Source: a virus. Taken from it: 64,000 bases of DNA. Both the position numbers and the translations under genes were made by a program. Positions 1 to 64,000 of this stretch are shown here, piece by piece. Under the pieces are notes generated by a model. It was not told the DNA's origin, did no database searches, and was given only the letters and a program-made list of their open reading frames with translations. Position 1 is the first letter of the stretch; each line of letters opens with the position of its first letter. Where the stretch lies: IMG/VR virus record IMGVR_UViG_3300042375_000684; one strand, given 5' to 3'.

Positions 1-234
1 GGATTACAAGAAGAATATTTTACACGCTATAAAACATGTATGATAGAAAACTTCAATTTTAATTATACACCTCAAGGCATGGCAATTATGAGAGGCGGCA
101 AACCAGCTGTAGTCAACATGTCTATGACTCTGAAAGAAATGGATATTCATACAGCGGAAGATTATGGTGGTGAAGGTCGGACAATTGATACTAGGACTAT
201 AAATTCTTTAAATAATCGCGATCGCCAGAATTGA
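1..234 (+). CDS. Baseplate tail-tube cap gp48-like protein, C-terminal part (gene starts before the window)
   Basis: Frame 1 is open from base 1 (GLQEEYFTRYKTCMIENFNFNYTPQG...KPAVVNMSMTLKEMDIHTAEDY), resembling the gp48/gp19-fold C-terminus; lies directly upstream of gp53. Confidence 0.6.
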   Translation, partial: GLQEEYFTRYKTCMIENFNFNYTPQGMAIMRGGKPAVVNMSMTLKEMDIHTAEDYGGEGRTIDTRTINSLNNRDRQN

Positions 235-257
235 AGAAGAAAAAAGAGGATTATTAA

Positions 258-635
258 ATGTCAAACTATTTTGATCAATTACCAATAATTAACTATAATG
301 GTTATCAAGTGCGAGATATTTCCCGCAGAAATAGATTAATAACATCTTCACTTTCAAATCCTTATCTGTTTTTACCATACACAATAACAGATGAAGATCG
401 CCCCGAAGATATTGCATACTATTATTATGGTTCCACCGACTATACTTGGCTAGTACTTCTTGCTAATAAGATTACAGATCCATATTATGAGTGGCCATTA
501 AAAGATGATGATTTTCATAAATATCTAATTAAAAAATATGAGGAACAATCAGGACAAAAAGGCTATGCTGTTATTGATTGGTTAAAAAATGAAAATATAC
601 TAGAAAATATAGCTTATTACTCAAAGTTGGTATAA
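258..635 (+). CDS. gp53: Baseplate wedge protein gp53, N-terminal part
   Basis: MSNYF..P.I.Y start and LysM-like EDRPEDIAYYYYGSTDYTWLVLLANKITDPYYEWPL motif typical of gp53; SD GAGG upstream. Confidence 0.85.
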   Translation: MSNYFDQLPIINYNGYQVRDISRRNRLITSSLSNPYLFLPYTITDEDRPEDIAYYYYGSTDYTWLVLLANKITDPYYEWPLKDDDFHKYLIKKYEEQSGQKGYAVIDWLKNENILENIAYYSKLV

Positions 636-639
636 ACAA

Positions 640-894
640 ATGGCAATAGATAGACTTATTTTAAATCCGGAAAGTTTTAGAACTATATATCTTAGAAAAG
701 AAGATAATATCATTCTAAGAACCGAAAAAGGTAGACGAATTGTTATAAGACAAATTATCCCACAAGAATGGATCCCTACAAGACTCTATGATTATGAATA
801 TGAAATGAATGAAAATAAACGAAATATTCTTTTGGTTGATAAACAATACTTACCAGTTGTTGAAAAAGATCTTAAAAGATTAATGAGAGATTAA
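640..894 (+). CDS. gp53 C-terminal-like segment encoded as a separate ORF
   Basis: YDYEYEMNENKRNILLVDKQYL matches the Y.YE...NE.KR.I.L C-terminal motif of gp53 from T4-like phages; different frame, 4 nt after the stop of 258..635. Confidence 0.65.
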   Translation: MAIDRLILNPESFRTIYLRKEDNIILRTEKGRRIVIRQIIPQEWIPTRLYDYEYEMNENKRNILLVDKQYLPVVEKDLKRLMRD

Positions 895-900
895 TAATTT

Positions 901-2208
901 ATGTCTGATCAAGAATTTCTACTTCCGGGTTACTATAAACTTATAGCAGCATATATTTCACCATACGGCAGCACTGCTCGTATAGATATATCTGCTATTA
1001 TACATAAAATAGAAATACAAGAGTCACTTGAAAATGATTCTATACGAGGCTATGTAAGTGTAGCAGACGGCGTTGGATTATTAGAGAAATTACCATTAAG
1101 AGGTGAAGAGAGACTTTTTATTGAAGTAGAAGATATTCTAAAAAACAAGAAAATATTTGATCTTCTGGTGTATAAAATAAAGAATGTTGTTACAAAAGAA
1201 GCAAATGATATCATTTTTTATGATATGGGATTTGTTTCATATATGAGATGGAATGCAGGTACTAGAAAAATAATTAAAGCATTTGATGGTCTTATTTCAA
1301 ATACAGTTAAAGAAATATTTGATGCAAATTATAGTCCAAACACAAAACCTATAGCAATAGAAAGAACTGAAGGTGATTTTTATTGCGTAATACCTAATTA
1401 TATGCCGCCTCAGGCTTTAAAATTTCTTGCAAATAGAGCATATAGTAATTTATCACCATCGTGTACATTTAGATTCTTTGAAAATTCTGAATCATTCTAT
1501 TTTGTTCCTGATGAATGGTTGATTGCAGAAGCAATCCGTTTAAATAATATAAAAGAATTTACTTACACACCATATTCAAATCCTATGGAAATAAGTAGTT
1601 CAAATAATAGAATATCATTTGATCTTGAAGTACAATTACGAAATTTAATAGAACTTAAGAATACAGATCGTATTAATACTGTTGCAGATTTGTTAAGTGG
1701 TGCTTATCGTAATAATCCTATAGTCGTAGATTTTGTAAATAAAACTGTAACTAATAATAGATATTCATATGAAGATAGTAAAACTGAATTTGCTAGTCTT
1801 AATTTCGGCAATAAAAATATTGAAGATACTCACGGTGATAATTTTATCAATAGAGTTTTTACTGATGAAAATGAAAGACGCTATTTAGTTTTTAAAGATT
1901 ATCAATCTGCTGGGGATGGACCAACTACTATTAGAAGTGATCAATATCTCCCAGAAATTGTTTCTAGACGAACTACATACCGCTATATGCTTTATAGAAA
2001 TAAAATCTATGTGAAAGCACATGGAAGGCTAGATTTAAAGGCTGGCGATGTTGTGAAATTAAAAATACCAGAAATAACACCCGGCGAAAATAAGACTGAT
2101 TCTAAATTAGCTGGTAATTATTTAGTTCACGATTGCACTCACACATTTAATAAAGAAGTATACGAAGTTTCTATGATGTTAACTAAATTTGATTGGAGAG
2201 AAGATTAA
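901..2208 (+). CDS. Baseplate hub protein (gp27/late-control-D-like)
   Basis: Position between gp53 and gp5; LLEKLPLRGEERL, CTFRFFEN, and C-terminal HGRLDLKAGDVVKLKIP...KLAGNYLVHDCTHTF typical of gp27-like hubs. Confidence 0.7.
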   Translation: MSDQEFLLPGYYKLIAAYISPYGSTARIDISAIIHKIEIQESLENDSIRGYVSVADGVGLLEKLPLRGEERLFIEVEDILKNKKIFDLLVYKIKNVVTKEANDIIFYDMGFVSYMRWNAGTRKIIKAFDGLISNTVKEIFDANYSPNTKPIAIERTEGDFYCVIPNYMPPQALKFLANRAYSNLSPSCTFRFFENSESFYFVPDEWLIAEAIRLNNIKEFTYTPYSNPMEISSSNNRISFDLEVQLRNLIELKNTDRINTVADLLSGAYRNNPIVVDFVNKTVTNNRYSYEDSKTEFASLNFGNKNIEDTHGDNFINRVFTDENERRYLVFKDYQSAGDGPTTIRSDQYLPEIVSRRTTYRYMLYRNKIYVKAHGRLDLKAGDVVKLKIPEITPGENKTDSKLAGNYLVHDCTHTFNKEVYEVSMMLTKFDWRED

Positions 2209-4235
2209 TGTTTGAAGATACTGGCGTAGGCATTAAAAATCCTTTATGGTTTGTTGGTGTTGTAGAAAACAGAAATGATCCAAGAAAAGAAGGTCGTGTT
2301 CAAGTAAGAGCATTTGGTGTTCACGGTACCAATAAAGAAGTTGAAACTACAAACTTACCTTGGGCAATATGTATATCAGGGAACTATGATCCAAATTATC
2401 CAATCCCGCCGCTTAATTCATGGGTGTTCGGATTTTTTTTAGATGGCCGTGATGCACAACAACCAATGATACTTGGTTTAATACCAACTCAAATGACTAG
2501 TTTAATTGATCCTGAAGTAAATGGCTGGGGTGCTATTCCTGCAGAAAATGTAGATCTCCAATCTCAGGGTTCAAGAGCAGTAGACTACGGACAGCCTCAA
2601 AACTCAAGAAAAGCTAGAGGAGAAGAGCTACACAAAACTGACGTGTTGATGCAGGAAGTCACTAGAGTCAGTGCTGATCTATCAGCGATAGAAGAAGATT
2701 TTATTATTGAAGAGCCCGCGCCCGGCGCGCAACCAGTTTATCCCTTTAACAGAGTAACAGAAACCGCGGGCGGTCACTGTTTTGAGATGGATGATTCACC
2801 ATCCGCAGCAAGAGTTAGATTAGGACACAGCGAAGGTCAATTTTTAGAAATGCATCAAAATGGAGTAACAGTTTTAAAATCAGTGAATGATTTGTGGCTT
2901 ATTTCAGAAGCAAATATAGTTATTATTGCAAAAGCCGGACAAGTTATAAAGGTAGAAGGTGACGCAGTTTTTAACGTAGATGGAAATTTTACTCAAGATG
3001 TAACTGGTGATATGAGACAAGTAGTTCATGGAAACTATGAACTATCAGTTGCGGGCCAATTGAATTTAAATGCCGGGGATGAAATTCAGGCCCGTGCAGG
3101 TAAAATTAGAATTGAATCAAATATAGAAGGCATTAACTTAAGGTCTGCTAAAAAGATTAATATACAGTCTGGTGAATTGATAAACATTAAATCTGGTCAA
3201 GGTATATTCCAAGAAGCAGTAGAAGATATTAATATCAAAGGCGATAACTTATTCATCCAAGGATCAGGTACTTCAAATATAAAATCTTCTGAGATATCAA
3301 TAGATTCTTCCGGCAATTTAAGCCTCAAAGCAGATCACGTAATCGCTGGCGGGGGACAGCTTGTAAGCATCAATGCATCGACTGTAGCTATTGATGATAT
3401 TGTTCAACTTGCTAACGGAATGGCTGGAACTCCGATTGCGGCAGATGATGCCGTAGCGGCTTCACCTGCAGAATCTACCGAATTACCAGAACCGGCGGCA
3501 AAGTCTAGCGGTAACGGGAACGGTGGTGGTGCCGGGTTTGGAAATGGTGGTTATAAAAGTCCTTCACTATCTGGCAGTGGTGGTTATGTATCACAAGACG
3601 ATGGAGTAACTGACGGTAATAAAACATCTGATACTCCAGTAGAAGGTAATTATGTTGCCGGAGATTATGCTGATATTGAAGAAGCGCTTCGCGCGCAAGG
3701 TTTCAGCGAAAACGAAATAACTGCGGCACTTGCGATTATTGGCGGTGAATCAAATGGTGCCTTTACCGCAACTGAAACAAGTTATTCAGGTACTTCTAAT
3801 GAACGAATTAGATCTATATTCTCTCGTACATCATCACTTTCCGATACAGAGTTAACTGCACTTAAAAGTAATGATACAGAATTCTTTAATTATGTTTATG
3901 GCGGCCAGAATGGCAATGGTTCTGGAAATAATGATGGATATAATTATAGAGGCCGCGGACTTATACAATTGACATTCAGAGCTAATTATGACAGATATGC
4001 CAAATTAACTGGATATAATATTGTTGCTAATCCTTCTCTTGTTAATACCGACAGACAAGTTGCAGCTTCAGTTACCGCAGCATATCTAAAAGATAGAGTC
4101 AGAAGAACAGGTGACCCTGTCGGTGATATTCGTGCGGCCGTAGCAGGAACAAGAACAGGACAGACTTACACAATGAATATAGATAAAGATAGAGCAAGAT
4201 ATGAACGCCTCTTAAAAGAGCGCGGGATTAGTTAA
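2208..4235 (+). CDS. gp5: Baseplate central spike gp5: OB-fold + beta-helix + linker + C-terminal GH19 muramidase
   Basis: LWFVGVVENRNDPRKEGRVQVRAFGVH (Gp5 OB), PVYPFNRVTETAGGHCFEMDD, V/G-rich beta-helix repeats; C-terminal IIGGESNG and YRGRGLIQLTFRANY (GH19). Start moved to ATG 2208 (TAATG overlap, GGAG SD at 2195). Confidence 0.9.
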   Translation: MFEDTGVGIKNPLWFVGVVENRNDPRKEGRVQVRAFGVHGTNKEVETTNLPWAICISGNYDPNYPIPPLNSWVFGFFLDGRDAQQPMILGLIPTQMTSLIDPEVNGWGAIPAENVDLQSQGSRAVDYGQPQNSRKARGEELHKTDVLMQEVTRVSADLSAIEEDFIIEEPAPGAQPVYPFNRVTETAGGHCFEMDDSPSAARVRLGHSEGQFLEMHQNGVTVLKSVNDLWLISEANIVIIAKAGQVIKVEGDAVFNVDGNFTQDVTGDMRQVVHGNYELSVAGQLNLNAGDEIQARAGKIRIESNIEGINLRSAKKINIQSGELINIKSGQGIFQEAVEDINIKGDNLFIQGSGTSNIKSSEISIDSSGNLSLKADHVIAGGGQLVSINASTVAIDDIVQLANGMAGTPIAADDAVAASPAESTELPEPAAKSSGNGNGGGAGFGNGGYKSPSLSGSGGYVSQDDGVTDGNKTSDTPVEGNYVAGDYADIEEALRAQGFSENEITAALAIIGGESNGAFTATETSYSGTSNERIRSIFSRTSSLSDTELTALKSNDTEFFNYVYGGQNGNGSGNNDGYNYRGRGLIQLTFRANYDRYAKLTGYNIVANPSLVNTDRQVAASVTAAYLKDRVRRTGDPVGDIRAAVAGTRTGQTYTMNIDKDRARYERLLKERGIS

Positions 4236-4246
4236 GGATTAAAATC

Positions 4247-5803
4247 ATGGCAGAAATATGTAAAGATACTACCGAATCAAGAAATACTGCTTCTTTAATT
4301 AGCACAGATGGATTTGCTTATTCACCCACAATACAAATATATCAATTAGATAAATTACAAGCAGATTTCGAGAAAAGTGCAGTAAATAGGATTAGTTCTA
4401 ATAATTATATAGATTTATACACACAAGATACATTCAACCAGGGCTTAATAGCATTTAATAATTTTCTTTTAGCATCGAGTACAAATACTAATTTAAATTT
4501 ACCTGTGAATTATCCATTGGTTAATGATAGAATATCTAAAGGTGTTGCGATTACTACAATAGAATATATTGATTTTATGGAAGATATTGGTTATAATCCT
4601 ATTACAATACAAAGTGCAATAACATCAAGTCCTAAAACTGTATTAAAACTTTACAATTCACATATTAATGGTAGATTTTCCAAAAGTACGATGGGTACAT
4701 TTTGCGAATTAGCTCCATCTATTTTTGGTGCCGTCGCAGGTTTCTTTACAGCTATTAGAAACTTTGCAAATAAAATTACAGATATTGTCAATAAAATCCA
4801 AAATTTTAGTTTGGCTGCATTACTAACTAGTCTTAAAGATAAAATAATGTCAGTTATTGAGAATACAATAGAAAAGGTAAAAAGTATTATTGAAAACTTT
4901 TCTATAGACGAACTTATTTCTGATGTAAATAAATTCTTTCATAATAAAATAGCAAATAAATTCTTTCTACTAAAATCAAAAGCCATGAAATTTTTTGAAT
5001 CAATAAATGTAGAGAACTTTAAGAAAAAAATTGAAGGTCTTATTTCGTATGCAACAAACATTTTTAAAGATCCTAAAATTGAAGAAATACAGTTTTTAAT
5101 CTATAGATTTTGTTCATTCATTACTCAAGTCGAAGATATTATTAATGGTATTAAATCACCGCTTGAAGATTTTTCAAATAAATATGTGTATGCTGGAAAT
5201 ATATTAAAAACAAATTCATCTGTTAATACAATTGATGCTGTCAACTCTGGTGCTAAAAGATTTGATGAAGCTGAAATTGCTGCGGCCATTGAACGAGGTG
5301 CTGCATTAGAAACTGCAAGCGGTAATCAACCATTGATTACAGGACCTGAAAAAGATGATTTACCTGGGTGGAATAATGGCAAAGGTGATAGTAGAGTAAC
5401 ATTTGCTGGTAACTGGATAAAGCCACCAGGTGAAGGTTGTGCTGGTGGTATGGGATCAGAAGGATGGGAATTGGATACTGACGTATTTCTTACATCAAAA
5501 ATACTTCTAATGAGAGTTTATAAAGAATTTTCTAAACAAACTGGAGTTAATCAGATTACAATAAATAGCGCATATAGAAGCCCCAAATATAACTACTGTC
5601 TTAGTAAAAGAACAAGTGGTGTAGCAAAGACTAGTCAACACATCCAAGGAAAAGCTTTCGATGTGACATGGGCTGGTTGGCCGAATAATTTAGATGTGTT
5701 TATAGAAGTTGCAAAGTCAGTTGGATTTAATGGTATTGGTATATATAGAAAAAGTAATTTTGTGCATATAGATAGAGGCCCCACAAGAAGTTGGAACGGA
5801 TAA
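4247..5803 (+). CDS. Helical N-terminal region + C-terminal peptidase M15 (Zn D-Ala-D-Ala/endolysin-type) domain
   Basis: INSAYRSPKYN...SQHIQGKAFDV...GIGIY..SNFVHIDRG carries the M15A H-x6-D and H-x-D zinc motifs. Confidence 0.8.
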   Translation: MAEICKDTTESRNTASLISTDGFAYSPTIQIYQLDKLQADFEKSAVNRISSNNYIDLYTQDTFNQGLIAFNNFLLASSTNTNLNLPVNYPLVNDRISKGVAITTIEYIDFMEDIGYNPITIQSAITSSPKTVLKLYNSHINGRFSKSTMGTFCELAPSIFGAVAGFFTAIRNFANKITDIVNKIQNFSLAALLTSLKDKIMSVIENTIEKVKSIIENFSIDELISDVNKFFHNKIANKFFLLKSKAMKFFESINVENFKKKIEGLISYATNIFKDPKIEEIQFLIYRFCSFITQVEDIINGIKSPLEDFSNKYVYAGNILKTNSSVNTIDAVNSGAKRFDEAEIAAAIERGAALETASGNQPLITGPEKDDLPGWNNGKGDSRVTFAGNWIKPPGEGCAGGMGSEGWELDTDVFLTSKILLMRVYKEFSKQTGVNQITINSAYRSPKYNYCLSKRTSGVAKTSQHIQGKAFDVTWAGWPNNLDVFIEVAKSVGFNGIGIYRKSNFVHIDRGPTRSWNG

Positions 5804-6232
5804 ATGGCAATAATACCTCAGACTAGAATCACACCAAGAACAAGAAAAATAGAAACAGTATACGCAGATTTTCACAAAGATCTGACTACAAATCCATTTT
5901 CTAATGATCTTGCACTTAAAACAGATGAAGAGGCAATTAAAGAGTCTCTTAAAAATATTATATTAATGGATAAAGGTGAAAAACTATTCCGACCATCATT
6001 TGGTGGCAATATTAAAGCAATGCTTTTTGAATTAAATAGTCCCGCTACTATAAAATTAATTCAAGAACAACTTAAAAGTACCATAAATAACTATGAACCA
6101 AGAGTAGAATTAATTTCAGTTGAAGTTTATAGTTTAATAGACGACAATAGAGTAGTAATAAAGATAATTTATGCTCTTAGAAATAGAGAAGAGCCAATTC
6201 AAGTAGAGTTTATTTTGGAAAGAGTAAGATAA
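5804..6232 (+). CDS. gp25: Baseplate wedge/sheath initiator gp25
   Basis: DEEAIKESLKNIILMDKGEKLFRPSFGGNI...INNYEPRVELISVEV: GPW/gp25 family pattern. Confidence 0.92.
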   Translation: MAIIPQTRITPRTRKIETVYADFHKDLTTNPFSNDLALKTDEEAIKESLKNIILMDKGEKLFRPSFGGNIKAMLFELNSPATIKLIQEQLKSTINNYEPRVELISVEVYSLIDDNRVVIKIIYALRNREEPIQVEFILERVR

Positions 6233-6233
6233 A

Positions 6234-8021
6234 ATGGCAAAGACACCTATTACTGAACTTGATTTCTTTGCGATTAAAGAACAATTTAAAACATATTTAA
6301 AAACACAGACATCTTTTAAAGACTATAACTTTGAAGGCTCAAACATGTCTATTCTATTGGATGTATTAGCATATAATACGTTTCAGAATAACTTTTATAC
6401 AAATATGGCATTATCAGAAATGTTCCTTGATACTGCACAATTAAAAAATTCTATTGTGTCTCACGCAAAAGAACTTAACTATTTGCCAAAATCTTCTACT
6501 TCTGCCAAGGCAATTGTAAGAGTGACATTTACAGATACCAATGGAGCAAGTACCGTTACAATTCCAAAGGGAACTAAATTTACATCTTCATCTAATGGTA
6601 ATTCTTTTAACTTTGTAACTGCACAAGTTTTCCTTGCAAGAAAAACTGCTGTATCTGCCGATGGTTTAACTGCAACCTACGTAGCGGATCAAGTTGAAAT
6701 TTTTGAAGGTGAAATATTTACAAACTTTGAAACTGAAGGTTATTTTGTAGAAGACACAGCATTCAAGTGCGTATTATCAAGTGAAAATGTTGATATTTTA
6801 TCAGTAGCAGTAAGCACTGATGATAATGAATTGCAATATACATATAAAACAGACATATTTGGTGTTGAACCAACAGATCGTGTATTCTATATCGAACCAT
6901 ACTTTGACGATAGATATGCTGTAGTTTTTGGTAGAAATACATTTGGTTTACAACCAAGCCCAGATGAAAAGATACAAATTGAATATCGTGTGTGTAATGA
7001 AGATGCTTCAAATGGCGCATCTAAATTTGCAACATCATTTAAAACTGGTGTGAGAGTAGAAACAATTCAAGCTGCAGCTGGTGGTGCACCTAAAGAAACA
7101 CTTGAAAGTATTCGTTTCTTTGCTCCCCGTTCTATTCAAATTCAAGAAAGAGCTGTTACAACTAAAGATTATGAGATCTTGCTTAAACAAAAATACAATG
7201 AAATACAGGCAGTTTCTGTTTATGGTGGCGAGAATCTTGAACCACCACAATTTGGAAAGGTTGCTATTTCTGTAGTGCTCGAAGGTACAAATGATCTTTC
7301 GGAAAGTAGAAAGAATGAGTTTAAAAGATATCTCATTGATAAAACTCCATTGACCATTGAACCTATATTTGTAAGTCCAGAATTTATGTATGTCGACGCT
7401 TTGGTCAACATATATTACTCATATAAGCAGACAAATAGAACTGAAAGTGAATTAGAAAATTTAATCAGAAAAGTAATGTTTGATTATGATACAGTTAATT
7501 TAAGTGCATTTGGTGCTACTCTCCGAACTTCAAAATTAATGGCACTGATAGATGATGTAGATGATGCAATACTAAGTAATAGTCTTGAATTAAGAGCTAT
7601 TATTGAATATTCACCTCCGCTACTATTACCACAGAACCCGACATTTAAATTTGGATCTCCACTTATAAAACCATACCCGTTCGTAAATTCATCCGGTTTT
7701 GCAGATTTTAAACCTACTATTGCAAGTTCTATATTCTCTTACAATGGTATATGTGCGCTATTACAAGATAATGGTTCTGGTATCATACAGATTATTACCA
7801 GCGATACTATAAATACCAGAGTATTGAATGCAAGTGCTGGTACAGTAGACTACACAACTGGTACTTTAAGATTAGTTAATTTTACTACGGATGATTATTC
7901 AGGTTCTGCTATTAAAATATTCGCAAGAAAGAAAGAAGCGGATATTATTGCTCCAAAAAATAGACTTCTTCAATTAAGAGATGAAGATATTAGAATAATC
8001 TTTAACGAGGTTTCTTCATAA
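6234..8021 (+). CDS. gp6: Baseplate wedge gp6
   Basis: ELDFFAIKEQFKTYL...FKDYNFEGSNMSILLDVLAYNT...SEMFLDTAQLKNSIVSHAKELNY and RAVTTKDYE motifs. Confidence 0.93.
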   Translation: MAKTPITELDFFAIKEQFKTYLKTQTSFKDYNFEGSNMSILLDVLAYNTFQNNFYTNMALSEMFLDTAQLKNSIVSHAKELNYLPKSSTSAKAIVRVTFTDTNGASTVTIPKGTKFTSSSNGNSFNFVTAQVFLARKTAVSADGLTATYVADQVEIFEGEIFTNFETEGYFVEDTAFKCVLSSENVDILSVAVSTDDNELQYTYKTDIFGVEPTDRVFYIEPYFDDRYAVVFGRNTFGLQPSPDEKIQIEYRVCNEDASNGASKFATSFKTGVRVETIQAAAGGAPKETLESIRFFAPRSIQIQERAVTTKDYEILLKQKYNEIQAVSVYGGENLEPPQFGKVAISVVLEGTNDLSESRKNEFKRYLIDKTPLTIEPIFVSPEFMYVDALVNIYYSYKQTNRTESELENLIRKVMFDYDTVNLSAFGATLRTSKLMALIDDVDDAILSNSLELRAIIEYSPPLLLPQNPTFKFGSPLIKPYPFVNSSGFADFKPTIASSIFSYNGICALLQDNGSGIIQIITSDTINTRVLNASAGTVDYTTGTLRLVNFTTDDYSGSAIKIFARKKEADIIAPKNRLLQLRDEDIRIIFNEVSS

Positions 8022-10348
8022 TGGATATTGAAAAATTTATAGCATATCAGATAGAAAAACAATTCCCTTCGCTCTTTAGAGAGGAAGGTACTGAATTAGT
8101 AGCACTGATAAAATACTATTATGAATTTTTGGAAACAGATGTTTCTGCATTTTATGTACAGGGTACTAAAATAGTAGATGGAGTAAGCCAAACATTTTCA
8201 GAAAAATTCAAGATAAGAAAAGATGCAGAACAAAGACTTTTTGATCTAAAAAAGATACCTTCATATTCTAATTTAGTGTTAAAAGAAGATAAAAATCAAA
8301 GTGTTTATAATAACAGAAGATTATTTGAATTTAGAGATATAGATAATACTCTTGAAGATATGGTAATATTCTTTAAAAATAAGTATATGAAAGATCTGCA
8401 ATTAGATGGTAACAATACACGATTTATTGTAAAAAATATTCTTGATCTATATCGAAGACGAGGCACACCTGATGGTGTCGAACTCTTCTTTAGATTATTT
8501 TATAATGAAAATATTGAAATATATTATCCTTCAGAGGCTATATTAAAACCTTCTACCTCATCTTGGAATCAAGGCATATTTTTACAACTTTATCCAAAAG
8601 AAATAACAGAACTTAAAGATTTAACAGGGCGATCTATATACGGATCTATTTCCAAAGCCGAAGGTATTGTCAATAGAATTTCATTTACACTTGTAAATAA
8701 TGCCCTAATACCTATTTTATTTTTGAGTAGTGTAAAAGGTAACTTTATAGGGTACGATGACATATTCAGTATCATAGATGGAACTATTGTAAATTTTGGA
8801 ATAGTATATGGATCATTGGATTCTGTCAATATAAATCAAACTGATCCTAGGGCAACAACCGGAAATGAAATTGGAGACTTAGTAAACGTAACTTATGCAG
8901 GCGCCCGCGGCGGCAAAGCAATAGTTACAGATGTTTCACAAACAATCAGTGGTGAAATAACTTATGAGTTTTTAGAAACTGGATTTGGTTACACAGAAGA
9001 AAATACATTATTGCTGGTGTCAAATCAAATTATATTTCCATTTAAGTTTACTACTGAATCACCAGATTTAATTGACGACTTGGTAGTATTGGAAACCGTA
9101 CAAGACCAATTCGGTAATGTTGGTAAAGTAATAGGCGGGAACGAAACCATTTTTGGTATAAAAATGGATGAGGGGATGCAATTTACTTCCAATTCCGTTA
9201 TTACAACCACAAGAGCAGTAGACAATACTATAGTGATATCAGGTGCTGAAATCATAATAGATAGTCCTAATATTATAATTGTAAATAAAACAGCTAATAA
9301 TTATTTTAGTGATAATGACATTTACTATTTTGATCTAGTAACACCTAAAAATGATTCTTCTCCGGGGCCTTTATATCCAGAAACAGCAAACACAGAAATA
9401 CTTTCGGTTAAATTAAATGAATTAGATAATGAAGAAACTGTATCTCTTATTGTAGATATAATTGGCAATTTCTTAGATGTACAACTCGATTCAGTAAACT
9501 ATAATGATCCACCCGCATTAACTGTAATGAGCGGTAATACCGATCCAGTTGATGCTAATACTCCATTAAACGAAGCATTTAATTTGGAACCATTTACTAT
9601 TGGTTCAATCAAAAAGTTCATAAACATAAAGCCAGGAACAGATTATAAGAATAAAGTATTTGCTGTTGCATATGATCCAGTTATGAAAAATTTTGATGTA
9701 TATAATCAGATTATCACATTGGAAACTATATCCGCAACACTTGAAGTCGGAAGTATTATAACACAAGGTAGCGGCCCATCGGAAATTTCTGGGAAAATAA
9801 TTAAAATTGTTGAAAATACCATATTTGTACTTCCTTATTCTTATTATGGATTTACAAGTAATCCCATTACATTCAATGGAAATAATTTTAATGTTCTAAG
9901 TATCAGTAGAGATTATAGTTCGGCACCAATTGGATTTAATGCTAATATTAATGCAATTACCGAATTTGCTGTAGGAAAAATATTAAATGTTGAAGTAACA
10001 AATTCTGGATATGGTTATGGCGATAAAGAAGAAGTAACTATTACCGATGATTTTGGAGATGTACTTGCGGTTGGTGTGGCAAATGCAAGAGGCCAAGGTA
10101 GAATTGAAGGTAGATGGTCCTCGAAGGAATCGCACTTAAATTTCCAAAGCGGAAAGGTACTTCAAGATAGTGACTATTACCAAGAATATTCATACGAGAT
10201 ACAGTCACAAACGGATATAAATACCTATAAATCTACTCTTACTGAAGTATCACATCTTGCAGGAACAAAAATATTTGGAAAATTTGTTTTAAAAGACGAG
10301 GCAAAGGTAAATACTACTGCTAGATTTTCTATAATAAGAAACACTTGA
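8021..10348 (+). CDS. gp7: Baseplate wedge initiator gp7-like
   Basis: QFPSLFREEG..LVALIKYYYEFLE, KNILDLYRRRGTPDGVELFFRLFY, and C-terminal LQDSDYYQEYSYEI...HLAGTKIFG; follows gp6. Confidence 0.8.
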   Translation: MDIEKFIAYQIEKQFPSLFREEGTELVALIKYYYEFLETDVSAFYVQGTKIVDGVSQTFSEKFKIRKDAEQRLFDLKKIPSYSNLVLKEDKNQSVYNNRRLFEFRDIDNTLEDMVIFFKNKYMKDLQLDGNNTRFIVKNILDLYRRRGTPDGVELFFRLFYNENIEIYYPSEAILKPSTSSWNQGIFLQLYPKEITELKDLTGRSIYGSISKAEGIVNRISFTLVNNALIPILFLSSVKGNFIGYDDIFSIIDGTIVNFGIVYGSLDSVNINQTDPRATTGNEIGDLVNVTYAGARGGKAIVTDVSQTISGEITYEFLETGFGYTEENTLLLVSNQIIFPFKFTTESPDLIDDLVVLETVQDQFGNVGKVIGGNETIFGIKMDEGMQFTSNSVITTTRAVDNTIVISGAEIIIDSPNIIIVNKTANNYFSDNDIYYFDLVTPKNDSSPGPLYPETANTEILSVKLNELDNEETVSLIVDIIGNFLDVQLDSVNYNDPPALTVMSGNTDPVDANTPLNEAFNLEPFTIGSIKKFINIKPGTDYKNKVFAVAYDPVMKNFDVYNQIITLETISATLEVGSIITQGSGPSEISGKIIKIVENTIFVLPYSYYGFTSNPITFNGNNFNVLSISRDYSSAPIGFNANINAITEFAVGKILNVEVTNSGYGYGDKEEVTITDDFGDVLAVGVANARGQGRIEGRWSSKESHLNFQSGKVLQDSDYYQEYSYEIQSQTDINTYKSTLTEVSHLAGTKIFGKFVLKDEAKVNTTARFSIIRNT

Positions 10349-10355
10349 GGGAAAA

Positions 10356-12143
10356 ATGTCAATTATAACAAATAAATTTAAGACAAGTAATGTTACAGAT
10401 TTCAAGCAAGATTTTATAGATTCAGATTACTATGTTTTTGTTTCTTCTACACAAATAACACAGACAAATGATTCCGAGTATTATATAAATGAATTTTTAG
10501 AGAATACACTTTTTGGTAAAAAAATAAACCCCGATGAAGTATTCTTTATGATAGATAATAATAGATGGCAATCTGGTTTAATTTATGAAAAGTACGATGA
10601 TAAATCAGATCTATCAGATAAAAAATTCTATGCAATAGTCTATCCTACTGATAATAGTACTGGCGATTATAGAGTGTACAAGTGTCTTTCAAATGATCAT
10701 GGTGCTAAATCTTTCAATCCACCAAATTATGATCCAGATACAGATGAACAAATTTATAGAATGGGTGATGGTTATGTTTGGAAATTTATGTACGTGATAT
10801 CTACTGTAGAATACCAAAAATATTCCGCACTTCAATATTTTCCAATCGTGTATCCCACTGCTGTAATTACAAACGTTGTTGCAACGGGAACTGCAATTAC
10901 ATATTTCGCGGACAATATTTTTAAACCTGGTATGATTGTAACTGTAAAAGGTATTATACCAAATCAATTTAATGTTACTGATAGAGTGATTACTGCCGCA
11001 TCAATTACTTCATTTACAATTAGCGGTACTGAAACTGGATCGTATCAAATAACATCACAAGGTGAATGTGTTGTAAAAAATGGGCTCGTTAATAAGCGAT
11101 CCATTGATCACATTGAAGTTGAAAATTATGATTTAAATAAAGGATATGAATTAAGATCTGGAATAATAGAAGAAGTCGGTGAAACTAATATTACAATATC
11201 ATCACCTAAGCTAGATTTAAATCCTTTAGCTAATTATTATTCCGGCCAGACCTTTTATGTTATAGATACAAATAATTATGCAAATACATATACTATAGAT
11301 ACATATAGTTATAACGAATCTACCAAAAAAGCAATTATCACACTTTTAGATAAAGATTCGTTTATTGATATTAATTTTGATTTTGAAATTTTCCCTAAAA
11401 TTGAAATAGCGGGGGATGGTACTGGTGCAGAAGCTGTGCCCAAAATAAACAGTCTAGGTACAATAGAAACTATATTAATTCTAAATAAAGGTAGTGGTTA
11501 TACACGTGCAACAGCAAGAATAGTAACACCTCTTTATGGGTTTGATACTGTATCAGCATTATCAACTGATGTTGAAGCAATATTAAGACCTATTTTATCA
11601 CCTAAAAATGGGCATGGTTATAATTTTGAAACTGAATTACTATCTAGAAGAGCACATGTATATACATCTTTAACTGATACTGATAATATAACTATACCAT
11701 CATCAAATGTGTATACTAGAATAGGTATTGTAAAAAATCCAGAATTTACATCTAATACAGATTTATTTGATAACAGATTAAAACTTACACTTAGTTCAAG
11801 CATTTTAACTGTTGGTGAAACTGTGACTCAAAGTTATCAACAACCTATTTCATTTTCCTCTGAAGTTCATGCTGTTGATGGAAATATAGCATATTTGTGT
11901 AATTATCACGGACCATATAGAACGTATCCTTCTGCAAACAGTTCTGCAGAAGGATATGAAGATATTCCAATAAACATAAAGAGTTCTATTATATCATCTC
12001 AAAATCAGATATTGAATATAAATAACATTATAAGACCGAATTACATCCAGAAAACTGGGGATGTATATTATGTAACTAATTTTGTTCCGATCACTCGAAC
12101 AACTACTTCGAATGAAGAATATAAGATCGTATTAGAATTTTAA
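10356..12143 (+). CDS. gp8: Baseplate wedge gp8-like
   Basis: NNRWQSGLIYEKYDD, YRVYKCLSN, DGYVWKFMYVIS, ISGDG.GA.A and PKNGHG motifs of gp8-family proteins. Confidence 0.8.
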   Translation: MSIITNKFKTSNVTDFKQDFIDSDYYVFVSSTQITQTNDSEYYINEFLENTLFGKKINPDEVFFMIDNNRWQSGLIYEKYDDKSDLSDKKFYAIVYPTDNSTGDYRVYKCLSNDHGAKSFNPPNYDPDTDEQIYRMGDGYVWKFMYVISTVEYQKYSALQYFPIVYPTAVITNVVATGTAITYFADNIFKPGMIVTVKGIIPNQFNVTDRVITAASITSFTISGTETGSYQITSQGECVVKNGLVNKRSIDHIEVENYDLNKGYELRSGIIEEVGETNITISSPKLDLNPLANYYSGQTFYVIDTNNYANTYTIDTYSYNESTKKAIITLLDKDSFIDINFDFEIFPKIEIAGDGTGAEAVPKINSLGTIETILILNKGSGYTRATARIVTPLYGFDTVSALSTDVEAILRPILSPKNGHGYNFETELLSRRAHVYTSLTDTDNITIPSSNVYTRIGIVKNPEFTSNTDLFDNRLKLTLSSSILTVGETVTQSYQQPISFSSEVHAVDGNIAYLCNYHGPYRTYPSANSSAEGYEDIPINIKSSIISSQNQILNINNIIRPNYIQKTGDVYYVTNFVPITRTTTSNEEYKIVLEF

Positions 12144-12152
12144 GGATAAAAA

Positions 12153-15100
12153 ATGCCAATTCGCACTAATCTAAATGAGTCTCCATACTATGATGATTAC
12201 GATATTACTAAACAGTACCATAGAGTTTTATTCAGACCTGGTTATGCAGTTCAAGCAAGAGAACTGACTCAGCTTCAAACAATTCTACAAAATCAAGTAG
12301 AACAATTTGGTGATAATATCTTTAAAGAAGGTAGTATTATTAAAGGGTGTAACTTTACTGAATTATCAGCATTAAGTTATGTAAAAGTAACAGATACTGC
12401 GGTCAATATCATAAATCCCCTGTTAGAAATAACAGTAAATGAACTTGTTGGTGGGATTGATCCAGAAACTGGAATTGAAACATTTTATGAAATTGAAGGT
12501 GCTATAACTGGGCTGAAAGCATTGATTATAGCTGCGGCATTTGGTTTTGAAACTAATGATCCCGATTTAAATACATTCTTTATTAATTATCTAAATTCAA
12601 ACGAAGCACAAGAAAAAGTTTTTGATCAGAATGAAACTTTAGAAATTTATAGATATACAATAACTGATGATGTAACAAGTGTCGGTGTAAAAGTAGCAGA
12701 ATTTTCAGTGACATCAAGAGCAAATCATGTTGGAAAATCATTTGGTGTACAATCTGCTATAGGTATTACATATCAAAAAGGTCACTTCTTATATGCCAAA
12801 GAACAAATTGTAATACTAACAAAGTACACAAATGTACCAAATAACATTTCAGTTGGTTATAGAGTAAGGGAAAGCTTAATTAGCCCTCTGACCGATAATA
12901 CACTCTATGATAATTCGATTGGTACACCTAATTTTAATGCCCCTGGTGCAAACAGATTAAAATTAGAACCTGTACTTATTGCAATTTCAACCGTGGAAGC
13001 AGATGGAGATCCTACATTCTTTACACTTGCCCGTTATATTAACGGAAGTGCTGTTCAGGTTAGAGACGTTTCTCAGTATAATGTACTTGGTGAGGAAATG
13101 GCTCGTCGTACATTCGAAGAATCTGGCAATTATATTGTGCGCGGCTTTAAAACAAAAGTTATCAACACCGCAAATGGAGCTATACAGGCAGCAGTGGAAC
13201 CAGGTGTAGCATATGTCAAAGGCTATAGAATAGAAACTAAGGGCGAGATCTTTGTTCCTATTGACCAATTGGAACTTTCTGATACTGAGACACAAGCAAA
13301 TCAACCTGTATCTTTCAATTACGGATCATATGTTGATATTGCAAATACAGATTCAATGGGAACACTTCCAGTTGGAACATACGCAACCGCTTCTCTAAAA
13401 AATATTAGTAATACTACAATTGGTACTGTAAGAGTAAGAAACTTTACCCCAGATAGAGTATATGTTTCAAACATCAGAATGGGTGCAAATAATTTTAGTG
13501 ATGTAGCTTCTATTGATGGAGCTGCAGGTTCTGTAAAAATTATTCCTACTATAAAACAGAAAAGTAATGACACTTCAATTTTTAATGTCGGTGAAACATT
13601 TCTTAAAAGTGTAACAGATATCAGTATTCCCGTAAGAAAAGCAAGAGCATTAACTAATATTGCAGACACGTTTACTTTGACTTCACTCTCGGGTGAAGAT
13701 TTTAATGTTCAACTCGATGATACCCTTATTGTAGATACAACACAAGATAATCTTCAGATATCCAGTATTGTAAAAGATAGTTCAACTCAATTGACTATTA
13801 ATTTAGTGGCAGGCCAAACACCAGCTGCTACAGGGACTATTTACTACAATTCCAGAGTACAACTTGCAGAACCATACGACAAATTAGATACAACACTTTA
13901 TGTCAAAGCAACATTCTCTGCTGGAACAACAAAATATAGTCTTGGTTTCCCAGATGTGTATCAATTAGTAAGCATAACAGATTCTGGAAGTAATGATGTT
14001 ACTAATAGTTTTAGATTAATAGAAAATCAGCAAGATCATTACTATGATCTTTCATACATTGAATATATACCTGGTCGCCCAGTTCCTGCCAATGGTCTTA
14101 TGACCATTAGAGTAAAAGCATTCAAAGTAAGTACTGCAACAGGATCATATTTCTTTACAGTTGATAGTTATCCAAATACAATAGATCTAAGTTATATTCC
14201 TTCATATAAAACATCATCTGGCACAACATTAAATCTAAGAGATTGTGTAGACTTTAGACCACATGCAGCAAATACTGTAGCATATGCAAGTGCCGAAGTA
14301 CTGGGAACAGCTCCTACTGTAAGCACAGCCGTAGGTGCAAATCCTACGTTTACTGGTACTTTCTTAATACCAGCGCTTAATTCTGCGGCAACACTTGATT
14401 ACGAATATTATCTTAATAGAACTGATATTATAACAATAGATTCGTATGGTAAATTTTCTGCAACAAAAGGTAAACCTTCAAGAAAATCTCGGTCACCTAC
14501 TATCGGTGACGATAAATTAGTCATTTCAGAAATTTACGTACCCGGGTTTCCTGCCATATCTTCTGATAGAGCATCACAGGAAAATAAACCAGCATTGGCA
14601 ATAAAATCCAAGACTTTGGGCGCGAAAACATATACGATGAAAGAAATCGGAGATCTTGACAGTAAAATCAGTAAACTTTTCTACTATATGTCCGTATCAT
14701 TATTGGAAGCATCTACACAAAATCTAAATATCACAGATGAAGCTGGTATTACTAGATTTAAAAATGGTATTCTCGTAGATCCATTCAATGATTTATCAAT
14801 AGCAGATGTTAAGAATCCAGAATTTAATGCATCACTAGATTTTACAGAAAAATCACTTTTACCTGCTGTTAAAACAATACCTATTAATCTAAAATATAAA
14901 ACATCCTCGAATGTTTCATTACACCCAAGTAGTGCAGAAATAGATGCTGCAACTCTTGCAACATCAATTAACACACCGTTAATTACACAACCTTATGCAA
15001 CAAGCTTTAGAAATTGTGTAAGTAATTTCTATGACTATATTGGAACTGGTTTCTTATTTCCAGAATATGATGGTGCATATGATACTGTAACAGCACCATC

Positions 15101-17513
15101 TCCAAATATAAACATTGACATTGCAACACCATTTATTGAATATACTGAAGCACTACAGGAATTTGTACCATTAACTTCAACTCAATCAACTTTGCTAGAA
15201 TCACGTATAGAAGAAATTGGAAGAACAACTTCAGGCAAAGGTAAAGGTCGAAGTACTACCGTTAGCACACAGCAAACTGATATTATTCAAGATATAACTC
15301 GTTCCCTTCAAGTTTCCGAAGGTCGTGTTAATGAGCAAAATCTAGGTGAATTTGTTACAAACTTCAACTTCAATCCATTTATGAGATCAAGAGAAGTTAA
15401 AATCTTGATGCACGGTTTAAGACCAAATACACGTCATTATTTCTTCTTTGATGATATTGATGTGAATTCAAGTGTTATCCCTGGCTTAGTTCCTTCATCA
15501 GATTCTGTTCGTGATGTAGTTGCAAAAGGGACTACAGTTGCAAGTGTCATTACAAATTCTAATGGTAGTCTTGCAGCAATATTCACAATACCATCTGCAG
15601 CATTCTATGTCGGCGATAGAGTTCTATTGGTATCTGATGTTGATAATATAGATTCTGTATCATCTGCAGGAACATCTGGTGGTTCAATTACTTATAGAGC
15701 ATATAATTTCTCTGTAAATAAGCAAAGTCTAACTCTCACGACACGTGAACCTGAAATAAGAGTTTCAGAAACTTCAACAACTAGAACTGTAGTAAATAGA
15801 CCTGTAGCAGTAACTACAGGAAACTCTGATCCACTAGCACAAACATTCTTTATAAAATCTGCAATGGCAAACGGAGCAGATTGTATCTTTGCTTCACGTG
15901 TTGACTTGTTCTTCAAGAGAAAAAGTGTTACCAACGGTGTCACAGTCATGCTAAGAGAAGTCATTAATGGCTATCCAGCTGCGGAAATAATACCTTTCTC
16001 TAAAGTGCACTTAAATGCAAGTGATGTTGCAATTTCAGATAATGGTTTGACTGCAACATCTGTATTCTTCAAAGCACCTGTAAGACTTGATGTTGAAAAA
16101 GAATATGCAATTGTTATTATGCCTGATGCAGGTGATCCTGATTATCTAATATATACTTCAAAGGTGGGTCTAACTGATCTAATTACAGATTCTCCTGTAG
16201 TTATGGACTGGGGTGACGGTGTTCTATTCACTTCTACAAATAATAGAGCATGGCAGTCATACCAAGATGAAGACATCAAGTTTACACTTTATAGAAGAGA
16301 ATTCAGTCAATCAACTGGAACTGTAACTCTTACAAATGAAGATAACGAGTTCTTGACTCTTTCAAATATTACTGGTGACTTCCAAAATGGAGAACTCGTA
16401 TACGTACTCAAATCTGTCGGCGGTGGAACATCAAATACGATATCTCTTTCTGCTGGAAATACTACTTCTACAGGGACAGCACTTTCAACTACATACAATC
16501 AATATGACTATGTATATGTTGAAAGTGGCGCAAATAAAGATTTAATGAAGATCGTAGAAGCTCCTACGTCGGGAGCTATGATATTTGATAAACCTTCTAA
16601 ATTTACCGGATCATTTATTGCAAATCCTGCTGTAATAGGTAAAATTGTTTACTATACCAATAGAAATCCTGAACTTATGATACTCGAAGGTTCATCAGCA
16701 AGTCTAACTAAGGTATTATCTCCTGGTGATACTATTGTAGGATTTGTAACTGAAGCATCGGCAACAATTTCAACAGTTGATAATGTTGAATTGAGTTACA
16801 TGCAACCAATCATATTAAAAACAAATAACAGTGTTACTGATGTTACAATGACTGGTACATTCACAGATCCTTCAGATACTGATGTGACATATACAAGAAA
16901 TATTCCATTTAATAATAAGACAACATTTAACGAAAAAGGCTGTATTATTTTCAGTAAATCAAATGGTGTTAAACCGTTTGACATAACATTAACTCTTACT
17001 AATGGAAATAATACTACCGCATCACCATTTGTAGATGTCGAAACTGCTACTATGTTAGCATATCAATATAAAGTTGGTGCTAATACAGATAACACTTCTG
17101 CATATATTTCACGGACAATTGAATTGGCTGAAAATCTAGATGCAGAAGATTTTATTCTCTACACTACAGCATACAGACCCTTAAATACAAGTATTAATGT
17201 TTATGTCAAAGTTCAACATGCTTCTGATCCAGTTGCATTTGAACTAAATGATTGGATACCATTAGAATTAGTTGAAGGTGCTGAAGTTTATTCATCAACA
17301 AGTAATACTAATGATTTTAAAGAGTTTGTATATAAATTACCAGAAACTGAAAAGGTCGGCGGTGTATTAACATATTCCAATACTTCCGGTGAATATTCTG
17401 GTTATAGAAAATTTGCTGTAAAGATAGAATTTATAGTTGATGAGGTATCCGGAAGATTACCAATCGGTTCAATACCAAGACTTCTCGATTATAGGGGGAT
17501 TGCACTTACATGA
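12153..17513 (+). CDS. Large virion structural protein, VrlC/DUF4815-like
   Basis: N-terminus NLNESPYYDDYD..KQYHRVLFRPGYAVQARELTQLQTILQNQVEQFGDNIFKEGS and DPLAQTFFI motif typical of this family in T4-like phages. Confidence 0.8.
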   Translation: MPIRTNLNESPYYDDYDITKQYHRVLFRPGYAVQARELTQLQTILQNQVEQFGDNIFKEGSIIKGCNFTELSALSYVKVTDTAVNIINPLLEITVNELVGGIDPETGIETFYEIEGAITGLKALIIAAAFGFETNDPDLNTFFINYLNSNEAQEKVFDQNETLEIYRYTITDDVTSVGVKVAEFSVTSRANHVGKSFGVQSAIGITYQKGHFLYAKEQIVILTKYTNVPNNISVGYRVRESLISPLTDNTLYDNSIGTPNFNAPGANRLKLEPVLIAISTVEADGDPTFFTLARYINGSAVQVRDVSQYNVLGEEMARRTFEESGNYIVRGFKTKVINTANGAIQAAVEPGVAYVKGYRIETKGEIFVPIDQLELSDTETQANQPVSFNYGSYVDIANTDSMGTLPVGTYATASLKNISNTTIGTVRVRNFTPDRVYVSNIRMGANNFSDVASIDGAAGSVKIIPTIKQKSNDTSIFNVGETFLKSVTDISIPVRKARALTNIADTFTLTSLSGEDFNVQLDDTLIVDTTQDNLQISSIVKDSSTQLTINLVAGQTPAATGTIYYNSRVQLAEPYDKLDTTLYVKATFSAGTTKYSLGFPDVYQLVSITDSGSNDVTNSFRLIENQQDHYYDLSYIEYIPGRPVPANGLMTIRVKAFKVSTATGSYFFTVDSYPNTIDLSYIPSYKTSSGTTLNLRDCVDFRPHAANTVAYASAEVLGTAPTVSTAVGANPTFTGTFLIPALNSAATLDYEYYLNRTDIITIDSYGKFSATKGKPSRKSRSPTIGDDKLVISEIYVPGFPAISSDRASQENKPALAIKSKTLGAKTYTMKEIGDLDSKISKLFYYMSVSLLEASTQNLNITDEAGITRFKNGILVDPFNDLSIADVKNPEFNASLDFTEKSLLPAVKTIPINLKYKTSSNVSLHPSSAEIDAATLATSINTPLITQPYATSFRNCVSNFYDYIGTGFLFPEYDGAYDTVTAPSPNINIDIATPFIEYTEALQEFVPLTSTQSTLLESRIEEIGRTTSGKGKGRSTTVSTQQTDIIQDITRSLQVSEGRVNEQNLGEFVTNFNFNPFMRSREVKILMHGLRPNTRHYFFFDDIDVNSSVIPGLVPSSDSVRDVVAKGTTVASVITNSNGSLAAIFTIPSAAFYVGDRVLLVSDVDNIDSVSSAGTSGGSITYRAYNFSVNKQSLTLTTREPEIRVSETSTTRTVVNRPVAVTTGNSDPLAQTFFIKSAMANGADCIFASRVDLFFKRKSVTNGVTVMLREVINGYPAAEIIPFSKVHLNASDVAISDNGLTATSVFFKAPVRLDVEKEYAIVIMPDAGDPDYLIYTSKVGLTDLITDSPVVMDWGDGVLFTSTNNRAWQSYQDEDIKFTLYRREFSQSTGTVTLTNEDNEFLTLSNITGDFQNGELVYVLKSVGGGTSNTISLSAGNTTSTGTALSTTYNQYDYVYVESGANKDLMKIVEAPTSGAMIFDKPSKFTGSFIANPAVIGKIVYYTNRNPELMILEGSSASLTKVLSPGDTIVGFVTEASATISTVDNVELSYMQPIILKTNNSVTDVTMTGTFTDPSDTDVTYTRNIPFNNKTTFNEKGCIIFSKSNGVKPFDITLTLTNGNNTTASPFVDVETATMLAYQYKVGANTDNTSAYISRTIELAENLDAEDFILYTTAYRPLNTSINVYVKVQHASDPVAFELNDWIPLELVEGAEVYSSTSNTNDFKEFVYKLPETEKVGGVLTYSNTSGEYSGYRKFAVKIEFIVDEVSGRLPIGSIPRLLDYRGIALT

Positions 17514-17710
17514 TTAGAGACGAAAGAACAAAGGCATTAATTAATACCGATGCGGATGCCCTTTATAAATACAAAATGGAAAGAGATAAAGTACGAAAGA
17601 TGACTTCTATGCAGAAAGAAATAGATCATCTTTATTCTCAAGTAGAAAATTTATATAAACTCTTAGAAGATAGAATAGAGAAGAATAATGGCAAAATCCG
17701 CAATAACTGA
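17510..17710 (+). CDS. Small coiled-coil hypothetical protein
   Basis: 66 aa, coupled to both neighbours, heptad-like C-terminal half. Confidence 0.6.
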   Translation: MIRDERTKALINTDADALYKYKMERDKVRKMTSMQKEIDHLYSQVENLYKLLEDRIEKNNGKIRNN

Positions 17711-18929
17711 AGTATCTGCTAATAATACATTTCAAGTTTGGTTAGACAAAACAAATGAACTTGTAAATCTTGTTCAAAGTGATATAGTTACTGCTTCTCT
17801 TGCTTCTGCAAATGGTGACATTACAATCGGTAATGCAACACTTGATGGTAATTTTAGAGCCAATACTATAACTGCATTTGACCTATTAAGAGTAGATTCT
17901 ATAAGTCCAAATGTTGGATCTACAGCAATAGAATTTACTGCTCCAGTTAATATAGTCACAAACCAGACAGTTTTGGAAAGACTTTCAAGTACAACTGGCC
18001 CGAGATTATCATTTTATAATACTATAGACTCTGATTGGCAAATTGGTTTTGAAAATAATACAACAAAGAAGTTTGTAATTACTAATGGCGGAGGTGCTCT
18101 TAAATTAGATACTTCCGGAAATCTAGAAATCACTGGTATTTTTTCTGGTACTGCTCAAACCGCAAATACAGTCACTCTTGTCGCTACAAATACCACAAAT
18201 GCTACACATTTTCCAGTTTTTGTGGATGCAGCAACTGGAAATGAAAATGTAAGAACAGATACTGGTTTTACATATAATCCAAGTACTGGTGCTTTAACTG
18301 CGACAGGCTTTGTTGGAGCATTAACTGGTAGCGTCACAGGTAATGTTACAGGAAATGTAACTGGTAACGTATCTGGTAGTGCTGGTTCTGTAACTAGTTT
18401 CACAGGTCGTACCACTAATGATCTCAGTGAAGGTACAACTAATCGTTATTACACCGATCCTCGCGCGCGACTTGCAATTAGTGGATCCACAGGTGTCACG
18501 TATAATGCTACAAGCGGTGCTATATCTATAGGCCAAGCGGTTGGCATCGGTAACAATGTGCAATTTGCAAATCTTACTACAACCGGAACTATTTCTTCAA
18601 CTGGCGCAATATCATCAAATGGTGACATTACAGCATTCGCATCATCATCTGATATACGAAAGAAAGAAAATATTGTAAGAATAGATAATGCACTTGAAAA
18701 GGTTCTGCAAATAGGCGGTTATACTTACAACTTTAAAAATGATGATAGAAAAATAACCGGTGTTATTGCTCAAGAATTAGAAAAAGTATTACCAGAAGCA
18801 GTCTATGAAATAGATGATGAAGCATTTGGCGGAAAATCTAAAGCTGTACGATATGGTAATATTGTTGGTCTTCTTATAGAAGCTATTAAAGAGTTAAAAA
18901 CAGAATTAGACGAAATAAAAGGAAGATAA
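17688..18929 (+). CDS. Tail/neck fibre with C-terminal peptidase S74 intramolecular chaperone
   Basis: NNTFQVWLDKTNEL N-terminus; TTNDLSEGTTNRYYTDPRAR fibre motif; C-terminal SSDIRKKENI...GVIAQELEKVLPEAV...[15 protein letters not shown]. Confidence 0.8.
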   Translation: MAKSAITEVSANNTFQVWLDKTNELVNLVQSDIVTASLASANGDITIGNATLDGNFRANTITAFDLLRVDSISPNVGSTAIEFTAPVNIVTNQTVLERLSSTTGPRLSFYNTIDSDWQIGFENNTTKKFVITNGGGALKLDTSGNLEITGIFSGTAQTANTVTLVATNTTNATHFPVFVDAATGNENVRTDTGFTYNPSTGALTATGFVGALTGSVTGNVTGNVTGNVSGSAGSVTSFTGRTTNDLSEGTTNRYYTDPRARLAISGSTGVTYNATSGAISIGQAVGIGNNVQFANLTTTGTISSTGAISSNGDITAFASSSDIRKKENIVRIDNALEKVLQIGGYTYNFKNDDRKITGVIAQELEKVLPEAVYEIDDEAFGGKSKAVRYGNIVGLLIEAIKELKTELDEIKGR

Positions 18930-18958
18930 AATGCTTTTACCATCTTTCGGCATTTTAT
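18926..18958 (+). terminator. Possible stem-loop after the S74 fibre gene
   Basis: ATAAAATGC (18926-18934) / GCATTTTAT (18950-18958) inverted repeat with a 15-nt loop; AT-rich stem, so weak. Confidence 0.3.
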
Positions 18959-19026
18959 GTAAACTTTTTAAAGAAAATGATAAAGACCAGTGTTATGTTA
19001 GAGTCAGAATAATATGATTCTAAAAT

Positions 19027-19034
19027 TATAAATA
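19027..19034 (+). promoter_or_regulatory. T4-type late promoter TATAAATA (fibre unit A)
   Basis: Exact T4 gp55 late consensus in intergenic DNA, 20 nt upstream of ATG 19055. Confidence 0.8.
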
Positions 19035-19054
19035 ACTAAAAAAGGTATAGTTAA

Positions 19055-21232
19055 ATGTCAAAAATCTCTCAATTAGGTCCATTACTTGCAGATGAAACTG
19101 CATCCAGCGACCTTTTTGTTATGGTAAATCTTGTGCAAGGTGACAATGGTACAAAAAATATCACAAGATCTGAACTAGCAAAAGCCTTACAAAAAGAACC
19201 TTTTACTAATATCAATATAACTGGTGGCACTATAAACAATGTCACAATGTCAAATAGTGTAATTAATACTACTTCCATTGCAAGTCCTACTATTAGCAAT
19301 CCAGCAATTACTGGTGGTTCTATTTCCAGTGCTACAATCAATACAAGTACTATAAATAATTCAGCATTAAATCAACCAATATTTGGAAATTTAAATGAAT
19401 ACGCGGCACCGTTAGATGATAATGATGAATTTATAATCCGTGAAGCACAAAATGGATCTACTGTTACAATTAAATTCTCTGATTTAAATGATGAAATTGC
19501 AGAGCAGTTAAAGAAAGTAAACAAAGTGTATGTAGCTGCTGATGCTGACGCCGGCGGCAATGGAAGTTATATGAAACCATATCAAACACTAGAACAAGCA
19601 TTTGCTTTTATGAATTCAATAAATTATCCAATTTCAATTTCAGTAATGCCAGGTAATTACTATACGGAAGGGAATCTTTCACTTCCAGATAAATGTTCAG
19701 TCGTGTCAACAAATGGTCAATATGCAACAAATATACATCTATATGATCCAACTAATGGACCGGGTGTAGATTGGTACTTACATGATCCAATCGAAGAAAA
19801 TTGTTTCTTGGTCGGATCTGGATGCTATATTCAAGGTTTCGGTTTCAGAAATATGAGAGTAGATGATTTTGATGATCCTACAAAAGGATTTGCTGTTGCA
19901 TTCAGACCAGGTGCTACAATACTTAGATCGCCATATATAAAAGATTGCAGTCAGGTAAGTAACTATACAGAAAGAGCTATTGCGGCGCCGTTAGATCCAG
20001 TTAATGCTAATCCTCTTGTTGGTAGAGGTGGCGGTGTTCTTCTTGCAGATCGCGCGGTTTTAGATTATGATACAATTTTCCCATATATGTTAGCTTTTGG
20101 TGCTACACCAAGATCGCCAAATGGGATGGGATATGTTGCAAAGAATGGTGCTGGCATTAACGGTATCGGTTCTATTACAATTTTCCAAAGATGTGCTTTC
20201 TATGCACTTAATGGTGGTCAAGTCACACTCAATAACTCCGGCACACAATTCGGTGATATATCAATGCGGGCCAAAGGTTTTACCTATGTAGTAGAACCAT
20301 ATGAATTAACTGGTGTAGAAAAGAATGATTTAATTTTTGCAAATACAGCAGCAGAAACAATAGATAATGCACGTGACGATATTATAGAAGATATGTGGGA
20401 ACGAATATACAGCGACTATGTTGTAGGTCTTGGATATGAAATAGATGAAGCACTTACTAGACGAGATGCAAACAGTTTTATTCAATCAATTTATTATGAT
20501 TTAATTTCAGCAGGCCAAACAAGTTCTAGAAACTTTGCAGCTTCATTCTTTGACTATAAGGCAGATCACGTATTTCAAGTATTTAATCCATCGGATGAAG
20601 ATGCAATATATATTGGAAGTGTTTCCGCTATTAGCGGTGAAGGCGGTCTTCCAGATGCAAATACAGTAGAACCAAATTCAGCATATATTGTTTATGATCC
20701 GGATGGAGAACCTATAAATATATATAAAGGTGATGTTTATGTTTCCGATGGATCTACTTGGACCAATACTGGTCCTAATGATACAACATTGCTAGATTCA
20801 TTTATATTTGCATACGAAAGAATGAAAATATATATGTTAACATTGACTGCAGATACAGCGCAGCAGGATATGATCTCTACATTAATTAATAACATTATTA
20901 TTAAAACTTTGTTGAATCCATCTAAACTATTATTTGGCAGTCTTATTGAAAGTTTGGCACATCAGTTTAACTTGGCGGGCGCAGGTGTAAATAAAAATGC
21001 GCTGCCACTTAACTTCAGAAGAGTCGGAAAGCCATTGCCTGCTAGCGGATCAGTATTAAAGGAAGATAGTGGTCGAGTAAGATGGTCAGGTGCAGATGAA
21101 TTAAACAACCAGTATTTTGCTGGAGGTTTAAAAATTAACGGTAGGACCGGTCGTCTGGAAGGAAGACCTTTCACATCATCAGTTAGAAGATTAGCAAGAA
21201 GAGCAGCAAATAGTAGGGTATCAATTACATGA
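19055..21232 (+). CDS. Virion structural protein with probable beta-helix domain (paralog of 39360..40985)
   Basis: KVYVA...GNGS..KPYQTLEQA and MPGNY are typical pectin-lyase-fold N-terminal motifs; long shared blocks with 39360..40985 (GSGC, DDPT.GFA, NPLVGRG.GV, GYVAKNGA, TQFGD). Confidence 0.65.
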   Translation: MSKISQLGPLLADETASSDLFVMVNLVQGDNGTKNITRSELAKALQKEPFTNINITGGTINNVTMSNSVINTTSIASPTISNPAITGGSISSATINTSTINNSALNQPIFGNLNEYAAPLDDNDEFIIREAQNGSTVTIKFSDLNDEIAEQLKKVNKVYVAADADAGGNGSYMKPYQTLEQAFAFMNSINYPISISVMPGNYYTEGNLSLPDKCSVVSTNGQYATNIHLYDPTNGPGVDWYLHDPIEENCFLVGSGCYIQGFGFRNMRVDDFDDPTKGFAVAFRPGATILRSPYIKDCSQVSNYTERAIAAPLDPVNANPLVGRGGGVLLADRAVLDYDTIFPYMLAFGATPRSPNGMGYVAKNGAGINGIGSITIFQRCAFYALNGGQVTLNNSGTQFGDISMRAKGFTYVVEPYELTGVEKNDLIFANTAAETIDNARDDIIEDMWERIYSDYVVGLGYEIDEALTRRDANSFIQSIYYDLISAGQTSSRNFAASFFDYKADHVFQVFNPSDEDAIYIGSVSAISGEGGLPDANTVEPNSAYIVYDPDGEPINIYKGDVYVSDGSTWTNTGPNDTTLLDSFIFAYERMKIYMLTLTADTAQQDMISTLINNIIIKTLLNPSKLLFGSLIESLAHQFNLAGAGVNKNALPLNFRRVGKPLPASGSVLKEDSGRVRWSGADELNNQYFAGGLKINGRTGRLEGRPFTSSVRRLARRAANSRVSIT

Positions 21233-21675
21233 CAATAACAAAACTTATAACAAGTCAGGCTCCTGATGCAAAACCCGTCGGAGTTTCTAAATCTATAACT
21301 AGTGCTGGTTGGACTACTTTAATAGAAGTGCCAGAATATGAAATACCCGAAGAAACATTCGGCGGGGGAACCATTACTGTACCAGGTGTTGCTGAAATTA
21401 TCAGCCCTTTACTTATTACTAATATAAGTGCGGCAAGCATCGATGTAGATATACGAATTTATAGAAATACCGATACTACTAACTATTTAATTGCTACACA
21501 ATTACCAATACCAGCATTTGATATTTTGCCACTTCCGTTAAATGGTCAATTTATTGCTAGTGGTGATAAACTAGAAATTACTAGTTCTGCAGCTAGTGGC
21601 ATTAATGTGACAATATCTTATACAGTGGGTCAAGCTGAACAGGATGATGTAGACGGAATAGTGGAGACCGTATAA
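21229..21675 (+). CDS. Small structural partner protein (paralog of 40988..41452)
   Basis: ATGA-coupled to 19055; shares P[ED][YF].[IV]P, PL.G and GD..[EQ] pattern with 40988..41452. Confidence 0.55.
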   Translation: MTITKLITSQAPDAKPVGVSKSITSAGWTTLIEVPEYEIPEETFGGGTITVPGVAEIISPLLITNISAASIDVDIRIYRNTDTTNYLIATQLPIPAFDILPLPLNGQFIASGDKLEITSSAASGINVTISYTVGQAEQDDVDGIVETV

Positions 21676-24600
21676 TGGCTTTTAGGACAATCCGCGGTAA
21701 AACTTCTCTTCTTGGACAAGGATCTAAGTTAGAAACACCAATTAACCTAGACCCTCAAAACTTTGAGGGTGCTATTGTTTATGGTGATGATACATTTGTT
21801 TACTATTCAAATGGAACTCTGTGGATTAGATTAAATGAAGGTCTCCAAGGTTTACAAGGACTTCAGGGTATCCAAGGTTTGCAGGGATTTCAAGGCTTGC
21901 AGGGTATACCTGGTCAAGGATTACAGGGTCTACAAGGTTACCAAGGTATACAAGGTATTCAAGGCCAGGTAGGTCAAGGTATTCAAGGTATCCAGGGACC
22001 TCAAGGCATTCAGGGCGAACAAGGTACACAAGGAATTCAGGGCCCTCAAGGAATTCAGGGCCAACAAGGTATTCAGGGAACTCAAGGTATAATAGGACCT
22101 CAGGGTCTCCAGGGATCACAGGGTGTTCAAGGTAATCAGGGTATTCAGGGTCAGCAAGGTATTCAAGGTTCCACTGGTGAGCAAGGTATTCAGGGTCTTG
22201 TCGGGCAGCAAGGACTTCAAGGTATACAAGGTTCAATAGGAATTCAAGGTATACAGGGTGCTCAAGGCATTCAAGGAACTCAAGGTATTCAAGGAACTCA
22301 GGGAACACAAGGTGAACAGGGTATTCAAGGAACTCAGGGTGAACAAGGTATTCAAGGAATACAGGGTACTATAGGACCACAAGGAATACAAGGAACTCAG
22401 GGGAACCAGGGAACTCAAGGTGTTCAAGGAACTCAGGGGAACCAGGGAACTCAAGGTGTTCAAGGTACACAGGGTATTCAAGGTACTCAAGGGCCACAGG
22501 GTATTCAGGGACTTGTCGGTCAGCAAGGACTTCAAGGTATACAAGGTTCGATAGGAACTCAAGGTATTCAAGGTACACAGGGGACACAGGGTATTCAGGG
22601 GCCACAGGGTACTCAAGGTGTTCAAGGTATCCAAGGATATCAAGGAATTCAGGGATCTCAAGGTATTCAGGGGCCACAGGGTACTCAAGGTGTTCAAGGT
22701 ACTCAAGGTCGCCAAGGTCTTCAAGGAACTTATGGGCCATCATTAACAATTATCGGATCTGTTCTTGATGTTTCAAATTACACACCCCCAGATGATGAAC
22801 AAGATGTTTTAAATACTGCATTTAACACTGCAGTTGCGGGCAATGGTGTGATAGATCAAGCATCTGGCAATCTCTGGGTTTATGATGGTGTTAATTGGAA
22901 CAATGTTGGACAAATTCAAGGTCCACAAGGCGCCCAAGGTACACAGGGTATAACAGGATCAGGAATTCAAGGTATTATTGGAAGCCAAGGTATTCAAGGT
23001 AATCAAGGTATCCAGGGGCCGCAAGGAACTCAAGGAACTCAAGGTATCCAGGGACCACAAGGTATCCAAGGACCTCAGGGTATTCAAGGTTCTATTGGCA
23101 TTCAAGGTATTCAGGGTCCACAAGGTATCCAAGGGACACAGGGTACTCAGGGTATTCAAGGTTCTATTGGTTCCCAAGGTATTCAAGGCTCTATTGGTTT
23201 CCAAGGTATTCAAGGCACTCAGGGTGAACAGGGTGTCCAAGGTATACAAGGTTTGATAGGAACTCAAGGTATTCAGGGACCACAGGGTATTCAAGGAACT
23301 CAAGGCCGACAAGGTATTCAAGGTCTATTTGGTATTCAAGGTAACCAAGGTATTCAGGGTAACCAAGGTATTCAAGGTCTATTTGGTATTCAAGGTATTC
23401 AGGGTATTCAAGGTTCTATTGGTATTCAAGGTATTCAGGGACCACAGGGTATTCAAGGATCTCAAGGTATTCAGGGTATACAAGGATCTATTGGCGCTCA
23501 AGGTATTCAAGGCACTCAAGGTATTCAAGGCACTCAAGGTATTATTGGAAGCCAAGGTATTCAAGGTAATCAAGGCATCCAGGGGCCGCAAGGTATTCAA
23601 GGCGCTCAAGGTATTATTGGAAGCCAAGGTATTCAAGGTACTCAAGGTACTCAAGGTATACAAGGTCAAGTAGGACAGGGTATTCAAGGTTTACAAGGAC
23701 CTCAAGGTCAACAAGGTGTGCAAGGAACTCAGGGCCCGCAAGGAACTCAAGGTGTTCAAGGTCAAATCGGTCAACAAGGTATCCAAGGCTCTCAGGGTGT
23801 TCAAGGTATTCAAGGCATTCTTGGTAATCAAGGTATTCAAGGTATTTCAGGATTTGTCGGAGCAGTAGGTTCTCAAGGTGTCCAAGGTATTCAAGGTCTA
23901 TTTGGTAATCAAGGTATTCAAGGCCGTCAAGGTATTATAGGGCCAATAGGTGTTCAAGGTCTAAGAGGCGCTCAAGGTGTCCAAGGAACTCAAGGAACTC
24001 AGGGTGTTCAAGGTTTACAAGGTCTTGTTGGCCAAGGTATTCAGGGACTTCAAGGTGTTCAAGGTACATTCGGACCTGCGCTTACTGTTATTGGAAGTAT
24101 TAGTGTAGCAAGTGATGCGGCACTTAAAATTGCGTTTCCAAGTGCAGTTTCAGGTAATGCTGTAATTGAAACCAGTACCGGTAAATTATGGGTTTATGAT
24201 GGTGTAAATTGGTCTGAAGTAGGTCAATTCGTTGGAGCTCAAGGTATTCAGGGGCGCCAAGGTGTTCAAGGCATTCAGGGACTTGTTGGTCAAGGCATAC
24301 AAGGTATTCAGGGACCTCAAGGTACTCAAGGTCTACAAGGTGTCCAAGGAATTCAAGGTTCAACTGGGTCTCAAGGTAGACAAGGTGTCCAAGGTATACA
24401 AGGTCTTGTGGGCCAAGGCCTACAGGGGCTTCAAGGTCGACAAGGTATACAGGGTGTTCCTGGGTCATTTGCCGCTCAAGGTATCCAGGGTGTTCAAGGT
24501 ATATCCGGTCAAAGTTTCAATCAAGGCCTACAAGGTGTTCAGGGTACACAAGGCCGTCAAGGTTTCCAGGGAATATCGGGTCAAAGTTTTAACCAAGGTG

Positions 24601-25739
24601 TTCAAGGTGTTCAAGGGCAATCTGGTTCCGCAGTATTACAAGGTTTCCAGGGACTTCAAGGTACCGATGGTTTGTTTGCAGGACAAGGTATTCAAGGTCG
24701 CCAAGGTGTCCAAGGCCAATCTGGATCTGCTGTTGCTCAAGGTTTCCAGGGACTTCAAGGTACTTCAGGCTCTGCTGTTGCACAAGGTTATCAAGGTATA
24801 CAAGGACAGTCTGGATCTGCTGTAGCCCAAGGTTTCCAGGGACTTCAAGGTACTTCAGGGCAAAGTTTCAACCAAGGCTTACAAGGTGTTCAAGGACAAT
24901 CTGGTAATGCGGTTGCTCAAGGTTTCCAAGGACTTCAAGGTACTTCTGGTCAAAGCTTTAATCAAGGTCTCCAAGGTATTCAGGGTGTTCAGGGCGGCGG
25001 AGGTGTTATTGGTAACCAAGGTCTACAAGGTCGCCAAGGTGTCCAAGGAACTATTGGTGGTCAAGGTATTCAAGGTCTTTCAGGTGTAAGTTTCAACCAA
25101 GGTCTCCAAGGTCTACAAGGTCGCCAAGGTGTACAAGGAACTATTGGTGGTCAAGGTCTTTCAGGTGTTGGTGCTAACGGTTCACAGGGTATCCAAGGTA
25201 TCCAAGGTATTCAAGGTCGCCAAGGTATTCAGGGTACTTTAGGTCTGCAAGGTATAACAGGAGTTGGGTCACAAGGTATTCAAGGGATCTTTGGTATCCA
25301 AGGTATTCAAGGTACTACAGGTGTTACTGCCGACCAAACAGTAAATACTTCGAGTAACGTACGATTTAACAGTCTTGGGGTAGGAACTACCGCATCTGGA
25401 ACTGCAGGTGAAATTAGAGCAACTAATAATATTACTGCTTATTATTCCGATGATAGACTTAAAACTAGACTTGGGTTAATTGAAAATGCACTTGAAAAAG
25501 TTAAAACACTTGATGGTTTCTATTATGAAGCAAATGAAATTGCTCAGAGAATGGGTTACAAACCAATAAGAGAAGTCGGTATTTCTGCTCAGAAAGTGAA
25601 AGAAATTTTACCAGAAATTGTTGCTCCAGCTCCAATTGATGAAAGATATCTGACTGTAAGATATGAAAAAATAGTTCCACTTCTAATTGAAGCAATTAAA
25701 GAACTATCTGTAAAAATTGAAAGTCTGGAAGGGAAATAA
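21675..25739 (+). CDS. Collagen-like (Gly-X-Gln) fibre with C-terminal S74 chaperone
   Basis: Long GIQ/GTQ/GLQ/GVQ triplet runs, two small non-collagen knobs, C-terminal YSDDRLK...GISAQKVKEILPEIV...[15 protein letters not shown]. Confidence 0.85.
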   Translation: MAFRTIRGKTSLLGQGSKLETPINLDPQNFEGAIVYGDDTFVYYSNGTLWIRLNEGLQGLQGLQGIQGLQGFQGLQGIPGQGLQGLQGYQGIQGIQGQVGQGIQGIQGPQGIQGEQGTQGIQGPQGIQGQQGIQGTQGIIGPQGLQGSQGVQGNQGIQGQQGIQGSTGEQGIQGLVGQQGLQGIQGSIGIQGIQGAQGIQGTQGIQGTQGTQGEQGIQGTQGEQGIQGIQGTIGPQGIQGTQGNQGTQGVQGTQGNQGTQGVQGTQGIQGTQGPQGIQGLVGQQGLQGIQGSIGTQGIQGTQGTQGIQGPQGTQGVQGIQGYQGIQGSQGIQGPQGTQGVQGTQGRQGLQGTYGPSLTIIGSVLDVSNYTPPDDEQDVLNTAFNTAVAGNGVIDQASGNLWVYDGVNWNNVGQIQGPQGAQGTQGITGSGIQGIIGSQGIQGNQGIQGPQGTQGTQGIQGPQGIQGPQGIQGSIGIQGIQGPQGIQGTQGTQGIQGSIGSQGIQGSIGFQGIQGTQGEQGVQGIQGLIGTQGIQGPQGIQGTQGRQGIQGLFGIQGNQGIQGNQGIQGLFGIQGIQGIQGSIGIQGIQGPQGIQGSQGIQGIQGSIGAQGIQGTQGIQGTQGIIGSQGIQGNQGIQGPQGIQGAQGIIGSQGIQGTQGTQGIQGQVGQGIQGLQGPQGQQGVQGTQGPQGTQGVQGQIGQQGIQGSQGVQGIQGILGNQGIQGISGFVGAVGSQGVQGIQGLFGNQGIQGRQGIIGPIGVQGLRGAQGVQGTQGTQGVQGLQGLVGQGIQGLQGVQGTFGPALTVIGSISVASDAALKIAFPSAVSGNAVIETSTGKLWVYDGVNWSEVGQFVGAQGIQGRQGVQGIQGLVGQGIQGIQGPQGTQGLQGVQGIQGSTGSQGRQGVQGIQGLVGQGLQGLQGRQGIQGVPGSFAAQGIQGVQGISGQSFNQGLQGVQGTQGRQGFQGISGQSFNQGVQGVQGQSGSAVLQGFQGLQGTDGLFAGQGIQGRQGVQGQSGSAVAQGFQGLQGTSGSAVAQGYQGIQGQSGSAVAQGFQGLQGTSGQSFNQGLQGVQGQSGNAVAQGFQGLQGTSGQSFNQGLQGIQGVQGGGGVIGNQGLQGRQGVQGTIGGQGIQGLSGVSFNQGLQGLQGRQGVQGTIGGQGLSGVGANGSQGIQGIQGIQGRQGIQGTLGLQGITGVGSQGIQGIFGIQGIQGTTGVTADQTVNTSSNVRFNSLGVGTTASGTAGEIRATNNITAYYSDDRLKTRLGLIENALEKVKTLDGFYYEANEIAQRMGYKPIREVGISAQKVKEILPEIVAPAPIDERYLTVRYEKIVPLLIEAIKELSVKIESLEGK
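21840..25322 (+). repeat. Coding tandem repeat: Gly-X-Gln triplets (CAAGGT/CAGGG units)
   Basis: 9-nt periodicity visible throughout, interrupted at about 22735-22915 and 24070-24235 by two homologous knob domains. Confidence 0.95.
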
Positions 25740-25742
25740 GTA

Positions 25743-26783
25743 ATGACCCTTCCACTATTTCCTAACGGAATATCAACAAATCAAATGAATGTCGAGTTGG
25801 CAAGAACTGACACGACAACTCTGACTATGAATGAAAATATTGTTCGGGATATGCTGGCAGGAGATACGCCAAATCTTGCGGCAGCACCATATGCAAATTT
25901 ATCACAAATATCATTTTCGGATGGACACGGAAAAGATGCACCATTTAGAGCATCAATTTCTACTAATGCAAATGATGTTAATGTTAGAACATATTTAATA
26001 GGACTTGGATGGGATCAAGCTAAAAGAGTTGTATTAACAATAGATTCGGGTATTACGGTATCAACAACCAGTTCAGGTGCAGGTTTTTATGCCCTTACAG
26101 TTTCTGGCTCATTTCCTAAAGGTATTCGTATTGTTAATAACGGTACTATAGCAGGAAAAGGCGGTCCTGGTGGAAATGGTGGTGGTTCTCCAGCAACAAA
26201 TTCAACATCATTACGAGGTACTGCTGGAGGTTCTGGAGGTGCTGCATTATATGCTAGCACTGCGGTGACTGTTATTAATAATGGTACTATAGCTGGTGGT
26301 GGCGGCGGCGGCGGCGGCAGTGCTGGTGTATATGCTGTTATGACTGCAAATGCTAAAAAGTTATGGGCCGGGGGTCCTGGCGGTGGAGGTGGTGCAGGCG
26401 GCACTGGAGGTACTGGAGGTACTCGCGGCACAACAACATGGCAATCTCCTATTATTCCTGCAATAACATATCCGACAAATGGTTCTAGTGGCACTGCCAC
26501 AGCAGGAGGAAGTGGTGGTGATGGTGGTAACTATGCATTTAATGATGGATCCGGTGGTAGCGGCGGGTTGATCTGGTCAAATCCACCAAATGGTGGTAGC
26601 GGTGGGGCTTTGGGCAGTGCCGGAACAAGTGGAAATTCTGCAGGCGGGGCATTTGGTTCCGCGACTATTGTTAATGGATCTGCAGGCGGCGCTGGTGGAG
26701 CTGCAGGTCTTGCAGTTAAAGGGTCAAATTATGTTACTTTTTCTACATTAGGAACTGTAGCAGGCGGGACAGAAACAGTTTAA
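25743..26783 (+). CDS. Glycine-rich fibre-tip adhesin (gp38-like architecture)
   Basis: MTLP...ISTNQMNVEL N-terminus, VLTIDSGITV, IVNNGTIAGKGG and poly-Gly loops; directly after an S74 fibre. Confidence 0.6.
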   Translation: MTLPLFPNGISTNQMNVELARTDTTTLTMNENIVRDMLAGDTPNLAAAPYANLSQISFSDGHGKDAPFRASISTNANDVNVRTYLIGLGWDQAKRVVLTIDSGITVSTTSSGAGFYALTVSGSFPKGIRIVNNGTIAGKGGPGGNGGGSPATNSTSLRGTAGGSGGAALYASTAVTVINNGTIAGGGGGGGGSAGVYAVMTANAKKLWAGGPGGGGGAGGTGGTGGTRGTTTWQSPIIPAITYPTNGSSGTATAGGSGGDGGNYAFNDGSGGSGGLIWSNPPNGGSGGALGSAGTSGNSAGGAFGSATIVNGSAGGAGGAAGLAVKGSNYVTFSTLGTVAGGTETV

Positions 26784-26795
26784 TAGGAAAACAAC

Positions 26796-27236
26796 ATGCA
26801 AATCAAATATACATATAAAGTATTAAATGTTGATACAAATGGAAGAACTATGGAAGTTAAATATACATCACCAACTCATGGTGATATGAATGTATATACA
26901 AGAATTCCATATGAAGGTGAAACTTTAGAAGCTGTAATAGTCCAATATTCACCTGTTGCATATTGGATAGAAAAAGATGCAGTAGTTCAAACTATAGATG
27001 TTGCAGCTGCATTCGGTGCAATTGATTATTCTGATGAACCTACATTGGAAGAGCGCTCAGGACAAATGAGAGCAATCCGTAATCAACTGCTTCTTCTTTG
27101 TGACTATACACAACTTCCAGATGCACCTGCTTCGATCAATAAAGAAGCTTGGTCACTATATCGTCAAGAATTAAGAGATGTGACATCACAAGCTGGTTTC
27201 CCAGACAATATTGTATGGCCGACACCGCCTCAGTAA
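26796..27236 (+). CDS. Tail fibre assembly chaperone
   Basis: RAIRNQLLLLCDYTQLPDAP...WSLYRQELRDVTSQAGFPDNIVWPTPP: Tfa/XkdW-type C-terminal motif. Confidence 0.8.
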   Translation: MQIKYTYKVLNVDTNGRTMEVKYTSPTHGDMNVYTRIPYEGETLEAVIVQYSPVAYWIEKDAVVQTIDVAAAFGAIDYSDEPTLEERSGQMRAIRNQLLLLCDYTQLPDAPASINKEAWSLYRQELRDVTSQAGFPDNIVWPTPPQ

Positions 27237-27244
27237 TATAAATA
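27237..27244 (+). promoter_or_regulatory. T4-type late promoter TATAAATA (RCC1 module)
   Basis: Exact consensus immediately after the stop of 26796..27236. Confidence 0.75.
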
Positions 27245-27280
27245 CTTGTATAGCCGAGTACTCATGAAAGGGGCGCGAAG

Positions 27281-27535
27281 ATGGCAATCAAGATTCAAGG
27301 CACTACGATCATCAATGATCAAACTGCTTACATAGATTTAGCTGGAACTACAGCAGTCAAAGTTCCTGCGGGAACAACTGGTCAGCAACCAACTGGTGTT
27401 CTAGGTCAGTTGCGCTACAATACTACAACAAATTCGTTTGAAGGTTATAGTAATGCTGGTTGGGGTTCCATTGGCGGCGGTGGCGGAGCAGGTACTGATG
27501 AATTTGCAAGAACAATAGCATTTTTAGGATTATAA
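27281..27535 (+). CDS. Small fibre-associated protein
   Basis: PAGTTGQQPTG..GQLRYNTTTNSFEGY...W is a recurring phage fibre motif; SD AAGGGG upstream. Confidence 0.65.
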   Translation: MAIKIQGTTIINDQTAYIDLAGTTAVKVPAGTTGQQPTGVLGQLRYNTTTNSFEGYSNAGWGSIGGGGGAGTDEFARTIAFLGL

Positions 27536-27536
27536 T

Positions 27537-28862
27537 ATGATACCTGTAAATAGTCTCATTACAAAATTAAATTCTGCTATAGCAACTGGTGGATTGACTA
27601 GTCTTGAATTAGCACAAGTTTTTGGTGCAATAGAATCAATAGAAAAAAGTGGTATAGGAGTTGTTACTGCAACTTTAAATTTACCGCCTGCTGCCAATAA
27701 TAAAGGTAGATTTGTATACATCACTTCTGAAAGTAAATATGTATATAGCAATGGTATTACTTGGGACATTAATAATATACTTAGATTTCCAGATGCCAAT
27801 GGATATGCATGGGGCACCGCTGTCTATGGTAGACTTGGCGATGGTACTACTGTTGCTAAATCATCACCTGTTTCTGTAATAGGTGGTTTTACAGATTGGG
27901 TTCAACTAAATGCTGGCTCTCAACATAGTTTTGGTATTCGTGCAAATGGGACTGCATGGGCGTGGGGTGCCGCCACCTCGGGAAAACTAGGTGATGGAAC
28001 AACTGTTTCTAAATCATCTCCTGTATCGGTTGCAGGTGGGTACACTGATTGGGTTCAAGTAAGTGCAGGTGCCACACATAGTCTTGGCTTAAGAGCAAAT
28101 GGGACTGCGTGGGCATGGGGCGCTGGTACAAACGGAAGACTTGGTGACAACACTGCAGTAGCAAAATCGGCTCCTGTATCGGTTGCAGGTGGTTTTATAG
28201 ATTGGGTGCAAGTAAGTGCTGGCGCCATTCATAGTCTCGGTGTAAGAGCAAATGGAACCGCATGGGCTTGGGGTTCTGGTGCAAGTGGTATTTTGGGGGA
28301 CAATACCACAGTATCCAAATCGTCTCCAGTTTTGGTGGTAGGTGGCTTTACAGATTGGATTCAAGTAAGTGCTGGTGCCACACATAGTCTTGGCTTAAGA
28401 GCAAATGGAACTGCTTGGGCATGGGGGCCGAGCACAAATGGCAGACTTGGTGATGGAACAATAGTTTCTAAATTGTCTCCAGTTTCAGTGGTAGGTGGTT
28501 TTACGGATTGGATTCAAGTAAGTGCGGGCGGCTTGAGCAGCGGGCATAGTGTCGGTCTTCGAGCTAATGGAACTGCTTGGGCATGGGGTTATAATACTAA
28601 CGGTCAATTAGGTGATGGTACGGTTTCATCTAGAACATCACCAGTATCTGTAGTTGGTGGTTTTACAGATTGGGTTCAAGTAAATGCCGGGACCTCTAAT
28701 AGTGTCGGTCTTCGAGCTAATGGAACTGCTTGGGCTTGGGGTGCTGCTATTTTAGGTGACAACACGGCAGTAGGTAAATTGTCTCCAGTATCTATAGTGG
28801 GATCCCTCAATTGGGTTCAAATAAGCACAAATGTTGCCCATATGTTAGGAATTAAAGCATGA
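27537..28862 (+). CDS. RCC1/BLIP-II-type 7-repeat beta-propeller protein 1
   Basis: Seven ~51-aa repeats AWAWG....G.LGD....KSSPVSVVGGFTDW.QVSAG..HS.G.RANGT. Confidence 0.88.
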   Translation: MIPVNSLITKLNSAIATGGLTSLELAQVFGAIESIEKSGIGVVTATLNLPPAANNKGRFVYITSESKYVYSNGITWDINNILRFPDANGYAWGTAVYGRLGDGTTVAKSSPVSVIGGFTDWVQLNAGSQHSFGIRANGTAWAWGAATSGKLGDGTTVSKSSPVSVAGGYTDWVQVSAGATHSLGLRANGTAWAWGAGTNGRLGDNTAVAKSAPVSVAGGFIDWVQVSAGAIHSLGVRANGTAWAWGSGASGILGDNTTVSKSSPVLVVGGFTDWIQVSAGATHSLGLRANGTAWAWGPSTNGRLGDGTIVSKLSPVSVVGGFTDWIQVSAGGLSSGHSVGLRANGTAWAWGYNTNGQLGDGTVSSRTSPVSVVGGFTDWVQVNAGTSNSVGLRANGTAWAWGAAILGDNTAVGKLSPVSIVGSLNWVQISTNVAHMLGIKA

Positions 28863-30193
28863 CAGCAATATTAAATATTATTGAAATTATAGTAGATAAA
28901 ATTACTAATTCTACAACAGAACAAGAATTTCTATTCCTTTCTAAGATTATAGAAAAATTAAATGTAAATAAAGTAAAAACTGTAACTTTATATACAGATA
29001 TGTTTGATGATTCTTATACATATGGTGATCTGTATTTTGTAGAAACTGAAAATTCTCTATATTATAGTTTTGGCCCTAATAGACTTAAGGTAGTAGAAGG
29101 AAGTCCAAGTCTATTCTCATTTGGCGAAAATGGATCTGGACAATTAGGCGATAATACCGGTATAGGAAAGCAATCACCAGTTTCAGTAGTTGGTGGTTTT
29201 ACAGATTGGATTTATTCGAGTTCTGGATTTAGTCATAATCATGTAATTAGATCTAATGGTACTTTATGGGGTTGGGGATATAACGGCAACGGCCGAATAG
29301 GTGACAATACTGTTACAGTTAGATCATCACCTGTATCTGTTGTAGGTGGTTTTACAGATTGGACAGAAGTAAGTGCTGGAAATGCATTTTCTCTAGGTTT
29401 AAGAGCAAACGGAACTGCCTGGGCCTGGGGTAATAATACTAGGGGCCAATTAGGTGATGAAACAATAGTTTCTAAATTATCTCCTGTATCTGTAGTCGGT
29501 GGTTATGTTGATTGGATTCAAGTAAGTGCTGGGCCAGCCTCATTCCCGCATAGTGTAGGTTTAAGAGCAAACGGAACTGCCTGGTCCTGGGGTAATAATG
29601 GTAACGGACAGCTTGGAGATAACACTTTAGTATCCAAATCTTCCCCTGTATCGGTTGTAGGTGGTTTTACAGATTGGACACAAGTAAGCGCCGGAGGTTA
29701 CCATAGTTTGGGAATTAGAGAAAATGGAACTGCGTGGGCGTGGGGAGCGAACACAAATGGAAGACTTGGTGATAATACTACAGTAGGTAAATCGTCTCCA
29801 GTGTCAGTAGTTGGTGGGTACACTGATTGGGTTCAAGTAAGTGCAGGTGATCGTCATAATCTCGGTATAAGAGCAAATGGAACTGCTTGGGCATGGGGTT
29901 ATAATCTATATGGAAGACTTGGCGATGGAACGACTGTTTCTAAATCATCTCCTGTGTCAGTTGTAGGTGGTTTTACAGATTGGGTTCAAGTAAGTGCTAA
30001 TATACATAGTGTAGGATTAAGATTAAATGGTACAGCATGGGGCTGGGGTGGAAATGGTAGTGGCCGCTTAGGTGATGGTACTGTTACTAGTAGATTATCA
30101 CCAGCATCTGTCATTGGTGGATTTGGCAATTTTAATGATTGGGTTCAACTAAATGCTGGTGGTGCATTTAGTGTCGGTATAAGAACATTATAA
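28859..30193 (+). CDS. RCC1/BLIP-II-type 7-repeat beta-propeller protein 2
   Basis: Same repeat, seven copies counted. Confidence 0.88.
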   Translation: MTAILNIIEIIVDKITNSTTEQEFLFLSKIIEKLNVNKVKTVTLYTDMFDDSYTYGDLYFVETENSLYYSFGPNRLKVVEGSPSLFSFGENGSGQLGDNTGIGKQSPVSVVGGFTDWIYSSSGFSHNHVIRSNGTLWGWGYNGNGRIGDNTVTVRSSPVSVVGGFTDWTEVSAGNAFSLGLRANGTAWAWGNNTRGQLGDETIVSKLSPVSVVGGYVDWIQVSAGPASFPHSVGLRANGTAWSWGNNGNGQLGDNTLVSKSSPVSVVGGFTDWTQVSAGGYHSLGIRENGTAWAWGANTNGRLGDNTTVGKSSPVSVVGGYTDWVQVSAGDRHNLGIRANGTAWAWGYNLYGRLGDGTTVSKSSPVSVVGGFTDWVQVSANIHSVGLRLNGTAWGWGGNGSGRLGDGTVTSRLSPASVIGGFGNFNDWVQLNAGGAFSVGIRTL

Positions 30194-30210
30194 TATAAGG
30201 ATTAAGTAAT

Positions 30211-30849
30211 ATGTCATATGGAATAGTACACAAAAATAGAGTAGTTGTAGGACCAATGGCTTGGTCCCAAAAGTATTTTACATCAGCTCTTAAAATTCGT
30301 CATAAAATAGATGCAAATATACCTGGCATTGAACCAGAAATATTGCCATATGTAATTGACAATGATACTAAAATTCATAGAGTTGTCGAAAATAGACCAG
30401 AATTAAATACTATGATTCATTATTATTATGGCCCAATTTGGGATTTTTCTAATGATATTATAATTGCAAATTATGAAGTAAAAGATATTTCTATTGAAGT
30501 TGCAAAAGATAATTTTAGATCGGTATTGGCATCTGAAAGATACAAAAAAGAAATTTCAAATACTAAATTGACTTTACAAAATCTTGAAATAACCATTGAT
30601 ACCTCCCGAGAAAGAAGAAATGTATACATACAAAAGTTTTTAACTATGAATGATGGTGAAGTAATAAATTGGAAATTTTCCGAAGGTTGGTTAACTATAT
30701 CTAAAGAAGAATTAAGTATTATAGCTAAAGCATGTGCAGATTATATTCAAGATACATTTAATTGGGAAAAGTCATTAAATGAGCAAATTGATTCTTGCTT
30801 AACTACTGAAGAACTTTTAAATTTAGATTTTATTAACAAATTGGCTTAA
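30211..30849 (+). CDS. DUF4376-like fibre-associated chaperone
   Basis: LASERYKKEI....IDTSRE...INWKFSEGWLTISKEEL..IAKACADYIQDTFNWE....QIDSC pattern. Confidence 0.65.
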   Translation: MSYGIVHKNRVVVGPMAWSQKYFTSALKIRHKIDANIPGIEPEILPYVIDNDTKIHRVVENRPELNTMIHYYYGPIWDFSNDIIIANYEVKDISIEVAKDNFRSVLASERYKKEISNTKLTLQNLEITIDTSRERRNVYIQKFLTMNDGEVINWKFSEGWLTISKEELSIIAKACADYIQDTFNWEKSLNEQIDSCLTTEELLNLDFINKLA

Positions 30850-30854
30850 GTATA

Positions 30855-32342
30855 ATGGTATCAATAGTTAAAACAAATGCTGTAACAGAATTAGGTACAT
30901 TAATAAGTGGATTATCTCTTTCTACCGAGACAACCAGTGAATTAGTTTTAATCCTAAAGACTGCATCTTTGGGTGATGTAGATTCTTCAACAATAAAAAC
31001 AGAATTATTATCTAGATTAAATTCTGCTAATACTGCTACTAGTTTGGAAGAAATTGCTACATTAACAGCAGCTCTTCATCTTATAACTGAAAATAGAACA
31101 ATTTTTGTAACAGATTTAACAGATTTAACTTTATTACAAGTAGATCCAGGTACAGTTGTTTTTGTTATAAATGAAAATTTACCATATGTTTATAGAAGTG
31201 ATGATACTTGGGTTTTACTATTTCCAACATTGCAAAATCCAAAACCTTTAAATAATCTTTGGACTTGGGGTACGAATACTAACGGACAGTTGGGTGATGC
31301 AACAACAGTTTCTAAATCATCTCCGGTATCTGTAGTCGGTGATTATGTTGATTGGGTTCAAGTAGAAGCATTATCTTCTCATACTGTTGCTTTAAGAGCA
31401 AATGGAACCGCTTGGGCTTGGGGTCTTAATGATACAGGGCAACTAGGTGATGGAACTACAGTTTCTAAATCATCTCCTGTATCTGTAGTCGGCGGTTTTA
31501 GTGATTGGACCCAACTTAGTGGTGGATTTAAACACAGTTTAGGATTAAGAGGAAATGGAACATTATGGGCATGGGGTTATAATTTTGCTGGAGAACTTGG
31601 AGATGGTACTACAGTAGATAAATCATCACCAGTTTCAGTTGTAGGTGGTTTCACTAATTGGACACAAGTAAGTTCAGGGCAGAGACATATTGTAGCTCTC
31701 AGAGCAAATGGGACCGCATGGGGTTGGGGTGATAATTCATTCGGAAGAATTGGTGATGGTACTACAGCAAATAGTTCGTCACCTGTATCAGTAGTAGGTG
31801 GATTTACTAATTGGATACAAGTAAGTGGCGGTGGGGTACACAGTTTGGGTGTCCAAGCAAACGGAACTGCTTGGGCTTGGGGTGGTAATTCAGCTGGTTC
31901 GTTAGGAGACGGTACAACAACAAATACATCATCCCCAGTATCAGTTGTTGGTGGTTTTACTGATTGGACACAAGTAAGTGCTGGAAGTAATCATAGTTTA
32001 GGACTAAAATCAAATGGAATTGCTTATGCCTGGGGTTCTGGTCAAGATGGAAAATTAGGTGATGATACTGTTGTGGCTAAATCATCACCAGTATTAGTTG
32101 TCGGCGGTTTTACCGATTGGGTACAATTGGATGGAGGGCAGTCACATAGTCTAGGTTTAAGAGCAAACGGAACCGCGTGGGCTTGGGGAATTAATACAGC
32201 TGGAGAATTGGGAGATAATACCGCAACAACAAACACATCATCACCTGTATCAGTTGTTGGTGGTTTTACTGATTGGGTGCAAATAAGTGCCGCAACTTCA
32301 GTCGGTACCTCGACACATAGTGCAGGAATCCGCGGCGGCTAA
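30855..32342 (+). CDS. RCC1/BLIP-II-type 7-repeat beta-propeller protein 3
   Basis: Same repeat, seven copies counted, longer helical N-terminus. Confidence 0.88.
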   Translation: MVSIVKTNAVTELGTLISGLSLSTETTSELVLILKTASLGDVDSSTIKTELLSRLNSANTATSLEEIATLTAALHLITENRTIFVTDLTDLTLLQVDPGTVVFVINENLPYVYRSDDTWVLLFPTLQNPKPLNNLWTWGTNTNGQLGDATTVSKSSPVSVVGDYVDWVQVEALSSHTVALRANGTAWAWGLNDTGQLGDGTTVSKSSPVSVVGGFSDWTQLSGGFKHSLGLRGNGTLWAWGYNFAGELGDGTTVDKSSPVSVVGGFTNWTQVSSGQRHIVALRANGTAWGWGDNSFGRIGDGTTANSSSPVSVVGGFTNWIQVSGGGVHSLGVQANGTAWAWGGNSAGSLGDGTTTNTSSPVSVVGGFTDWTQVSAGSNHSLGLKSNGIAYAWGSGQDGKLGDDTVVAKSSPVLVVGGFTDWVQLDGGQSHSLGLRANGTAWAWGINTAGELGDNTATTNTSSPVSVVGGFTDWVQISAATSVGTSTHSAGIRGG

Positions 32343-32346
32343 TCTA

Positions 32347-32354
32347 TATAAATA
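32347..32354 (+). promoter_or_regulatory. T4-type late promoter TATAAATA heading glyco cluster A
   Basis: Exact consensus in the 43-nt gap before 32386; SD GAGGTG follows. Confidence 0.8.
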
Positions 32355-32385
32355 AATCTATATTATTACTATGAGGTGAAAAATT

Positions 32386-32931
32386 ATGAAACTAAATATT
32401 GGTGCCGGAGATACAAAACTCGAAGGCTTTATTACATTTGATTACGATAAAAATGCAAATCCAGATTACATCGTAAATTTAGAAAAAGATAAGTTTCCAC
32501 TTGAAGATAATTCGGTAGAAACAGTGGTTGCTCATCATATTCTAGAGCATCTTGGTGATGGCTACTTCCATTGCCTTAAAGAACTATATCGTGTATGTAA
32601 ACACGGTGCAATACTAGATATTCGTGTTCCACACCCTAGACATGATTCATTCCTTGCAGATCCAACACACAGAAGACCAATTACTGTAGTTGGATTACAG
32701 CTTTTCAGTCAAAAATTCAATAAACACTGTCGTGAAGAAGGTTATGCTTCTTCTCGGCTTGGTGAATACTTTGAAGTTGATTTTGAAGTTTTGGATTATA
32801 GATACACACCAGACGATAATGCAAGATTAAAACTTCAAAATTTATCTGCACAAGAAATTGAAGATTATGCAAATGAGCATAATAATATTGTTAGTGAAAT
32901 TCAGATTAAATTAATTGTAAATAAAGAATGA
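32386..32931 (+). CDS. Class I SAM-dependent methyltransferase
   Basis: KLNIGAG motif I, DNSVETVVAHHILEHL, ELYRVCKHGA. Confidence 0.8.
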   Translation: MKLNIGAGDTKLEGFITFDYDKNANPDYIVNLEKDKFPLEDNSVETVVAHHILEHLGDGYFHCLKELYRVCKHGAILDIRVPHPRHDSFLADPTHRRPITVVGLQLFSQKFNKHCREEGYASSRLGEYFEVDFEVLDYRYTPDDNARLKLQNLSAQEIEDYANEHNNIVSEIQIKLIVNKE

Positions 32932-34262
32932 TAGAATATCTTAAACCCGTCGTAATAGACTTAATAAATTGTGATGAACGAAAAAAGGCATGGGATCTGA
33001 TTGATTTTTATCTATCTCATGCCAAAACAATATCTGATTATGATGCGCTCGGATATGTATCTTTAAAATCTGATAAGAGAGATACATATTTACATTGTGC
33101 AGAAGCAACATATGCACTTGCAAATACACCAGAACAAATATATAATACTAGAATTAATCTATACAAAGCATATAATATGATGAACTATCCAGAAAAAGCA
33201 TTGTATTATATAGAACACAATTTAAGTATTAAACCTGAAGATTTTGATGCATTATGTCAAAAGGCTTCTAATATTTCTTTACTTGGAGATAAAGAAAAGG
33301 CAGAACAAATTATATTTGATTTAATGGATAAATTTCCACAAAGAAAATATGATCTAGATGTTATGCTTTGCGGAAAATATTTGCGTGAAGGGCAATTAAA
33401 GAAAGGCATGCATGCCTTTCTTGGAAAATATAAAGGTAATGGTGTATTTTCTGATAAGCTAAAAATGACACAGTGGGATGGTATTATAAGCCCAGGTAAA
33501 ACAATATATGTTGATGGAGAAGGTGGAATTGGAGATGAAATAATCAATATACGTTTCTTTGATTATCTTAAAAAATTTGGAATGCGACCAATTTTATACT
33601 CTGTAGGAAAATACAGAAAAGATACAAATTCACTTTTCCACAGGCACGGTTATGAAATAGTAAATGATATATATTCTATAGATCCTCGATGCACATGGGT
33701 GCCATTAATGAGCATTCCATCAGTTTTAGACTTAACTGAAGATGATCTTTGGAAAGGTACTTATTTAAAACCTTTGAAAAATCCAAAGAATATAATAAAA
33801 TCAGACAAATTCAAAATAGGCATTAAATGCTCTGGGAATCCATATTTTGCACAGGATGAATATAGAAAAATTGCAATAGAACAGATGTTAAGTTATCTTC
33901 CAGAAAATTCTGAAATCTATTACATCGACAAGGAAGAAAAGAATCATCCGCGAGTAATAGATTTAAGTTCTAGAATTGAAAGCTGGGAAGATACACTCGA
34001 CTTCATAGATCAGATGGATTGTATTGTATCTTCGTGCACAAGTCTAGTACACGCAGCAGGTGCTATGGGAAAAACTACATTTGTTGCTATTCCTATTGCT
34101 GAATATTACATATGGACAACAAGTAGAAAAGATAATTCATCTCCTTGGTATGGTGATAATTTTAAAGTTATGAGACAAACTAAAATCAGAGATTGGGATA
34201 ATCCACTTTCCGAAATAAGTAAACACGTTATTAAATTAATGAATGAGGTGAAACGTGACTAA
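32928..34262 (+). CDS. TPR-like helical domain + GT-B glycosyltransferase (GT9-like)
   Basis: Helical N-terminus; EGGIGDEIINIRF, WVPLMSIP, DTLDFIDQMDCIVSSCTSLVHAAGAMGK: pattern of TPR-GT9-like proteins. Confidence 0.7.
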   Translation: MIEYLKPVVIDLINCDERKKAWDLIDFYLSHAKTISDYDALGYVSLKSDKRDTYLHCAEATYALANTPEQIYNTRINLYKAYNMMNYPEKALYYIEHNLSIKPEDFDALCQKASNISLLGDKEKAEQIIFDLMDKFPQRKYDLDVMLCGKYLREGQLKKGMHAFLGKYKGNGVFSDKLKMTQWDGIISPGKTIYVDGEGGIGDEIINIRFFDYLKKFGMRPILYSVGKYRKDTNSLFHRHGYEIVNDIYSIDPRCTWVPLMSIPSVLDLTEDDLWKGTYLKPLKNPKNIIKSDKFKIGIKCSGNPYFAQDEYRKIAIEQMLSYLPENSEIYYIDKEEKNHPRVIDLSSRIESWEDTLDFIDQMDCIVSSCTSLVHAAGAMGKTTFVAIPIAEYYIWTTSRKDNSSPWYGDNFKVMRQTKIRDWDNPLSEISKHVIKLMNEVKRD

Positions 34263-35025
34263 ACAATACCATTTTATTACTGGCCTTCCAAGATCTGGCT
34301 CGACCCTTTTGAGTTCTATTCTTAGACAAAATCCAAATTTCCATTCTTCAATTACAGATCCACTTGCAATGATGGTGAAAGGTATTATTGAAACTTCAAA
34401 TGATGGACCTGGAATAAAAGTCGAAGTTCCAGTTGAACGAAGAAAGAATACTATAGGAGGATTATTTGAAGGATTTTATAAACACATTGACAAACCAGTA
34501 ATCTTTAATACTAACAGGGCATGGACTCTTCTTACCCCACAAATTAAAGATATGTTTCCAAAATCAAAGCTTTTGGTATGTGTTCGTGATATAAATTGGA
34601 TTATTGATTCATTTGAAACTGCTCACAGAAAAAATCCATTTACGGTGAATACTGTTACTGGCGGACTTGACGGTACTGTTTATTCAAGAGTAGAATTACT
34701 CATGGAAGAAAAAGGTATTGTAGGTTTTCCTTATCTAGGACTTAAACAAGCAATTACAAGTTCTGAAAAGAATATGCTAATGCTTATTGAATACAATGAA
34801 TTATGTAAAAATCCTGAAAGAATGATGAAATCAATTTACAATTTCATCGGTCAAGATTATTATGAACACGACTTTGATGATGTCGAAGCAAGTTGGGATG
34901 AATATGATGCAGAAATTGGAATTAATTTACATCAAGTACGCAAGAAAGTAGAGTTTATTCCTAGACAATTTATTATACCACCTGATATTCTTCAAAAGTA
35001 TTCCAATATGGAAGTCTGGCGATAA
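34255..35025 (+). CDS. Sulfotransferase
   Basis: ITGLPRSGSTLL PAPS-binding loop; KLLVCVRDINWIIDSF (R..S motif); IEYNELCKNPE. Confidence 0.8.
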   Translation: MTKQYHFITGLPRSGSTLLSSILRQNPNFHSSITDPLAMMVKGIIETSNDGPGIKVEVPVERRKNTIGGLFEGFYKHIDKPVIFNTNRAWTLLTPQIKDMFPKSKLLVCVRDINWIIDSFETAHRKNPFTVNTVTGGLDGTVYSRVELLMEEKGIVGFPYLGLKQAITSSEKNMLMLIEYNELCKNPERMMKSIYNFIGQDYYEHDFDDVEASWDEYDAEIGINLHQVRKKVEFIPRQFIIPPDILQKYSNMEVWR

Positions 35026-35804
35026 TGTCTTTAGATATTATTCTAAGAACTTGTGATCATTCAAATGTTCATGCCGATTGGAGAGTTCGGTATGTAGATA
35101 AAACAAAAATGGATATCATCAAAGGATGTGTTAAATCATTACTGAATAGTTGTAAACGACTTGATAATGTTTCTATAACTATACTTGATGATCATTCAAG
35201 TGATGAAACTGTAAATTGGTTAGAAACCGAGTTGAATAATAGTAAAATACCAGGTAAGTTAATAAGACTAGAAGGTGTAGGTTATAATAATTCATCACAC
35301 GAACAATGGAAACTTTGTCGAGATAGTAATGCAGATTTAGTCTATTCAATAGAAGATGATTATTTACATTGCTCAACAGCAATACAAGAAATGATAGATT
35401 CTTTTGAATTATTCTCTCATAGATTAAAAAGAGATGATATTGTCTTATATCCGTTTGACGAACCTTCGGAATATAATCCACCAAATAGAAAAGATTTTAT
35501 AGTTCATGGGTCTGCAAGACATTGGAGAACAGGTGTATTTACAACCCAAGTTCTTTTCTGCAAGCCAAAACTATTTAGAGAACATTGGGATTTATTTGAA
35601 ACATTGTCTCTCAAATATAATGGAGATTACTTAAATCCTCGCACTGAACACTTTGAGGAATCAAATACGATTTGGAAATTATGGACTGAAGGCAATATAA
35701 TTAGATTTAATCCCATACCCAGTCTTGCATTACATTTGCAATTCATAGAACAGAAAGACCCATTTATCAATTGGGAAGAATGGTGGAGAGAATACACAAA
35801 ATGA
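35025..35804 (+). CDS. GT-A fold (GT2-like) glycosyltransferase
   Basis: ITILDDHSSD, LVYSIEDDYLH (EDD metal motif), PIPSLALHLQ. Confidence 0.75.
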   Translation: MSLDIILRTCDHSNVHADWRVRYVDKTKMDIIKGCVKSLLNSCKRLDNVSITILDDHSSDETVNWLETELNNSKIPGKLIRLEGVGYNNSSHEQWKLCRDSNADLVYSIEDDYLHCSTAIQEMIDSFELFSHRLKRDDIVLYPFDEPSEYNPPNRKDFIVHGSARHWRTGVFTTQVLFCKPKLFREHWDLFETLSLKYNGDYLNPRTEHFEESNTIWKLWTEGNIIRFNPIPSLALHLQFIEQKDPFINWEEWWREYTK

Positions 35805-36343
35805 GCAATAATTTTCCTGTAAATAGATCAGTTATTAACTATATACACGCTCGAGATTATTTCCCAAAAGGTGAAATTGAATCCCTTCGTCCATTAGTAA
35901 ACGATGTTCATTGGACCGAAAAGAAATTCGGCCAAGAAATGGAACACTTTAATCTAATCTTTAAAGATATTGATATTGTTCTCGGAAAAATGTCTGGTGA
36001 TCTTTTAGAAATAGATCGACCAAATTCTGGAACTTTAAGAAAAACAATGCACGAAATCATACACTTTGAAGATTTTGAAGATCTTAATGATTGGCGCTTT
36101 ATTGTTGCATTAGATGAGAATGAGTTTAAAACATATATTCACAAAGATGGTTATAAGAGTTTATTGGATTACATTAAAGATGAAAATGAAGAAAAACCGA
36201 TGTTAGAATATTTAAATAAAGAACACTGGGAAGAAGAAGCAACTATCAAGATGAAACCAAATGATGTTCTATTTTATAGACCATGGCTATTTCATTCATT
36301 TCAAGATGGTATTCTACACTACTACAAATTAAAGGTTATTTAA
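35801..36343 (+). CDS. Putative 2OG-Fe(II)/double-stranded beta-helix oxygenase-like protein
   Basis: IHFED...FIVAL and MKPNDVLFYRPWLFHS resemble the HxD/E...H facial triad of phage 2OG-Fe(II) proteins; terminal Arg not evident. Start moved to ATG 35801 (ATGA overlap). Confidence 0.5.
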   Translation: MSNNFPVNRSVINYIHARDYFPKGEIESLRPLVNDVHWTEKKFGQEMEHFNLIFKDIDIVLGKMSGDLLEIDRPNSGTLRKTMHEIIHFEDFEDLNDWRFIVALDENEFKTYIHKDGYKSLLDYIKDENEEKPMLEYLNKEHWEEEATIKMKPNDVLFYRPWLFHSFQDGILHYYKLKVI

Positions 36344-36750
36344 TGCGGGTTTTTGTGAATGGATCATTTGACCTTTTACACACAGGACATCTAGATCTAC
36401 TATTTTATGCCAAAAGTCTCGGTAAACACTTGCATGTTGCAATAGACTCAGATGAACGAATACAAGAATTAAAAGGTTTTGATAGACCTGTAAACCCTTT
36501 ACATATCCGAAAGGCTATCATGCATGCTCTCAAGCCAGTCGATAGTGTGAGTGTATTTAGCACCGATGAGGACTTGATAAATACCATCAGAGGTTATTCA
36601 CCAGACATTATGGTGAAGGGTTCTGATTGGGTCGGTAAAAAAGTTATCGGATCAGAATACTGTGGAAAAGTTATATTTTATGAGAGAGTGAACAATGAAT
36701 CCACCACAAAAATCATTCAAAATTTTATTGATCGGCGACAGTTGCTATGA
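36343..36750 (+). CDS. hldC: Heptose-1-phosphate adenylyltransferase-like cytidylyltransferase (HldE domain II / HldC)
   Basis: GSFDLLHTGH (HxGH), IDSDERIQELKGFDRPVN, PDIMVKGSDW. Start at ATG 36343 (TAATG overlap). Confidence 0.75.
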   Translation: MRVFVNGSFDLLHTGHLDLLFYAKSLGKHLHVAIDSDERIQELKGFDRPVNPLHIRKAIMHALKPVDSVSVFSTDEDLINTIRGYSPDIMVKGSDWVGKKVIGSEYCGKVIFYERVNNESTTKIIQNFIDRRQLL

Positions 36751-37465
36751 TGTATATCACTTTGGTGAAGTCAAACGGATAAGTCCAGAAGCTCCAATTC
36801 CAATCTTTGATCTGAAATATTCAACAAAGAAATATGGAATGGCTTCAAATGTGTACGAGAACTTGAAAGCACTCGGTGCGACCGTTCATATACACACAAG
36901 TTTCAAAGAAACAAAGAATCGCTATATAGATATCAAGTCAAAACAGCAACTTTTACGTGTTGATGAAAAGAACAATAAAACTGATTTTAATGAAATCGAG
37001 TATGAATATATTGAATATGATTCGTATGATGCAATAGTTATTTCAGATTATGGCAAAGGTTTCTTCAATAGATCAGATTATGATATTCTAAGAGAAAATT
37101 TTGAAGGCCCTATTTTCATAGATACTAAAGATTCTTATCTGGATCATTACGAAGGTGCTATTGTCAAAATAAATCAACATGAATATGAAAAATCTGATAA
37201 AGGTTTTAGATTAGAAAATCTTATTGTCACTTACGGTGGTGAAAAAGTGACATGGAAGGATAAAGTATTTTATCCACCGAAAGTAGAAACACATGACGTA
37301 TGTGGGGCAGGTGATACATTTTTGGCAGCACTTGCTATAAGATATCTCGAATCTGAATCACTAGAAGAATCAATCGAATTTGCAATGAATGCAGCTGCGG
37401 TCACTGTAAAACATACAGGGGTTTATGCTCCTACAAGAGAGGAAATAGAACATGACAAGACTTGA
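36695..37465 (+). CDS. hldA: Heptose-7-phosphate kinase-like PfkB kinase (HldE domain I / HldA)
   Basis: ILLIGDSCYD, RISPEAPIP, AIVISDYGKG, DVCGAGDTF PfkB signature. Confidence 0.8.
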   Translation: MNPPQKSFKILLIGDSCYDVYHFGEVKRISPEAPIPIFDLKYSTKKYGMASNVYENLKALGATVHIHTSFKETKNRYIDIKSKQQLLRVDEKNNKTDFNEIEYEYIEYDSYDAIVISDYGKGFFNRSDYDILRENFEGPIFIDTKDSYLDHYEGAIVKINQHEYEKSDKGFRLENLIVTYGGEKVTWKDKVFYPPKVETHDVCGAGDTFLAALAIRYLESESLEESIEFAMNAAAVTVKHTGVYAPTREEIEHDKT

Positions 37466-37811
37466 AGGGCGAATAGAAAAAGGCTGGGGAAGTGAACTAA
37501 TTTGGGCAACAAATGATAAGTATTGTGGAAAGTTACTACACTTTAAGAATGATGCAAAATTTTCAATGCACTTTCATGCTGAAAAAGATGAAACGTGGTA
37601 TATCTTAACAGGTAAATTCATTGTTAGTTGGATAGATACAAAAACAGCGGAAAAGAAATCACTAGAATTGAGACCTGGTTCTACATGGAGAAATGTACCT
37701 CTTGTACCTCACCAATTAGAGTGTCTTGAAGAAGGTACAATCATTGAGGTTTCAACACCAGATTCAGTTGAAGATAACTATAGAGTTAGCCCAGGAGACA
37801 GTCAAAAATGA
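37452..37811 (+). CDS. Cupin sugar isomerase/epimerase
   Basis: KGWGSELIW, FSMHFHAEKDETWY cupin motif 1, VPHQL motif 2. Confidence 0.75.
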   Translation: MTRLEGRIEKGWGSELIWATNDKYCGKLLHFKNDAKFSMHFHAEKDETWYILTGKFIVSWIDTKTAEKKSLELRPGSTWRNVPLVPHQLECLEEGTIIEVSTPDSVEDNYRVSPGDSQK

Positions 37812-38626
37812 AAGTATTAGTAACTGGTCACAAAGGCTTTATCGGCCAAAATATGTGTAAGGCTATTCTTGCTGAAGGTTGGGAGTTGGAAACTTTTGAT
37901 ATAGTCGATAATCCAACAGCAAGACCAAAAGATCTAAATTATGATGGTGTTAATTGTGTCATGCATTTAGGTGCAATCAGTTCTACAACAGAGACTGATG
38001 TTCATAAAATTATGGACTTGAATTTGTGTTGGTCTATAGAACTATTAGAAGAATGCAGAGAAAGAGGGATTGATATGCAATTTGCATCTTCTGCATCTGT
38101 ATATGGTCAAAATAGAAATGCTAGAATTTTATGTGAAGATGACATTTGCTATCCTGTAAATTATTATGCACTCAGTAAATACATGTTCGAGAAATATGCA
38201 AATAAAAGAACTTATGTTGCATCTACATTACAAATTTTCCGATATTTCAATGTTTATGGTCCGCATGAAGAACACAAAGGATCACAAGCAAGCCCATTTA
38301 CTCAATTTGCTAAACAGGCAAAAGAAAATGGTGTGATTAAAATATTTAAAGGTTCTCGTGAGTTTACACGTGATTTTGTGCATGTAGATACAGTAGTTGC
38401 TGCACACATACGAGCTTTAAGTAAAATAGATCTATTTGCTGGGGGAACCTATAATGTTGGTTCAGGCTATTCAAGAAGTTTTCTTGATGTTGCCAAAGAC
38501 ATTGCCCTCTTGTATAATGCAGAGATAAAAGAAATTCCATTTCCTGAAAATCTTAAAGAACATTATCAGTATCACACCCAAGCAGATATTAGTAAATTAA
38601 ATGATTTATTATTTTATGGATTATAA
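37808..38626 (+). CDS. hldD: ADP-L-glycero-D-manno-heptose 6-epimerase (extended SDR)
   Basis: VTGHKGFIG, HLGAISSTTETD, SSASVYG, YALSK, RYFNVYGPHEEHKGSQAS closely matching HldD/RfaD. Confidence 0.82.
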   Translation: MKVLVTGHKGFIGQNMCKAILAEGWELETFDIVDNPTARPKDLNYDGVNCVMHLGAISSTTETDVHKIMDLNLCWSIELLEECRERGIDMQFASSASVYGQNRNARILCEDDICYPVNYYALSKYMFEKYANKRTYVASTLQIFRYFNVYGPHEEHKGSQASPFTQFAKQAKENGVIKIFKGSREFTRDFVHVDTVVAAHIRALSKIDLFAGGTYNVGSGYSRSFLDVAKDIALLYNAEIKEIPFPENLKEHYQYHTQADISKLNDLLFYGL

Positions 38627-38630
38627 TCCA
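38617..38630. promoter_or_regulatory. 14-bp perfect palindrome TGGATTATAATCCA (operator candidate, copy 1)
   Basis: Perfect inverted symmetry; abuts the -10 box of the minus-strand promoter; near-identical copy at 62249-62262. Confidence 0.65.
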
Positions 38631-38658
38631 ATTATACCATACTTTCAGTCTTTGTCAA
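38631..38658 (-). promoter_or_regulatory. Antisense sigma70-type promoter TTGACA-N16-TATAAT with extended -10 (copy 1)
   Basis: Minus strand reads TTGACA aagactgaaagtatgg TATAAT; points into hldD. Confidence 0.75.
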
Positions 38659-38681
38659 TGGAATAAATAGACACCTTCTAT

Positions 38682-38689
38682 TATAAATA
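38682..38689 (+). promoter_or_regulatory. T4-type late promoter TATAAATA (fibre unit B)
   Basis: Exact consensus 24 nt upstream of ATG 38713. Confidence 0.8.
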
Positions 38690-38712
38690 GAAATAAAAGA
38701 AGGGTGTGTTCA

Positions 38713-39051
38713 ATGTCAACCAGAGCAAACTTATACGTAGATCAAGGTGTAGATTTTGTTACATCGCTAAATCTTTTCACAGATGTGGGTGATGAATTTG
38801 ATATCACAACGCAAGAATTTTCATGTGATGTTCGTAAAGTATATTCAAGTACTATTATATTTAGTGCTGACATTATGGTAGAACCAGGTAATGTTCCTGG
38901 TTTACTAGAAATGGAATTTTCAGGTATTGTTACTGCTAATACAGATCCAGGTAAATATCAATATGATTTAATAATGACGAGCTCGAGCGGAAAAAGAGAG
39001 AAAATCTTAGAAGGTTTACTATTTCTACTTCCTACAATTACTAGAGGTTAA
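38713..39051 (+). CDS. Small Ig-like virion structural protein
   Basis: RANLYVDQGVDF...PGKYQYDL..T.....EKILEG pattern common in T4-like phage structural regions; ATG at 38713 preferred to GTG 38704. Confidence 0.65.
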   Translation: MSTRANLYVDQGVDFVTSLNLFTDVGDEFDITTQEFSCDVRKVYSSTIIFSADIMVEPGNVPGLLEMEFSGIVTANTDPGKYQYDLIMTSSSGKREKILEGLLFLLPTITRG

Positions 39052-39053
39052 GC

Positions 39054-39287
39054 ATGGCAATTAATGTTACAATTACACCTGCTGCCAATATTGAAGTAAG
39101 AAGAAAATCAAATCCTAGAATCTTAATTAATCAATCAGATTTGTCTATTAAAAATTTAGGCGATATTGCAGATGTAGATTTGACCAATTTAGAAGATGGT
39201 TCTCTTCTAATTTATGATATATTAACACAAAAATTTGTTGCATCAAGACTTCTAGAAAAGCAAGAAATTGACGGTGGTGAGTTTTAA
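39054..39287 (+). CDS. Small virion-associated protein
   Basis: LGDIADVDLTNLEDGSLLIYD...KF...IDGGEF recurring phage structural motif. Confidence 0.6.
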   Translation: MAINVTITPAANIEVRRKSNPRILINQSDLSIKNLGDIADVDLTNLEDGSLLIYDILTQKFVASRLLEKQEIDGGEF

Positions 39288-39295
39288 TATAAATA
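39288..39295 (+). promoter_or_regulatory. T4-type late promoter TATAAATA, followed by an 8-bp stem (39303-39331)
   Basis: Exact consensus right after a stop codon; TAGTTATG/CATAACTA inverted repeat in the leader. Confidence 0.7.
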
Positions 39296-39359
39296 TCCAT
39301 AATAGTTATGGTAACAAAGTTTTCATAACTAAAAGGTTATTAACACCACGTGAGGATAA

Positions 39360-40985
39360 ATGCCAACAAGAATAAAACTCAAAAGAACTGGTGTCCCCGG
39401 TAGAGTTCCAACTACAAATCAGTTGGCACTTGGAGAGCTTTCAGTTAATACTTATGATGGTAAAATATCTCTCAAGCGCAGACAGGGTGAATTAGAAGAG
39501 ATAGTTAATTTTATCTCTAGCAATCCAGTTGAGAATGTCATATATGTTCAAAAGAATGGAAGTGATGCAAATACTGTTTCTGGATCAACGTGGGATGAAG
39601 CTTATCTTACTATAGAGAGAGCAGTAGATGCTGCTTGGGCACGAGACGGGCTTTTAACACTTATAGATATCGGACCGGGTGAATATGAAACGCGCGGAAA
39701 TATTGATCTTCCTGATGATTGTATTGTAAGAGGTGTTCATAGATCTGTTATTGTTAAGCCAGAAAGTGGTTTTGAAGAAAACAATGTATTTGGATTAGGT
39801 TCAGGTTGTTTTGTCGAAGGAATACTTTTTGAAGGTTGGAGACTTGATGATTTAGATGATCCAACGGTAGGGTTTGCTTTCTGTTTTAGACAAGGCTCTG
39901 TGATAAGAAGAGCCCCTTATGTTCACAAATGTGCTGTAAGAACTAATCCTTATTGGGACAATGTCGCCCCACCACTCGATCGAGAAAATGGAAATCCATT
40001 AGTAGGCCGTGGTGCTGGTGTAGTTATAGCAGATGGGTCTGTGTGTTCACAATACTCAATTTATCCGAATATTATGACATGGGGAGCAACACCTGTAAGT
40101 CACAACGGTATTGGATATGTTGCTAAAAATGGCGCGCTGATAAATGCTGTCAATGCCATAAGTATTTGGGCTCATAAACACTTTTTAGCTTTATCTGGTG
40201 GCCAAATAATACTTTCATCATGTTCTACTCAATTTGGCGATTACACTATGGTTTCAAGTGGAAGTAGAAATATTATAGTACCAACAGAAGTACCTGAAAA
40301 TACTTTAACAATACAAACTACAGCATCAACTGCGATTGATACAGCTACAAGTACCATCATAAATAATATGTGGAATAGTTTAGTAGCACAAAATTATACA
40401 GTTGGTTGGAATGCTGAAGATGAAGCATTCACAAGAAGAGATGCTGCAACACTTTTACAATCTTTAGAATGGGTTCTTCAAACCGCTAATCAAAAACCAA
40501 TGCTCGATTTTGCAAAAGGTTTATTTGATACAAATGGTAATAAAGCATATAATTTAGATAAAGAAGAAGCTTTTATATATTCATTTACGTTTATGCGAGA
40601 TGCAATACTTGCATTACCAAACGTAAATAACAGTGCTGACAGTATAGTATCAGCACTAGTCGCAGCTCTTATTAATACAATCGAAAATCCGGTCACATCA
40701 ATACAACCATCTACTATTACTGCAATTAGTCATACTTGGACTGCTATTATGGCAGGTGTTGCACTTACAAAGATACCACCTGCAAGAAATGAAACTAATA
40801 TTGAAGAAAGTATATTAGAATTAAATAATGGTGTTGTAATAGCATCAGGGCAAGATGATCAAGGCTCTGCACTCTTTATTGGTGGTATGAAGATTGATGC
40901 AGATACTGGTGAATTAACAGGCCCGCCATTTGAACAAGCAGTTAATAGAATAGCAACAAGAACCGCCATCGCAAGGAGCTTTTAA
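39360..40985 (+). CDS. Mtd-N-like anchor + beta-helix structural protein (paralog of 19055..21232)
   Basis: MPTRIKLKRTGVPGRVPTTNQLALGELSVNTYDGK N-terminus; IYVQKNGSD....W.EAYLTIERA; shared blocks with 19055..21232 to the C-terminus. Confidence 0.7.
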   Translation: MPTRIKLKRTGVPGRVPTTNQLALGELSVNTYDGKISLKRRQGELEEIVNFISSNPVENVIYVQKNGSDANTVSGSTWDEAYLTIERAVDAAWARDGLLTLIDIGPGEYETRGNIDLPDDCIVRGVHRSVIVKPESGFEENNVFGLGSGCFVEGILFEGWRLDDLDDPTVGFAFCFRQGSVIRRAPYVHKCAVRTNPYWDNVAPPLDRENGNPLVGRGAGVVIADGSVCSQYSIYPNIMTWGATPVSHNGIGYVAKNGALINAVNAISIWAHKHFLALSGGQIILSSCSTQFGDYTMVSSGSRNIIVPTEVPENTLTIQTTASTAIDTATSTIINNMWNSLVAQNYTVGWNAEDEAFTRRDAATLLQSLEWVLQTANQKPMLDFAKGLFDTNGNKAYNLDKEEAFIYSFTFMRDAILALPNVNNSADSIVSALVAALINTIENPVTSIQPSTITAISHTWTAIMAGVALTKIPPARNETNIEESILELNNGVVIASGQDDQGSALFIGGMKIDADTGELTGPPFEQAVNRIATRTAIARSF

Positions 40986-40987
40986 TA

Positions 40988-41452
40988 ATGGCTAGAATTA
41001 CTTGTAGAACACCTTCTACTGGAAAATCTCTTAGACTCGCACAAAGTAATATAGATAATACTTATGTTGTTATTGCAGAAGCTCCAGATTTTTCAGTTCC
41101 AGATGCATCAAATAAATTTACAGAGCGCGATCCTACTGATGTTGGAAGAGCTATTAGACCAGGTGAAATATTTTTCTTAACTCCATTAGCCGCAAGAAAT
41201 AAAGATACCGAAACGAGATGGTTTGAAACTATTTTAGTAACAGAGGATTTTGAAACAATCGAGATTGGAAAAGTAGAAGTACCTGCTGGTGATACGGCTT
41301 TTATCCCTCTACAAGGTAGAAGTATCTTTAAACGAATAGCTAATACTGTTATTGGTGATACGGTTCAAGTTCGTGCAGAAGTTTCAAATGTGTTTGATAT
41401 TTGGATTGCTGCGGAAGAAAAACTATCAAGCGAGCACGTTGGAGTAGTTTAA
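40988..41452 (+). CDS. Small structural partner protein (paralog of 21229..21675)
   Basis: Same position and motif pattern as 21229..21675. Confidence 0.55.
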   Translation: MARITCRTPSTGKSLRLAQSNIDNTYVVIAEAPDFSVPDASNKFTERDPTDVGRAIRPGEIFFLTPLAARNKDTETRWFETILVTEDFETIEIGKVEVPAGDTAFIPLQGRSIFKRIANTVIGDTVQVRAEVSNVFDIWIAAEEKLSSEHVGVV

Positions 41453-41457
41453 ATTAA

Positions 41458-46997
<5,540 letters not shown>

Positions 46998-47001
<4 letters not shown>

Positions 47002-47402
47002 CAACGGTTAATTTAAGTGCGCTTTTAGATGGGAATTATCTAGGATTTACTGGTTCCATAGGCTTTACTGGGTCAGTCGGGTTTACTGGATCTATAGGTC
47101 CTACTAATATTCCAGTAAATTCGCAAGCAGCTGGATATACACTCCAAGCTTCAGATGTGGGTAAATACATTAATATAACAAGTGGAAATGTTACAGTTCC
47201 GTCTGGAATATTTTCAAACGGTGATGTTGTAACTGTATTTAATAATAAAGGTAGTACAATGTCCATTTTGGCAAGCGGTGTCACCCAATACTTTGCAGGA
47301 ACAAACATTACAGGAACTTTAACATTGTCTCAAAGAGGTCTTGCAACTATTTTATGTGTAGGAACTAATATATTTGTAATATCCGGTGCAGGATTGTTTT
47401 GA
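46998..47402 (+). CDS. Short GFTGS-bearing adapter protein 1
   Basis: Few GFTGS triplets then a ~90-aa domain ending GLATILCV...ISGAGLF; paralogous to the C-terminus of 48070..48741. Confidence 0.65.
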
Positions 47403-47403
47403 T

Positions 47404-48045
47404 ATGGTATCAGTAGTTTCACAAGCCATAAGTATGAATAGAGTACCTGAAATTTCTGCAGTTGGTTATGATGCAGCATTTAGTTATTCTGCTGCAAGCT
47501 TTTCATTTACAGCCGGTGCAGCTGGTTCGTTCACATTAACACAAGCATCGGAACCATATCAAAAATTTATAGTTTTAACAAGAATTGTAAAGGCATCTGG
47601 TCTAACTATAAGTAATTTAGCATTATCAGTGCAAGGTTCTGCTGGATTGAATATAGCAACAATTTCAAATAGTACTAATACTCTCTATATGCACTATATA
47701 AATCACCCAAGAACTAATGGTGCATTTTCCTCATATAGTATGTCTTTAACGGGACTCTCAGGACAAACACCTGGATCTATAAGTTTAGTAAGTAGAGTGT
47801 ATATTTTAGATGGAGGGTCTGGTCCACAAGATGTGCAAACTAATACAGATAGTGCCTCACATGTTTTAGGTGCAGGAGATTTTATAAACAGCAAAGCTGC
47901 TATTTTTGCAATTACATCTGGTACATCAATCACTGGTATTACAACACAGGCATCTAATCCGACCACAGGTGCTGAAGTATTTACATCTGGCTCTACAGTT
48001 AATTTATCTACAACCGGCATAATGATATCCGGAGTTTTTAAATAA
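47404..48045 (+). CDS. Hypothetical beta-rich (Ser/Thr/Gly-rich) virion head domain
   Basis: ATG 47404 directly after the adapter stop; no recognisable family. Confidence 0.55.
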   Translation: MVSVVSQAISMNRVPEISAVGYDAAFSYSAASFSFTAGAAGSFTLTQASEPYQKFIVLTRIVKASGLTISNLALSVQGSAGLNIATISNSTNTLYMHYINHPRTNGAFSSYSMSLTGLSGQTPGSISLVSRVYILDGGSGPQDVQTNTDSASHVLGAGDFINSKAAIFAITSGTSITGITTQASNPTTGAEVFTSGSTVNLSTTGIMISGVFK

Positions 48046-48069
48046 ATAATCATATACATGGAGATATGA

Positions 48070-48741
48070 ATGACTACTAATTTATCAGATTTTTTAAGTA
48101 GTGGGTATGCAGGTTTTACTGGGTCAATTGGTTTAATTGGTGTTAGTGGTTCTTACGCAGCAGTGGGGTTTACGGGATCGGCAGGTTTCTTGGCAGATAC
48201 ATCAAACACCGCACCTTTTACTACTACAGATGGTCATATGTGGTTTGATACCACCGATCTTTCTCTTTCAGTACTATACAACGATGGTGATAGTCTGCAA
48301 TGGATTACTGTTACTGGCGCAAGAGGATTGACTGGGTATACTGGATCACTTGGTTTTACTGGAAGTAAGGGTGACATAGGATTTGTAGGTAGCCAAGGGC
48401 CAGCTGGTGGTTTTACAGGTAGCCAAGGATTTACTGGCAGTGCAGCACCAACAGGCATACCACAAAGCAACAACGTCGTTGTACTATCTTCTGATGCCGG
48501 AAAACACGTAAACACTACTGCAAATGTAACAATAAACACGTCAACATCGTTTTCAATCGGGGATATGGTTTCTTTTTATAACTCGTCTAATACTGCTATA
48601 ACTATTGTCTCTACTGGAGTTACTCTACGTCTAGCAGGAACTTCAACTACTGGAAATAGAACATTATCTAAATTTGGGTTGGCTACTGCTTTATGTGTTA
48701 ATGCCAATGACTACGCAATTTCTGGTGCCGGTATATCATGA
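48070..48741 (+). CDS. Short GFTGS-bearing adapter protein 2
   Basis: GHMWFDTTD....LYNDGDS.QW motif, short collagen, C-terminal domain ending GLATALCV...ISGAGIS. Confidence 0.65.
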   Translation: MTTNLSDFLSSGYAGFTGSIGLIGVSGSYAAVGFTGSAGFLADTSNTAPFTTTDGHMWFDTTDLSLSVLYNDGDSLQWITVTGARGLTGYTGSLGFTGSKGDIGFVGSQGPAGGFTGSQGFTGSAAPTGIPQSNNVVVLSSDAGKHVNTTANVTINTSTSFSIGDMVSFYNSSNTAITIVSTGVTLRLAGTSTTGNRTLSKFGLATALCVNANDYAISGAGIS

Positions 48742-49454
48742 CAATACAACAAATGCTCCTATGCATAGGTAGCCTAGTAACTGATGGTTTGCTAGTTTAT
48801 TTAGACGGTAGTACTAGTAGTTATCCTGGGAGTGGTACTGTTTGGAATGATATTTCAGGTAATGGAAGAAATTTTAATCTGTTAAATGCTCCTACATTTA
48901 CAAGTGACTATTTTACAATGAATGGAACTACTCAAGGTTTTGATATTGGTTCTGCAATTACTACAGTAACAGATTCTTTTACTTATTCTATGATAGCAAT
49001 GCCAACAGCAACTCATGGCATAGACGCAGAAAGCACCAGCGGTGTTACTGGAACCTCAGGTCAAAGATATTTAGTAGGTGCTAATCAAGGTGGCGCCAGT
49101 GCAGCAGGTGCTGGTATATCTTGTGGAACAAACGGTGTGTCTGTTTATGAGCATGCTGATGGTTATATGCCGCCTTTGCTTGTACACAGCGCCACAATAT
49201 CTAGCACAACACCTACTCTTATAACTGTTGTTTATTTAAATAAGAGACCTTATTTGTATTTAAACGATGTATTTGCTAGACAAGGGCTAACTAGTCCTAG
49301 GACAGCAGTAAACATGAGAGGAGATACTCTTGGATACGGGCCTTATGGATACTTTCAAGGTAGAATTTATACCTGTCAAATGTATAGTAAAGCACTTTCT
49401 ATTTCTGAAATTTCACAAAACTATGAGTTTTTTAAAACAAGGTATGCGATATAA
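48738..49454 (+). CDS. LamG/concanavalin-A-like lectin domain protein
   Basis: VTDGLLVYLDG..SSYPGSGTVWNDISGNGRN and YFQGRIY..QMYSKALS.SEI.QNY. Confidence 0.8.
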   Translation: MTIQQMLLCIGSLVTDGLLVYLDGSTSSYPGSGTVWNDISGNGRNFNLLNAPTFTSDYFTMNGTTQGFDIGSAITTVTDSFTYSMIAMPTATHGIDAESTSGVTGTSGQRYLVGANQGGASAAGAGISCGTNGVSVYEHADGYMPPLLVHSATISSTTPTLITVVYLNKRPYLYLNDVFARQGLTSPRTAVNMRGDTLGYGPYGYFQGRIYTCQMYSKALSISEISQNYEFFKTRYAI

Positions 49455-49613
49455 TGGGCATTTGGAGTTTACAGGCACAATATCTTTATAAAGTACCAAC
49501 AACCGTTTTTTCTGATAAGAATCTACATCAATACAGGTTATATAGAAGTTTCTGAAAAGCCACCAATTACGAATAATCAAATTCTATATAGGAACCCAAA
49601 CAGATCCGTATAA
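49454..49613 (+). pseudogene. Possible degraded gene remnant (33-codon ORF plus overlapping +1-frame fragment)
   Basis: TAATG-coupled ORF 49454..49555 (MGIWSLQAQYLYKVPTTVFSDKNLHQYRLYRSF); +1 frame reads NTGYIEVSEKPPITNNQIL, similar to the G[FY]V...KP....Q.L motif of chaperone 50723. Confidence 0.35.
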
Positions 49614-49640
49614 CGCAATTTGACCATAATAAAAGGATAA

Positions 49641-50720
49641 ATGATGTCAATAAACTTTCCCAACAGCCCCAGTGTAAACGACACATATCAGTTTAATAAT
49701 CTAGTTTTTGTCTTTGACGGAACTAAATGGAAAGTTGATGGGCAACTATCGTATATACAAGATGCAATACAATATATTCGTTCTGGAACACAAGCAGAGC
49801 GACCTACCGTGTCTGCAGCTACAATTTACTATAACACTGATCTTGAAGGGTTAGAATTTTATTATCCTGATATTGATACATGGGAAGTAGTTTCTACATT
49901 TGCAAAACAAGTTGATCTAACTGCTGACAGCGGTCAGCTTGCTTATACCAGCCCAGGTACATATTCTTTTGTGTGTCCCGCAAACGTATACCAAGTTTAC
50001 GTTGTTTGTGTTGGCGGCGGGGGTGGCGGATATCTTTCTGCTTCTGGAGGTTCCGGCGGTGGCGGCGGCGGTTTGGCCTGGTTAAATAATATACCAGTAA
50101 CACCTGGGAGTAGTTACACTGTTGTTGTAGGTTTGGCGGGGCAATCGGGCGGAACACCCCAAGCGGGCGGAACCAGCTATTTTATTTCAGCATTAACTGT
50201 AGCAGGTGGCGGCGGCGCAGTCGCCGCCGTTGGCTTTTCCGGCGCGAGCGGATCAGGTGGCAGCTTTACTACTACTATTGGCCCCGGCGGCGGTGGGTTT
50301 GGCGGTATCGGAGGACAAAATACAATCGGCAACTACTGCGGCGGCGGCGGGGGTGCAGGCGGCTATACTAGCAATGGAGGCGCAGGAAGCGGCTATAACA
50401 CTGCAGGATTAAATGGAAATGGCGGTGGTGGTGGCGGCGGTGGGGGAACCAGCGCCATCTCCGGCCTTGGTGGTTCGGGCGGTGGCGTTGGAATTTTAGG
50501 TGCTGGAATTAGTGGCACCGGCGGCATGGCCGGCAACAACGGGTCGCGCGGTGGCGGCGGGTCTGGAGGGGTTGGTGGCGGTACACTCAACACGGGCGGT
50601 GCATATGGCGGCGGCGGCCCCGGTTCAGACGGCACAGCTTCCGGCGGGGGCACCGGCGCCGTTCGTATCATATGGGGTCCAGGTCGCTCGTTTCCCTCTA
50701 CTAGTACAGGAGATGTATAA
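49641..50720 (+). CDS. Glycine-rich adhesin with AT-rich anchor and GC-rich head
   Basis: INFPNSPSVNDTY...FDGTKW anchor; YTSPGTYSFVCPANVYQVYVVCVGGGGGG...GAVRIIWG glycine-rich domain. Confidence 0.7.
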   Translation: MMSINFPNSPSVNDTYQFNNLVFVFDGTKWKVDGQLSYIQDAIQYIRSGTQAERPTVSAATIYYNTDLEGLEFYYPDIDTWEVVSTFAKQVDLTADSGQLAYTSPGTYSFVCPANVYQVYVVCVGGGGGGYLSASGGSGGGGGGLAWLNNIPVTPGSSYTVVVGLAGQSGGTPQAGGTSYFISALTVAGGGGAVAAVGFSGASGSGGSFTTTIGPGGGGFGGIGGQNTIGNYCGGGGGAGGYTSNGGAGSGYNTAGLNGNGGGGGGGGGTSAISGLGGSGGGVGILGAGISGTGGMAGNNGSRGGGGSGGVGGGTLNTGGAYGGGGPGSDGTASGGGTGAVRIIWGPGRSFPSTSTGDV

Positions 50721-50722
50721 TA

Positions 50723-51103
50723 ATGCTAGTTTCATATAAAACTGCACAACCACAAAAATTACCTATTGAGCATGTCGGAAAAAGTGAGCAAGAACTGAAT
50801 GTTCTTGGATTTGTCATTTGTACTGTAAAACCATCATACATTCCAGGACAAAAATTGTGGTGGGAAAATAATCAATGGACTATACAAGATCCAAATGAAT
50901 CTGAACTTGCGATTCAATGGCAAAAAATAAAAACTGAATCTGAAAAACACTTGGCTGAAACTGATTATAAGGTGATCAAAGCATACGAGTTACAAGTACC
51001 AGTTAGCCCTGAATGGGTCGAGTATAGACAAGCTCTTCGCGACATTTACAATAACGTGGCGGGCCTGAACCCGTTTGCGGTCGATTGGCCACAAAAACCA
51101 TGA
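50723..51103 (+). CDS. Tail fibre assembly chaperone
   Basis: LAETDYKVIKAYE...EWVEYRQALRDI...VDWPQKP. Confidence 0.78.
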   Translation: MLVSYKTAQPQKLPIEHVGKSEQELNVLGFVICTVKPSYIPGQKLWWENNQWTIQDPNESELAIQWQKIKTESEKHLAETDYKVIKAYELQVPVSPEWVEYRQALRDIYNNVAGLNPFAVDWPQKP

Positions 51104-51118
51104 GCTCTTATAGATAAA

Positions 51119-51126
51119 TATAAATA
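51119..51126 (+). promoter_or_regulatory. T4-type late promoter TATAAATA heading glyco cluster B
   Basis: Exact consensus in the gap before 51161; SD GAGGA follows. Confidence 0.8.
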
Positions 51127-51160
51127 CCATTGATTAACTTTTACGTGATGAGGATATATT

Positions 51161-54100
51161 ATGAAACTTGCAATAATAGACAAAATAGGTTTATGCTATG
51201 ATGGAGATACTCTTTCTAAACAAGGACTCGGAGGCTCTGAATCCGCAGTCATCCTTATTTCAAAAGAACTTTCAAAAATCGGATTTGAGGTCACCGTATA
51301 TAATAACTGCAAGGACGGCTCGAACTCAAAACCAGGACTTTATGATGGAGTCCGATATGTCGATAACTCCGATGCTAAATTTGATGAAACAGACTACGAA
51401 GCCGTAATTGTTTCTAGAACTGTAGTACCATTTATTTCTAATGATTGGCCGTTTATACACAAAGCAAAGAAACGTATTCTTTGGTTACATGATACATTTA
51501 TAGAAGGTGATAATCTATTAGAAGATCTTGTTGTCTCTGGAAAAATAGATCACGTATTCACACTTTCTGACTGGCACACGTCATATATACTTACCTGTCA
51601 ACACGGCAAGAAACGAAACCACGAAGTACTTAAGAAATCAATATTTCAAACTCGTAATGGCGCCGTTTGCCATATTCCAGAAGTAGATCTATCAAAGAAA
51701 GATCCAAATCAATTTGTCTATAATGCATCGGCAACAAAAGGTATGTTGCCTCTAGTAGAACATATTTGGCCAGAGATAAAGAAAAGAATCCCAGAAGCAA
51801 AACTTTCTATTATTGGTGGTTACTATCGGTTTCGTGATGGAGCTGAACCTGATGCTCAAGAAAATACAGTTTCACAACTTGCCGCAAGAGAAGACTTAAA
51901 AAACCTCGGAATTACATTTACTGGAGTAATTCCACAGCATGAAATAGCAGAGATACTTGCAAAATCTTGGATGATGCTTTATCCAGGTGCATTTCCAGAA
52001 ACATTCGGAATTTCATCCCTTGAATCACTTCTATACAAGACACCTCTTGTCACCACAAGATTTGGTGCACTCGAAGAAACAGCAATAGATCTTGCCTGTT
52101 ATCATATTGACTATGCAATTGAACCGAATGTTTTATTTCCACATATTGATAAAAAAATTCAGGTGCAAAAGTTCTTAGAAACTTTCTTTGCTGCATATAA
52201 TAACCCATATCTACACCAACAAAAACAAAATTACTGCGATATTGTCAAAGATGTTACAGGCTGGAATACAGTTGCACTACAATGGAAACAGTTTCTTTAT
52301 TCGATACTTGGGAATTTTCTTTCAGTAGATGATTATAGAAAAGTCACTCGAATCAACCAAAAAGTAGCTCGTGTCTTTGGAAGAACAGGAAATATGCCTG
52401 CTAATAAACAGTATAGTTCATCTGAAGATCAGAAACGAATTGTAGTTATATCACCTTTTTGGAATGCAGAAAACTATATTCGAAAGAATATATTATCAAT
52501 TGCTACGCAAGATTATAATAACTACGTGCATATTCTAATAGATGATAATTCAGATGATAAGTCCTTTCAAGTAGCAAAAGAGACTATTAATAGTTTACCA
52601 GAAAAACTTCAGAGTAAATTTAGATTAATTCAAAATTTAGAAAATATCGGTGCTATTGCAAATCAAATAGCTGGTATTAGTCATTGCACCATGGATGATA
52701 TTGTTATGTTATTAGATGGTGATGATTGGTTAATAAACAATAACACACTATTTCACTATTATAATGATCTATATGCACAAGGTTACGAATTTACATATGG
52801 ATCTATGTGGTCTCTAACAGATAATATCCCATTAATAGCTCAAGAATATCCAATTGATGTTAAAAAGAATAAAAAATATAGAACACATCAGTTTAATTGG
52901 AAAATTCCATATACACATTTAAGAACATGTCTTAGCAAACATTTCTTTTCACTTGATATTGAAAAATTCAAAGTAGATGGAAAATGGATGAAATCAGGTC
53001 ACGATAATCCGCTATTCTATGAATTAATCGAGAAGATAGAGCCAGAGAAAATATACTGTAATAGAGAAATAGTTTGCAATTACAATGATTTAAACCCATT
53101 AAATGATTACAAGATAAATGGTGTTGAGCAAAATAGAAATGCAAATATGTCATATAGTAAAAAATTCTCAGTCATAGTTCCGACAATGTGGCGGTCTAAA
53201 CCACTATTCAATAAATCACTTGAAAGATTGGTCCAGCAAGATTTAGTCGGTGAAATTATAGTAATAAATAATGATGTAATCCACACACCTGATTGGATTG
53301 TACTACAAAATCCAAAAATAAAAATGCTAAATCAAGAGGCTAACATAAAAGTTAACCCTGCATGGAATTTAGGTGCAAAAGAAAGTTCTTATGATATAAT
53401 ATGTATAATAAATGATGATCTTTCATTTGATCCAATGTTATTTAATAAAATTTCTAATCACATCAATGACAAGATAGGTGTGTATGGATTTATAGTCGGT
53501 GGTCATAAATATAATCAACCAGAATTAACAGATGGTTCAATAGATCTAATAGAATGGTCACAAGATAAATCTGCTTATGGGTTTGGTCAACTCATTATAA
53601 TGAATAAAAATGATTGGGTTCCAATACCTGAAGGTTTGGACGTATATTTCGGTGATGATTTTATCTTACATAATACTATAAACTCTGGAAAGAGTGTATA
53701 TCTAATATCAAATATAAATTACGAGGAAGATTTTGGTGCAACATCAAGAGATCTTGACATATGGAAAGAATCCCATGATAAAGAAAAGCCAATCTTTGAA
53801 AAATGGTTAAAGGGTGATAAACACAAAATGAATAAAAAAATTCTTATTGCAATACCAACAAATAAGTATATTGAAGTAGAAACATTCAAAAGTATTTGGG
53901 ATTTAGAAATACCAACTGGTTATGAAGTTGAGTTTCAGTACTTTTTCGGGTATCAAGTAGATCAAATACGAAATCTAATTGGAGAATGGGCTAAAAGATA
54001 TGATTATCTATTGTCCATAGATTCAGATATTATAATTCCAAAAGATGCACTTAAGAAAATGATTGCTGCTGACAAAGACATAGTTACTGGAATGTATATT

Positions 54101-54532
54101 CAACGAATACCAGATACTCATACTCTTGAGATATACATGGTAGATCCAACCGGTGGCATTATTAATATCCCTCATAATTTAATTAAGATACATAATGGTT
54201 TGGTTGAAATAGCAGCCTGTGGATTTGGTTGCTGTTTAGTAAAAAGTGATGTATTCAGAAAAATGGAATACCCACATTTCTATTATCAATCTGCAATAAA
54301 TCATAAAGATACAGTATCAGAAGATATCTATTTCTGCAAGAAAGCAAGAGATAATGGATTTAAAGTTTGGGTAGATACAACTATTACATGCGATCATAAA
54401 GGTTCAACTTTCTTTAAAGTTAAAAGTGAAGTTAAACCAATAGAAATTCCAAAACAAGTAGAAGTTAAAAAAGATGAAACTGGTGTGACTGTAATACCTG
54501 ATAGTTATAGAAAAGAGAGAATCTTTAAATGA
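51161..54532 (+). CDS. Four-domain glycosyltransferase (GT4-like GT-B + three GT-A/GT2-like domains)
   Basis: GLGGSESAV and PETFGISSLES (GT4); VISPFWNAE...LIDDNSDD...LLDGDDW; FSVIVPTMW...IINDDL; ILIAIPT...SIDSDI. Confidence 0.82.
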   Translation: MKLAIIDKIGLCYDGDTLSKQGLGGSESAVILISKELSKIGFEVTVYNNCKDGSNSKPGLYDGVRYVDNSDAKFDETDYEAVIVSRTVVPFISNDWPFIHKAKKRILWLHDTFIEGDNLLEDLVVSGKIDHVFTLSDWHTSYILTCQHGKKRNHEVLKKSIFQTRNGAVCHIPEVDLSKKDPNQFVYNASATKGMLPLVEHIWPEIKKRIPEAKLSIIGGYYRFRDGAEPDAQENTVSQLAAREDLKNLGITFTGVIPQHEIAEILAKSWMMLYPGAFPETFGISSLESLLYKTPLVTTRFGALEETAIDLACYHIDYAIEPNVLFPHIDKKIQVQKFLETFFAAYNNPYLHQQKQNYCDIVKDVTGWNTVALQWKQFLYSILGNFLSVDDYRKVTRINQKVARVFGRTGNMPANKQYSSSEDQKRIVVISPFWNAENYIRKNILSIATQDYNNYVHILIDDNSDDKSFQVAKETINSLPEKLQSKFRLIQNLENIGAIANQIAGISHCTMDDIVMLLDGDDWLINNNTLFHYYNDLYAQGYEFTYGSMWSLTDNIPLIAQEYPIDVKKNKKYRTHQFNWKIPYTHLRTCLSKHFFSLDIEKFKVDGKWMKSGHDNPLFYELIEKIEPEKIYCNREIVCNYNDLNPLNDYKINGVEQNRNANMSYSKKFSVIVPTMWRSKPLFNKSLERLVQQDLVGEIIVINNDVIHTPDWIVLQNPKIKMLNQEANIKVNPAWNLGAKESSYDIICIINDDLSFDPMLFNKISNHINDKIGVYGFIVGGHKYNQPELTDGSIDLIEWSQDKSAYGFGQLIIMNKNDWVPIPEGLDVYFGDDFILHNTINSGKSVYLISNINYEEDFGATSRDLDIWKESHDKEKPIFEKWLKGDKHKMNKKILIAIPTNKYIEVETFKSIWDLEIPTGYEVEFQYFFGYQVDQIRNLIGEWAKRYDYLLSIDSDIIIPKDALKKMIAADKDIVTGMYIQRIPDTHTLEIYMVDPTGGIINIPHNLIKIHNGLVEIAACGFGCCLVKSDVFRKMEYPHFYYQSAINHKDTVSEDIYFCKKARDNGFKVWVDTTITCDHKGSTFFKVKSEVKPIEIPKQVEVKKDETGVTVIPDSYRKERIFK

Positions 54533-55233
54533 GTGAATACAATCGTGAATATGCAATGAGTGAGTTTCAACAGCATGGTGAAACTTGGATCCAAAATAGA
54601 TTTAATGGGCAGTTTAAAACAATATTTGATGTTGGATCTAATATCGGTGAATGGACAAGAATGACTCGATCATTTCAACCAAATGCTGATATACACATGT
54701 TTGAAATAGTTCCTGATACTTACAGTAAAATGCTTAGAAATATTGAACTAGACAATAAAATGATTCCGAATAGTTTCGGTTTACTAGATAAATCTGGCCC
54801 TGTGCCAATGAAGCATAAAACCGAATATGATTCACTCAGTACAATAGTTACAGATTTAAGATTAGATGATAGTATTCCGATAAATGGTCTTGCATTTACA
54901 GGTGACGATTATGTTGATAGTCGTAGACTTGAAATGATAGATTATCTAAAAATAGATACCGAAGGTGCAGAAGGAAAGGTATTTAAAGGGTTTGAAAAGA
55001 CGCTCAAAGAAGGTAAGGTTAGAATTATTCAATTTGAATATAGTTTCATATGTGTGCTTACCAAATGGATGTTAATAGATAGTTACAATTTCTTGGAACC
55101 ACTAGGATTTAAATTGGGTAAGTTAAAACAAGACAGCATAGAGTTTCATGACTATACTCTGATAGATGAAGATTTTAAAGGTCCAGAATATGTAGCAGTT
55201 CATCAAAATTCTTGGCACCTGTTTGGGTTATAA
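54529..55233 (+). CDS. FkbM-family methyltransferase
   Basis: IFDVGSNIGEW, MFEIVP, IDYLKIDTEGAE, IIQFEY. Confidence 0.88.
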   Translation: MSEYNREYAMSEFQQHGETWIQNRFNGQFKTIFDVGSNIGEWTRMTRSFQPNADIHMFEIVPDTYSKMLRNIELDNKMIPNSFGLLDKSGPVPMKHKTEYDSLSTIVTDLRLDDSIPINGLAFTGDDYVDSRRLEMIDYLKIDTEGAEGKVFKGFEKTLKEGKVRIIQFEYSFICVLTKWMLIDSYNFLEPLGFKLGKLKQDSIEFHDYTLIDEDFKGPEYVAVHQNSWHLFGL

Positions 55234-55236
55234 ATA
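55229..55236 (+). promoter_or_regulatory. T4-type late promoter TATAAATA overlapping a stop codon
   Basis: Exact consensus 33 nt upstream of ATG 55269. Confidence 0.65.
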
Positions 55237-55268
55237 TCACAATATAATTGAATAGAGGTGACTATACT

Positions 55269-56315
55269 ATGGAAATCAAAAAAGGTTTTAACGAAGTAGA
55301 ATCAAAGTATAAGTTCGGTAATAATGAATCATTTACCAAATATGTACTTGAACGAGGTGGCAAGATAAAGCCTCTCATTATCCCATCAGAACTAACTAAT
55401 GGAACTGGATTAATGAATCCGACCATTTATAGATTGCCTGATGGTAGATTAATTGTCAATATCCGACACGTAAATTATACATTCTATCATTCCGAACGAA
55501 AACTATTGCAGCACCAATGGGGGCCACTTACTTATTTACACCCTGAAAATGATATGCATTTACGAACAACTAATTATTACTGTGAATTGGATAATGATCT
55601 TAATATCACTGGATTCTGTAAAATAGATACATCAAAATTTGACACATATGAGCCAATGTGGGATTTTGTTGGTCTCGAAGATGTCCGTCTTGTACTTTGG
55701 AATGAAAAACTTTATGCAACAGGTGTTCGTAGAGATACAACTACAAATGGTCAGGGTAGAATGGAGTTATCAGAACTTCAATACATTGAAGGTAAAATGA
55801 CTGAAGTTTCTAGAGTCAGAATACCACCGCCAAAAGATCCAAATTCATATTGTGAAAAGAATTGGATGCCAGTTATTGATGAAGACTATACGTATGTAAA
55901 ATGGTCTAATCCAACAGAGGTAGTCAAAGTAGATCCTATTGATGCTAAATCAACTACAATAAAATTAAGTGAATACTTTCCAGCACCAAACGATTTTAGA
56001 GGTGGAACACAAGTAATTCCACTTGGTATTGATGGGCAAAGAATAGCTCTTGTTCATGAAGTTGATTTATTTAGAAGTGAACACGATAGAAAAGATGCAG
56101 TTTATAGACATCGCTTTATAGTCTGGGATAAAGATTGGAATATTGTAAAGTATACAAATGATTTTTCAATGATGAATGGACACGTAGAATTTGCAGTTGG
56201 AATGTGTCATCATAATAATGGTGAAGTTTTAATTACATTTGGTTTTCAAGATAATGCTGCATATATTTTGCAAACTAATATTCAGGACATAATTGATTTT
56301 ATAAATGATAATTGA
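55269..56315 (+). CDS. Five-bladed beta-propeller glycoside hydrolase/phosphorylase-like protein (GH43/GH130-like fold)
   Basis: LMNPTI, GLEDVRL, CEKNWMP, FRGGT, VEFAVG motifs; ATG 55269 follows GAGGTG SD. Confidence 0.6.
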   Translation: MEIKKGFNEVESKYKFGNNESFTKYVLERGGKIKPLIIPSELTNGTGLMNPTIYRLPDGRLIVNIRHVNYTFYHSERKLLQHQWGPLTYLHPENDMHLRTTNYYCELDNDLNITGFCKIDTSKFDTYEPMWDFVGLEDVRLVLWNEKLYATGVRRDTTTNGQGRMELSELQYIEGKMTEVSRVRIPPPKDPNSYCEKNWMPVIDEDYTYVKWSNPTEVVKVDPIDAKSTTIKLSEYFPAPNDFRGGTQVIPLGIDGQRIALVHEVDLFRSEHDRKDAVYRHRFIVWDKDWNIVKYTNDFSMMNGHVEFAVGMCHHNNGEVLITFGFQDNAAYILQTNIQDIIDFINDN

Positions 56316-57132
56316 TTGCTTTTCTTATTTTAATGAGGAAGAACTTCTAGAATTAAGATTAAGACTACTATATAATAAAGTAGATAAATTCATAATTACA
56401 GAAGCAGACCACACTCATAGCGGTTTACCGAAACAAATGACACTTTTAAACACTCTCAAGAGAATGGATATTTCTCTTGAGAAAATCTGGTATGTTCCAG
56501 TTATGTTGCCTTCACTTGCACAAGAACCGAATAATTGGGTACGTGAGCGTATGCAAAGAGATGCAGCTACATCATATATTAGAGAAACAGACATTGCATT
56601 TATTGGTGATTGTGATGAGATTTTAAATCCGGCACATATAGAATATATGAAATACATCAAAGAAAATCACCCAAATGAGATTTTGAGAACACCACTTGCA
56701 TATTTGTGTGGTAGAGCAGATTTAAGAGTTTATAATCAAAATGAAGAACAGATGCAATGGAATACCCCATTTTTAGTTTCTGGACAACAATTAAAACATT
56801 ATACACTTTCAGAAATTCGTGAAGATCATGCTTGGGGTTTTCATAGATTGCAAGATATTTTTATAACAGAAGATGGTTATTTAAAAGAACTTGGTTGGCA
56901 TTTTACTTGGATGGGAAATCAAGAAAGATTAAAAACAAAAATTAAAAATTATAGCCACGCTGGTGAACATACTCTAGATGAAAACTTTAGTGCATCAGAA
57001 AATTCATTTGATCCACTCGGAAGAAAAGATCATATATTAAAAAGATATAATATAAACAATTTACCGAACTTGATATTAGAAAATAACAGAATTAGAAAGT
57101 ATCTATTACCAGATGAAAATACTTTTTCATGA
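56305..57132 (+). CDS. GT17-like (beta-1,4-GlcNAc transferase family) glycosyltransferase
   Basis: IIDCFSYFNE.ELLELRL....VDKFIITEADHTHSGLPK, ERMQRD, GDCDEI, GWHFTW. Confidence 0.8.
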   Translation: MIIDCFSYFNEEELLELRLRLLYNKVDKFIITEADHTHSGLPKQMTLLNTLKRMDISLEKIWYVPVMLPSLAQEPNNWVRERMQRDAATSYIRETDIAFIGDCDEILNPAHIEYMKYIKENHPNEILRTPLAYLCGRADLRVYNQNEEQMQWNTPFLVSGQQLKHYTLSEIREDHAWGFHRLQDIFITEDGYLKELGWHFTWMGNQERLKTKIKNYSHAGEHTLDENFSASENSFDPLGRKDHILKRYNINNLPNLILENNRIRKYLLPDENTFS

Positions 57133-58072
57133 AAATCAATTAACAGAAAGAGGCACTTCTGTTGCAATGTTTGATTATGCATATTATGCAAGAGAACTAT
57201 TAGATATAGAACCAATAATTACTTATAGAAATGAAAATAGTAAACCACAAGCAATTCAAAGGTTTAAAAATAATTTTGAAGTATTTTCATATGACACATT
57301 TGATGATGTAGAAACTTACATATCTAAAAATTCAATAGATGCTTTCTATGCTATTAAATATGGATATCATGATGGAATAGTTTCTTCTAATACTAAAAAT
57401 TTAATTCATTCTGTATTCTGCAAACATAGAGAATATATGCACGGTGAAAGATATGCTGTAGTTTCTGAATGGCAATCACATTTTAATGACATACCTTATG
57501 TACCACATATTTTAAATCTTTATGATACCACCGAAACTTTGAGAGATAATCTTAATATACCAAAAGATGCACTGGTAATAGGACGTCATGGTGGTTTTGA
57601 TACATTTAATATTGATTTTGTAATTGATAGCATTAAAGAGATATTAGATAAAAGATCAGATATTTGGTTTTTATTCTTAAATACCGAAAAGAAATTAGAG
57701 CATCAAAGAGTCATATATCTAGATGCAACAGTAGATTTAAAAGAAAAAACAAAATTTATTAACACATGTGACGCAATGATACATGCCAGAGATTACGGTG
57801 AGACCTTCGGTCTTTCAGTTTTAGAATTTGCGGCAAAAGATAAACCTATTATCTCATATGATAATGAATATCTACAGACAAATCACCAATTAGGCGGAAG
57901 AAACCATTTTCTATTTTTACAAGATCATTGTTATAAATATTCACACAAAGGAGATTTAGATAACATATTTCTTAATATTGAAAGAAATACTTCGTTTAAT
58001 ACGAGTTATCTATTGGATAAATTTTCTCCGCAATCTGTAATGAAATTATTTGAAGAAAGATTTTTAGTATGA
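57113..58072 (+). CDS. GT-B (GT4-like) glycosyltransferase
   Basis: ERGTSVAMFDYA, GRHGG.DTF, CDAMIHAR..GETFGLSVLEF. Confidence 0.75.
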   Translation: MKILFHENQLTERGTSVAMFDYAYYARELLDIEPIITYRNENSKPQAIQRFKNNFEVFSYDTFDDVETYISKNSIDAFYAIKYGYHDGIVSSNTKNLIHSVFCKHREYMHGERYAVVSEWQSHFNDIPYVPHILNLYDTTETLRDNLNIPKDALVIGRHGGFDTFNIDFVIDSIKEILDKRSDIWFLFLNTEKKLEHQRVIYLDATVDLKEKTKFINTCDAMIHARDYGETFGLSVLEFAAKDKPIISYDNEYLQTNHQLGGRNHFLFLQDHCYKYSHKGDLDNIFLNIERNTSFNTSYLLDKFSPQSVMKLFEERFLV

Positions 58073-58689
58073 GTCAATATCCAAATTTACAAATAGATAG
58101 CCCTATTGAGACATATGAAATTATGACTCAACACATAAAGACACTGAAAGGTGTTGAGGGACTAAGCTGTGAAGTAGGACTTCGCCGAGGCGGGGGAACT
58201 AAAGTAATACTCGATTCATTTATGGAAAATGAAGATAAACGTGTTCATATCTGCATGGACCCATATGGAAATATTATTTACAATGATATAGTAGGTCCAC
58301 ATCGAAGTGACTATACAGATGATATGAAAAATGAGACACTTGCAGAACTATACCGATATGCATTTGATAATAGAATTAATATTCTTTTCTTTAATATGGA
58401 AGACTCTGAATTTTATAGAAGATTTACAGATGGTGTTCCTGTTTACGATCAAGAAAAGAAAATGCTGAATACATATTGTTTTGTCCATATTGACGGTCAG
58501 CATGATATAGAATCAGTCAGATTAGCCGCAAATTTCTTTATTCCAAGAATGTCAATTAGAGGGCTTCTTGTTTTTGATAACACTGATCATTATGATCATT
58601 CACCTATACACAATTTAATGCTTAATAACAAGTTTATTATGGTTGACGATGTATTGAATAGAAAACTATATAAGAGAGTTTTGATATGA
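58069..58689 (+). CDS. Class I methyltransferase (TylF/Methyltransf_24-like)
   Basis: CEVGLRRGGG motif I, FVHIDGQHD, GLLVFDN. Confidence 0.72.
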   Translation: MSQYPNLQIDSPIETYEIMTQHIKTLKGVEGLSCEVGLRRGGGTKVILDSFMENEDKRVHICMDPYGNIIYNDIVGPHRSDYTDDMKNETLAELYRYAFDNRINILFFNMEDSEFYRRFTDGVPVYDQEKKMLNTYCFVHIDGQHDIESVRLAANFFIPRMSIRGLLVFDNTDHYDHSPIHNLMLNNKFIMVDDVLNRKLYKRVLI

Positions 58690-59939
58690 TAGAAGATTTA
58701 CTTAATCAATTTGCTTTAAATCCAAATGATCCAGAGATTAATTTTAAAATGGCAAGATACTATGATGAAATAGGTCAGACTGCATCTGCTGTTTCCTATT
58801 ATATTAGAACAGCTGAAAGAACAGAAGATCTTCTTCTGCGATATGAATGTCTATTGCATGGTGCAAATTGCTTTGAGCGACAAGGTACTCGTAGATTTAC
58901 TGTAAAAGGTATGCTTCAACAGGCAATTACTATTTTACCGAAAAGACCTGAGGCATATTATATATTAAGTAGACTATATGAATACAATGATACAAATGAG
59001 GGTAGATACTTAGACTCATATACAATGTGTTCTATAGCACTTCAAGTTTGTGATTTTAATAATAAAGAATTGAGAGTACCAGTAAATTATCCAGGTAAAT
59101 ATGCTCTATTATTTCAAAAGGGCGTAATGGGTTGGTGGAATGGTTTACAAGAAGAAACAAAATCAATTCTTTTGGATCTTCATATGAATTGGGACATGAA
59201 TGATGAATTTGCAAATTCAGTTAAGAATAATTTAGTAAATATGAATGCATTTGCTTCCAAATCATTGACAACATACTCTAAATCTAAATTATATAAATTG
59301 CGCTGGAAATTTGAAAGTCTTGAAGATATAGAACAGAATTATTCTGAAGCATATCAAGATATGTTTGTTCTTACTGTATTAAATGGTAAAAAGAATGGAA
59401 CATATGTAGAAATTGGATCAGGTCATCCTACATATGGAAATAATAGTTATCTATTGGAAAAAGATTTTGGCTGGACTGGAATGTCAGTTGATATAAGTGA
59501 AGAATTTATAGCAAAACATAATGCAGAAAGAAAACATACAGCAATATTAAAAGATGCAACAACAATAAATTATGGTACTTATTTTAAGTCACTCGGTTTT
59601 GGTACTGAAATAGATTACTTACAGATTGATGTTGATCCAGCTGAAATATCACTGAAAGTTCTTTACACAATCCCGTTTGAAACTTACAAGTTTTCAGTAA
59701 TTACGTTCGAACACGACCATTACGCAGACCCAAAAAGTAATGTCAGAGAAAAGGCAAGACAATTCTTAGAATCATTTGGTTATGTTCTTGCGGTGTCAAA
59801 TATCTCACCAGATGAAAATAGACCATATGAAGATTGGTTTGTACATAGAGATGAATATGAAAAAGTAAAACATCTAGTTGATACTTCAGATAAAACAAAA
59901 TGTGCAGAAAACTTTATGTTTGGTGCCTATAATGAATAA
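58686..59939 (+). CDS. TPR domain + FkbM-like methyltransferase fusion
   Basis: TPR-like helices (PNDPEINF.MARYY, PKRPEAYYILSRLY); YSEAYQDMFV, YVEIGSG, IDYLQIDVDP, VITFEHD. Confidence 0.75.
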   Translation: MIEDLLNQFALNPNDPEINFKMARYYDEIGQTASAVSYYIRTAERTEDLLLRYECLLHGANCFERQGTRRFTVKGMLQQAITILPKRPEAYYILSRLYEYNDTNEGRYLDSYTMCSIALQVCDFNNKELRVPVNYPGKYALLFQKGVMGWWNGLQEETKSILLDLHMNWDMNDEFANSVKNNLVNMNAFASKSLTTYSKSKLYKLRWKFESLEDIEQNYSEAYQDMFVLTVLNGKKNGTYVEIGSGHPTYGNNSYLLEKDFGWTGMSVDISEEFIAKHNAERKHTAILKDATTINYGTYFKSLGFGTEIDYLQIDVDPAEISLKVLYTIPFETYKFSVITFEHDHYADPKSNVREKARQFLESFGYVLAVSNISPDENRPYEDWFVHRDEYEKVKHLVDTSDKTKCAENFMFGAYNE

Positions 59940-60717
59940 GATACCTGTGATAGGAGCTGCTGTTGTAAATAGCAGTTTCTGGGTTTCAAGATTACTTTTA
60001 AGTGTTGACTATCCAGTGGAAAATTTTGTAATTATAAACAATAATGGACGTGGTATTATTGATGAAGAATTAAACAATATAGTCAAGTTAAAGCACCGCT
60101 ATATAGATAAAATAAAAGTAGTTCATATGCCTGCTAATATAGGATGTGCAGGTGCTTGGAATTTAATTATTAAGTGTTATATGAATGCAGCATATTGGAT
60201 AATTGCTAATGATGATGTTGCTTTTAAACCAGGATTATTAAAAGAATTTAATGATATCATGATAAATGATTCAGAAATTGGAACAATACATCCAAACCCT
60301 GGTGATTTTGAAATTGGTGCGTGGGATTTATTTGCAATACACGAAAGAGCAGTCAAGAAACTAGGGTTATTTGACGAAAATACATATCCCGCATATTGTG
60401 AAGATGCAGATTATATTATGAAAATGGTGAACAAAGGTGTCAAGAAAATTGTAGGATTACAATCAGGTTATTTACATGGTACTGGAGATGCCGAAGCATA
60501 CTATGAACATGGAAGACAAACTGAAAAATCTGACGAGAATTTAGCACAAATATTACAAATTTCTAATGCACTTAATATAGAATATCTTACCCGCAAATGG
60601 GGTCCTGGTTGGAGAACTGTATGTCCACATGTACTACCCTTTGCTGGAGAAGAACGAGATATTAGTTATTCACTATATGATCTCGAATTTGTCAGAAGAA
60701 AACATACAGGATTTTAA
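59932..60717 (+). CDS. GT2-like glycosyltransferase
   Basis: NIGCAGAWN, IIANDDVAF, GLFDENTYPAYCEDADY; ATG 59932. Confidence 0.78.
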   Translation: MNKIPVIGAAVVNSSFWVSRLLLSVDYPVENFVIINNNGRGIIDEELNNIVKLKHRYIDKIKVVHMPANIGCAGAWNLIIKCYMNAAYWIIANDDVAFKPGLLKEFNDIMINDSEIGTIHPNPGDFEIGAWDLFAIHERAVKKLGLFDENTYPAYCEDADYIMKMVNKGVKKIVGLQSGYLHGTGDAEAYYEHGRQTEKSDENLAQILQISNALNIEYLTRKWGPGWRTVCPHVLPFAGEERDISYSLYDLEFVRRKHTGF

Positions 60718-60718
60718 A

Positions 60719-61456
60719 ATGTTACCAATTTCAGTAGGAATACTTTCGTGGAACTCACCTGAAGTTCTAGAAGAGACAATAAAAACTTATATAATGAATG
60801 GACTTTTTAATCTAGTTTCAGATATAACAATTCTATTTCAAGAAGTTACTAAAGAGGATAAAGCACTTGCTAAAAAATATGGCATTCCTTTCATTGGTTT
60901 AGATACAAATGTAGGCATTGGTAAAGCAATGCAAATACTAGCCGAACAAGCAACAGAAGAATATTTTCTATTTCTTGAAAATGATTGGCAATTAATTGAA
61001 ACTAAAGAAACTACAAAGAAAAGATTAATTGGATCCATAGATCTTTTAGAAGAAGATTATCAGTGCATAAGACTAAGATCTAGACGAACACCTGGATATC
61101 CTTTATTTTCAGAAGTTTATAGGGATAATGAATTAAATCATTACGATGAAAATACTGGTTTAATTTCTCCGCATCTCTTTGATTGTATTCATTGGATTGA
61201 AGAACCTGATCTAAAATTTGAGCAAATTAGAAAGCATAAATATCACTACATTACAACATCGCGTTGGTCTAATTGGACCAATAATCCGTGTTTATTCAAG
61301 ACAGAATTTATTCCAGATATTATTGATCCATTTATCCAAGATAATCTTCTTGAACCATCAATTTCAAGATGGTGGGCAGAACAGAATTTTAATGTTGCAT
61401 GGGGTGAAGGTTTATTTAAACATGTTGATTTTAAGAAATATGGAGATATATATTAA
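60719..61456 (+). CDS. GT-A (GT2-like) glycosyltransferase
   Basis: ISVGILSWN, NVGIGKA, FLFLENDW, WTNNPCL; ATG 60719. Confidence 0.68.
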   Translation: MLPISVGILSWNSPEVLEETIKTYIMNGLFNLVSDITILFQEVTKEDKALAKKYGIPFIGLDTNVGIGKAMQILAEQATEEYFLFLENDWQLIETKETTKKRLIGSIDLLEEDYQCIRLRSRRTPGYPLFSEVYRDNELNHYDENTGLISPHLFDCIHWIEEPDLKFEQIRKHKYHYITTSRWSNWTNNPCLFKTEFIPDIIDPFIQDNLLEPSISRWWAEQNFNVAWGEGLFKHVDFKKYGDIY

Positions 61457-62232
61457 TGCATAAAGTAATTCTTGTAACTGGTGGTTTCGATCCTCTACAT
61501 AGTGGACATATTGCATATTTTGAAGAAGCAAAGAAATTAGGTAATACATTGGTAGTCGGTGTCAATAGCGATGAATGGTTATCTCGTAAAAAAGGCCAAC
61601 CATTTATGGATGTGAATGAGAGAATGTCAATCATAAAACATCTATCCATGGTAGACGCTGCTATTATATTTGATGATTCTGATGGGACTGCAAAAGCAGC
61701 AATAAGATATTGTTTAAATGCATATCCAGAGTCCGAAATTATCTTTGCAAATGGTGGTGATAGAACAAAAGCAAATATACCTGAAATGGAACTTGTTTGT
61801 GATGATTCCGAAACAAAGAGACTAAAATATGTTTTTGGTATCGGTGGAACACATAAAATGAATTCCAGTAGTAAAATACTGACCGAATGGAAGACACCAA
61901 AAACAGAACGAAAGTGGGGTTATTATAGAGTATTACACTCTGATGGACCATCACTCAAAGTCAAAGAGTTAGTTGTGGAACCCGGGAAATCATTGAGTGT
62001 TCAGAAACACAATCTAAGAAGTGAACATTGGATAGTTTCTGAAGGTATTGCGACAGTAAATTATGGTGACCATCCCGCCGCTCTTTCAACTACAAAATTG
62101 GAAAAACACGATGAGATTCATATCTCAGTTGGCAAATGGCATCAACTTGTAAATGAGACGAACAATGAAGTCCGAATTGTTGAAATCCAATTCGGAGTTA
62201 ATTGTATCGAGGAAGATATTATTCGGATTTGA
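61456..62232 (+). CDS. Cytidylyltransferase-family nucleotidyltransferase fused to a ManC/PMI-type cupin
   Basis: TGGFDPLHSGH (HxGH), FANGGDR; ERKWGYYRVL, LSVQKHNLRSEHW, WHQL. Confidence 0.82.
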   Translation: MHKVILVTGGFDPLHSGHIAYFEEAKKLGNTLVVGVNSDEWLSRKKGQPFMDVNERMSIIKHLSMVDAAIIFDDSDGTAKAAIRYCLNAYPESEIIFANGGDRTKANIPEMELVCDDSETKRLKYVFGIGGTHKMNSSSKILTEWKTPKTERKWGYYRVLHSDGPSLKVKELVVEPGKSLSVQKHNLRSEHWIVSEGIATVNYGDHPAALSTTKLEKHDEIHISVGKWHQLVNETNNEVRIVEIQFGVNCIEEDIIRI

Positions 62233-62248
62233 TTCTGTTTTATTTTCA

Positions 62249-62262
62249 TGGATGATAATCCA
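62249..62262. promoter_or_regulatory. 14-bp near-palindrome TGGATGATAATCCA (operator candidate, copy 2)
   Basis: One mismatch from the palindrome at 38617-38630, same position relative to the -10 box. Confidence 0.62.
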
Positions 62263-62290
62263 ATTATACCATACATGTAGAACCTGTCAA
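62263..62290 (-). promoter_or_regulatory. Antisense sigma70-type promoter TTGACA-N16-TATAAT with extended -10 (copy 2)
   Basis: Minus strand reads TTGACA ggttctacatgtatgg TATAAT; points into the nucleotidyltransferase-cupin gene. Confidence 0.75.
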
Positions 62291-62311
62291 CCAAAAGTGT
62301 CGTTCATTAAG

Positions 62312-62319
62312 TATAAATA
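62312..62319 (+). promoter_or_regulatory. T4-type late promoter TATAAATA for the neck operon
   Basis: Exact consensus 31 nt upstream of gp13. Confidence 0.8.
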
Positions 62320-62349
62320 GAAAAAACTTACACATCATTAGGTGATAAA

Positions 62350-63102
62350 ATGGCTCAACCAAGAACTAGAAGAGATTTTAAAGAGTATTGCCTAAGAAAA
62401 TTAGGCCACCCGGTTATTCAGATAAATGTGTCAGATGAACAAATTGATGATCGTGTAGAAGAAGCATTATCGTTCTGGCAAGATTATCACTACAATGGTT
62501 CCGATCTTGTTTACCTTAGACACATGTTGACTCAAGGAGAAATAGATCAAGGTTATGTGGATTTAAATAACACTGAATATGCTAATTTACTTGGTGTTGT
62601 TCGCATTTTTGATCTATATTCATCTATTTCAACTGGTACTGGCATGTTTAACGTGCAATACCAATTTGTTCTAAATAACTTGCAGGATCTTACAGGTTAC
62701 TCTATTCAAAACTATTATATGACTATGCAGCATATCCGTTTTATCCAAGAATGGCTTGTTGGTTTACCTTTAATTAGATATAACAAGCATACTAATAAAC
62801 TTTACATTGATCAGAGTAAAGCAAAATTAACCCCTGGCTATTATGTTATTATTGAAGCGTATGCACCTATTGATGATGCAAATCCAGATATTTGGAGTGA
62901 TAGGTTTCTTCAAAATTATACAACTGCACTTATTAAAGAACAGTGGGGTTCAAATCTTACCAAGTTCGTGAATATGCAACTTGTTGGTGGCATCCAATTC
63001 AACGGCGAACAAATACTTGCTGATGGAAGAGATGAACGCAAGGCTATGGAAGAAGAAGCAAAAAGTTCTCTACAACCACTTACTTACAATTTCTCTGGAT
63101 AA
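62350..63102 (+). CDS. gp13: Neck protein gp13
   Basis: FKEYCLRKLGHPVIQINVSDEQIDDRVEEAL..WQDYHYNG, YTTALIKEQWGSNLTKF.NMQLVGGIQFNG. Confidence 0.93.
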   Translation: MAQPRTRRDFKEYCLRKLGHPVIQINVSDEQIDDRVEEALSFWQDYHYNGSDLVYLRHMLTQGEIDQGYVDLNNTEYANLLGVVRIFDLYSSISTGTGMFNVQYQFVLNNLQDLTGYSIQNYYMTMQHIRFIQEWLVGLPLIRYNKHTNKLYIDQSKAKLTPGYYVIIEAYAPIDDANPDIWSDRFLQNYTTALIKEQWGSNLTKFVNMQLVGGIQFNGEQILADGRDERKAMEEEAKSSLQPLTYNFSG

Positions 63103-63105
63103 TAA

Positions 63106-63786
63106 ATGGCAAACTATAGTCACATACCATATACTTACATGATAGGTTGGTCCAAACAAAAAAAATATTATTACGGTGTGCAATTCGGTAAAAATGCAAA
63201 CCCAAATAATTTATGGAAAACTTATTTTACATCTTCTAACAATGTAAAAAAGTTTATAGAAAATTATGGTGATCCAGATATAATAGAAATACGAAAAACT
63301 TTTTTGACCCCGTGCAAAGCTAGAGCATGGGAAACTAAAGTGATTCAACGAATGAATTTAGTTGAAAATCAAAATTGGTTAAATAAAACAGATAACACAT
63401 CAAAATTTTATTTTGAAGGTCCTCGAGGCCCCAGAAGTAAAGAGCACACTGAAAAACTTAGAAAATCTCATATTGGTAAAAAAATAACAGCCGAACACAA
63501 AGAAAAGCTTCATACTGGAAGAAGAAATTCAAAAAACACTCCAGAACACACTGCAGCTATACTTAAAGCAGTTAAAGGGAAGAAACATACCGAAAAATCC
63601 AGAAAAAATATGGCTGATGCTTATGCAAAAAGAGATATCGAAGAAGTTAAAAATAATGCTAGTAATGCTGGAAAGAAAAGTGCCGCGTTATACAAGAATG
63701 ATCCAGAAAGACAAGCTGCACATAGTGAAAGAATGAAAATGTGGTGGGCAGCGCGCGGACAACTTCTATCTATGGAAGGACAATAA
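63106..63786 (+). mobile_element. Free-standing homing endonuclease (GIY-YIG-like N-terminus + NUMOD3-like repeats)
   Basis: PYTYMIGW...YYYGVQFGKNANP..LWKTYFTSS...WE..VI...N...NWLN; basic C-terminal SKEHTEKLRKSHIGKKITAEHKEKL / KGKKHTEKSRKNM repeats; sits between gp13 and gp14. Confidence 0.75.
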
Positions 63787-63787
63787 A

Positions 63788-64000
63788 ATTTCTACAAATG
63801 TATTTTTCCAGAACTATAACTATTTCAATGAGCAACAACTCATTGATGATCTAGTTATAGAGTCAATCCAGATCTTTGGCGTTGATACATATTATGTGTC
63901 AAGAACGTCATCAGCGTTTGATCATATAATGAATGAAGATAGGCTTACAGTTTTTGATGCTGCATATCAAATGGATATGTATGTTAAGACAGTTGATGGA
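63788..64000 (+). CDS. gp14: Neck protein gp14, 5' part, apparent ATT start codon
   Basis: Frame reads (I/M)STNVFFQNYNYFNEQQLIDDLVIESIQIFGVDTYYVSRT...D.IMNED......AYQMDMYVKTVDG, the gp14 N-terminus; SD GAAGGA at 63775-63780; runs off the window. Confidence 0.85.
   Translation, partial: MSTNVFFQNYNYFNEQQLIDDLVIESIQIFGVDTYYVSRTSSAFDHIMNEDRLTVFDAAYQMDMYVKTVDG

Follow-up and report, generated by a model that had tools for sequence, protein, structure and literature searches.

What two sets of sugar-modifying enzymes do among the tail-fibre genes of a phage, and whose surface they modify, is the question raised by a locus spanning 17.5–62.3 kb of the window (the whole stretch of 64,000 nucleotides analysed, from IMGVR_UViG_3300042375_000684, an uncultured lake-water T4-like myovirus). 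This fibre block contains two tandem fibre modules, an RCC1-propeller module and two unrelated enzyme cassettes at the module boundaries (Table 1), and is best explained, we believe with moderate confidence, as the end of the late structural block that varies and serves host recognition. The initial annotation had described two parallel fibre and glycan-tailoring units, each operon being dedicated to decorating its own fibre set. Our analysis retains the general idea of phage-encoded late glycosylation of virion proteins and abandons this operon-per-fibre specificity.

Table 1. Features of the fibre block, with positions in the window.
Position	Strand	Feature	Basis
17688–18929	+	Short fibre protein, S74-like C-terminus	Behind late promoter 17564; many tail-fibre PHROGs
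19027–19034	+	TATAAATA late-promoter motif, head of unit A	Motif search
19055–21232	+	Unit A tailspike-like protein bhA, paralogue of 39360	phrog_29288; pairwise alignment
21229–21675	+	Unit A partner protein, distant homologue of 40988	Pairwise and profile-profile
21675–25739	+	Collagen-like fibre A, C-terminal S74 chaperone	Collagen, Peptidase_S74
25743–26783	+	Gly-rich adhesin-like protein A	phrog_2056 'tail fiber protein; host specificity'
26796–27236	+	Tail-fibre assembly chaperone A	PF16778, phrog_4912
27237–32342	+	Late operon: promoter 27237, small protein 27281–27535, RCC1, DUF4376	Domain matches, motif, PHROG
27537–28862, 28859–30193, 30855–32342	+	RCC1 propellers	Domain matches
30211–30849	+	DUF4376 protein	Domain match
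32347–32354	+	TATAAATA, head of sugar operon A	Motif search
32386–32931	+	SAM methyltransferase (Methyltransf_11)	Pfam; directly upstream of TPR-GT9 gene in 22/22 loci
32928–34262	+	TPR (residues 1–165) and GT9-fold glycosyltransferase	AF2, Foldseek
34255–35025	+	PAPS-type sulfotransferase	Sulfotransfer_3, Sulfotransfer_1
35025–35804	+	GT2 glycosyltransferase	Pfam, bit score just at threshold
35771–36343	+	Conserved protein, invariant HxE...H; possibly 2OG/Fe oxygenase-like (lead only)	Conservation
36283–37465	+	Split HldE: heptose-1-P adenylyltransferase 36283–36750, heptose-7-P kinase 36695–37465	TIGR02199, TIGR02198
37452–37811	+	Small cupin (WbuC- or PMI-like), possible sugar-phosphate isomerase	Family matches
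37808–38626	+	ADP-glyceromanno-heptose 6-epimerase-like SDR (HldD-like)	TIGR02197
38616–38658	-	Antisense sigma70 promoter (TTGACA-N16-TGgTATAAT) and palindrome, directed back into operon A	12/12 promoter match
38682–39295	+	Late promoters 38682 and 39288 flanking small genes 38704–39051 (phrog_1084) and 39054–39287	Motif search, PHROG match
39360–40985	+	Unit B tailspike-like protein bhB	Pairwise alignment, PHROG, AF2/Foldseek
40988–41452	+	Unit B partner protein	Profile-profile
41458–47001	+	Collagen-like fibre B, C-terminal S74 chaperone	Collagen, Peptidase_S74
46998–49454	+	Four small fibre-associated genes, including short collagen-like 48070 and LamG-like 48738	Domain/pairwise matches
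49641–50720	+	Gly-rich adhesin-like protein B	Gly_rich_2
50723–51103	+	Chaperone B	PF16778, phrog_4912
51119–51126	+	TATAAATA, head of sugar operon B	Motif search
51161–54532	+	1123-aa triple glycosyltransferase (GT4-type, GT2, GT2/21-type)	Domain matches
54529–62232	+	Rest of operon B, nine genes	Pfam/NCBIfam matches
54529	+	FkbM methyltransferase	Operon B
55248	+	GH130-like lead, no assigned family	Operon B
56305	+	GT17-like	Operon B
57113	+	GT4	Operon B
58069	+	Methyltransferase	Operon B
58686	+	TPR and FkbM methyltransferase	Operon B
59878	+	GT2	Operon B
60629	+	GT2	Operon B
61456	+	Nucleotidyltransferase and PMI-cupin	Operon B
62248–62290	-	Antisense sigma70 promoter, second copy	12/12 promoter match
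62312–63102	+	Late promoter 62312 and head-tail adaptor (gp13-like)	phrog_211; right border of fibre block

Each fibre module consists of a tailspike-like protein, a partner, a collagen fibre ending in S74, a Gly-rich adhesin and a Tfa-type chaperone. The paralogy proposed for the tailspike-like proteins was borne out by alignment (19055 vs 39360, 38.7% identity over 359 aa, E 5.5e-73), as was, in the form of distant homology, that of the partners (21229 vs 40988, 19% over 138 aa, E 3e-4 pairwise; hhalign probability 97.7%, E 1.5e-12 in profile-profile comparison). The Gly-rich proteins 25743 and 49641 have no significant pairwise similarity. The beta-helix fold attributed to the tailspike-like pair is tentative: the AF2 model of 39360 has a pLDDT of 64.6, and the matches that dominate its Foldseek list, to beta-helix tailspikes, a carrageenase and pectin esterases, are weak (E >= 6e-4, TM ~0.2). 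The giant collagen fibres are as first described, 21675 and 41458 both combining long Gly-X-Y runs with a C-terminal S74 domain (30.9 and 33.1 bits, respectively; Peptidase_S74 cut-off, 22 bits). Of the 323 triplets of fibre A, 78% have Gln at Y; fibre B has 368, X being mostly S/F/D and Y being Thr in 45%. The chaperones 26796 and 50723 share both their family matches (PF16778 and phrog_4912).

The two-unit layout is real, but the earlier description fits it in part only. Unit A has an additional late operon, absent from the earlier description, whose three RCC1 propellers are 53–56% identical to one another, and unit B has six additional small genes (38704, 39054, 46998, 47386, 48070 and 48738). 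As annotated, each sugar operon combines glycosyltransferases (GTs) and methyltransferases with a cupin and a cytidylyltransferase-like nucleotidyltransferase, but the two operons are not paralogous, and their nucleotidyltransferase domains alone align (37% over 70 aa).

The motif TATAAATA occurs 15 times in the window, 15/15 on the + strand. Eight copies (17564, 19027, 27237, 32347, 38682, 39288, 51119 and 62312) lie wholly in intergenic DNA, which makes up 1.6% of the window (binomial p ~3e-11), and stand 15–117 nt ahead of gene starts on the coding strand, an arrangement that at motif level is that of T4-like late units and upholds the late promoters predicted at the heads of the units and sugar operons. 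The same antisense element does stand behind both sugar operons: 38616–38642 and 62248–62274 agree at 26/27 nt, each reads on the minus strand as a consensus sigma70 promoter, and these are the sole 12/12 promoter matches in their regions. The position of this promoter at the cassette end is kept in relatives. Late expression of the sugar operons is suggested by the motifs heading both of them here, but late control of the triple-GT gene is not universal: a consensus sigma70 promoter immediately precedes it in three relatives, and exact TATAAATA is found at this gene in only 3/33, both of which count against late virion glycosylation by cassette B.

Cassette A (32386–38626) carries much of a predicted ADP-heptose pathway. 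The HldC-like adenylyltransferase (E 1.2e-32) and HldA-like kinase (E 5e-39) both score below NCBIfam equivalog cut-offs, as does the HldD-like SDR (E 1.8e-61, 208 bits vs a cut-off of 274.6). These scores count against a heptose-based reading, and so do two further results: neither GmhA nor GmhB was recognised within the window, and heptose genes are missing within 10 kb in 9/22 relatives. The PMI/WbuC-type cupin could be the isomerase of the ADP-L-glycero-D-manno-heptose pathway.

In the same cassette, 32928 encodes a putative protein heptosyltransferase. Its AF2 model (pLDDT 90.9) has a helical TPR domain at residues 1–165 and a GT-B domain at 185–444, the soluble architecture of OGT, SPY and FlmG. 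The best fold matches of the GT domain are GT9 heptosyltransferases (WaaC, WaaF and the protein heptosyltransferase TibC), and over the whole chain Foldseek ranks SPY and OGT first, both of them protein O-glycosyltransferases with TPR domains. Membership of GT9 is fold-based: the sequence has no Pfam match to PF01075 (Glyco_transf_9) at E < 0.01, and a PDB profile search returned TPR proteins only. From its context, the HldC-, HldA- and HldD-like genes of the operon, ADP-heptose is the predicted donor. The TPR domain may bind a protein substrate, as such a domain can in FlmG, a soluble bacterial OGT (PMC7591256). However, TPR also occurs in a capsule polymerase (8qoy, among the Foldseek matches of 32928) and is therefore no proof of a protein substrate.

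Relatives show the enzyme sets to be movable accessory blocks. Across 22 distinct related loci that have a TPR-GT9 gene, RCC1 genes lie within 8 kb of it in 22/22, whereas fibre-A genes lie within 10 kb in 0/22; cassette A thus travels with RCC1 proteins and not with the collagen fibre assigned to it. The methyltransferase and the HxE..H protein are near TPR-GT9 in all 22 loci and the sulfotransferase in 19, the enzyme genes of divergent relatives are interleaved with RCC1 genes, and the isolated cyanophage S-SRM01 has an S74 fibre-RCC1-DUF4376-RCC1-TPR-GT9...RCC1-sulfotransferase set at 30–40% identity. Presence and absence agree: the complete genome G004 has neither RCC1 nor TPR-GT9, and G006 and G007 have both. 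Judged from these comparisons, cassette A represents a widespread type of phage cassette that RCC1 propeller genes constantly accompany; we found no published description of an RCC1, GT9 and sulfotransferase cassette in the literature. Cassette B (51161–62232) has a minimal conserved form in relatives, triple-GT and FkbM just before the neck gene.

We propose that the two enzyme sets probably decorate the phage's own attachment proteins, an idea that fits the late promoters with antisense early-type promoters, the lack of membrane segments and of export or lipid-carrier genes in the operons, the TPR and GT9-fold plan, and the continued location of the cassettes inside the fibre modules of many relatives. 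Late in infection, the TPR domain of 32928 would recruit a virion protein in the cytoplasm, most probably the RCC1 propellers, and the GT9 domain would transfer to it heptose from ADP-heptose, supplied by the cassette's own HldA/HldC/cupin/HldD line. The glycan could then be extended, sulfated or methylated ahead of assembly. Cassette B would build a different, probably methylated, oligosaccharide on another acceptor, and either glycan might affect adsorption or stability. Taken as a whole, late cytoplasmic glycosylation of virion proteins by two accessory cassettes has, in our view, about an even chance of being correct.

An unlikely alternative to which we still give some weight is that the cassettes act on the LPS, EPS or cell wall of the infected host, as cyanophage 'LPS / cell-wall modification' clusters are usually taken to do; this could block superinfection or stop progeny sticking to debris. 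The ADP-heptose, GT9, GT2, GT4 and sulfotransferase functions are ones typically found in envelope-glycan synthesis, the sigma70-type promoter before triple-GT in some relatives is compatible with this role, and the TPR domain is not decisive. Large GT/NDP-sugar epimerase/nucleotidyltransferase clusters occur in the T4-like aquatic phages P-SSM2, S-SCSM1 and S-SCSM2R (PMC12801897). Such cyanomyovirus clusters for 'LPS / cell-wall synthesis and modification' are read as host-surface modification, as in P-SSM2 and S-SCSM2R (PMC12801897), or as DNA modification, and RCC1/fibre linkage has not been reported for them; their enzymes are mostly non-homologous to those found here, S-SCSM2R giving a weak GT2 match to triple-GT. 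Against this alternative, no glyco enzyme of either operon has a hydrophobic segment (no 19-residue window with KD >= 1.6) except the doubtful TTG-start N-terminus of 59878, and neither operon has a Pfam/NCBIfam match to a polyprenyl-phosphate transferase, flippase, ABC exporter or polymerase; the Wzx/Wzy or ABC-dependent membrane proteins of an envelope-polysaccharide cluster were thus recognised in neither. Both cassettes here also have late promoters and antisense early promoters, and envelope remodelling offers no obvious explanation for the tight, interleaved linkage of cassette A and RCC1 inside fibre modules across distant phages.

The strict model, in which each operon is dedicated to the fibre set of its own unit and the phage has two glycan coats, each specific to one fibre set, is improbable. 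In the window each operon follows one fibre set, the operons are chemically different, and fibre B is Thr-rich at Y; in L013–L024 triple-GT lies directly beside the unit-B beta-helix (tailspike) gene, in divergent orientation. However, this claim fails the co-occurrence test put forward with it: fibre-A genes are near TPR-GT9 in none of the 22 loci, and the layouts of relatives separate operons from fibres. Units A and B are adjacent with no sugar operon between them in L002 and L021, the closest relative (L034/L085, genes 77–85% identical) has both enzyme sets merged in one block that follows the unit-B adhesin and an RCC1 gene, L005-type relatives have cassette A directly upstream of unit B, and L014 keeps cassette A genes with a non-collagen fibre. 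Triple-GT presence is unrelated to the Ser/Thr content of nearby collagens (p = 0.69), and one complete 218-kb relative lacks TPR-GT9, triple-GT and RCC1.

That the GTs decorate modified bases in the phage's DNA, in the manner of T-even phages, is hardly credible: DNA is glycosylated in T4-like phages, and diverse virus GTs do the same (Pyle et al., 2024, as cited in PMC12619734), but these genes sit inside a late fibre block behind late-promoter motifs, include a sulfotransferase, FkbM methyltransferases and TPR fusions, are linked to RCC1 genes, and have no base-modification genes nearby in the window.

Parts of the proposed system have known counterparts. The bacterial autotransporter heptosyltransferases (BAHT) of TibC/TibA and Aah/AIDA-I (PDB 4rap, 4rb4), a group marked by an iron-finger motif, dodecameric assembly and modification of Ser in an adhesin, offer fold similarity to 32928 at only 8–9% identity; TibC lacks the N-terminal TPR, the acceptor of TibC/Aah is a beta-helix passenger whereas the presumed acceptor here is an RCC1 propeller, and the phage cassette, in which the activity of 32928 is a prediction, also has sulfo- and methyltransferases. 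FlmG of Caulobacter crescentus is likewise soluble, with an N-terminal TPR domain that binds its protein substrate and a C-terminal GT-B, and modifies paralogous structural proteins in the cytoplasm (PMC7591256); its donor is pseudaminic acid and its acceptor flagellin. The likeness is one of architecture. WaaC and WaaF (CAZy GT9; PDB 1psw, 2h1h) have no TPR and work at the membrane, with lipid A-Kdo as acceptor, and the Pfam GT9 model misses 32928. In mycobacteriophages, which are siphoviruses infecting hosts of Gram-positive type, phage GTs were shown experimentally to decorate the phage's own structural proteins, namely at capsid and tail-tube C-termini (Freeman et al., 2023, PMC10527164, as reported in PMC12801897 and PMC12619734). 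A nucleotide-heptose pathway, a sulfotransferase, RCC1 proteins and TPR-GT9 are not known from that system, and function here is predicted.

A more detailed version of the virion-protein reading, which we consider rather doubtful, is that the appendages carry two distinct self-made glycans: a sulfated and/or methylated heptose-based one on RCC1, added by the TPR-guided GT9 with a phage ADP-heptose pathway in which the cupin replaces GmhA, and a methylated oligosaccharide made by triple-GT and FkbM on another fibre protein, e.g. the Thr-rich collagen fibre. If true, protein sulfo-heptosylation of a virus particle would be a modification undescribed for any phage. Virus-encoded cytoplasmic glycan assembly on virion proteins is known from chloroviruses (the multidomain GT/methyltransferase A064R of PBCV-1) and mimivirus (fibril glycans), and Bacillus BclA is a glycosylated collagen-like, Thr-rich repeat protein of the spore. 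The likeness, by description only, lies in multidomain GT and methyltransferase enzymes and Thr-rich collagen repeats, and these are eukaryotic viruses or a bacterial spore, not phages.

Upstream of the region described earlier, 17688–18929 is a third fibre of the block, its C-terminus being 41% identical to that of 41458 and 36% to that of 21675.

Our data demonstrate that the conserved partner of sugar operon A (cassette A) is a set of RCC1 propeller genes and not the collagen fibre of unit A. We retrieved 131 related loci from IMG/VR and mapped the window genes onto them; the three search queries were the tailspike gene of unit B, the triple glycosyltransferase of operon B (triple-GT) and the TPR and GT9-fold glycosyltransferase of operon A (TPR-GT9). 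Of the distinct loci containing TPR-GT9, 22 extend 3 kb or more upstream of it, and all 22 carry an RCC1 gene and an HxE..H protein within 8 kb of TPR-GT9 and a methyltransferase adjoining it (no more than 1 kb upstream); a sulfotransferase lies within 3 kb in 19/22 and heptose-pathway genes within 10 kb in 13/22, while triple-GT is found within 10 kb in 1/22 and fibre-A genes in 0/22. RCC1 genes are intermixed with enzyme genes in the more divergent loci. Two relatives, G006 and G007, encode TPR-GT9 and many RCC1 genes, and a third one of 218 kb (G004), complete according to CheckV, lacks RCC1 and TPR-GT9 as well as a true triple-GT.

The initial annotation proposed that each sugar operon decorates its own fibre set, yielding two glycan coats. 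This model is not supported and should be dropped: it fails the co-occurrence check across related genomes that was proposed with it, the arrangement varying among relatives. In L002 and L021, no sugar operon separates fibre units A and B, which lie side by side. In the L005 group, unit B is directly downstream of cassette A, as in the window, and RCC1 genes are upstream of cassette A (L089-L096). L034/L085 share 77-85% identity with the window genes and have a single merged enzyme block, the gene order being unit-B adhesin, chaperone, RCC1, cassette A, triple-GT, FkbM, neck gene. In L013-L024, triple-GT is encoded on the opposite strand and adjoins the tailspike gene of unit B, and in many loci the cassette-B genes are triple-GT and FkbM only, immediately before the neck gene. 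The paired fibre units resemble an ancestral tandem layout, into which the sugar cassettes seem to have been inserted as accessories where modules meet. In L046, L068, L074 and L075, the triple-GT homologue is in two pieces with an opposite-strand HNH endonuclease gene between them, so a homing endonuclease may have inserted itself and split the gene.

In S-SRM01, a freshwater cyanophage of the Kyanoviridae, the core set of RCC1, TPR-GT9 and sulfotransferase genes adjoins the distal tail-fibre gene, in the order S74-type fibre, RCC1, DUF4376, RCC1, TPR-GT9, five other genes, RCC1 and sulfotransferase. Its TPR-GT9 is 30% identical to the window protein (E 1e-65), and its genome paper does not discuss the set. 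This isolated phage offers a concrete test system.

The earlier observation was largely right, and the two fibre units follow a common plan. The tailspike-like proteins 19055 (725 aa) and 39360 (541 aa) are clearly paralogous, with 38.7% identity over 359 aa (E 5.5e-73), their small partners are distantly homologous by hhalign (97.7%, E 1.5e-12), both giant proteins combine collagen-like repeats with a C-terminal Peptidase_S74 domain, and both chaperones match PF16778 and phrog_4912. The Gly-rich proteins have no detectable similarity to each other. The initial annotation missed a separate late operon in unit A, which encodes three RCC1 beta-propellers (53-56% identity among themselves), a DUF4376 protein and one small protein, and six additional small genes in unit B. 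The sole common part of the sugar operons is a domain of the nucleotidyltransferases, with 37% identity over 70 aa. The collagen triplets are Gly-X-Gln in fibre A (Gln at Y in 78%) and GFT/GSK/GDI in fibre B (Thr at Y in 45%). In G006 (the DTR-bounded, 202-kb contig of L088), about ten RCC1-repeat genes lie in 1-10000 and 196000-202272, some within open frames of 834-1776 aa, so that propellers are parts of giant fibre-like proteins in some relatives. The AF2 model of 39360 is moderate (pLDDT 64.6), with weak matches to beta-helix tailspike-type folds; residues about 320-442 form a confidently modelled helical domain that Foldseek matches to phycobiliprotein/globin-like folds (target TM about 0.55, E 0.01-0.05); this is probably just a helical bundle.

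Features of the two sugar operons and their surroundings in the window
Feature	Coordinates	Strand	Remarks
1786-aa protein	12153-17513	+	phrog_358 (unknown function); between gp8-like baseplate gene and first fibre gene
RCC1 operon	27237-32342	+	within unit A
Operon A	32386-38626	+
Methyltransf_11 enzyme		+	operon A
TPR-GT9	32928-34262	+	operon A; 444 aa, no Pfam match
Sulfotransferase		+	operon A
GT2		+	operon A
Unknown protein	35771 (start)	+	operon A; 190 aa
Split HldE-like enzymes		+	operon A; adenylyltransferase and kinase
Small cupin	37452-37811	+	operon A; PMI-type
HldD-like epimerase		+	operon A
Gap 5' of unit-B adhesin gene	49455-49640		186 nt
Operon B	51161-62232	+
Triple-GT	51161-54532	+	operon B; 1123 aa
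FkbM methyltransferase		+	operon B
Unknown protein	55248 (start)	+	operon B; 355 aa; Atlas lead GH130 (32% of one cluster)
GT17-like enzyme		+	operon B
GT4		+	operon B
Methyltransf_24 enzyme		+	operon B
TPR+FkbM protein		+	operon B
Two GT2s		+	operon B
Cytidylyltransferase-like domain fused to PMI-type cupin	61456-62232	+	operon B
HNH homing endonuclease gene	63106-63786	+	phrog_314; directly after gp13-like adaptor gene
Intergenic TATAAATA copies include	19027, 27237, 32347, 38682, 39288, 51119, 62312	+	T4-like late-promoter motif
Antisense sigma70 promoters	38616-38658 and 62248-62290	minus	aimed into 3' ends of late operons

Protein 55248 has no match in Pfam, PHROG or NCBIfam; phmmer searches of 32928 (TPR-GT9), 55248 and 19055 against PDB sequences gave no useful match, and TPR proteins were the only PDB matches of a 32928 profile. 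A scan of bacterial and archaeal genomes with two strict peptide patterns confirmed no TPR-GT9 relatives, which is not a sign of their absence. An invariant HxE...H and an Atlas match (DUF6445 on 14% of members) point to 35771 as a candidate oxygenase. Homology to the S-SRM01 '2OG-Fe(II) oxygenase' gp339 was rejected (hhalign probability 0.1%), and when 16 homologues were scanned with Pfam the only match was a weak one to APS_kinase/KTI12, in one fused form, so this reading stays a lead. Family members in L099:15127-16047 and L105:9538-10512, and similar 307-327-aa forms, are extended at the C-terminus by a P-loop domain that matches APS_kinase/KTI12 weakly (E about 0.05); if real, this fusion would provide PAPS for the adjoining sulfotransferase. 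The PMI-type cupins of both operons adjoin RfaE-II-type nucleotidyltransferases, being fused in operon B. GmhA and GmhB were not recognised in the window, and the cupin may serve instead as a non-orthologous isomerase of sedoheptulose-7-P or another sugar phosphate.

Based on the combination of a TPR-guided GT9-fold enzyme, genes for heptose activation, the solubility of the enzymes and the late-promoter motifs, we infer that cytoplasmic modification of phage attachment proteins is the best-supported mechanism. The attachment proteins would be the acceptors, with the RCC1 propellers as putative virion components; both donor and acceptor of TPR-GT9 are predictions. Its predicted action resembles the heptosylation of adhesins by TibC/Aah, and its TPR domain could act as in FlmG, which captures its substrate through TPRs (PMC7591256). 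TPR domains occur in capsule polymerases too and so do not prove a protein substrate. Thr-rich collagen was considered as the substrate of cassette B; across loci, triple-GT presence shows no association with Ser/Thr-rich collagens (p = 0.69 and 0.39), in a crude test with ±10 kb windows and ascertainment bias.

Annotators routinely assign the large sugar-gene clusters of aquatic T4-like phages to modification of host LPS. Remodelling of the host envelope, the standard reading of cyanophage sugar clusters (PMC12801897), is the main rival for the cassettes described here. It is weakened by the linkage of cassette A to RCC1 genes and by the lack of any recognised membrane or export component: we recognised no flippase, polymerase, exporter or lipid-carrier transferase in operons A and B, and their enzymes have no hydrophobic segment, barring the doubtful N-terminus of 59878. 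DNA modification by the sugar enzymes was set aside on context.

To our knowledge, virion glycosylation has been demonstrated in only a few phages (mycobacteriophages). The general idea of virion-protein glycosylation is plausible, and phage virion glycosylation is treated as already known in the passages of PMC12801897 and PMC12619734 that cite Freeman et al., 2023. Full-text literature searches found no paper connecting RCC1, sulfotransferase and glycosyltransferase in phages, and no description of a phage ADP-heptose pathway for virion proteins. The window combines an RCC1/GT9/sulfotransferase cassette with a heptose supply line (GmhA/GmhB not recognised) and a second, unrelated cassette. 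Together with its relatives, it suggests that soluble enzymes, among them methyltransferases, a sulfotransferase, a pathway for the donor sugar and a TPR-guided protein of heptosyltransferase fold, form a portable kit with a genetic link to the attachment proteins of the phage itself. If true, abundant lake and marine phages would bear chemically modified receptor-binding proteins; this would influence their stability and host range as well as grazing and immune recognition, and would complicate structure-based host prediction.

The window derives from an uncultured, recurrent freshwater T4-like myovirus, based on T4-type baseplate genes in its first 17.5 kb (gp5-, gp25-, gp6-, gp7- and gp8-like by PHROGs), the absence of DNA-level megablast matches to the whole region among GenBank phages, near-identical DNA in 24 lake-water metagenome runs dated 2020-2025, and related contigs of up to 202-250 kb. 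Its gp6 homologue is 31-37% identical to gp6 of Sinorhizobium phiM12, Caulobacter Cr30, Pelagibacter HTVC008M and cyanophages.

All window genes are on the + strand, as are all 15 copies of TATAAATA, eight of which fall in the intergenic 1.6% of the window, 15-117 nt 5' of gene starts (p about 3e-11). As initially annotated, the motif heads both sugar operons and the same antisense element ends both units, a 27-nt stretch that closes each sugar operon on its 3' side, with one mismatch between the copies. Among the long intergenic gaps, only the one 5' of the unit-B adhesin gene lacks the motif. On the minus strand, the 27-nt element is a perfect extended -10 sigma70 promoter. Many relatives have minus-strand TTGACA-N15-18-TATAAT at comparable boundaries, after HldD, triple-GT or the neck gene (22-53 nt past them in L004-L012, L014, L046, L068, L069, L035 and L036), and none of 132 related loci contains an exact match to the 17-nt core of the element; position is thus kept and sequence differs. 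Since no minus-strand ORF lies downstream, the likely product of these promoters is early antisense RNA directed at late genes. Intrinsic terminators at the sugar-operon ends were not convincing, with counts partly at shuffle level. Finally, three distinct relatives (L033:1196, L041:926, L056:9949; also L057, L062) have a perfect coding-strand TTGACA-N16/17-TATAAT 34-52 nt 5' of the triple-GT start, so late expression of triple-GT is not universal and its timing may differ between phages.

Follow-up and report, generated by a model that had tools for sequence, protein, structure and literature searches.

The window analysed here is the whole 64,000-nt stretch of IMG/VR record IMGVR_UViG_3300042375_000684, which comes from a T4-like phage from lake water. 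Its long ORFs lie on the plus strand throughout, and the late promoter motif TATAAATA occurs 15 times, always on the plus strand. At two borders between co-directional genes a compact promoter-like module is found on the opposite strand, aimed back at the upstream gene (gene A), which it enters from the 3' end, and standing back-to-back with the late promoter of the unit that follows (opened by gene B). The features of the two borders are as follows.

Copy 1:
37808-38626, plus strand: gene A, an HldD-like, NAD-dependent nucleotide-sugar epimerase whose 3' end faces the antisense promoter
38600-38616, minus strand: A-rich predicted initial transcribed tract, TAAAATAATAAATCATT on the minus strand
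38617-38630, minus strand: palindrome/hairpin TGGATTATAATCCA, directly after the -10 and overlapping the epimerase stop codon
38631-38639, minus strand: extended -10 (TGG) and -10 hexamer TATAAT (TATAAT at 38636-38631)
38653-38658, minus strand: -35 hexamer TTGACA
38682-38689, plus strand: late promoter TATAAATA of the downstream tail-fibre unit, divergent, 23 nt beyond the antisense -35
38704-39051, plus strand: gene B, phrog_1084 / tail-fibre-assembly-like protein of 115 aa, which opens the fibre module

Copy 2:
61456-62232, plus strand: gene A, a cytidylyltransferase-like domain plus cupin (phrog_7878; PF01467 + PF01050)
62233-62248, minus strand: A-rich predicted initial transcribed tract, intergenic, past the gene A stop codon
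62249-62262, minus strand: palindrome/hairpin, TGGATTATCATCCA in minus-strand reading
62263-62271, minus strand: extended -10 (TGG) and -10 hexamer TATAAT (TATAAT at 62268-62263)
62285-62290, minus strand: -35 hexamer TTGACA
62312-62319, plus strand: late promoter TATAAATA of the neck (g13) unit, divergent, 21 nt beyond the antisense -35
62350-63102, plus strand: gene B, neck protein gp13 (head-tail adaptor Ad2)

The two copies were recognised from a repeat, 38616-38642 and 62248-62274, in which 26 of 27 nt are identical (no chance matches in 100 shuffles) and which is followed in both places by 10 unrelated bases and then by TGTCAA. Read on the minus strand, each copy is TTGACA-N16-TGgTATAAT followed by TGGATTAT[A/C]ATCCA, so that the repeat, the extended -10 promoter and the adjoining palindrome of the original prediction are all confirmed at both sites. 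When both strands of the window were scanned for sigma70 hexamers matching at 12/12 positions, these two copies were the only hits. The 16-nt spacer of both copies falls within the 17 +/- 1 bp expected between -35 and -10 in sigma70 promoters, and both have the extended -10 (TGG) as well as a purine at a suitable distance of 6–8 nt past the -10. Counting from the -10, the predicted start in each case is base 7, an A that follows a T, at ~38624 and ~62256. The first 10 bases of the spacer agree at only 3/10 positions between the copies, while the blocks around them are conserved; therefore selection must be holding the blocks, and a recent duplication is ruled out. A search for a credible minus-strand ORF downstream of copy 1 or copy 2 found none in the window. 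Together with the recurrence of the element elsewhere, described below, this strongly supports the assignment, proposed earlier from the conserved boxes, the diverged spacer and the lack of a gene downstream, of both copies as sigma70-type antisense promoters under selection.

Two other explanations of the box itself were considered and rejected. A sense mini-ORF, MD[D/Y]NPIIP, could start at an ATG within the box, but it has no SD and shows no synonymous variation, the sole variable base being non-synonymous. A DnaA box in the stretch TTATC...ATCCA reaches at most 7/9 matches here and 8/9 in one relative, and is absent from most stems of the family described below. The 120 nt preceding gene A contain no late promoter, and the temporal class of the upstream gene cannot be read in this way.

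The module is not confined to this phage. We scanned IMG/VR and a metagenome collection with a query consisting of the -10 and the box, with the -35 left free, and obtained 13 and then 42 viral stretches, as well as 32 metagenome stretches. Although it was absent from the query, TTGACA sits exactly 16–17 nt upstream in every true member, across a spacer that is free to vary. In all of the ~33 non-redundant viral and metagenome contexts the flanking ORFs on both sides lie on the strand opposite to the promoter, and the element is found 10–70 nt past the stop codon of the gene into which it points. Five larger contigs (28–82 kb) carry one copy each. Within the lineage of the window one box recurs at at least five types of site, and its sequence is the same in 22 non-redundant contexts despite a variable spacer; an inner position alone changes, which fits a hairpin and the centre of an operator alike. 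Some copies contain an extra inverted repeat which takes in the -35. The exact element was found in none of 50,697 records of isolate phages. Hits obtained with a relaxed pattern (L020-L047) were discarded, as they represent an unrelated conserved coding stretch, TATAATTGGATCATnATCCAT, with no TTGACA; this stretch reads like the start of a putative portal-type gene.

The contexts also go well beyond sugar genes. The commonest site is between the uvsW-type helicase and the late sigma factor gene g55, and other copies follow thymidine kinase or lie among small early-type ORFs. The proposed link to glycosylation operons therefore survives in part: these other sites contradict it as a general rule, while an association with phrog_7878, the nucleotidyltransferase-cupin gene A of copy 2, extends to distant genomes. 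There phrog_7878 is kept while the gene behind the promoter varies, being g13, a 1718-aa structural protein or a 135-aa virion protein. The recurrence of this pairing in distant genomes suggests that the link between phrog_7878 and the antisense promoter is old.

For an assessment of conservation we used g13 and g55 loci, which were picked by protein alone and so independently of any promoter. At g13, a 12/12 antisense promoter is present ~60 nt upstream of the gene in all eight close relatives (identity of 84% or more), with the sequence past the -10 being either TGGATTATCATCCA or AGATTTATCT. At g55, ~45 of ~55 non-redundant loci (64–100% identity) keep a 12/12 antisense promoter aimed into the helicase gene. 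Past the -10 of these promoters there is always a short palindrome, the arms of which vary from phage to phage yet remain complementary (for example AGCC-TTAT-GGCT, CTGA-TTTA-TCAG, CAGAAT-TAAT-ATTCTG and CGGTT-TT-AACCG), and then an A-rich tract. The same arrangement is present upstream of g55 in the cultured cyanophages S-RIM8, P-SSM3, S-CREM2, S-SZBM1, S-PM2 and P-HM2, where the promoters have 9–12 of the 12 matches and where in several phages the two -35 hexamers are arranged as an inverted repeat. Three distant complete genomes also carry the elements at the kinds of border seen in the window, namely between phrog_7878 and g13 or another structural gene, between an upstream gene and phrog_1084, and between the helicase and g55.

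On the side away from gene A the element is typically paired with a divergent promoter. From the sequences retrieved in this analysis we collected all non-redundant perfect promoters, 64 antisense and 23 sense. Twenty of the 64 antisense elements have a sense late promoter TATAAATA 21–25 nt beyond the -35, as in the window, while 35/64 have a sense sigma70-like partner, with the gap between the two -35 hexamers peaking at 33–34 nt. At such gaps polymerase bound at one promoter would cover the flank of the other, given the size of its footprint. These antisense elements are not stray copies of a generic early promoter, an outcome that would have counted against the original prediction. In an 80-kb relative (G001), where this was checked, the generic early promoter is a distinct, multi-copy sense motif, found more than 20 times as TTGACA-N17-TATACT/TATATT-GATTCTATAAGG-SD-ATG.

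The feature which sets the antisense promoters apart most clearly is the palindrome at the predicted start. In 58 of the 64 antisense promoters we find a perfect stem of 4 bp or more, offset by 0–1, where shuffles gave a mean of 6.05 and a maximum of 12; no such stem occurs in the 23 sense promoters, 22 of which have no stem whatever. Altogether we counted 29 distinct stems, whose arms measure 3–7 and whose loops or centres span 2–7 nt, and single complete genomes carry several: three in G010 (AGT..ACT, AGGTA..TACCT and AGCAT..ATGCT) and three in G006 (AGCA..TGCT, CAGAAT..ATTCTG and TAGAT..ATCTA). In nine hairpins of equal geometry all four pairs are changed on both sides, but this set was preselected for pairing, and the fair, unbiased test is the survey of the 64 antisense and 23 sense promoters with its shuffles. 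The loop is T/A-rich and contains a T-A step at the 6th–8th base past the -10 which is conserved in the loops of relatives. Since this is where sigma70 promoters start, the predicted start falls within the loop, and a canonical start there would leave the 5' arm of the hairpin outside the antisense RNA.

The complementarity of the palindrome, kept without conservation of its sequence, suits a structural hairpin with the start at its centre better than the operator of one repressor. G.U wobbles, looked for as a guide to the strand that folds as RNA, gave no guidance, as nearly all pairs in the stems are Watson-Crick and G.T is absent. Folded as RNA, the hairpins of the two window copies have energies of -4.5 and -5.1 kcal/mol. 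An intrinsic terminator acting on the sense strand was rejected, since the hairpin is this weak, it is followed by AUUAUACC instead of a U-run, and a terminator scan was silent. The hairpin may tune initiation or promoter escape, or it may act on the sense mRNA as a cap at its 3' end.

Rfam 15 covariance models gave no relevant match around either copy at E<=1. A search for a conserved terminator was negative, with terminator-like sites after only 21 of 58 elements, at scattered distances, and a similar proportion, 6/23, after the sense controls. The predicted antisense RNAs fold no better than shuffles. A small RNA with its own terminator, of the lambda OOP type, was discarded on these two grounds, the missing conserved terminator and folding at shuffle level. 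The 15–30 nt past the hairpin are ~75–90% A+T, although this is a short tract in a genome that is already 64% A+T.

What is the role of these modules then? We rank first, with a probability of roughly 0.45, the possibility that they are early border elements driven by the host polymerase. Host sigma70 RNA polymerase would read a very strong non-coding promoter at the border of two co-directional units, and from a start within the hairpin loop this promoter would fire back at the upstream gene, entering it at its 3' end. Early in infection, when the sigma70 holoenzyme is dominant, antisense RNA would be produced and polymerases would run head-on into the upstream genes, while a polymerase bound at the element would also cover the DNA beside the neighbouring promoter. 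The antisense RNA, the head-on polymerases and the occupancy would jointly silence or insulate the border, until the polymerase carrying the late sigma factor (gp55) takes over. In view of the effects that initial sequences have, the combination of an A-rich initial tract with a full consensus suggests that the element would be a very strong and productive promoter. This explanation preserves the core of the antisense timing switch that had been suggested for glycosylation genes, in a generalised form and with the repressor removed.

Several points speak against such a border element. An insulator would be expected 5' of the unit that it protects, while the RNA here would enter the upstream unit. 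Gene A is not always a late gene, as the copies at thymidine kinase and at small early-type ORFs demonstrate. Elongating polymerases usually dislodge promoter-bound ones, which makes the efficiency of the element as a roadblock doubtful. The hairpin is left unexplained, since a canonical start keeps its 5' arm out of the RNA. Finally, a promoter and A+T-rich tract placed antisense to a late gene would also fit a replication origin of the T4 type.

Such an origin deserves to be taken seriously as a rival, although we consider it rather less likely than the border element. By analogy with T4 oriF and oriG, the untranslated transcript would form an R-loop in the A+T-rich tract and would prime the leading strand, with the antisense orientation serving to keep ribosomes off the primer RNA. 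The T4 record offers clear parallels: the oriG primer RNA runs opposite the late tail-fibre gene 34 and that of oriF towards the 3' end of uvsW, which correspond in position to copy 1 at the start of the tail-fibre module and to the commonest site of the family at the uvsW 3' end. The numbers are also compatible, with a few elements per ~200 kb genome compared to at least five active origins in T4, and T4 origins require only a promoter and a downstream A+T-rich tract, a candidate for which is the short stretch of ~75–90% A+T past the hairpin. However, T4 oriF has no hairpin after its -10, and the primer RNA predicted here would be A-rich. A-rich RNA makes weak RNA:DNA hybrids. In addition, the extremes of cumulative GC skew in three complete relatives track switches of gene strand and not the elements, and the fixed back-to-back spacing with a sense promoter is no known feature of origins. 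In a more far-reaching form, which we regard as doubtful, the modules, as primer-RNA promoters, would be the long-sought replication origins of non-enteric T4-like phages including cyanophages, the hairpin would be a new origin component, and the fixed place of the modules beside late or g55 promoters would physically couple the onset of replication to the late switch.

A quite different role would be that of a cassette related to the PeSLs (promoter-early stem-loops), in which a near-perfect sigma70 promoter and a stem-loop form a cassette in T4-type phages (Arbiol 2010; Comeau 2014, PMC4122927). The hairpin would then form the 3' end or terminator of the upstream mRNA, its A/U-rich tail (AUUAUA) would double as the opposing -10, and the module would serve chiefly as punctuation and as a recombination module shifting genes between phages. 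PeSLs have indeed been implicated in modular shuffling in T4-type phages (PMC4122927), and the position of the hairpin 10–70 nt past the gene A stop codon, the exchange of the gene behind the promoter with phrog_7878 retained, the use of one box at at least five site types and the extra inverted repeat that includes the -35 in some copies would all be in keeping with such a cassette. We nevertheless find it improbable, as the orientation is reversed relative to PeSLs with no gene after the promoter, a weak hairpin without a U-run is not a canonical terminator, and a terminator role leaves unexplained why a perfect -35 is placed at the exact distance.

The original prediction took the palindrome to be a 14-mer operator at which a dimeric phage or host repressor would close the antisense promoter late in infection, and this part of it is not borne out. 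Its appeal is evident: the palindrome lies over the start site, in the classic position of an operator, the box is identical at the 22 contexts of the window lineage while the spacer varies, and near-pure Watson-Crick stems without G.T suit a site in double-stranded DNA. One operator would nevertheless be expected to have one sequence and a fixed spacing in each genome, while G006 and G010 carry three palindromes each, and the variable half-site spacing of the 29 stems (arms of 3–7, centres of 2–7 nt) is unexpected for one repressor family, so we judge a dedicated operator to be more improbable still. A lineage-specific protein might also bind the palindrome. Chance matches, or functionless early-promoter relics decaying after deletion of a minus-strand gene, are hardly credible, since, even though one hairpin-less antisense 12/12 match inside a 1008-aa ORF of G010 does look like chance, the boxes stay perfect while the spacers randomise, the elements are kept at orthologous sites from cyanophages to freshwater phages, hairpins are present in 58/64 cases with ~6 expected, and a reversed-pattern control gave 0–2 matches per genome against 4–15 observed.

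None of these five readings accounts well for the hairpin. If it acts on polymerase at initiation, it would represent a new way of shaping a bacterial promoter. To our knowledge, MotA and AsiA, the middle-transcription factors of T4, are missing from the T4-like phages that infect cyanobacteria and other aquatic bacteria. In such phages the element provides a sharply defined signal, searchable by sequence, at the border of uvsW and g55 and at the entrances of structural modules, and it makes both the separation of early from late expression and the sites of replication start directly testable in available cultures, for example of S-PM2 and P-HM2. It can also be used in annotation, to flag the borders of units in phage metagenome contigs. 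Antisense promoters with a start-site hairpin at the borders of T4-like phages apparently form a class without an earlier description, as far as our literature search extends, which did not include the key cyanophage transcriptome.

Related systems are known nonetheless. Classical hybridisation work described the 'anti-late' RNA of T4, which consists of early transcripts complementary to late mRNA. We know of no defined conserved promoter-hairpin module described either for this RNA or for CfrI, an antisense RNA of S-PM2. CfrI is located at psbA and at a homing endonuclease gene (PMC2984593), while our element lies at the borders of units. The likeness would be in the early or co-expressed transcription opposite late or auxiliary genes of T4-like phages. 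In lambda and P22, OOP RNA (from p_o) and sar are short antisense RNAs with intrinsic terminators of their own, and a LexA box is found at p_o. As in these cases, the antisense promoter described here is situated just past the 3' end of its target (OOP) or in a border region and would fire against the main transcript, and, as at p_o, a palindromic site overlaps the promoter. Unlike OOP and sar, it has no conserved terminator and faces a variety of target genes, and its palindrome covaries where a fixed operator would keep its sequence.

With PeSLs the element shares a conserved intergenic promoter with a short stem-loop, repeated within the genome in variable gene neighbourhoods. PeSLs, however, are sense promoters, present in many copies in hyperplastic regions, with the stem-loop upstream of the -35 and with SD and ATG at the end, while our element is antisense and low-copy, has its hairpin after the -10 and has no ORF or SD downstream; what this clade has as a true PeSL-like promoter is a different motif, TATACT-GATTCTATAAGG. 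The T4 origins oriG (ori34) and oriF (oriuvsY) resemble it in having a host-polymerase promoter at a few places per genome, and the tract past the hairpin is a candidate counterpart of their downstream A+T-rich tract. Like the oriG transcript, which runs opposite a late tail-fibre gene, the predicted RNA would be non-coding and antisense, and at the uvsW border the promoter is aimed at the uvsW 3' end as at oriF. The element differs from oriF in its start-site hairpin, and from the T4 origins, which use MotA-dependent middle promoters, in its full sigma70 consensus including the -35.

Several members of the family, which carry the antisense promoter together with its start-site palindrome (the box), have a second inverted repeat in which the antisense -35 hexamer serves as the 3' arm, as in ATGTTGTCAA...TTGACAACAT, and in which the loop is A-rich. 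This second repeat occurs in L007, L064, L067, L019, L053 and L061, some 20-30 nt upstream of that hexamer, and is not present in copy 1 or copy 2 of the window. Many members (e.g. L002, L007, L064 and L067) also share a semi-conserved CTGAWTC(TA), found 12-25 nt downstream of ATCCAT, which reads TAGAATCAG or TGATTCAG on the sense strand, where it frequently provides the upstream gene with its stop codon.

Our relaxed search pattern also matched a conserved coding stretch in a subset of loci L020-L047 (e.g. L022:2990-3009). This stretch lies close to the beginning of a conserved phage gene, has the coding-strand sequence ATGGATAATGATCCAATTATA (M-D-N-D-P-I-I-S...) and lacks TTGACA; we rejected it as an antisense element and regard it as a chance look-alike of the box.

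Two further features of the window were noted:

62171-62196, both strands, 9-bp inverted repeat TCCGAATTG...CAATTCGGA within the terminal part of the cupin gene; counted from the predicted start of copy 2, it lies ~60-85 nt downstream
63106-63786, plus strand, ORF following the neck gene g13, in the position of neck gene g14

The inverted repeat was scored as terminator-like in a terminator scan, and comparison by eye showed no obvious conservation in the ortholog L006. The ORF matches PHROG 314, labelled 'homing endonuclease', a label that is probably misleading since only an internal part of the long profile is covered.

In the cultured cyanophages P-SSM3 (L255), S-PM2 (L321) and P-HM2 (L322), the -35 hexamers of the sense promoter of g55, the late sigma factor gene, and of the antisense promoter together form an inverted repeat in the intergenic region upstream of g55, either TGTCAA-N5-8-TTGACA or TTGACA-AGTT-TGTCAA, and so make up a compact pair of divergent promoters.

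The 80-kb relative contig G001 (L080-L083) contains more than 20 sense-oriented early-type promoters of the form TTGACA-N17-TATACT/TATATT-GATTCTATAAGG-SD-ATG, for example:

30126, minus strand, early-type promoter
46913, minus strand, early-type promoter
49888, minus strand, early-type promoter
58032, minus strand, early-type promoter

Their spacer often ends in ...TAGAATCAGT, which places the -10 inside the palindrome TAGAATCAGTATATACTGATTCTA, and GANTC sites fall within this palindrome. The sense-oriented motif of G001 is a generic early promoter, similar to PeSL, the promoter-early stem-loop cassette of T4-type phages. The CTGAWTC(TA) of family members is similar to the region with which this generic promoter begins.
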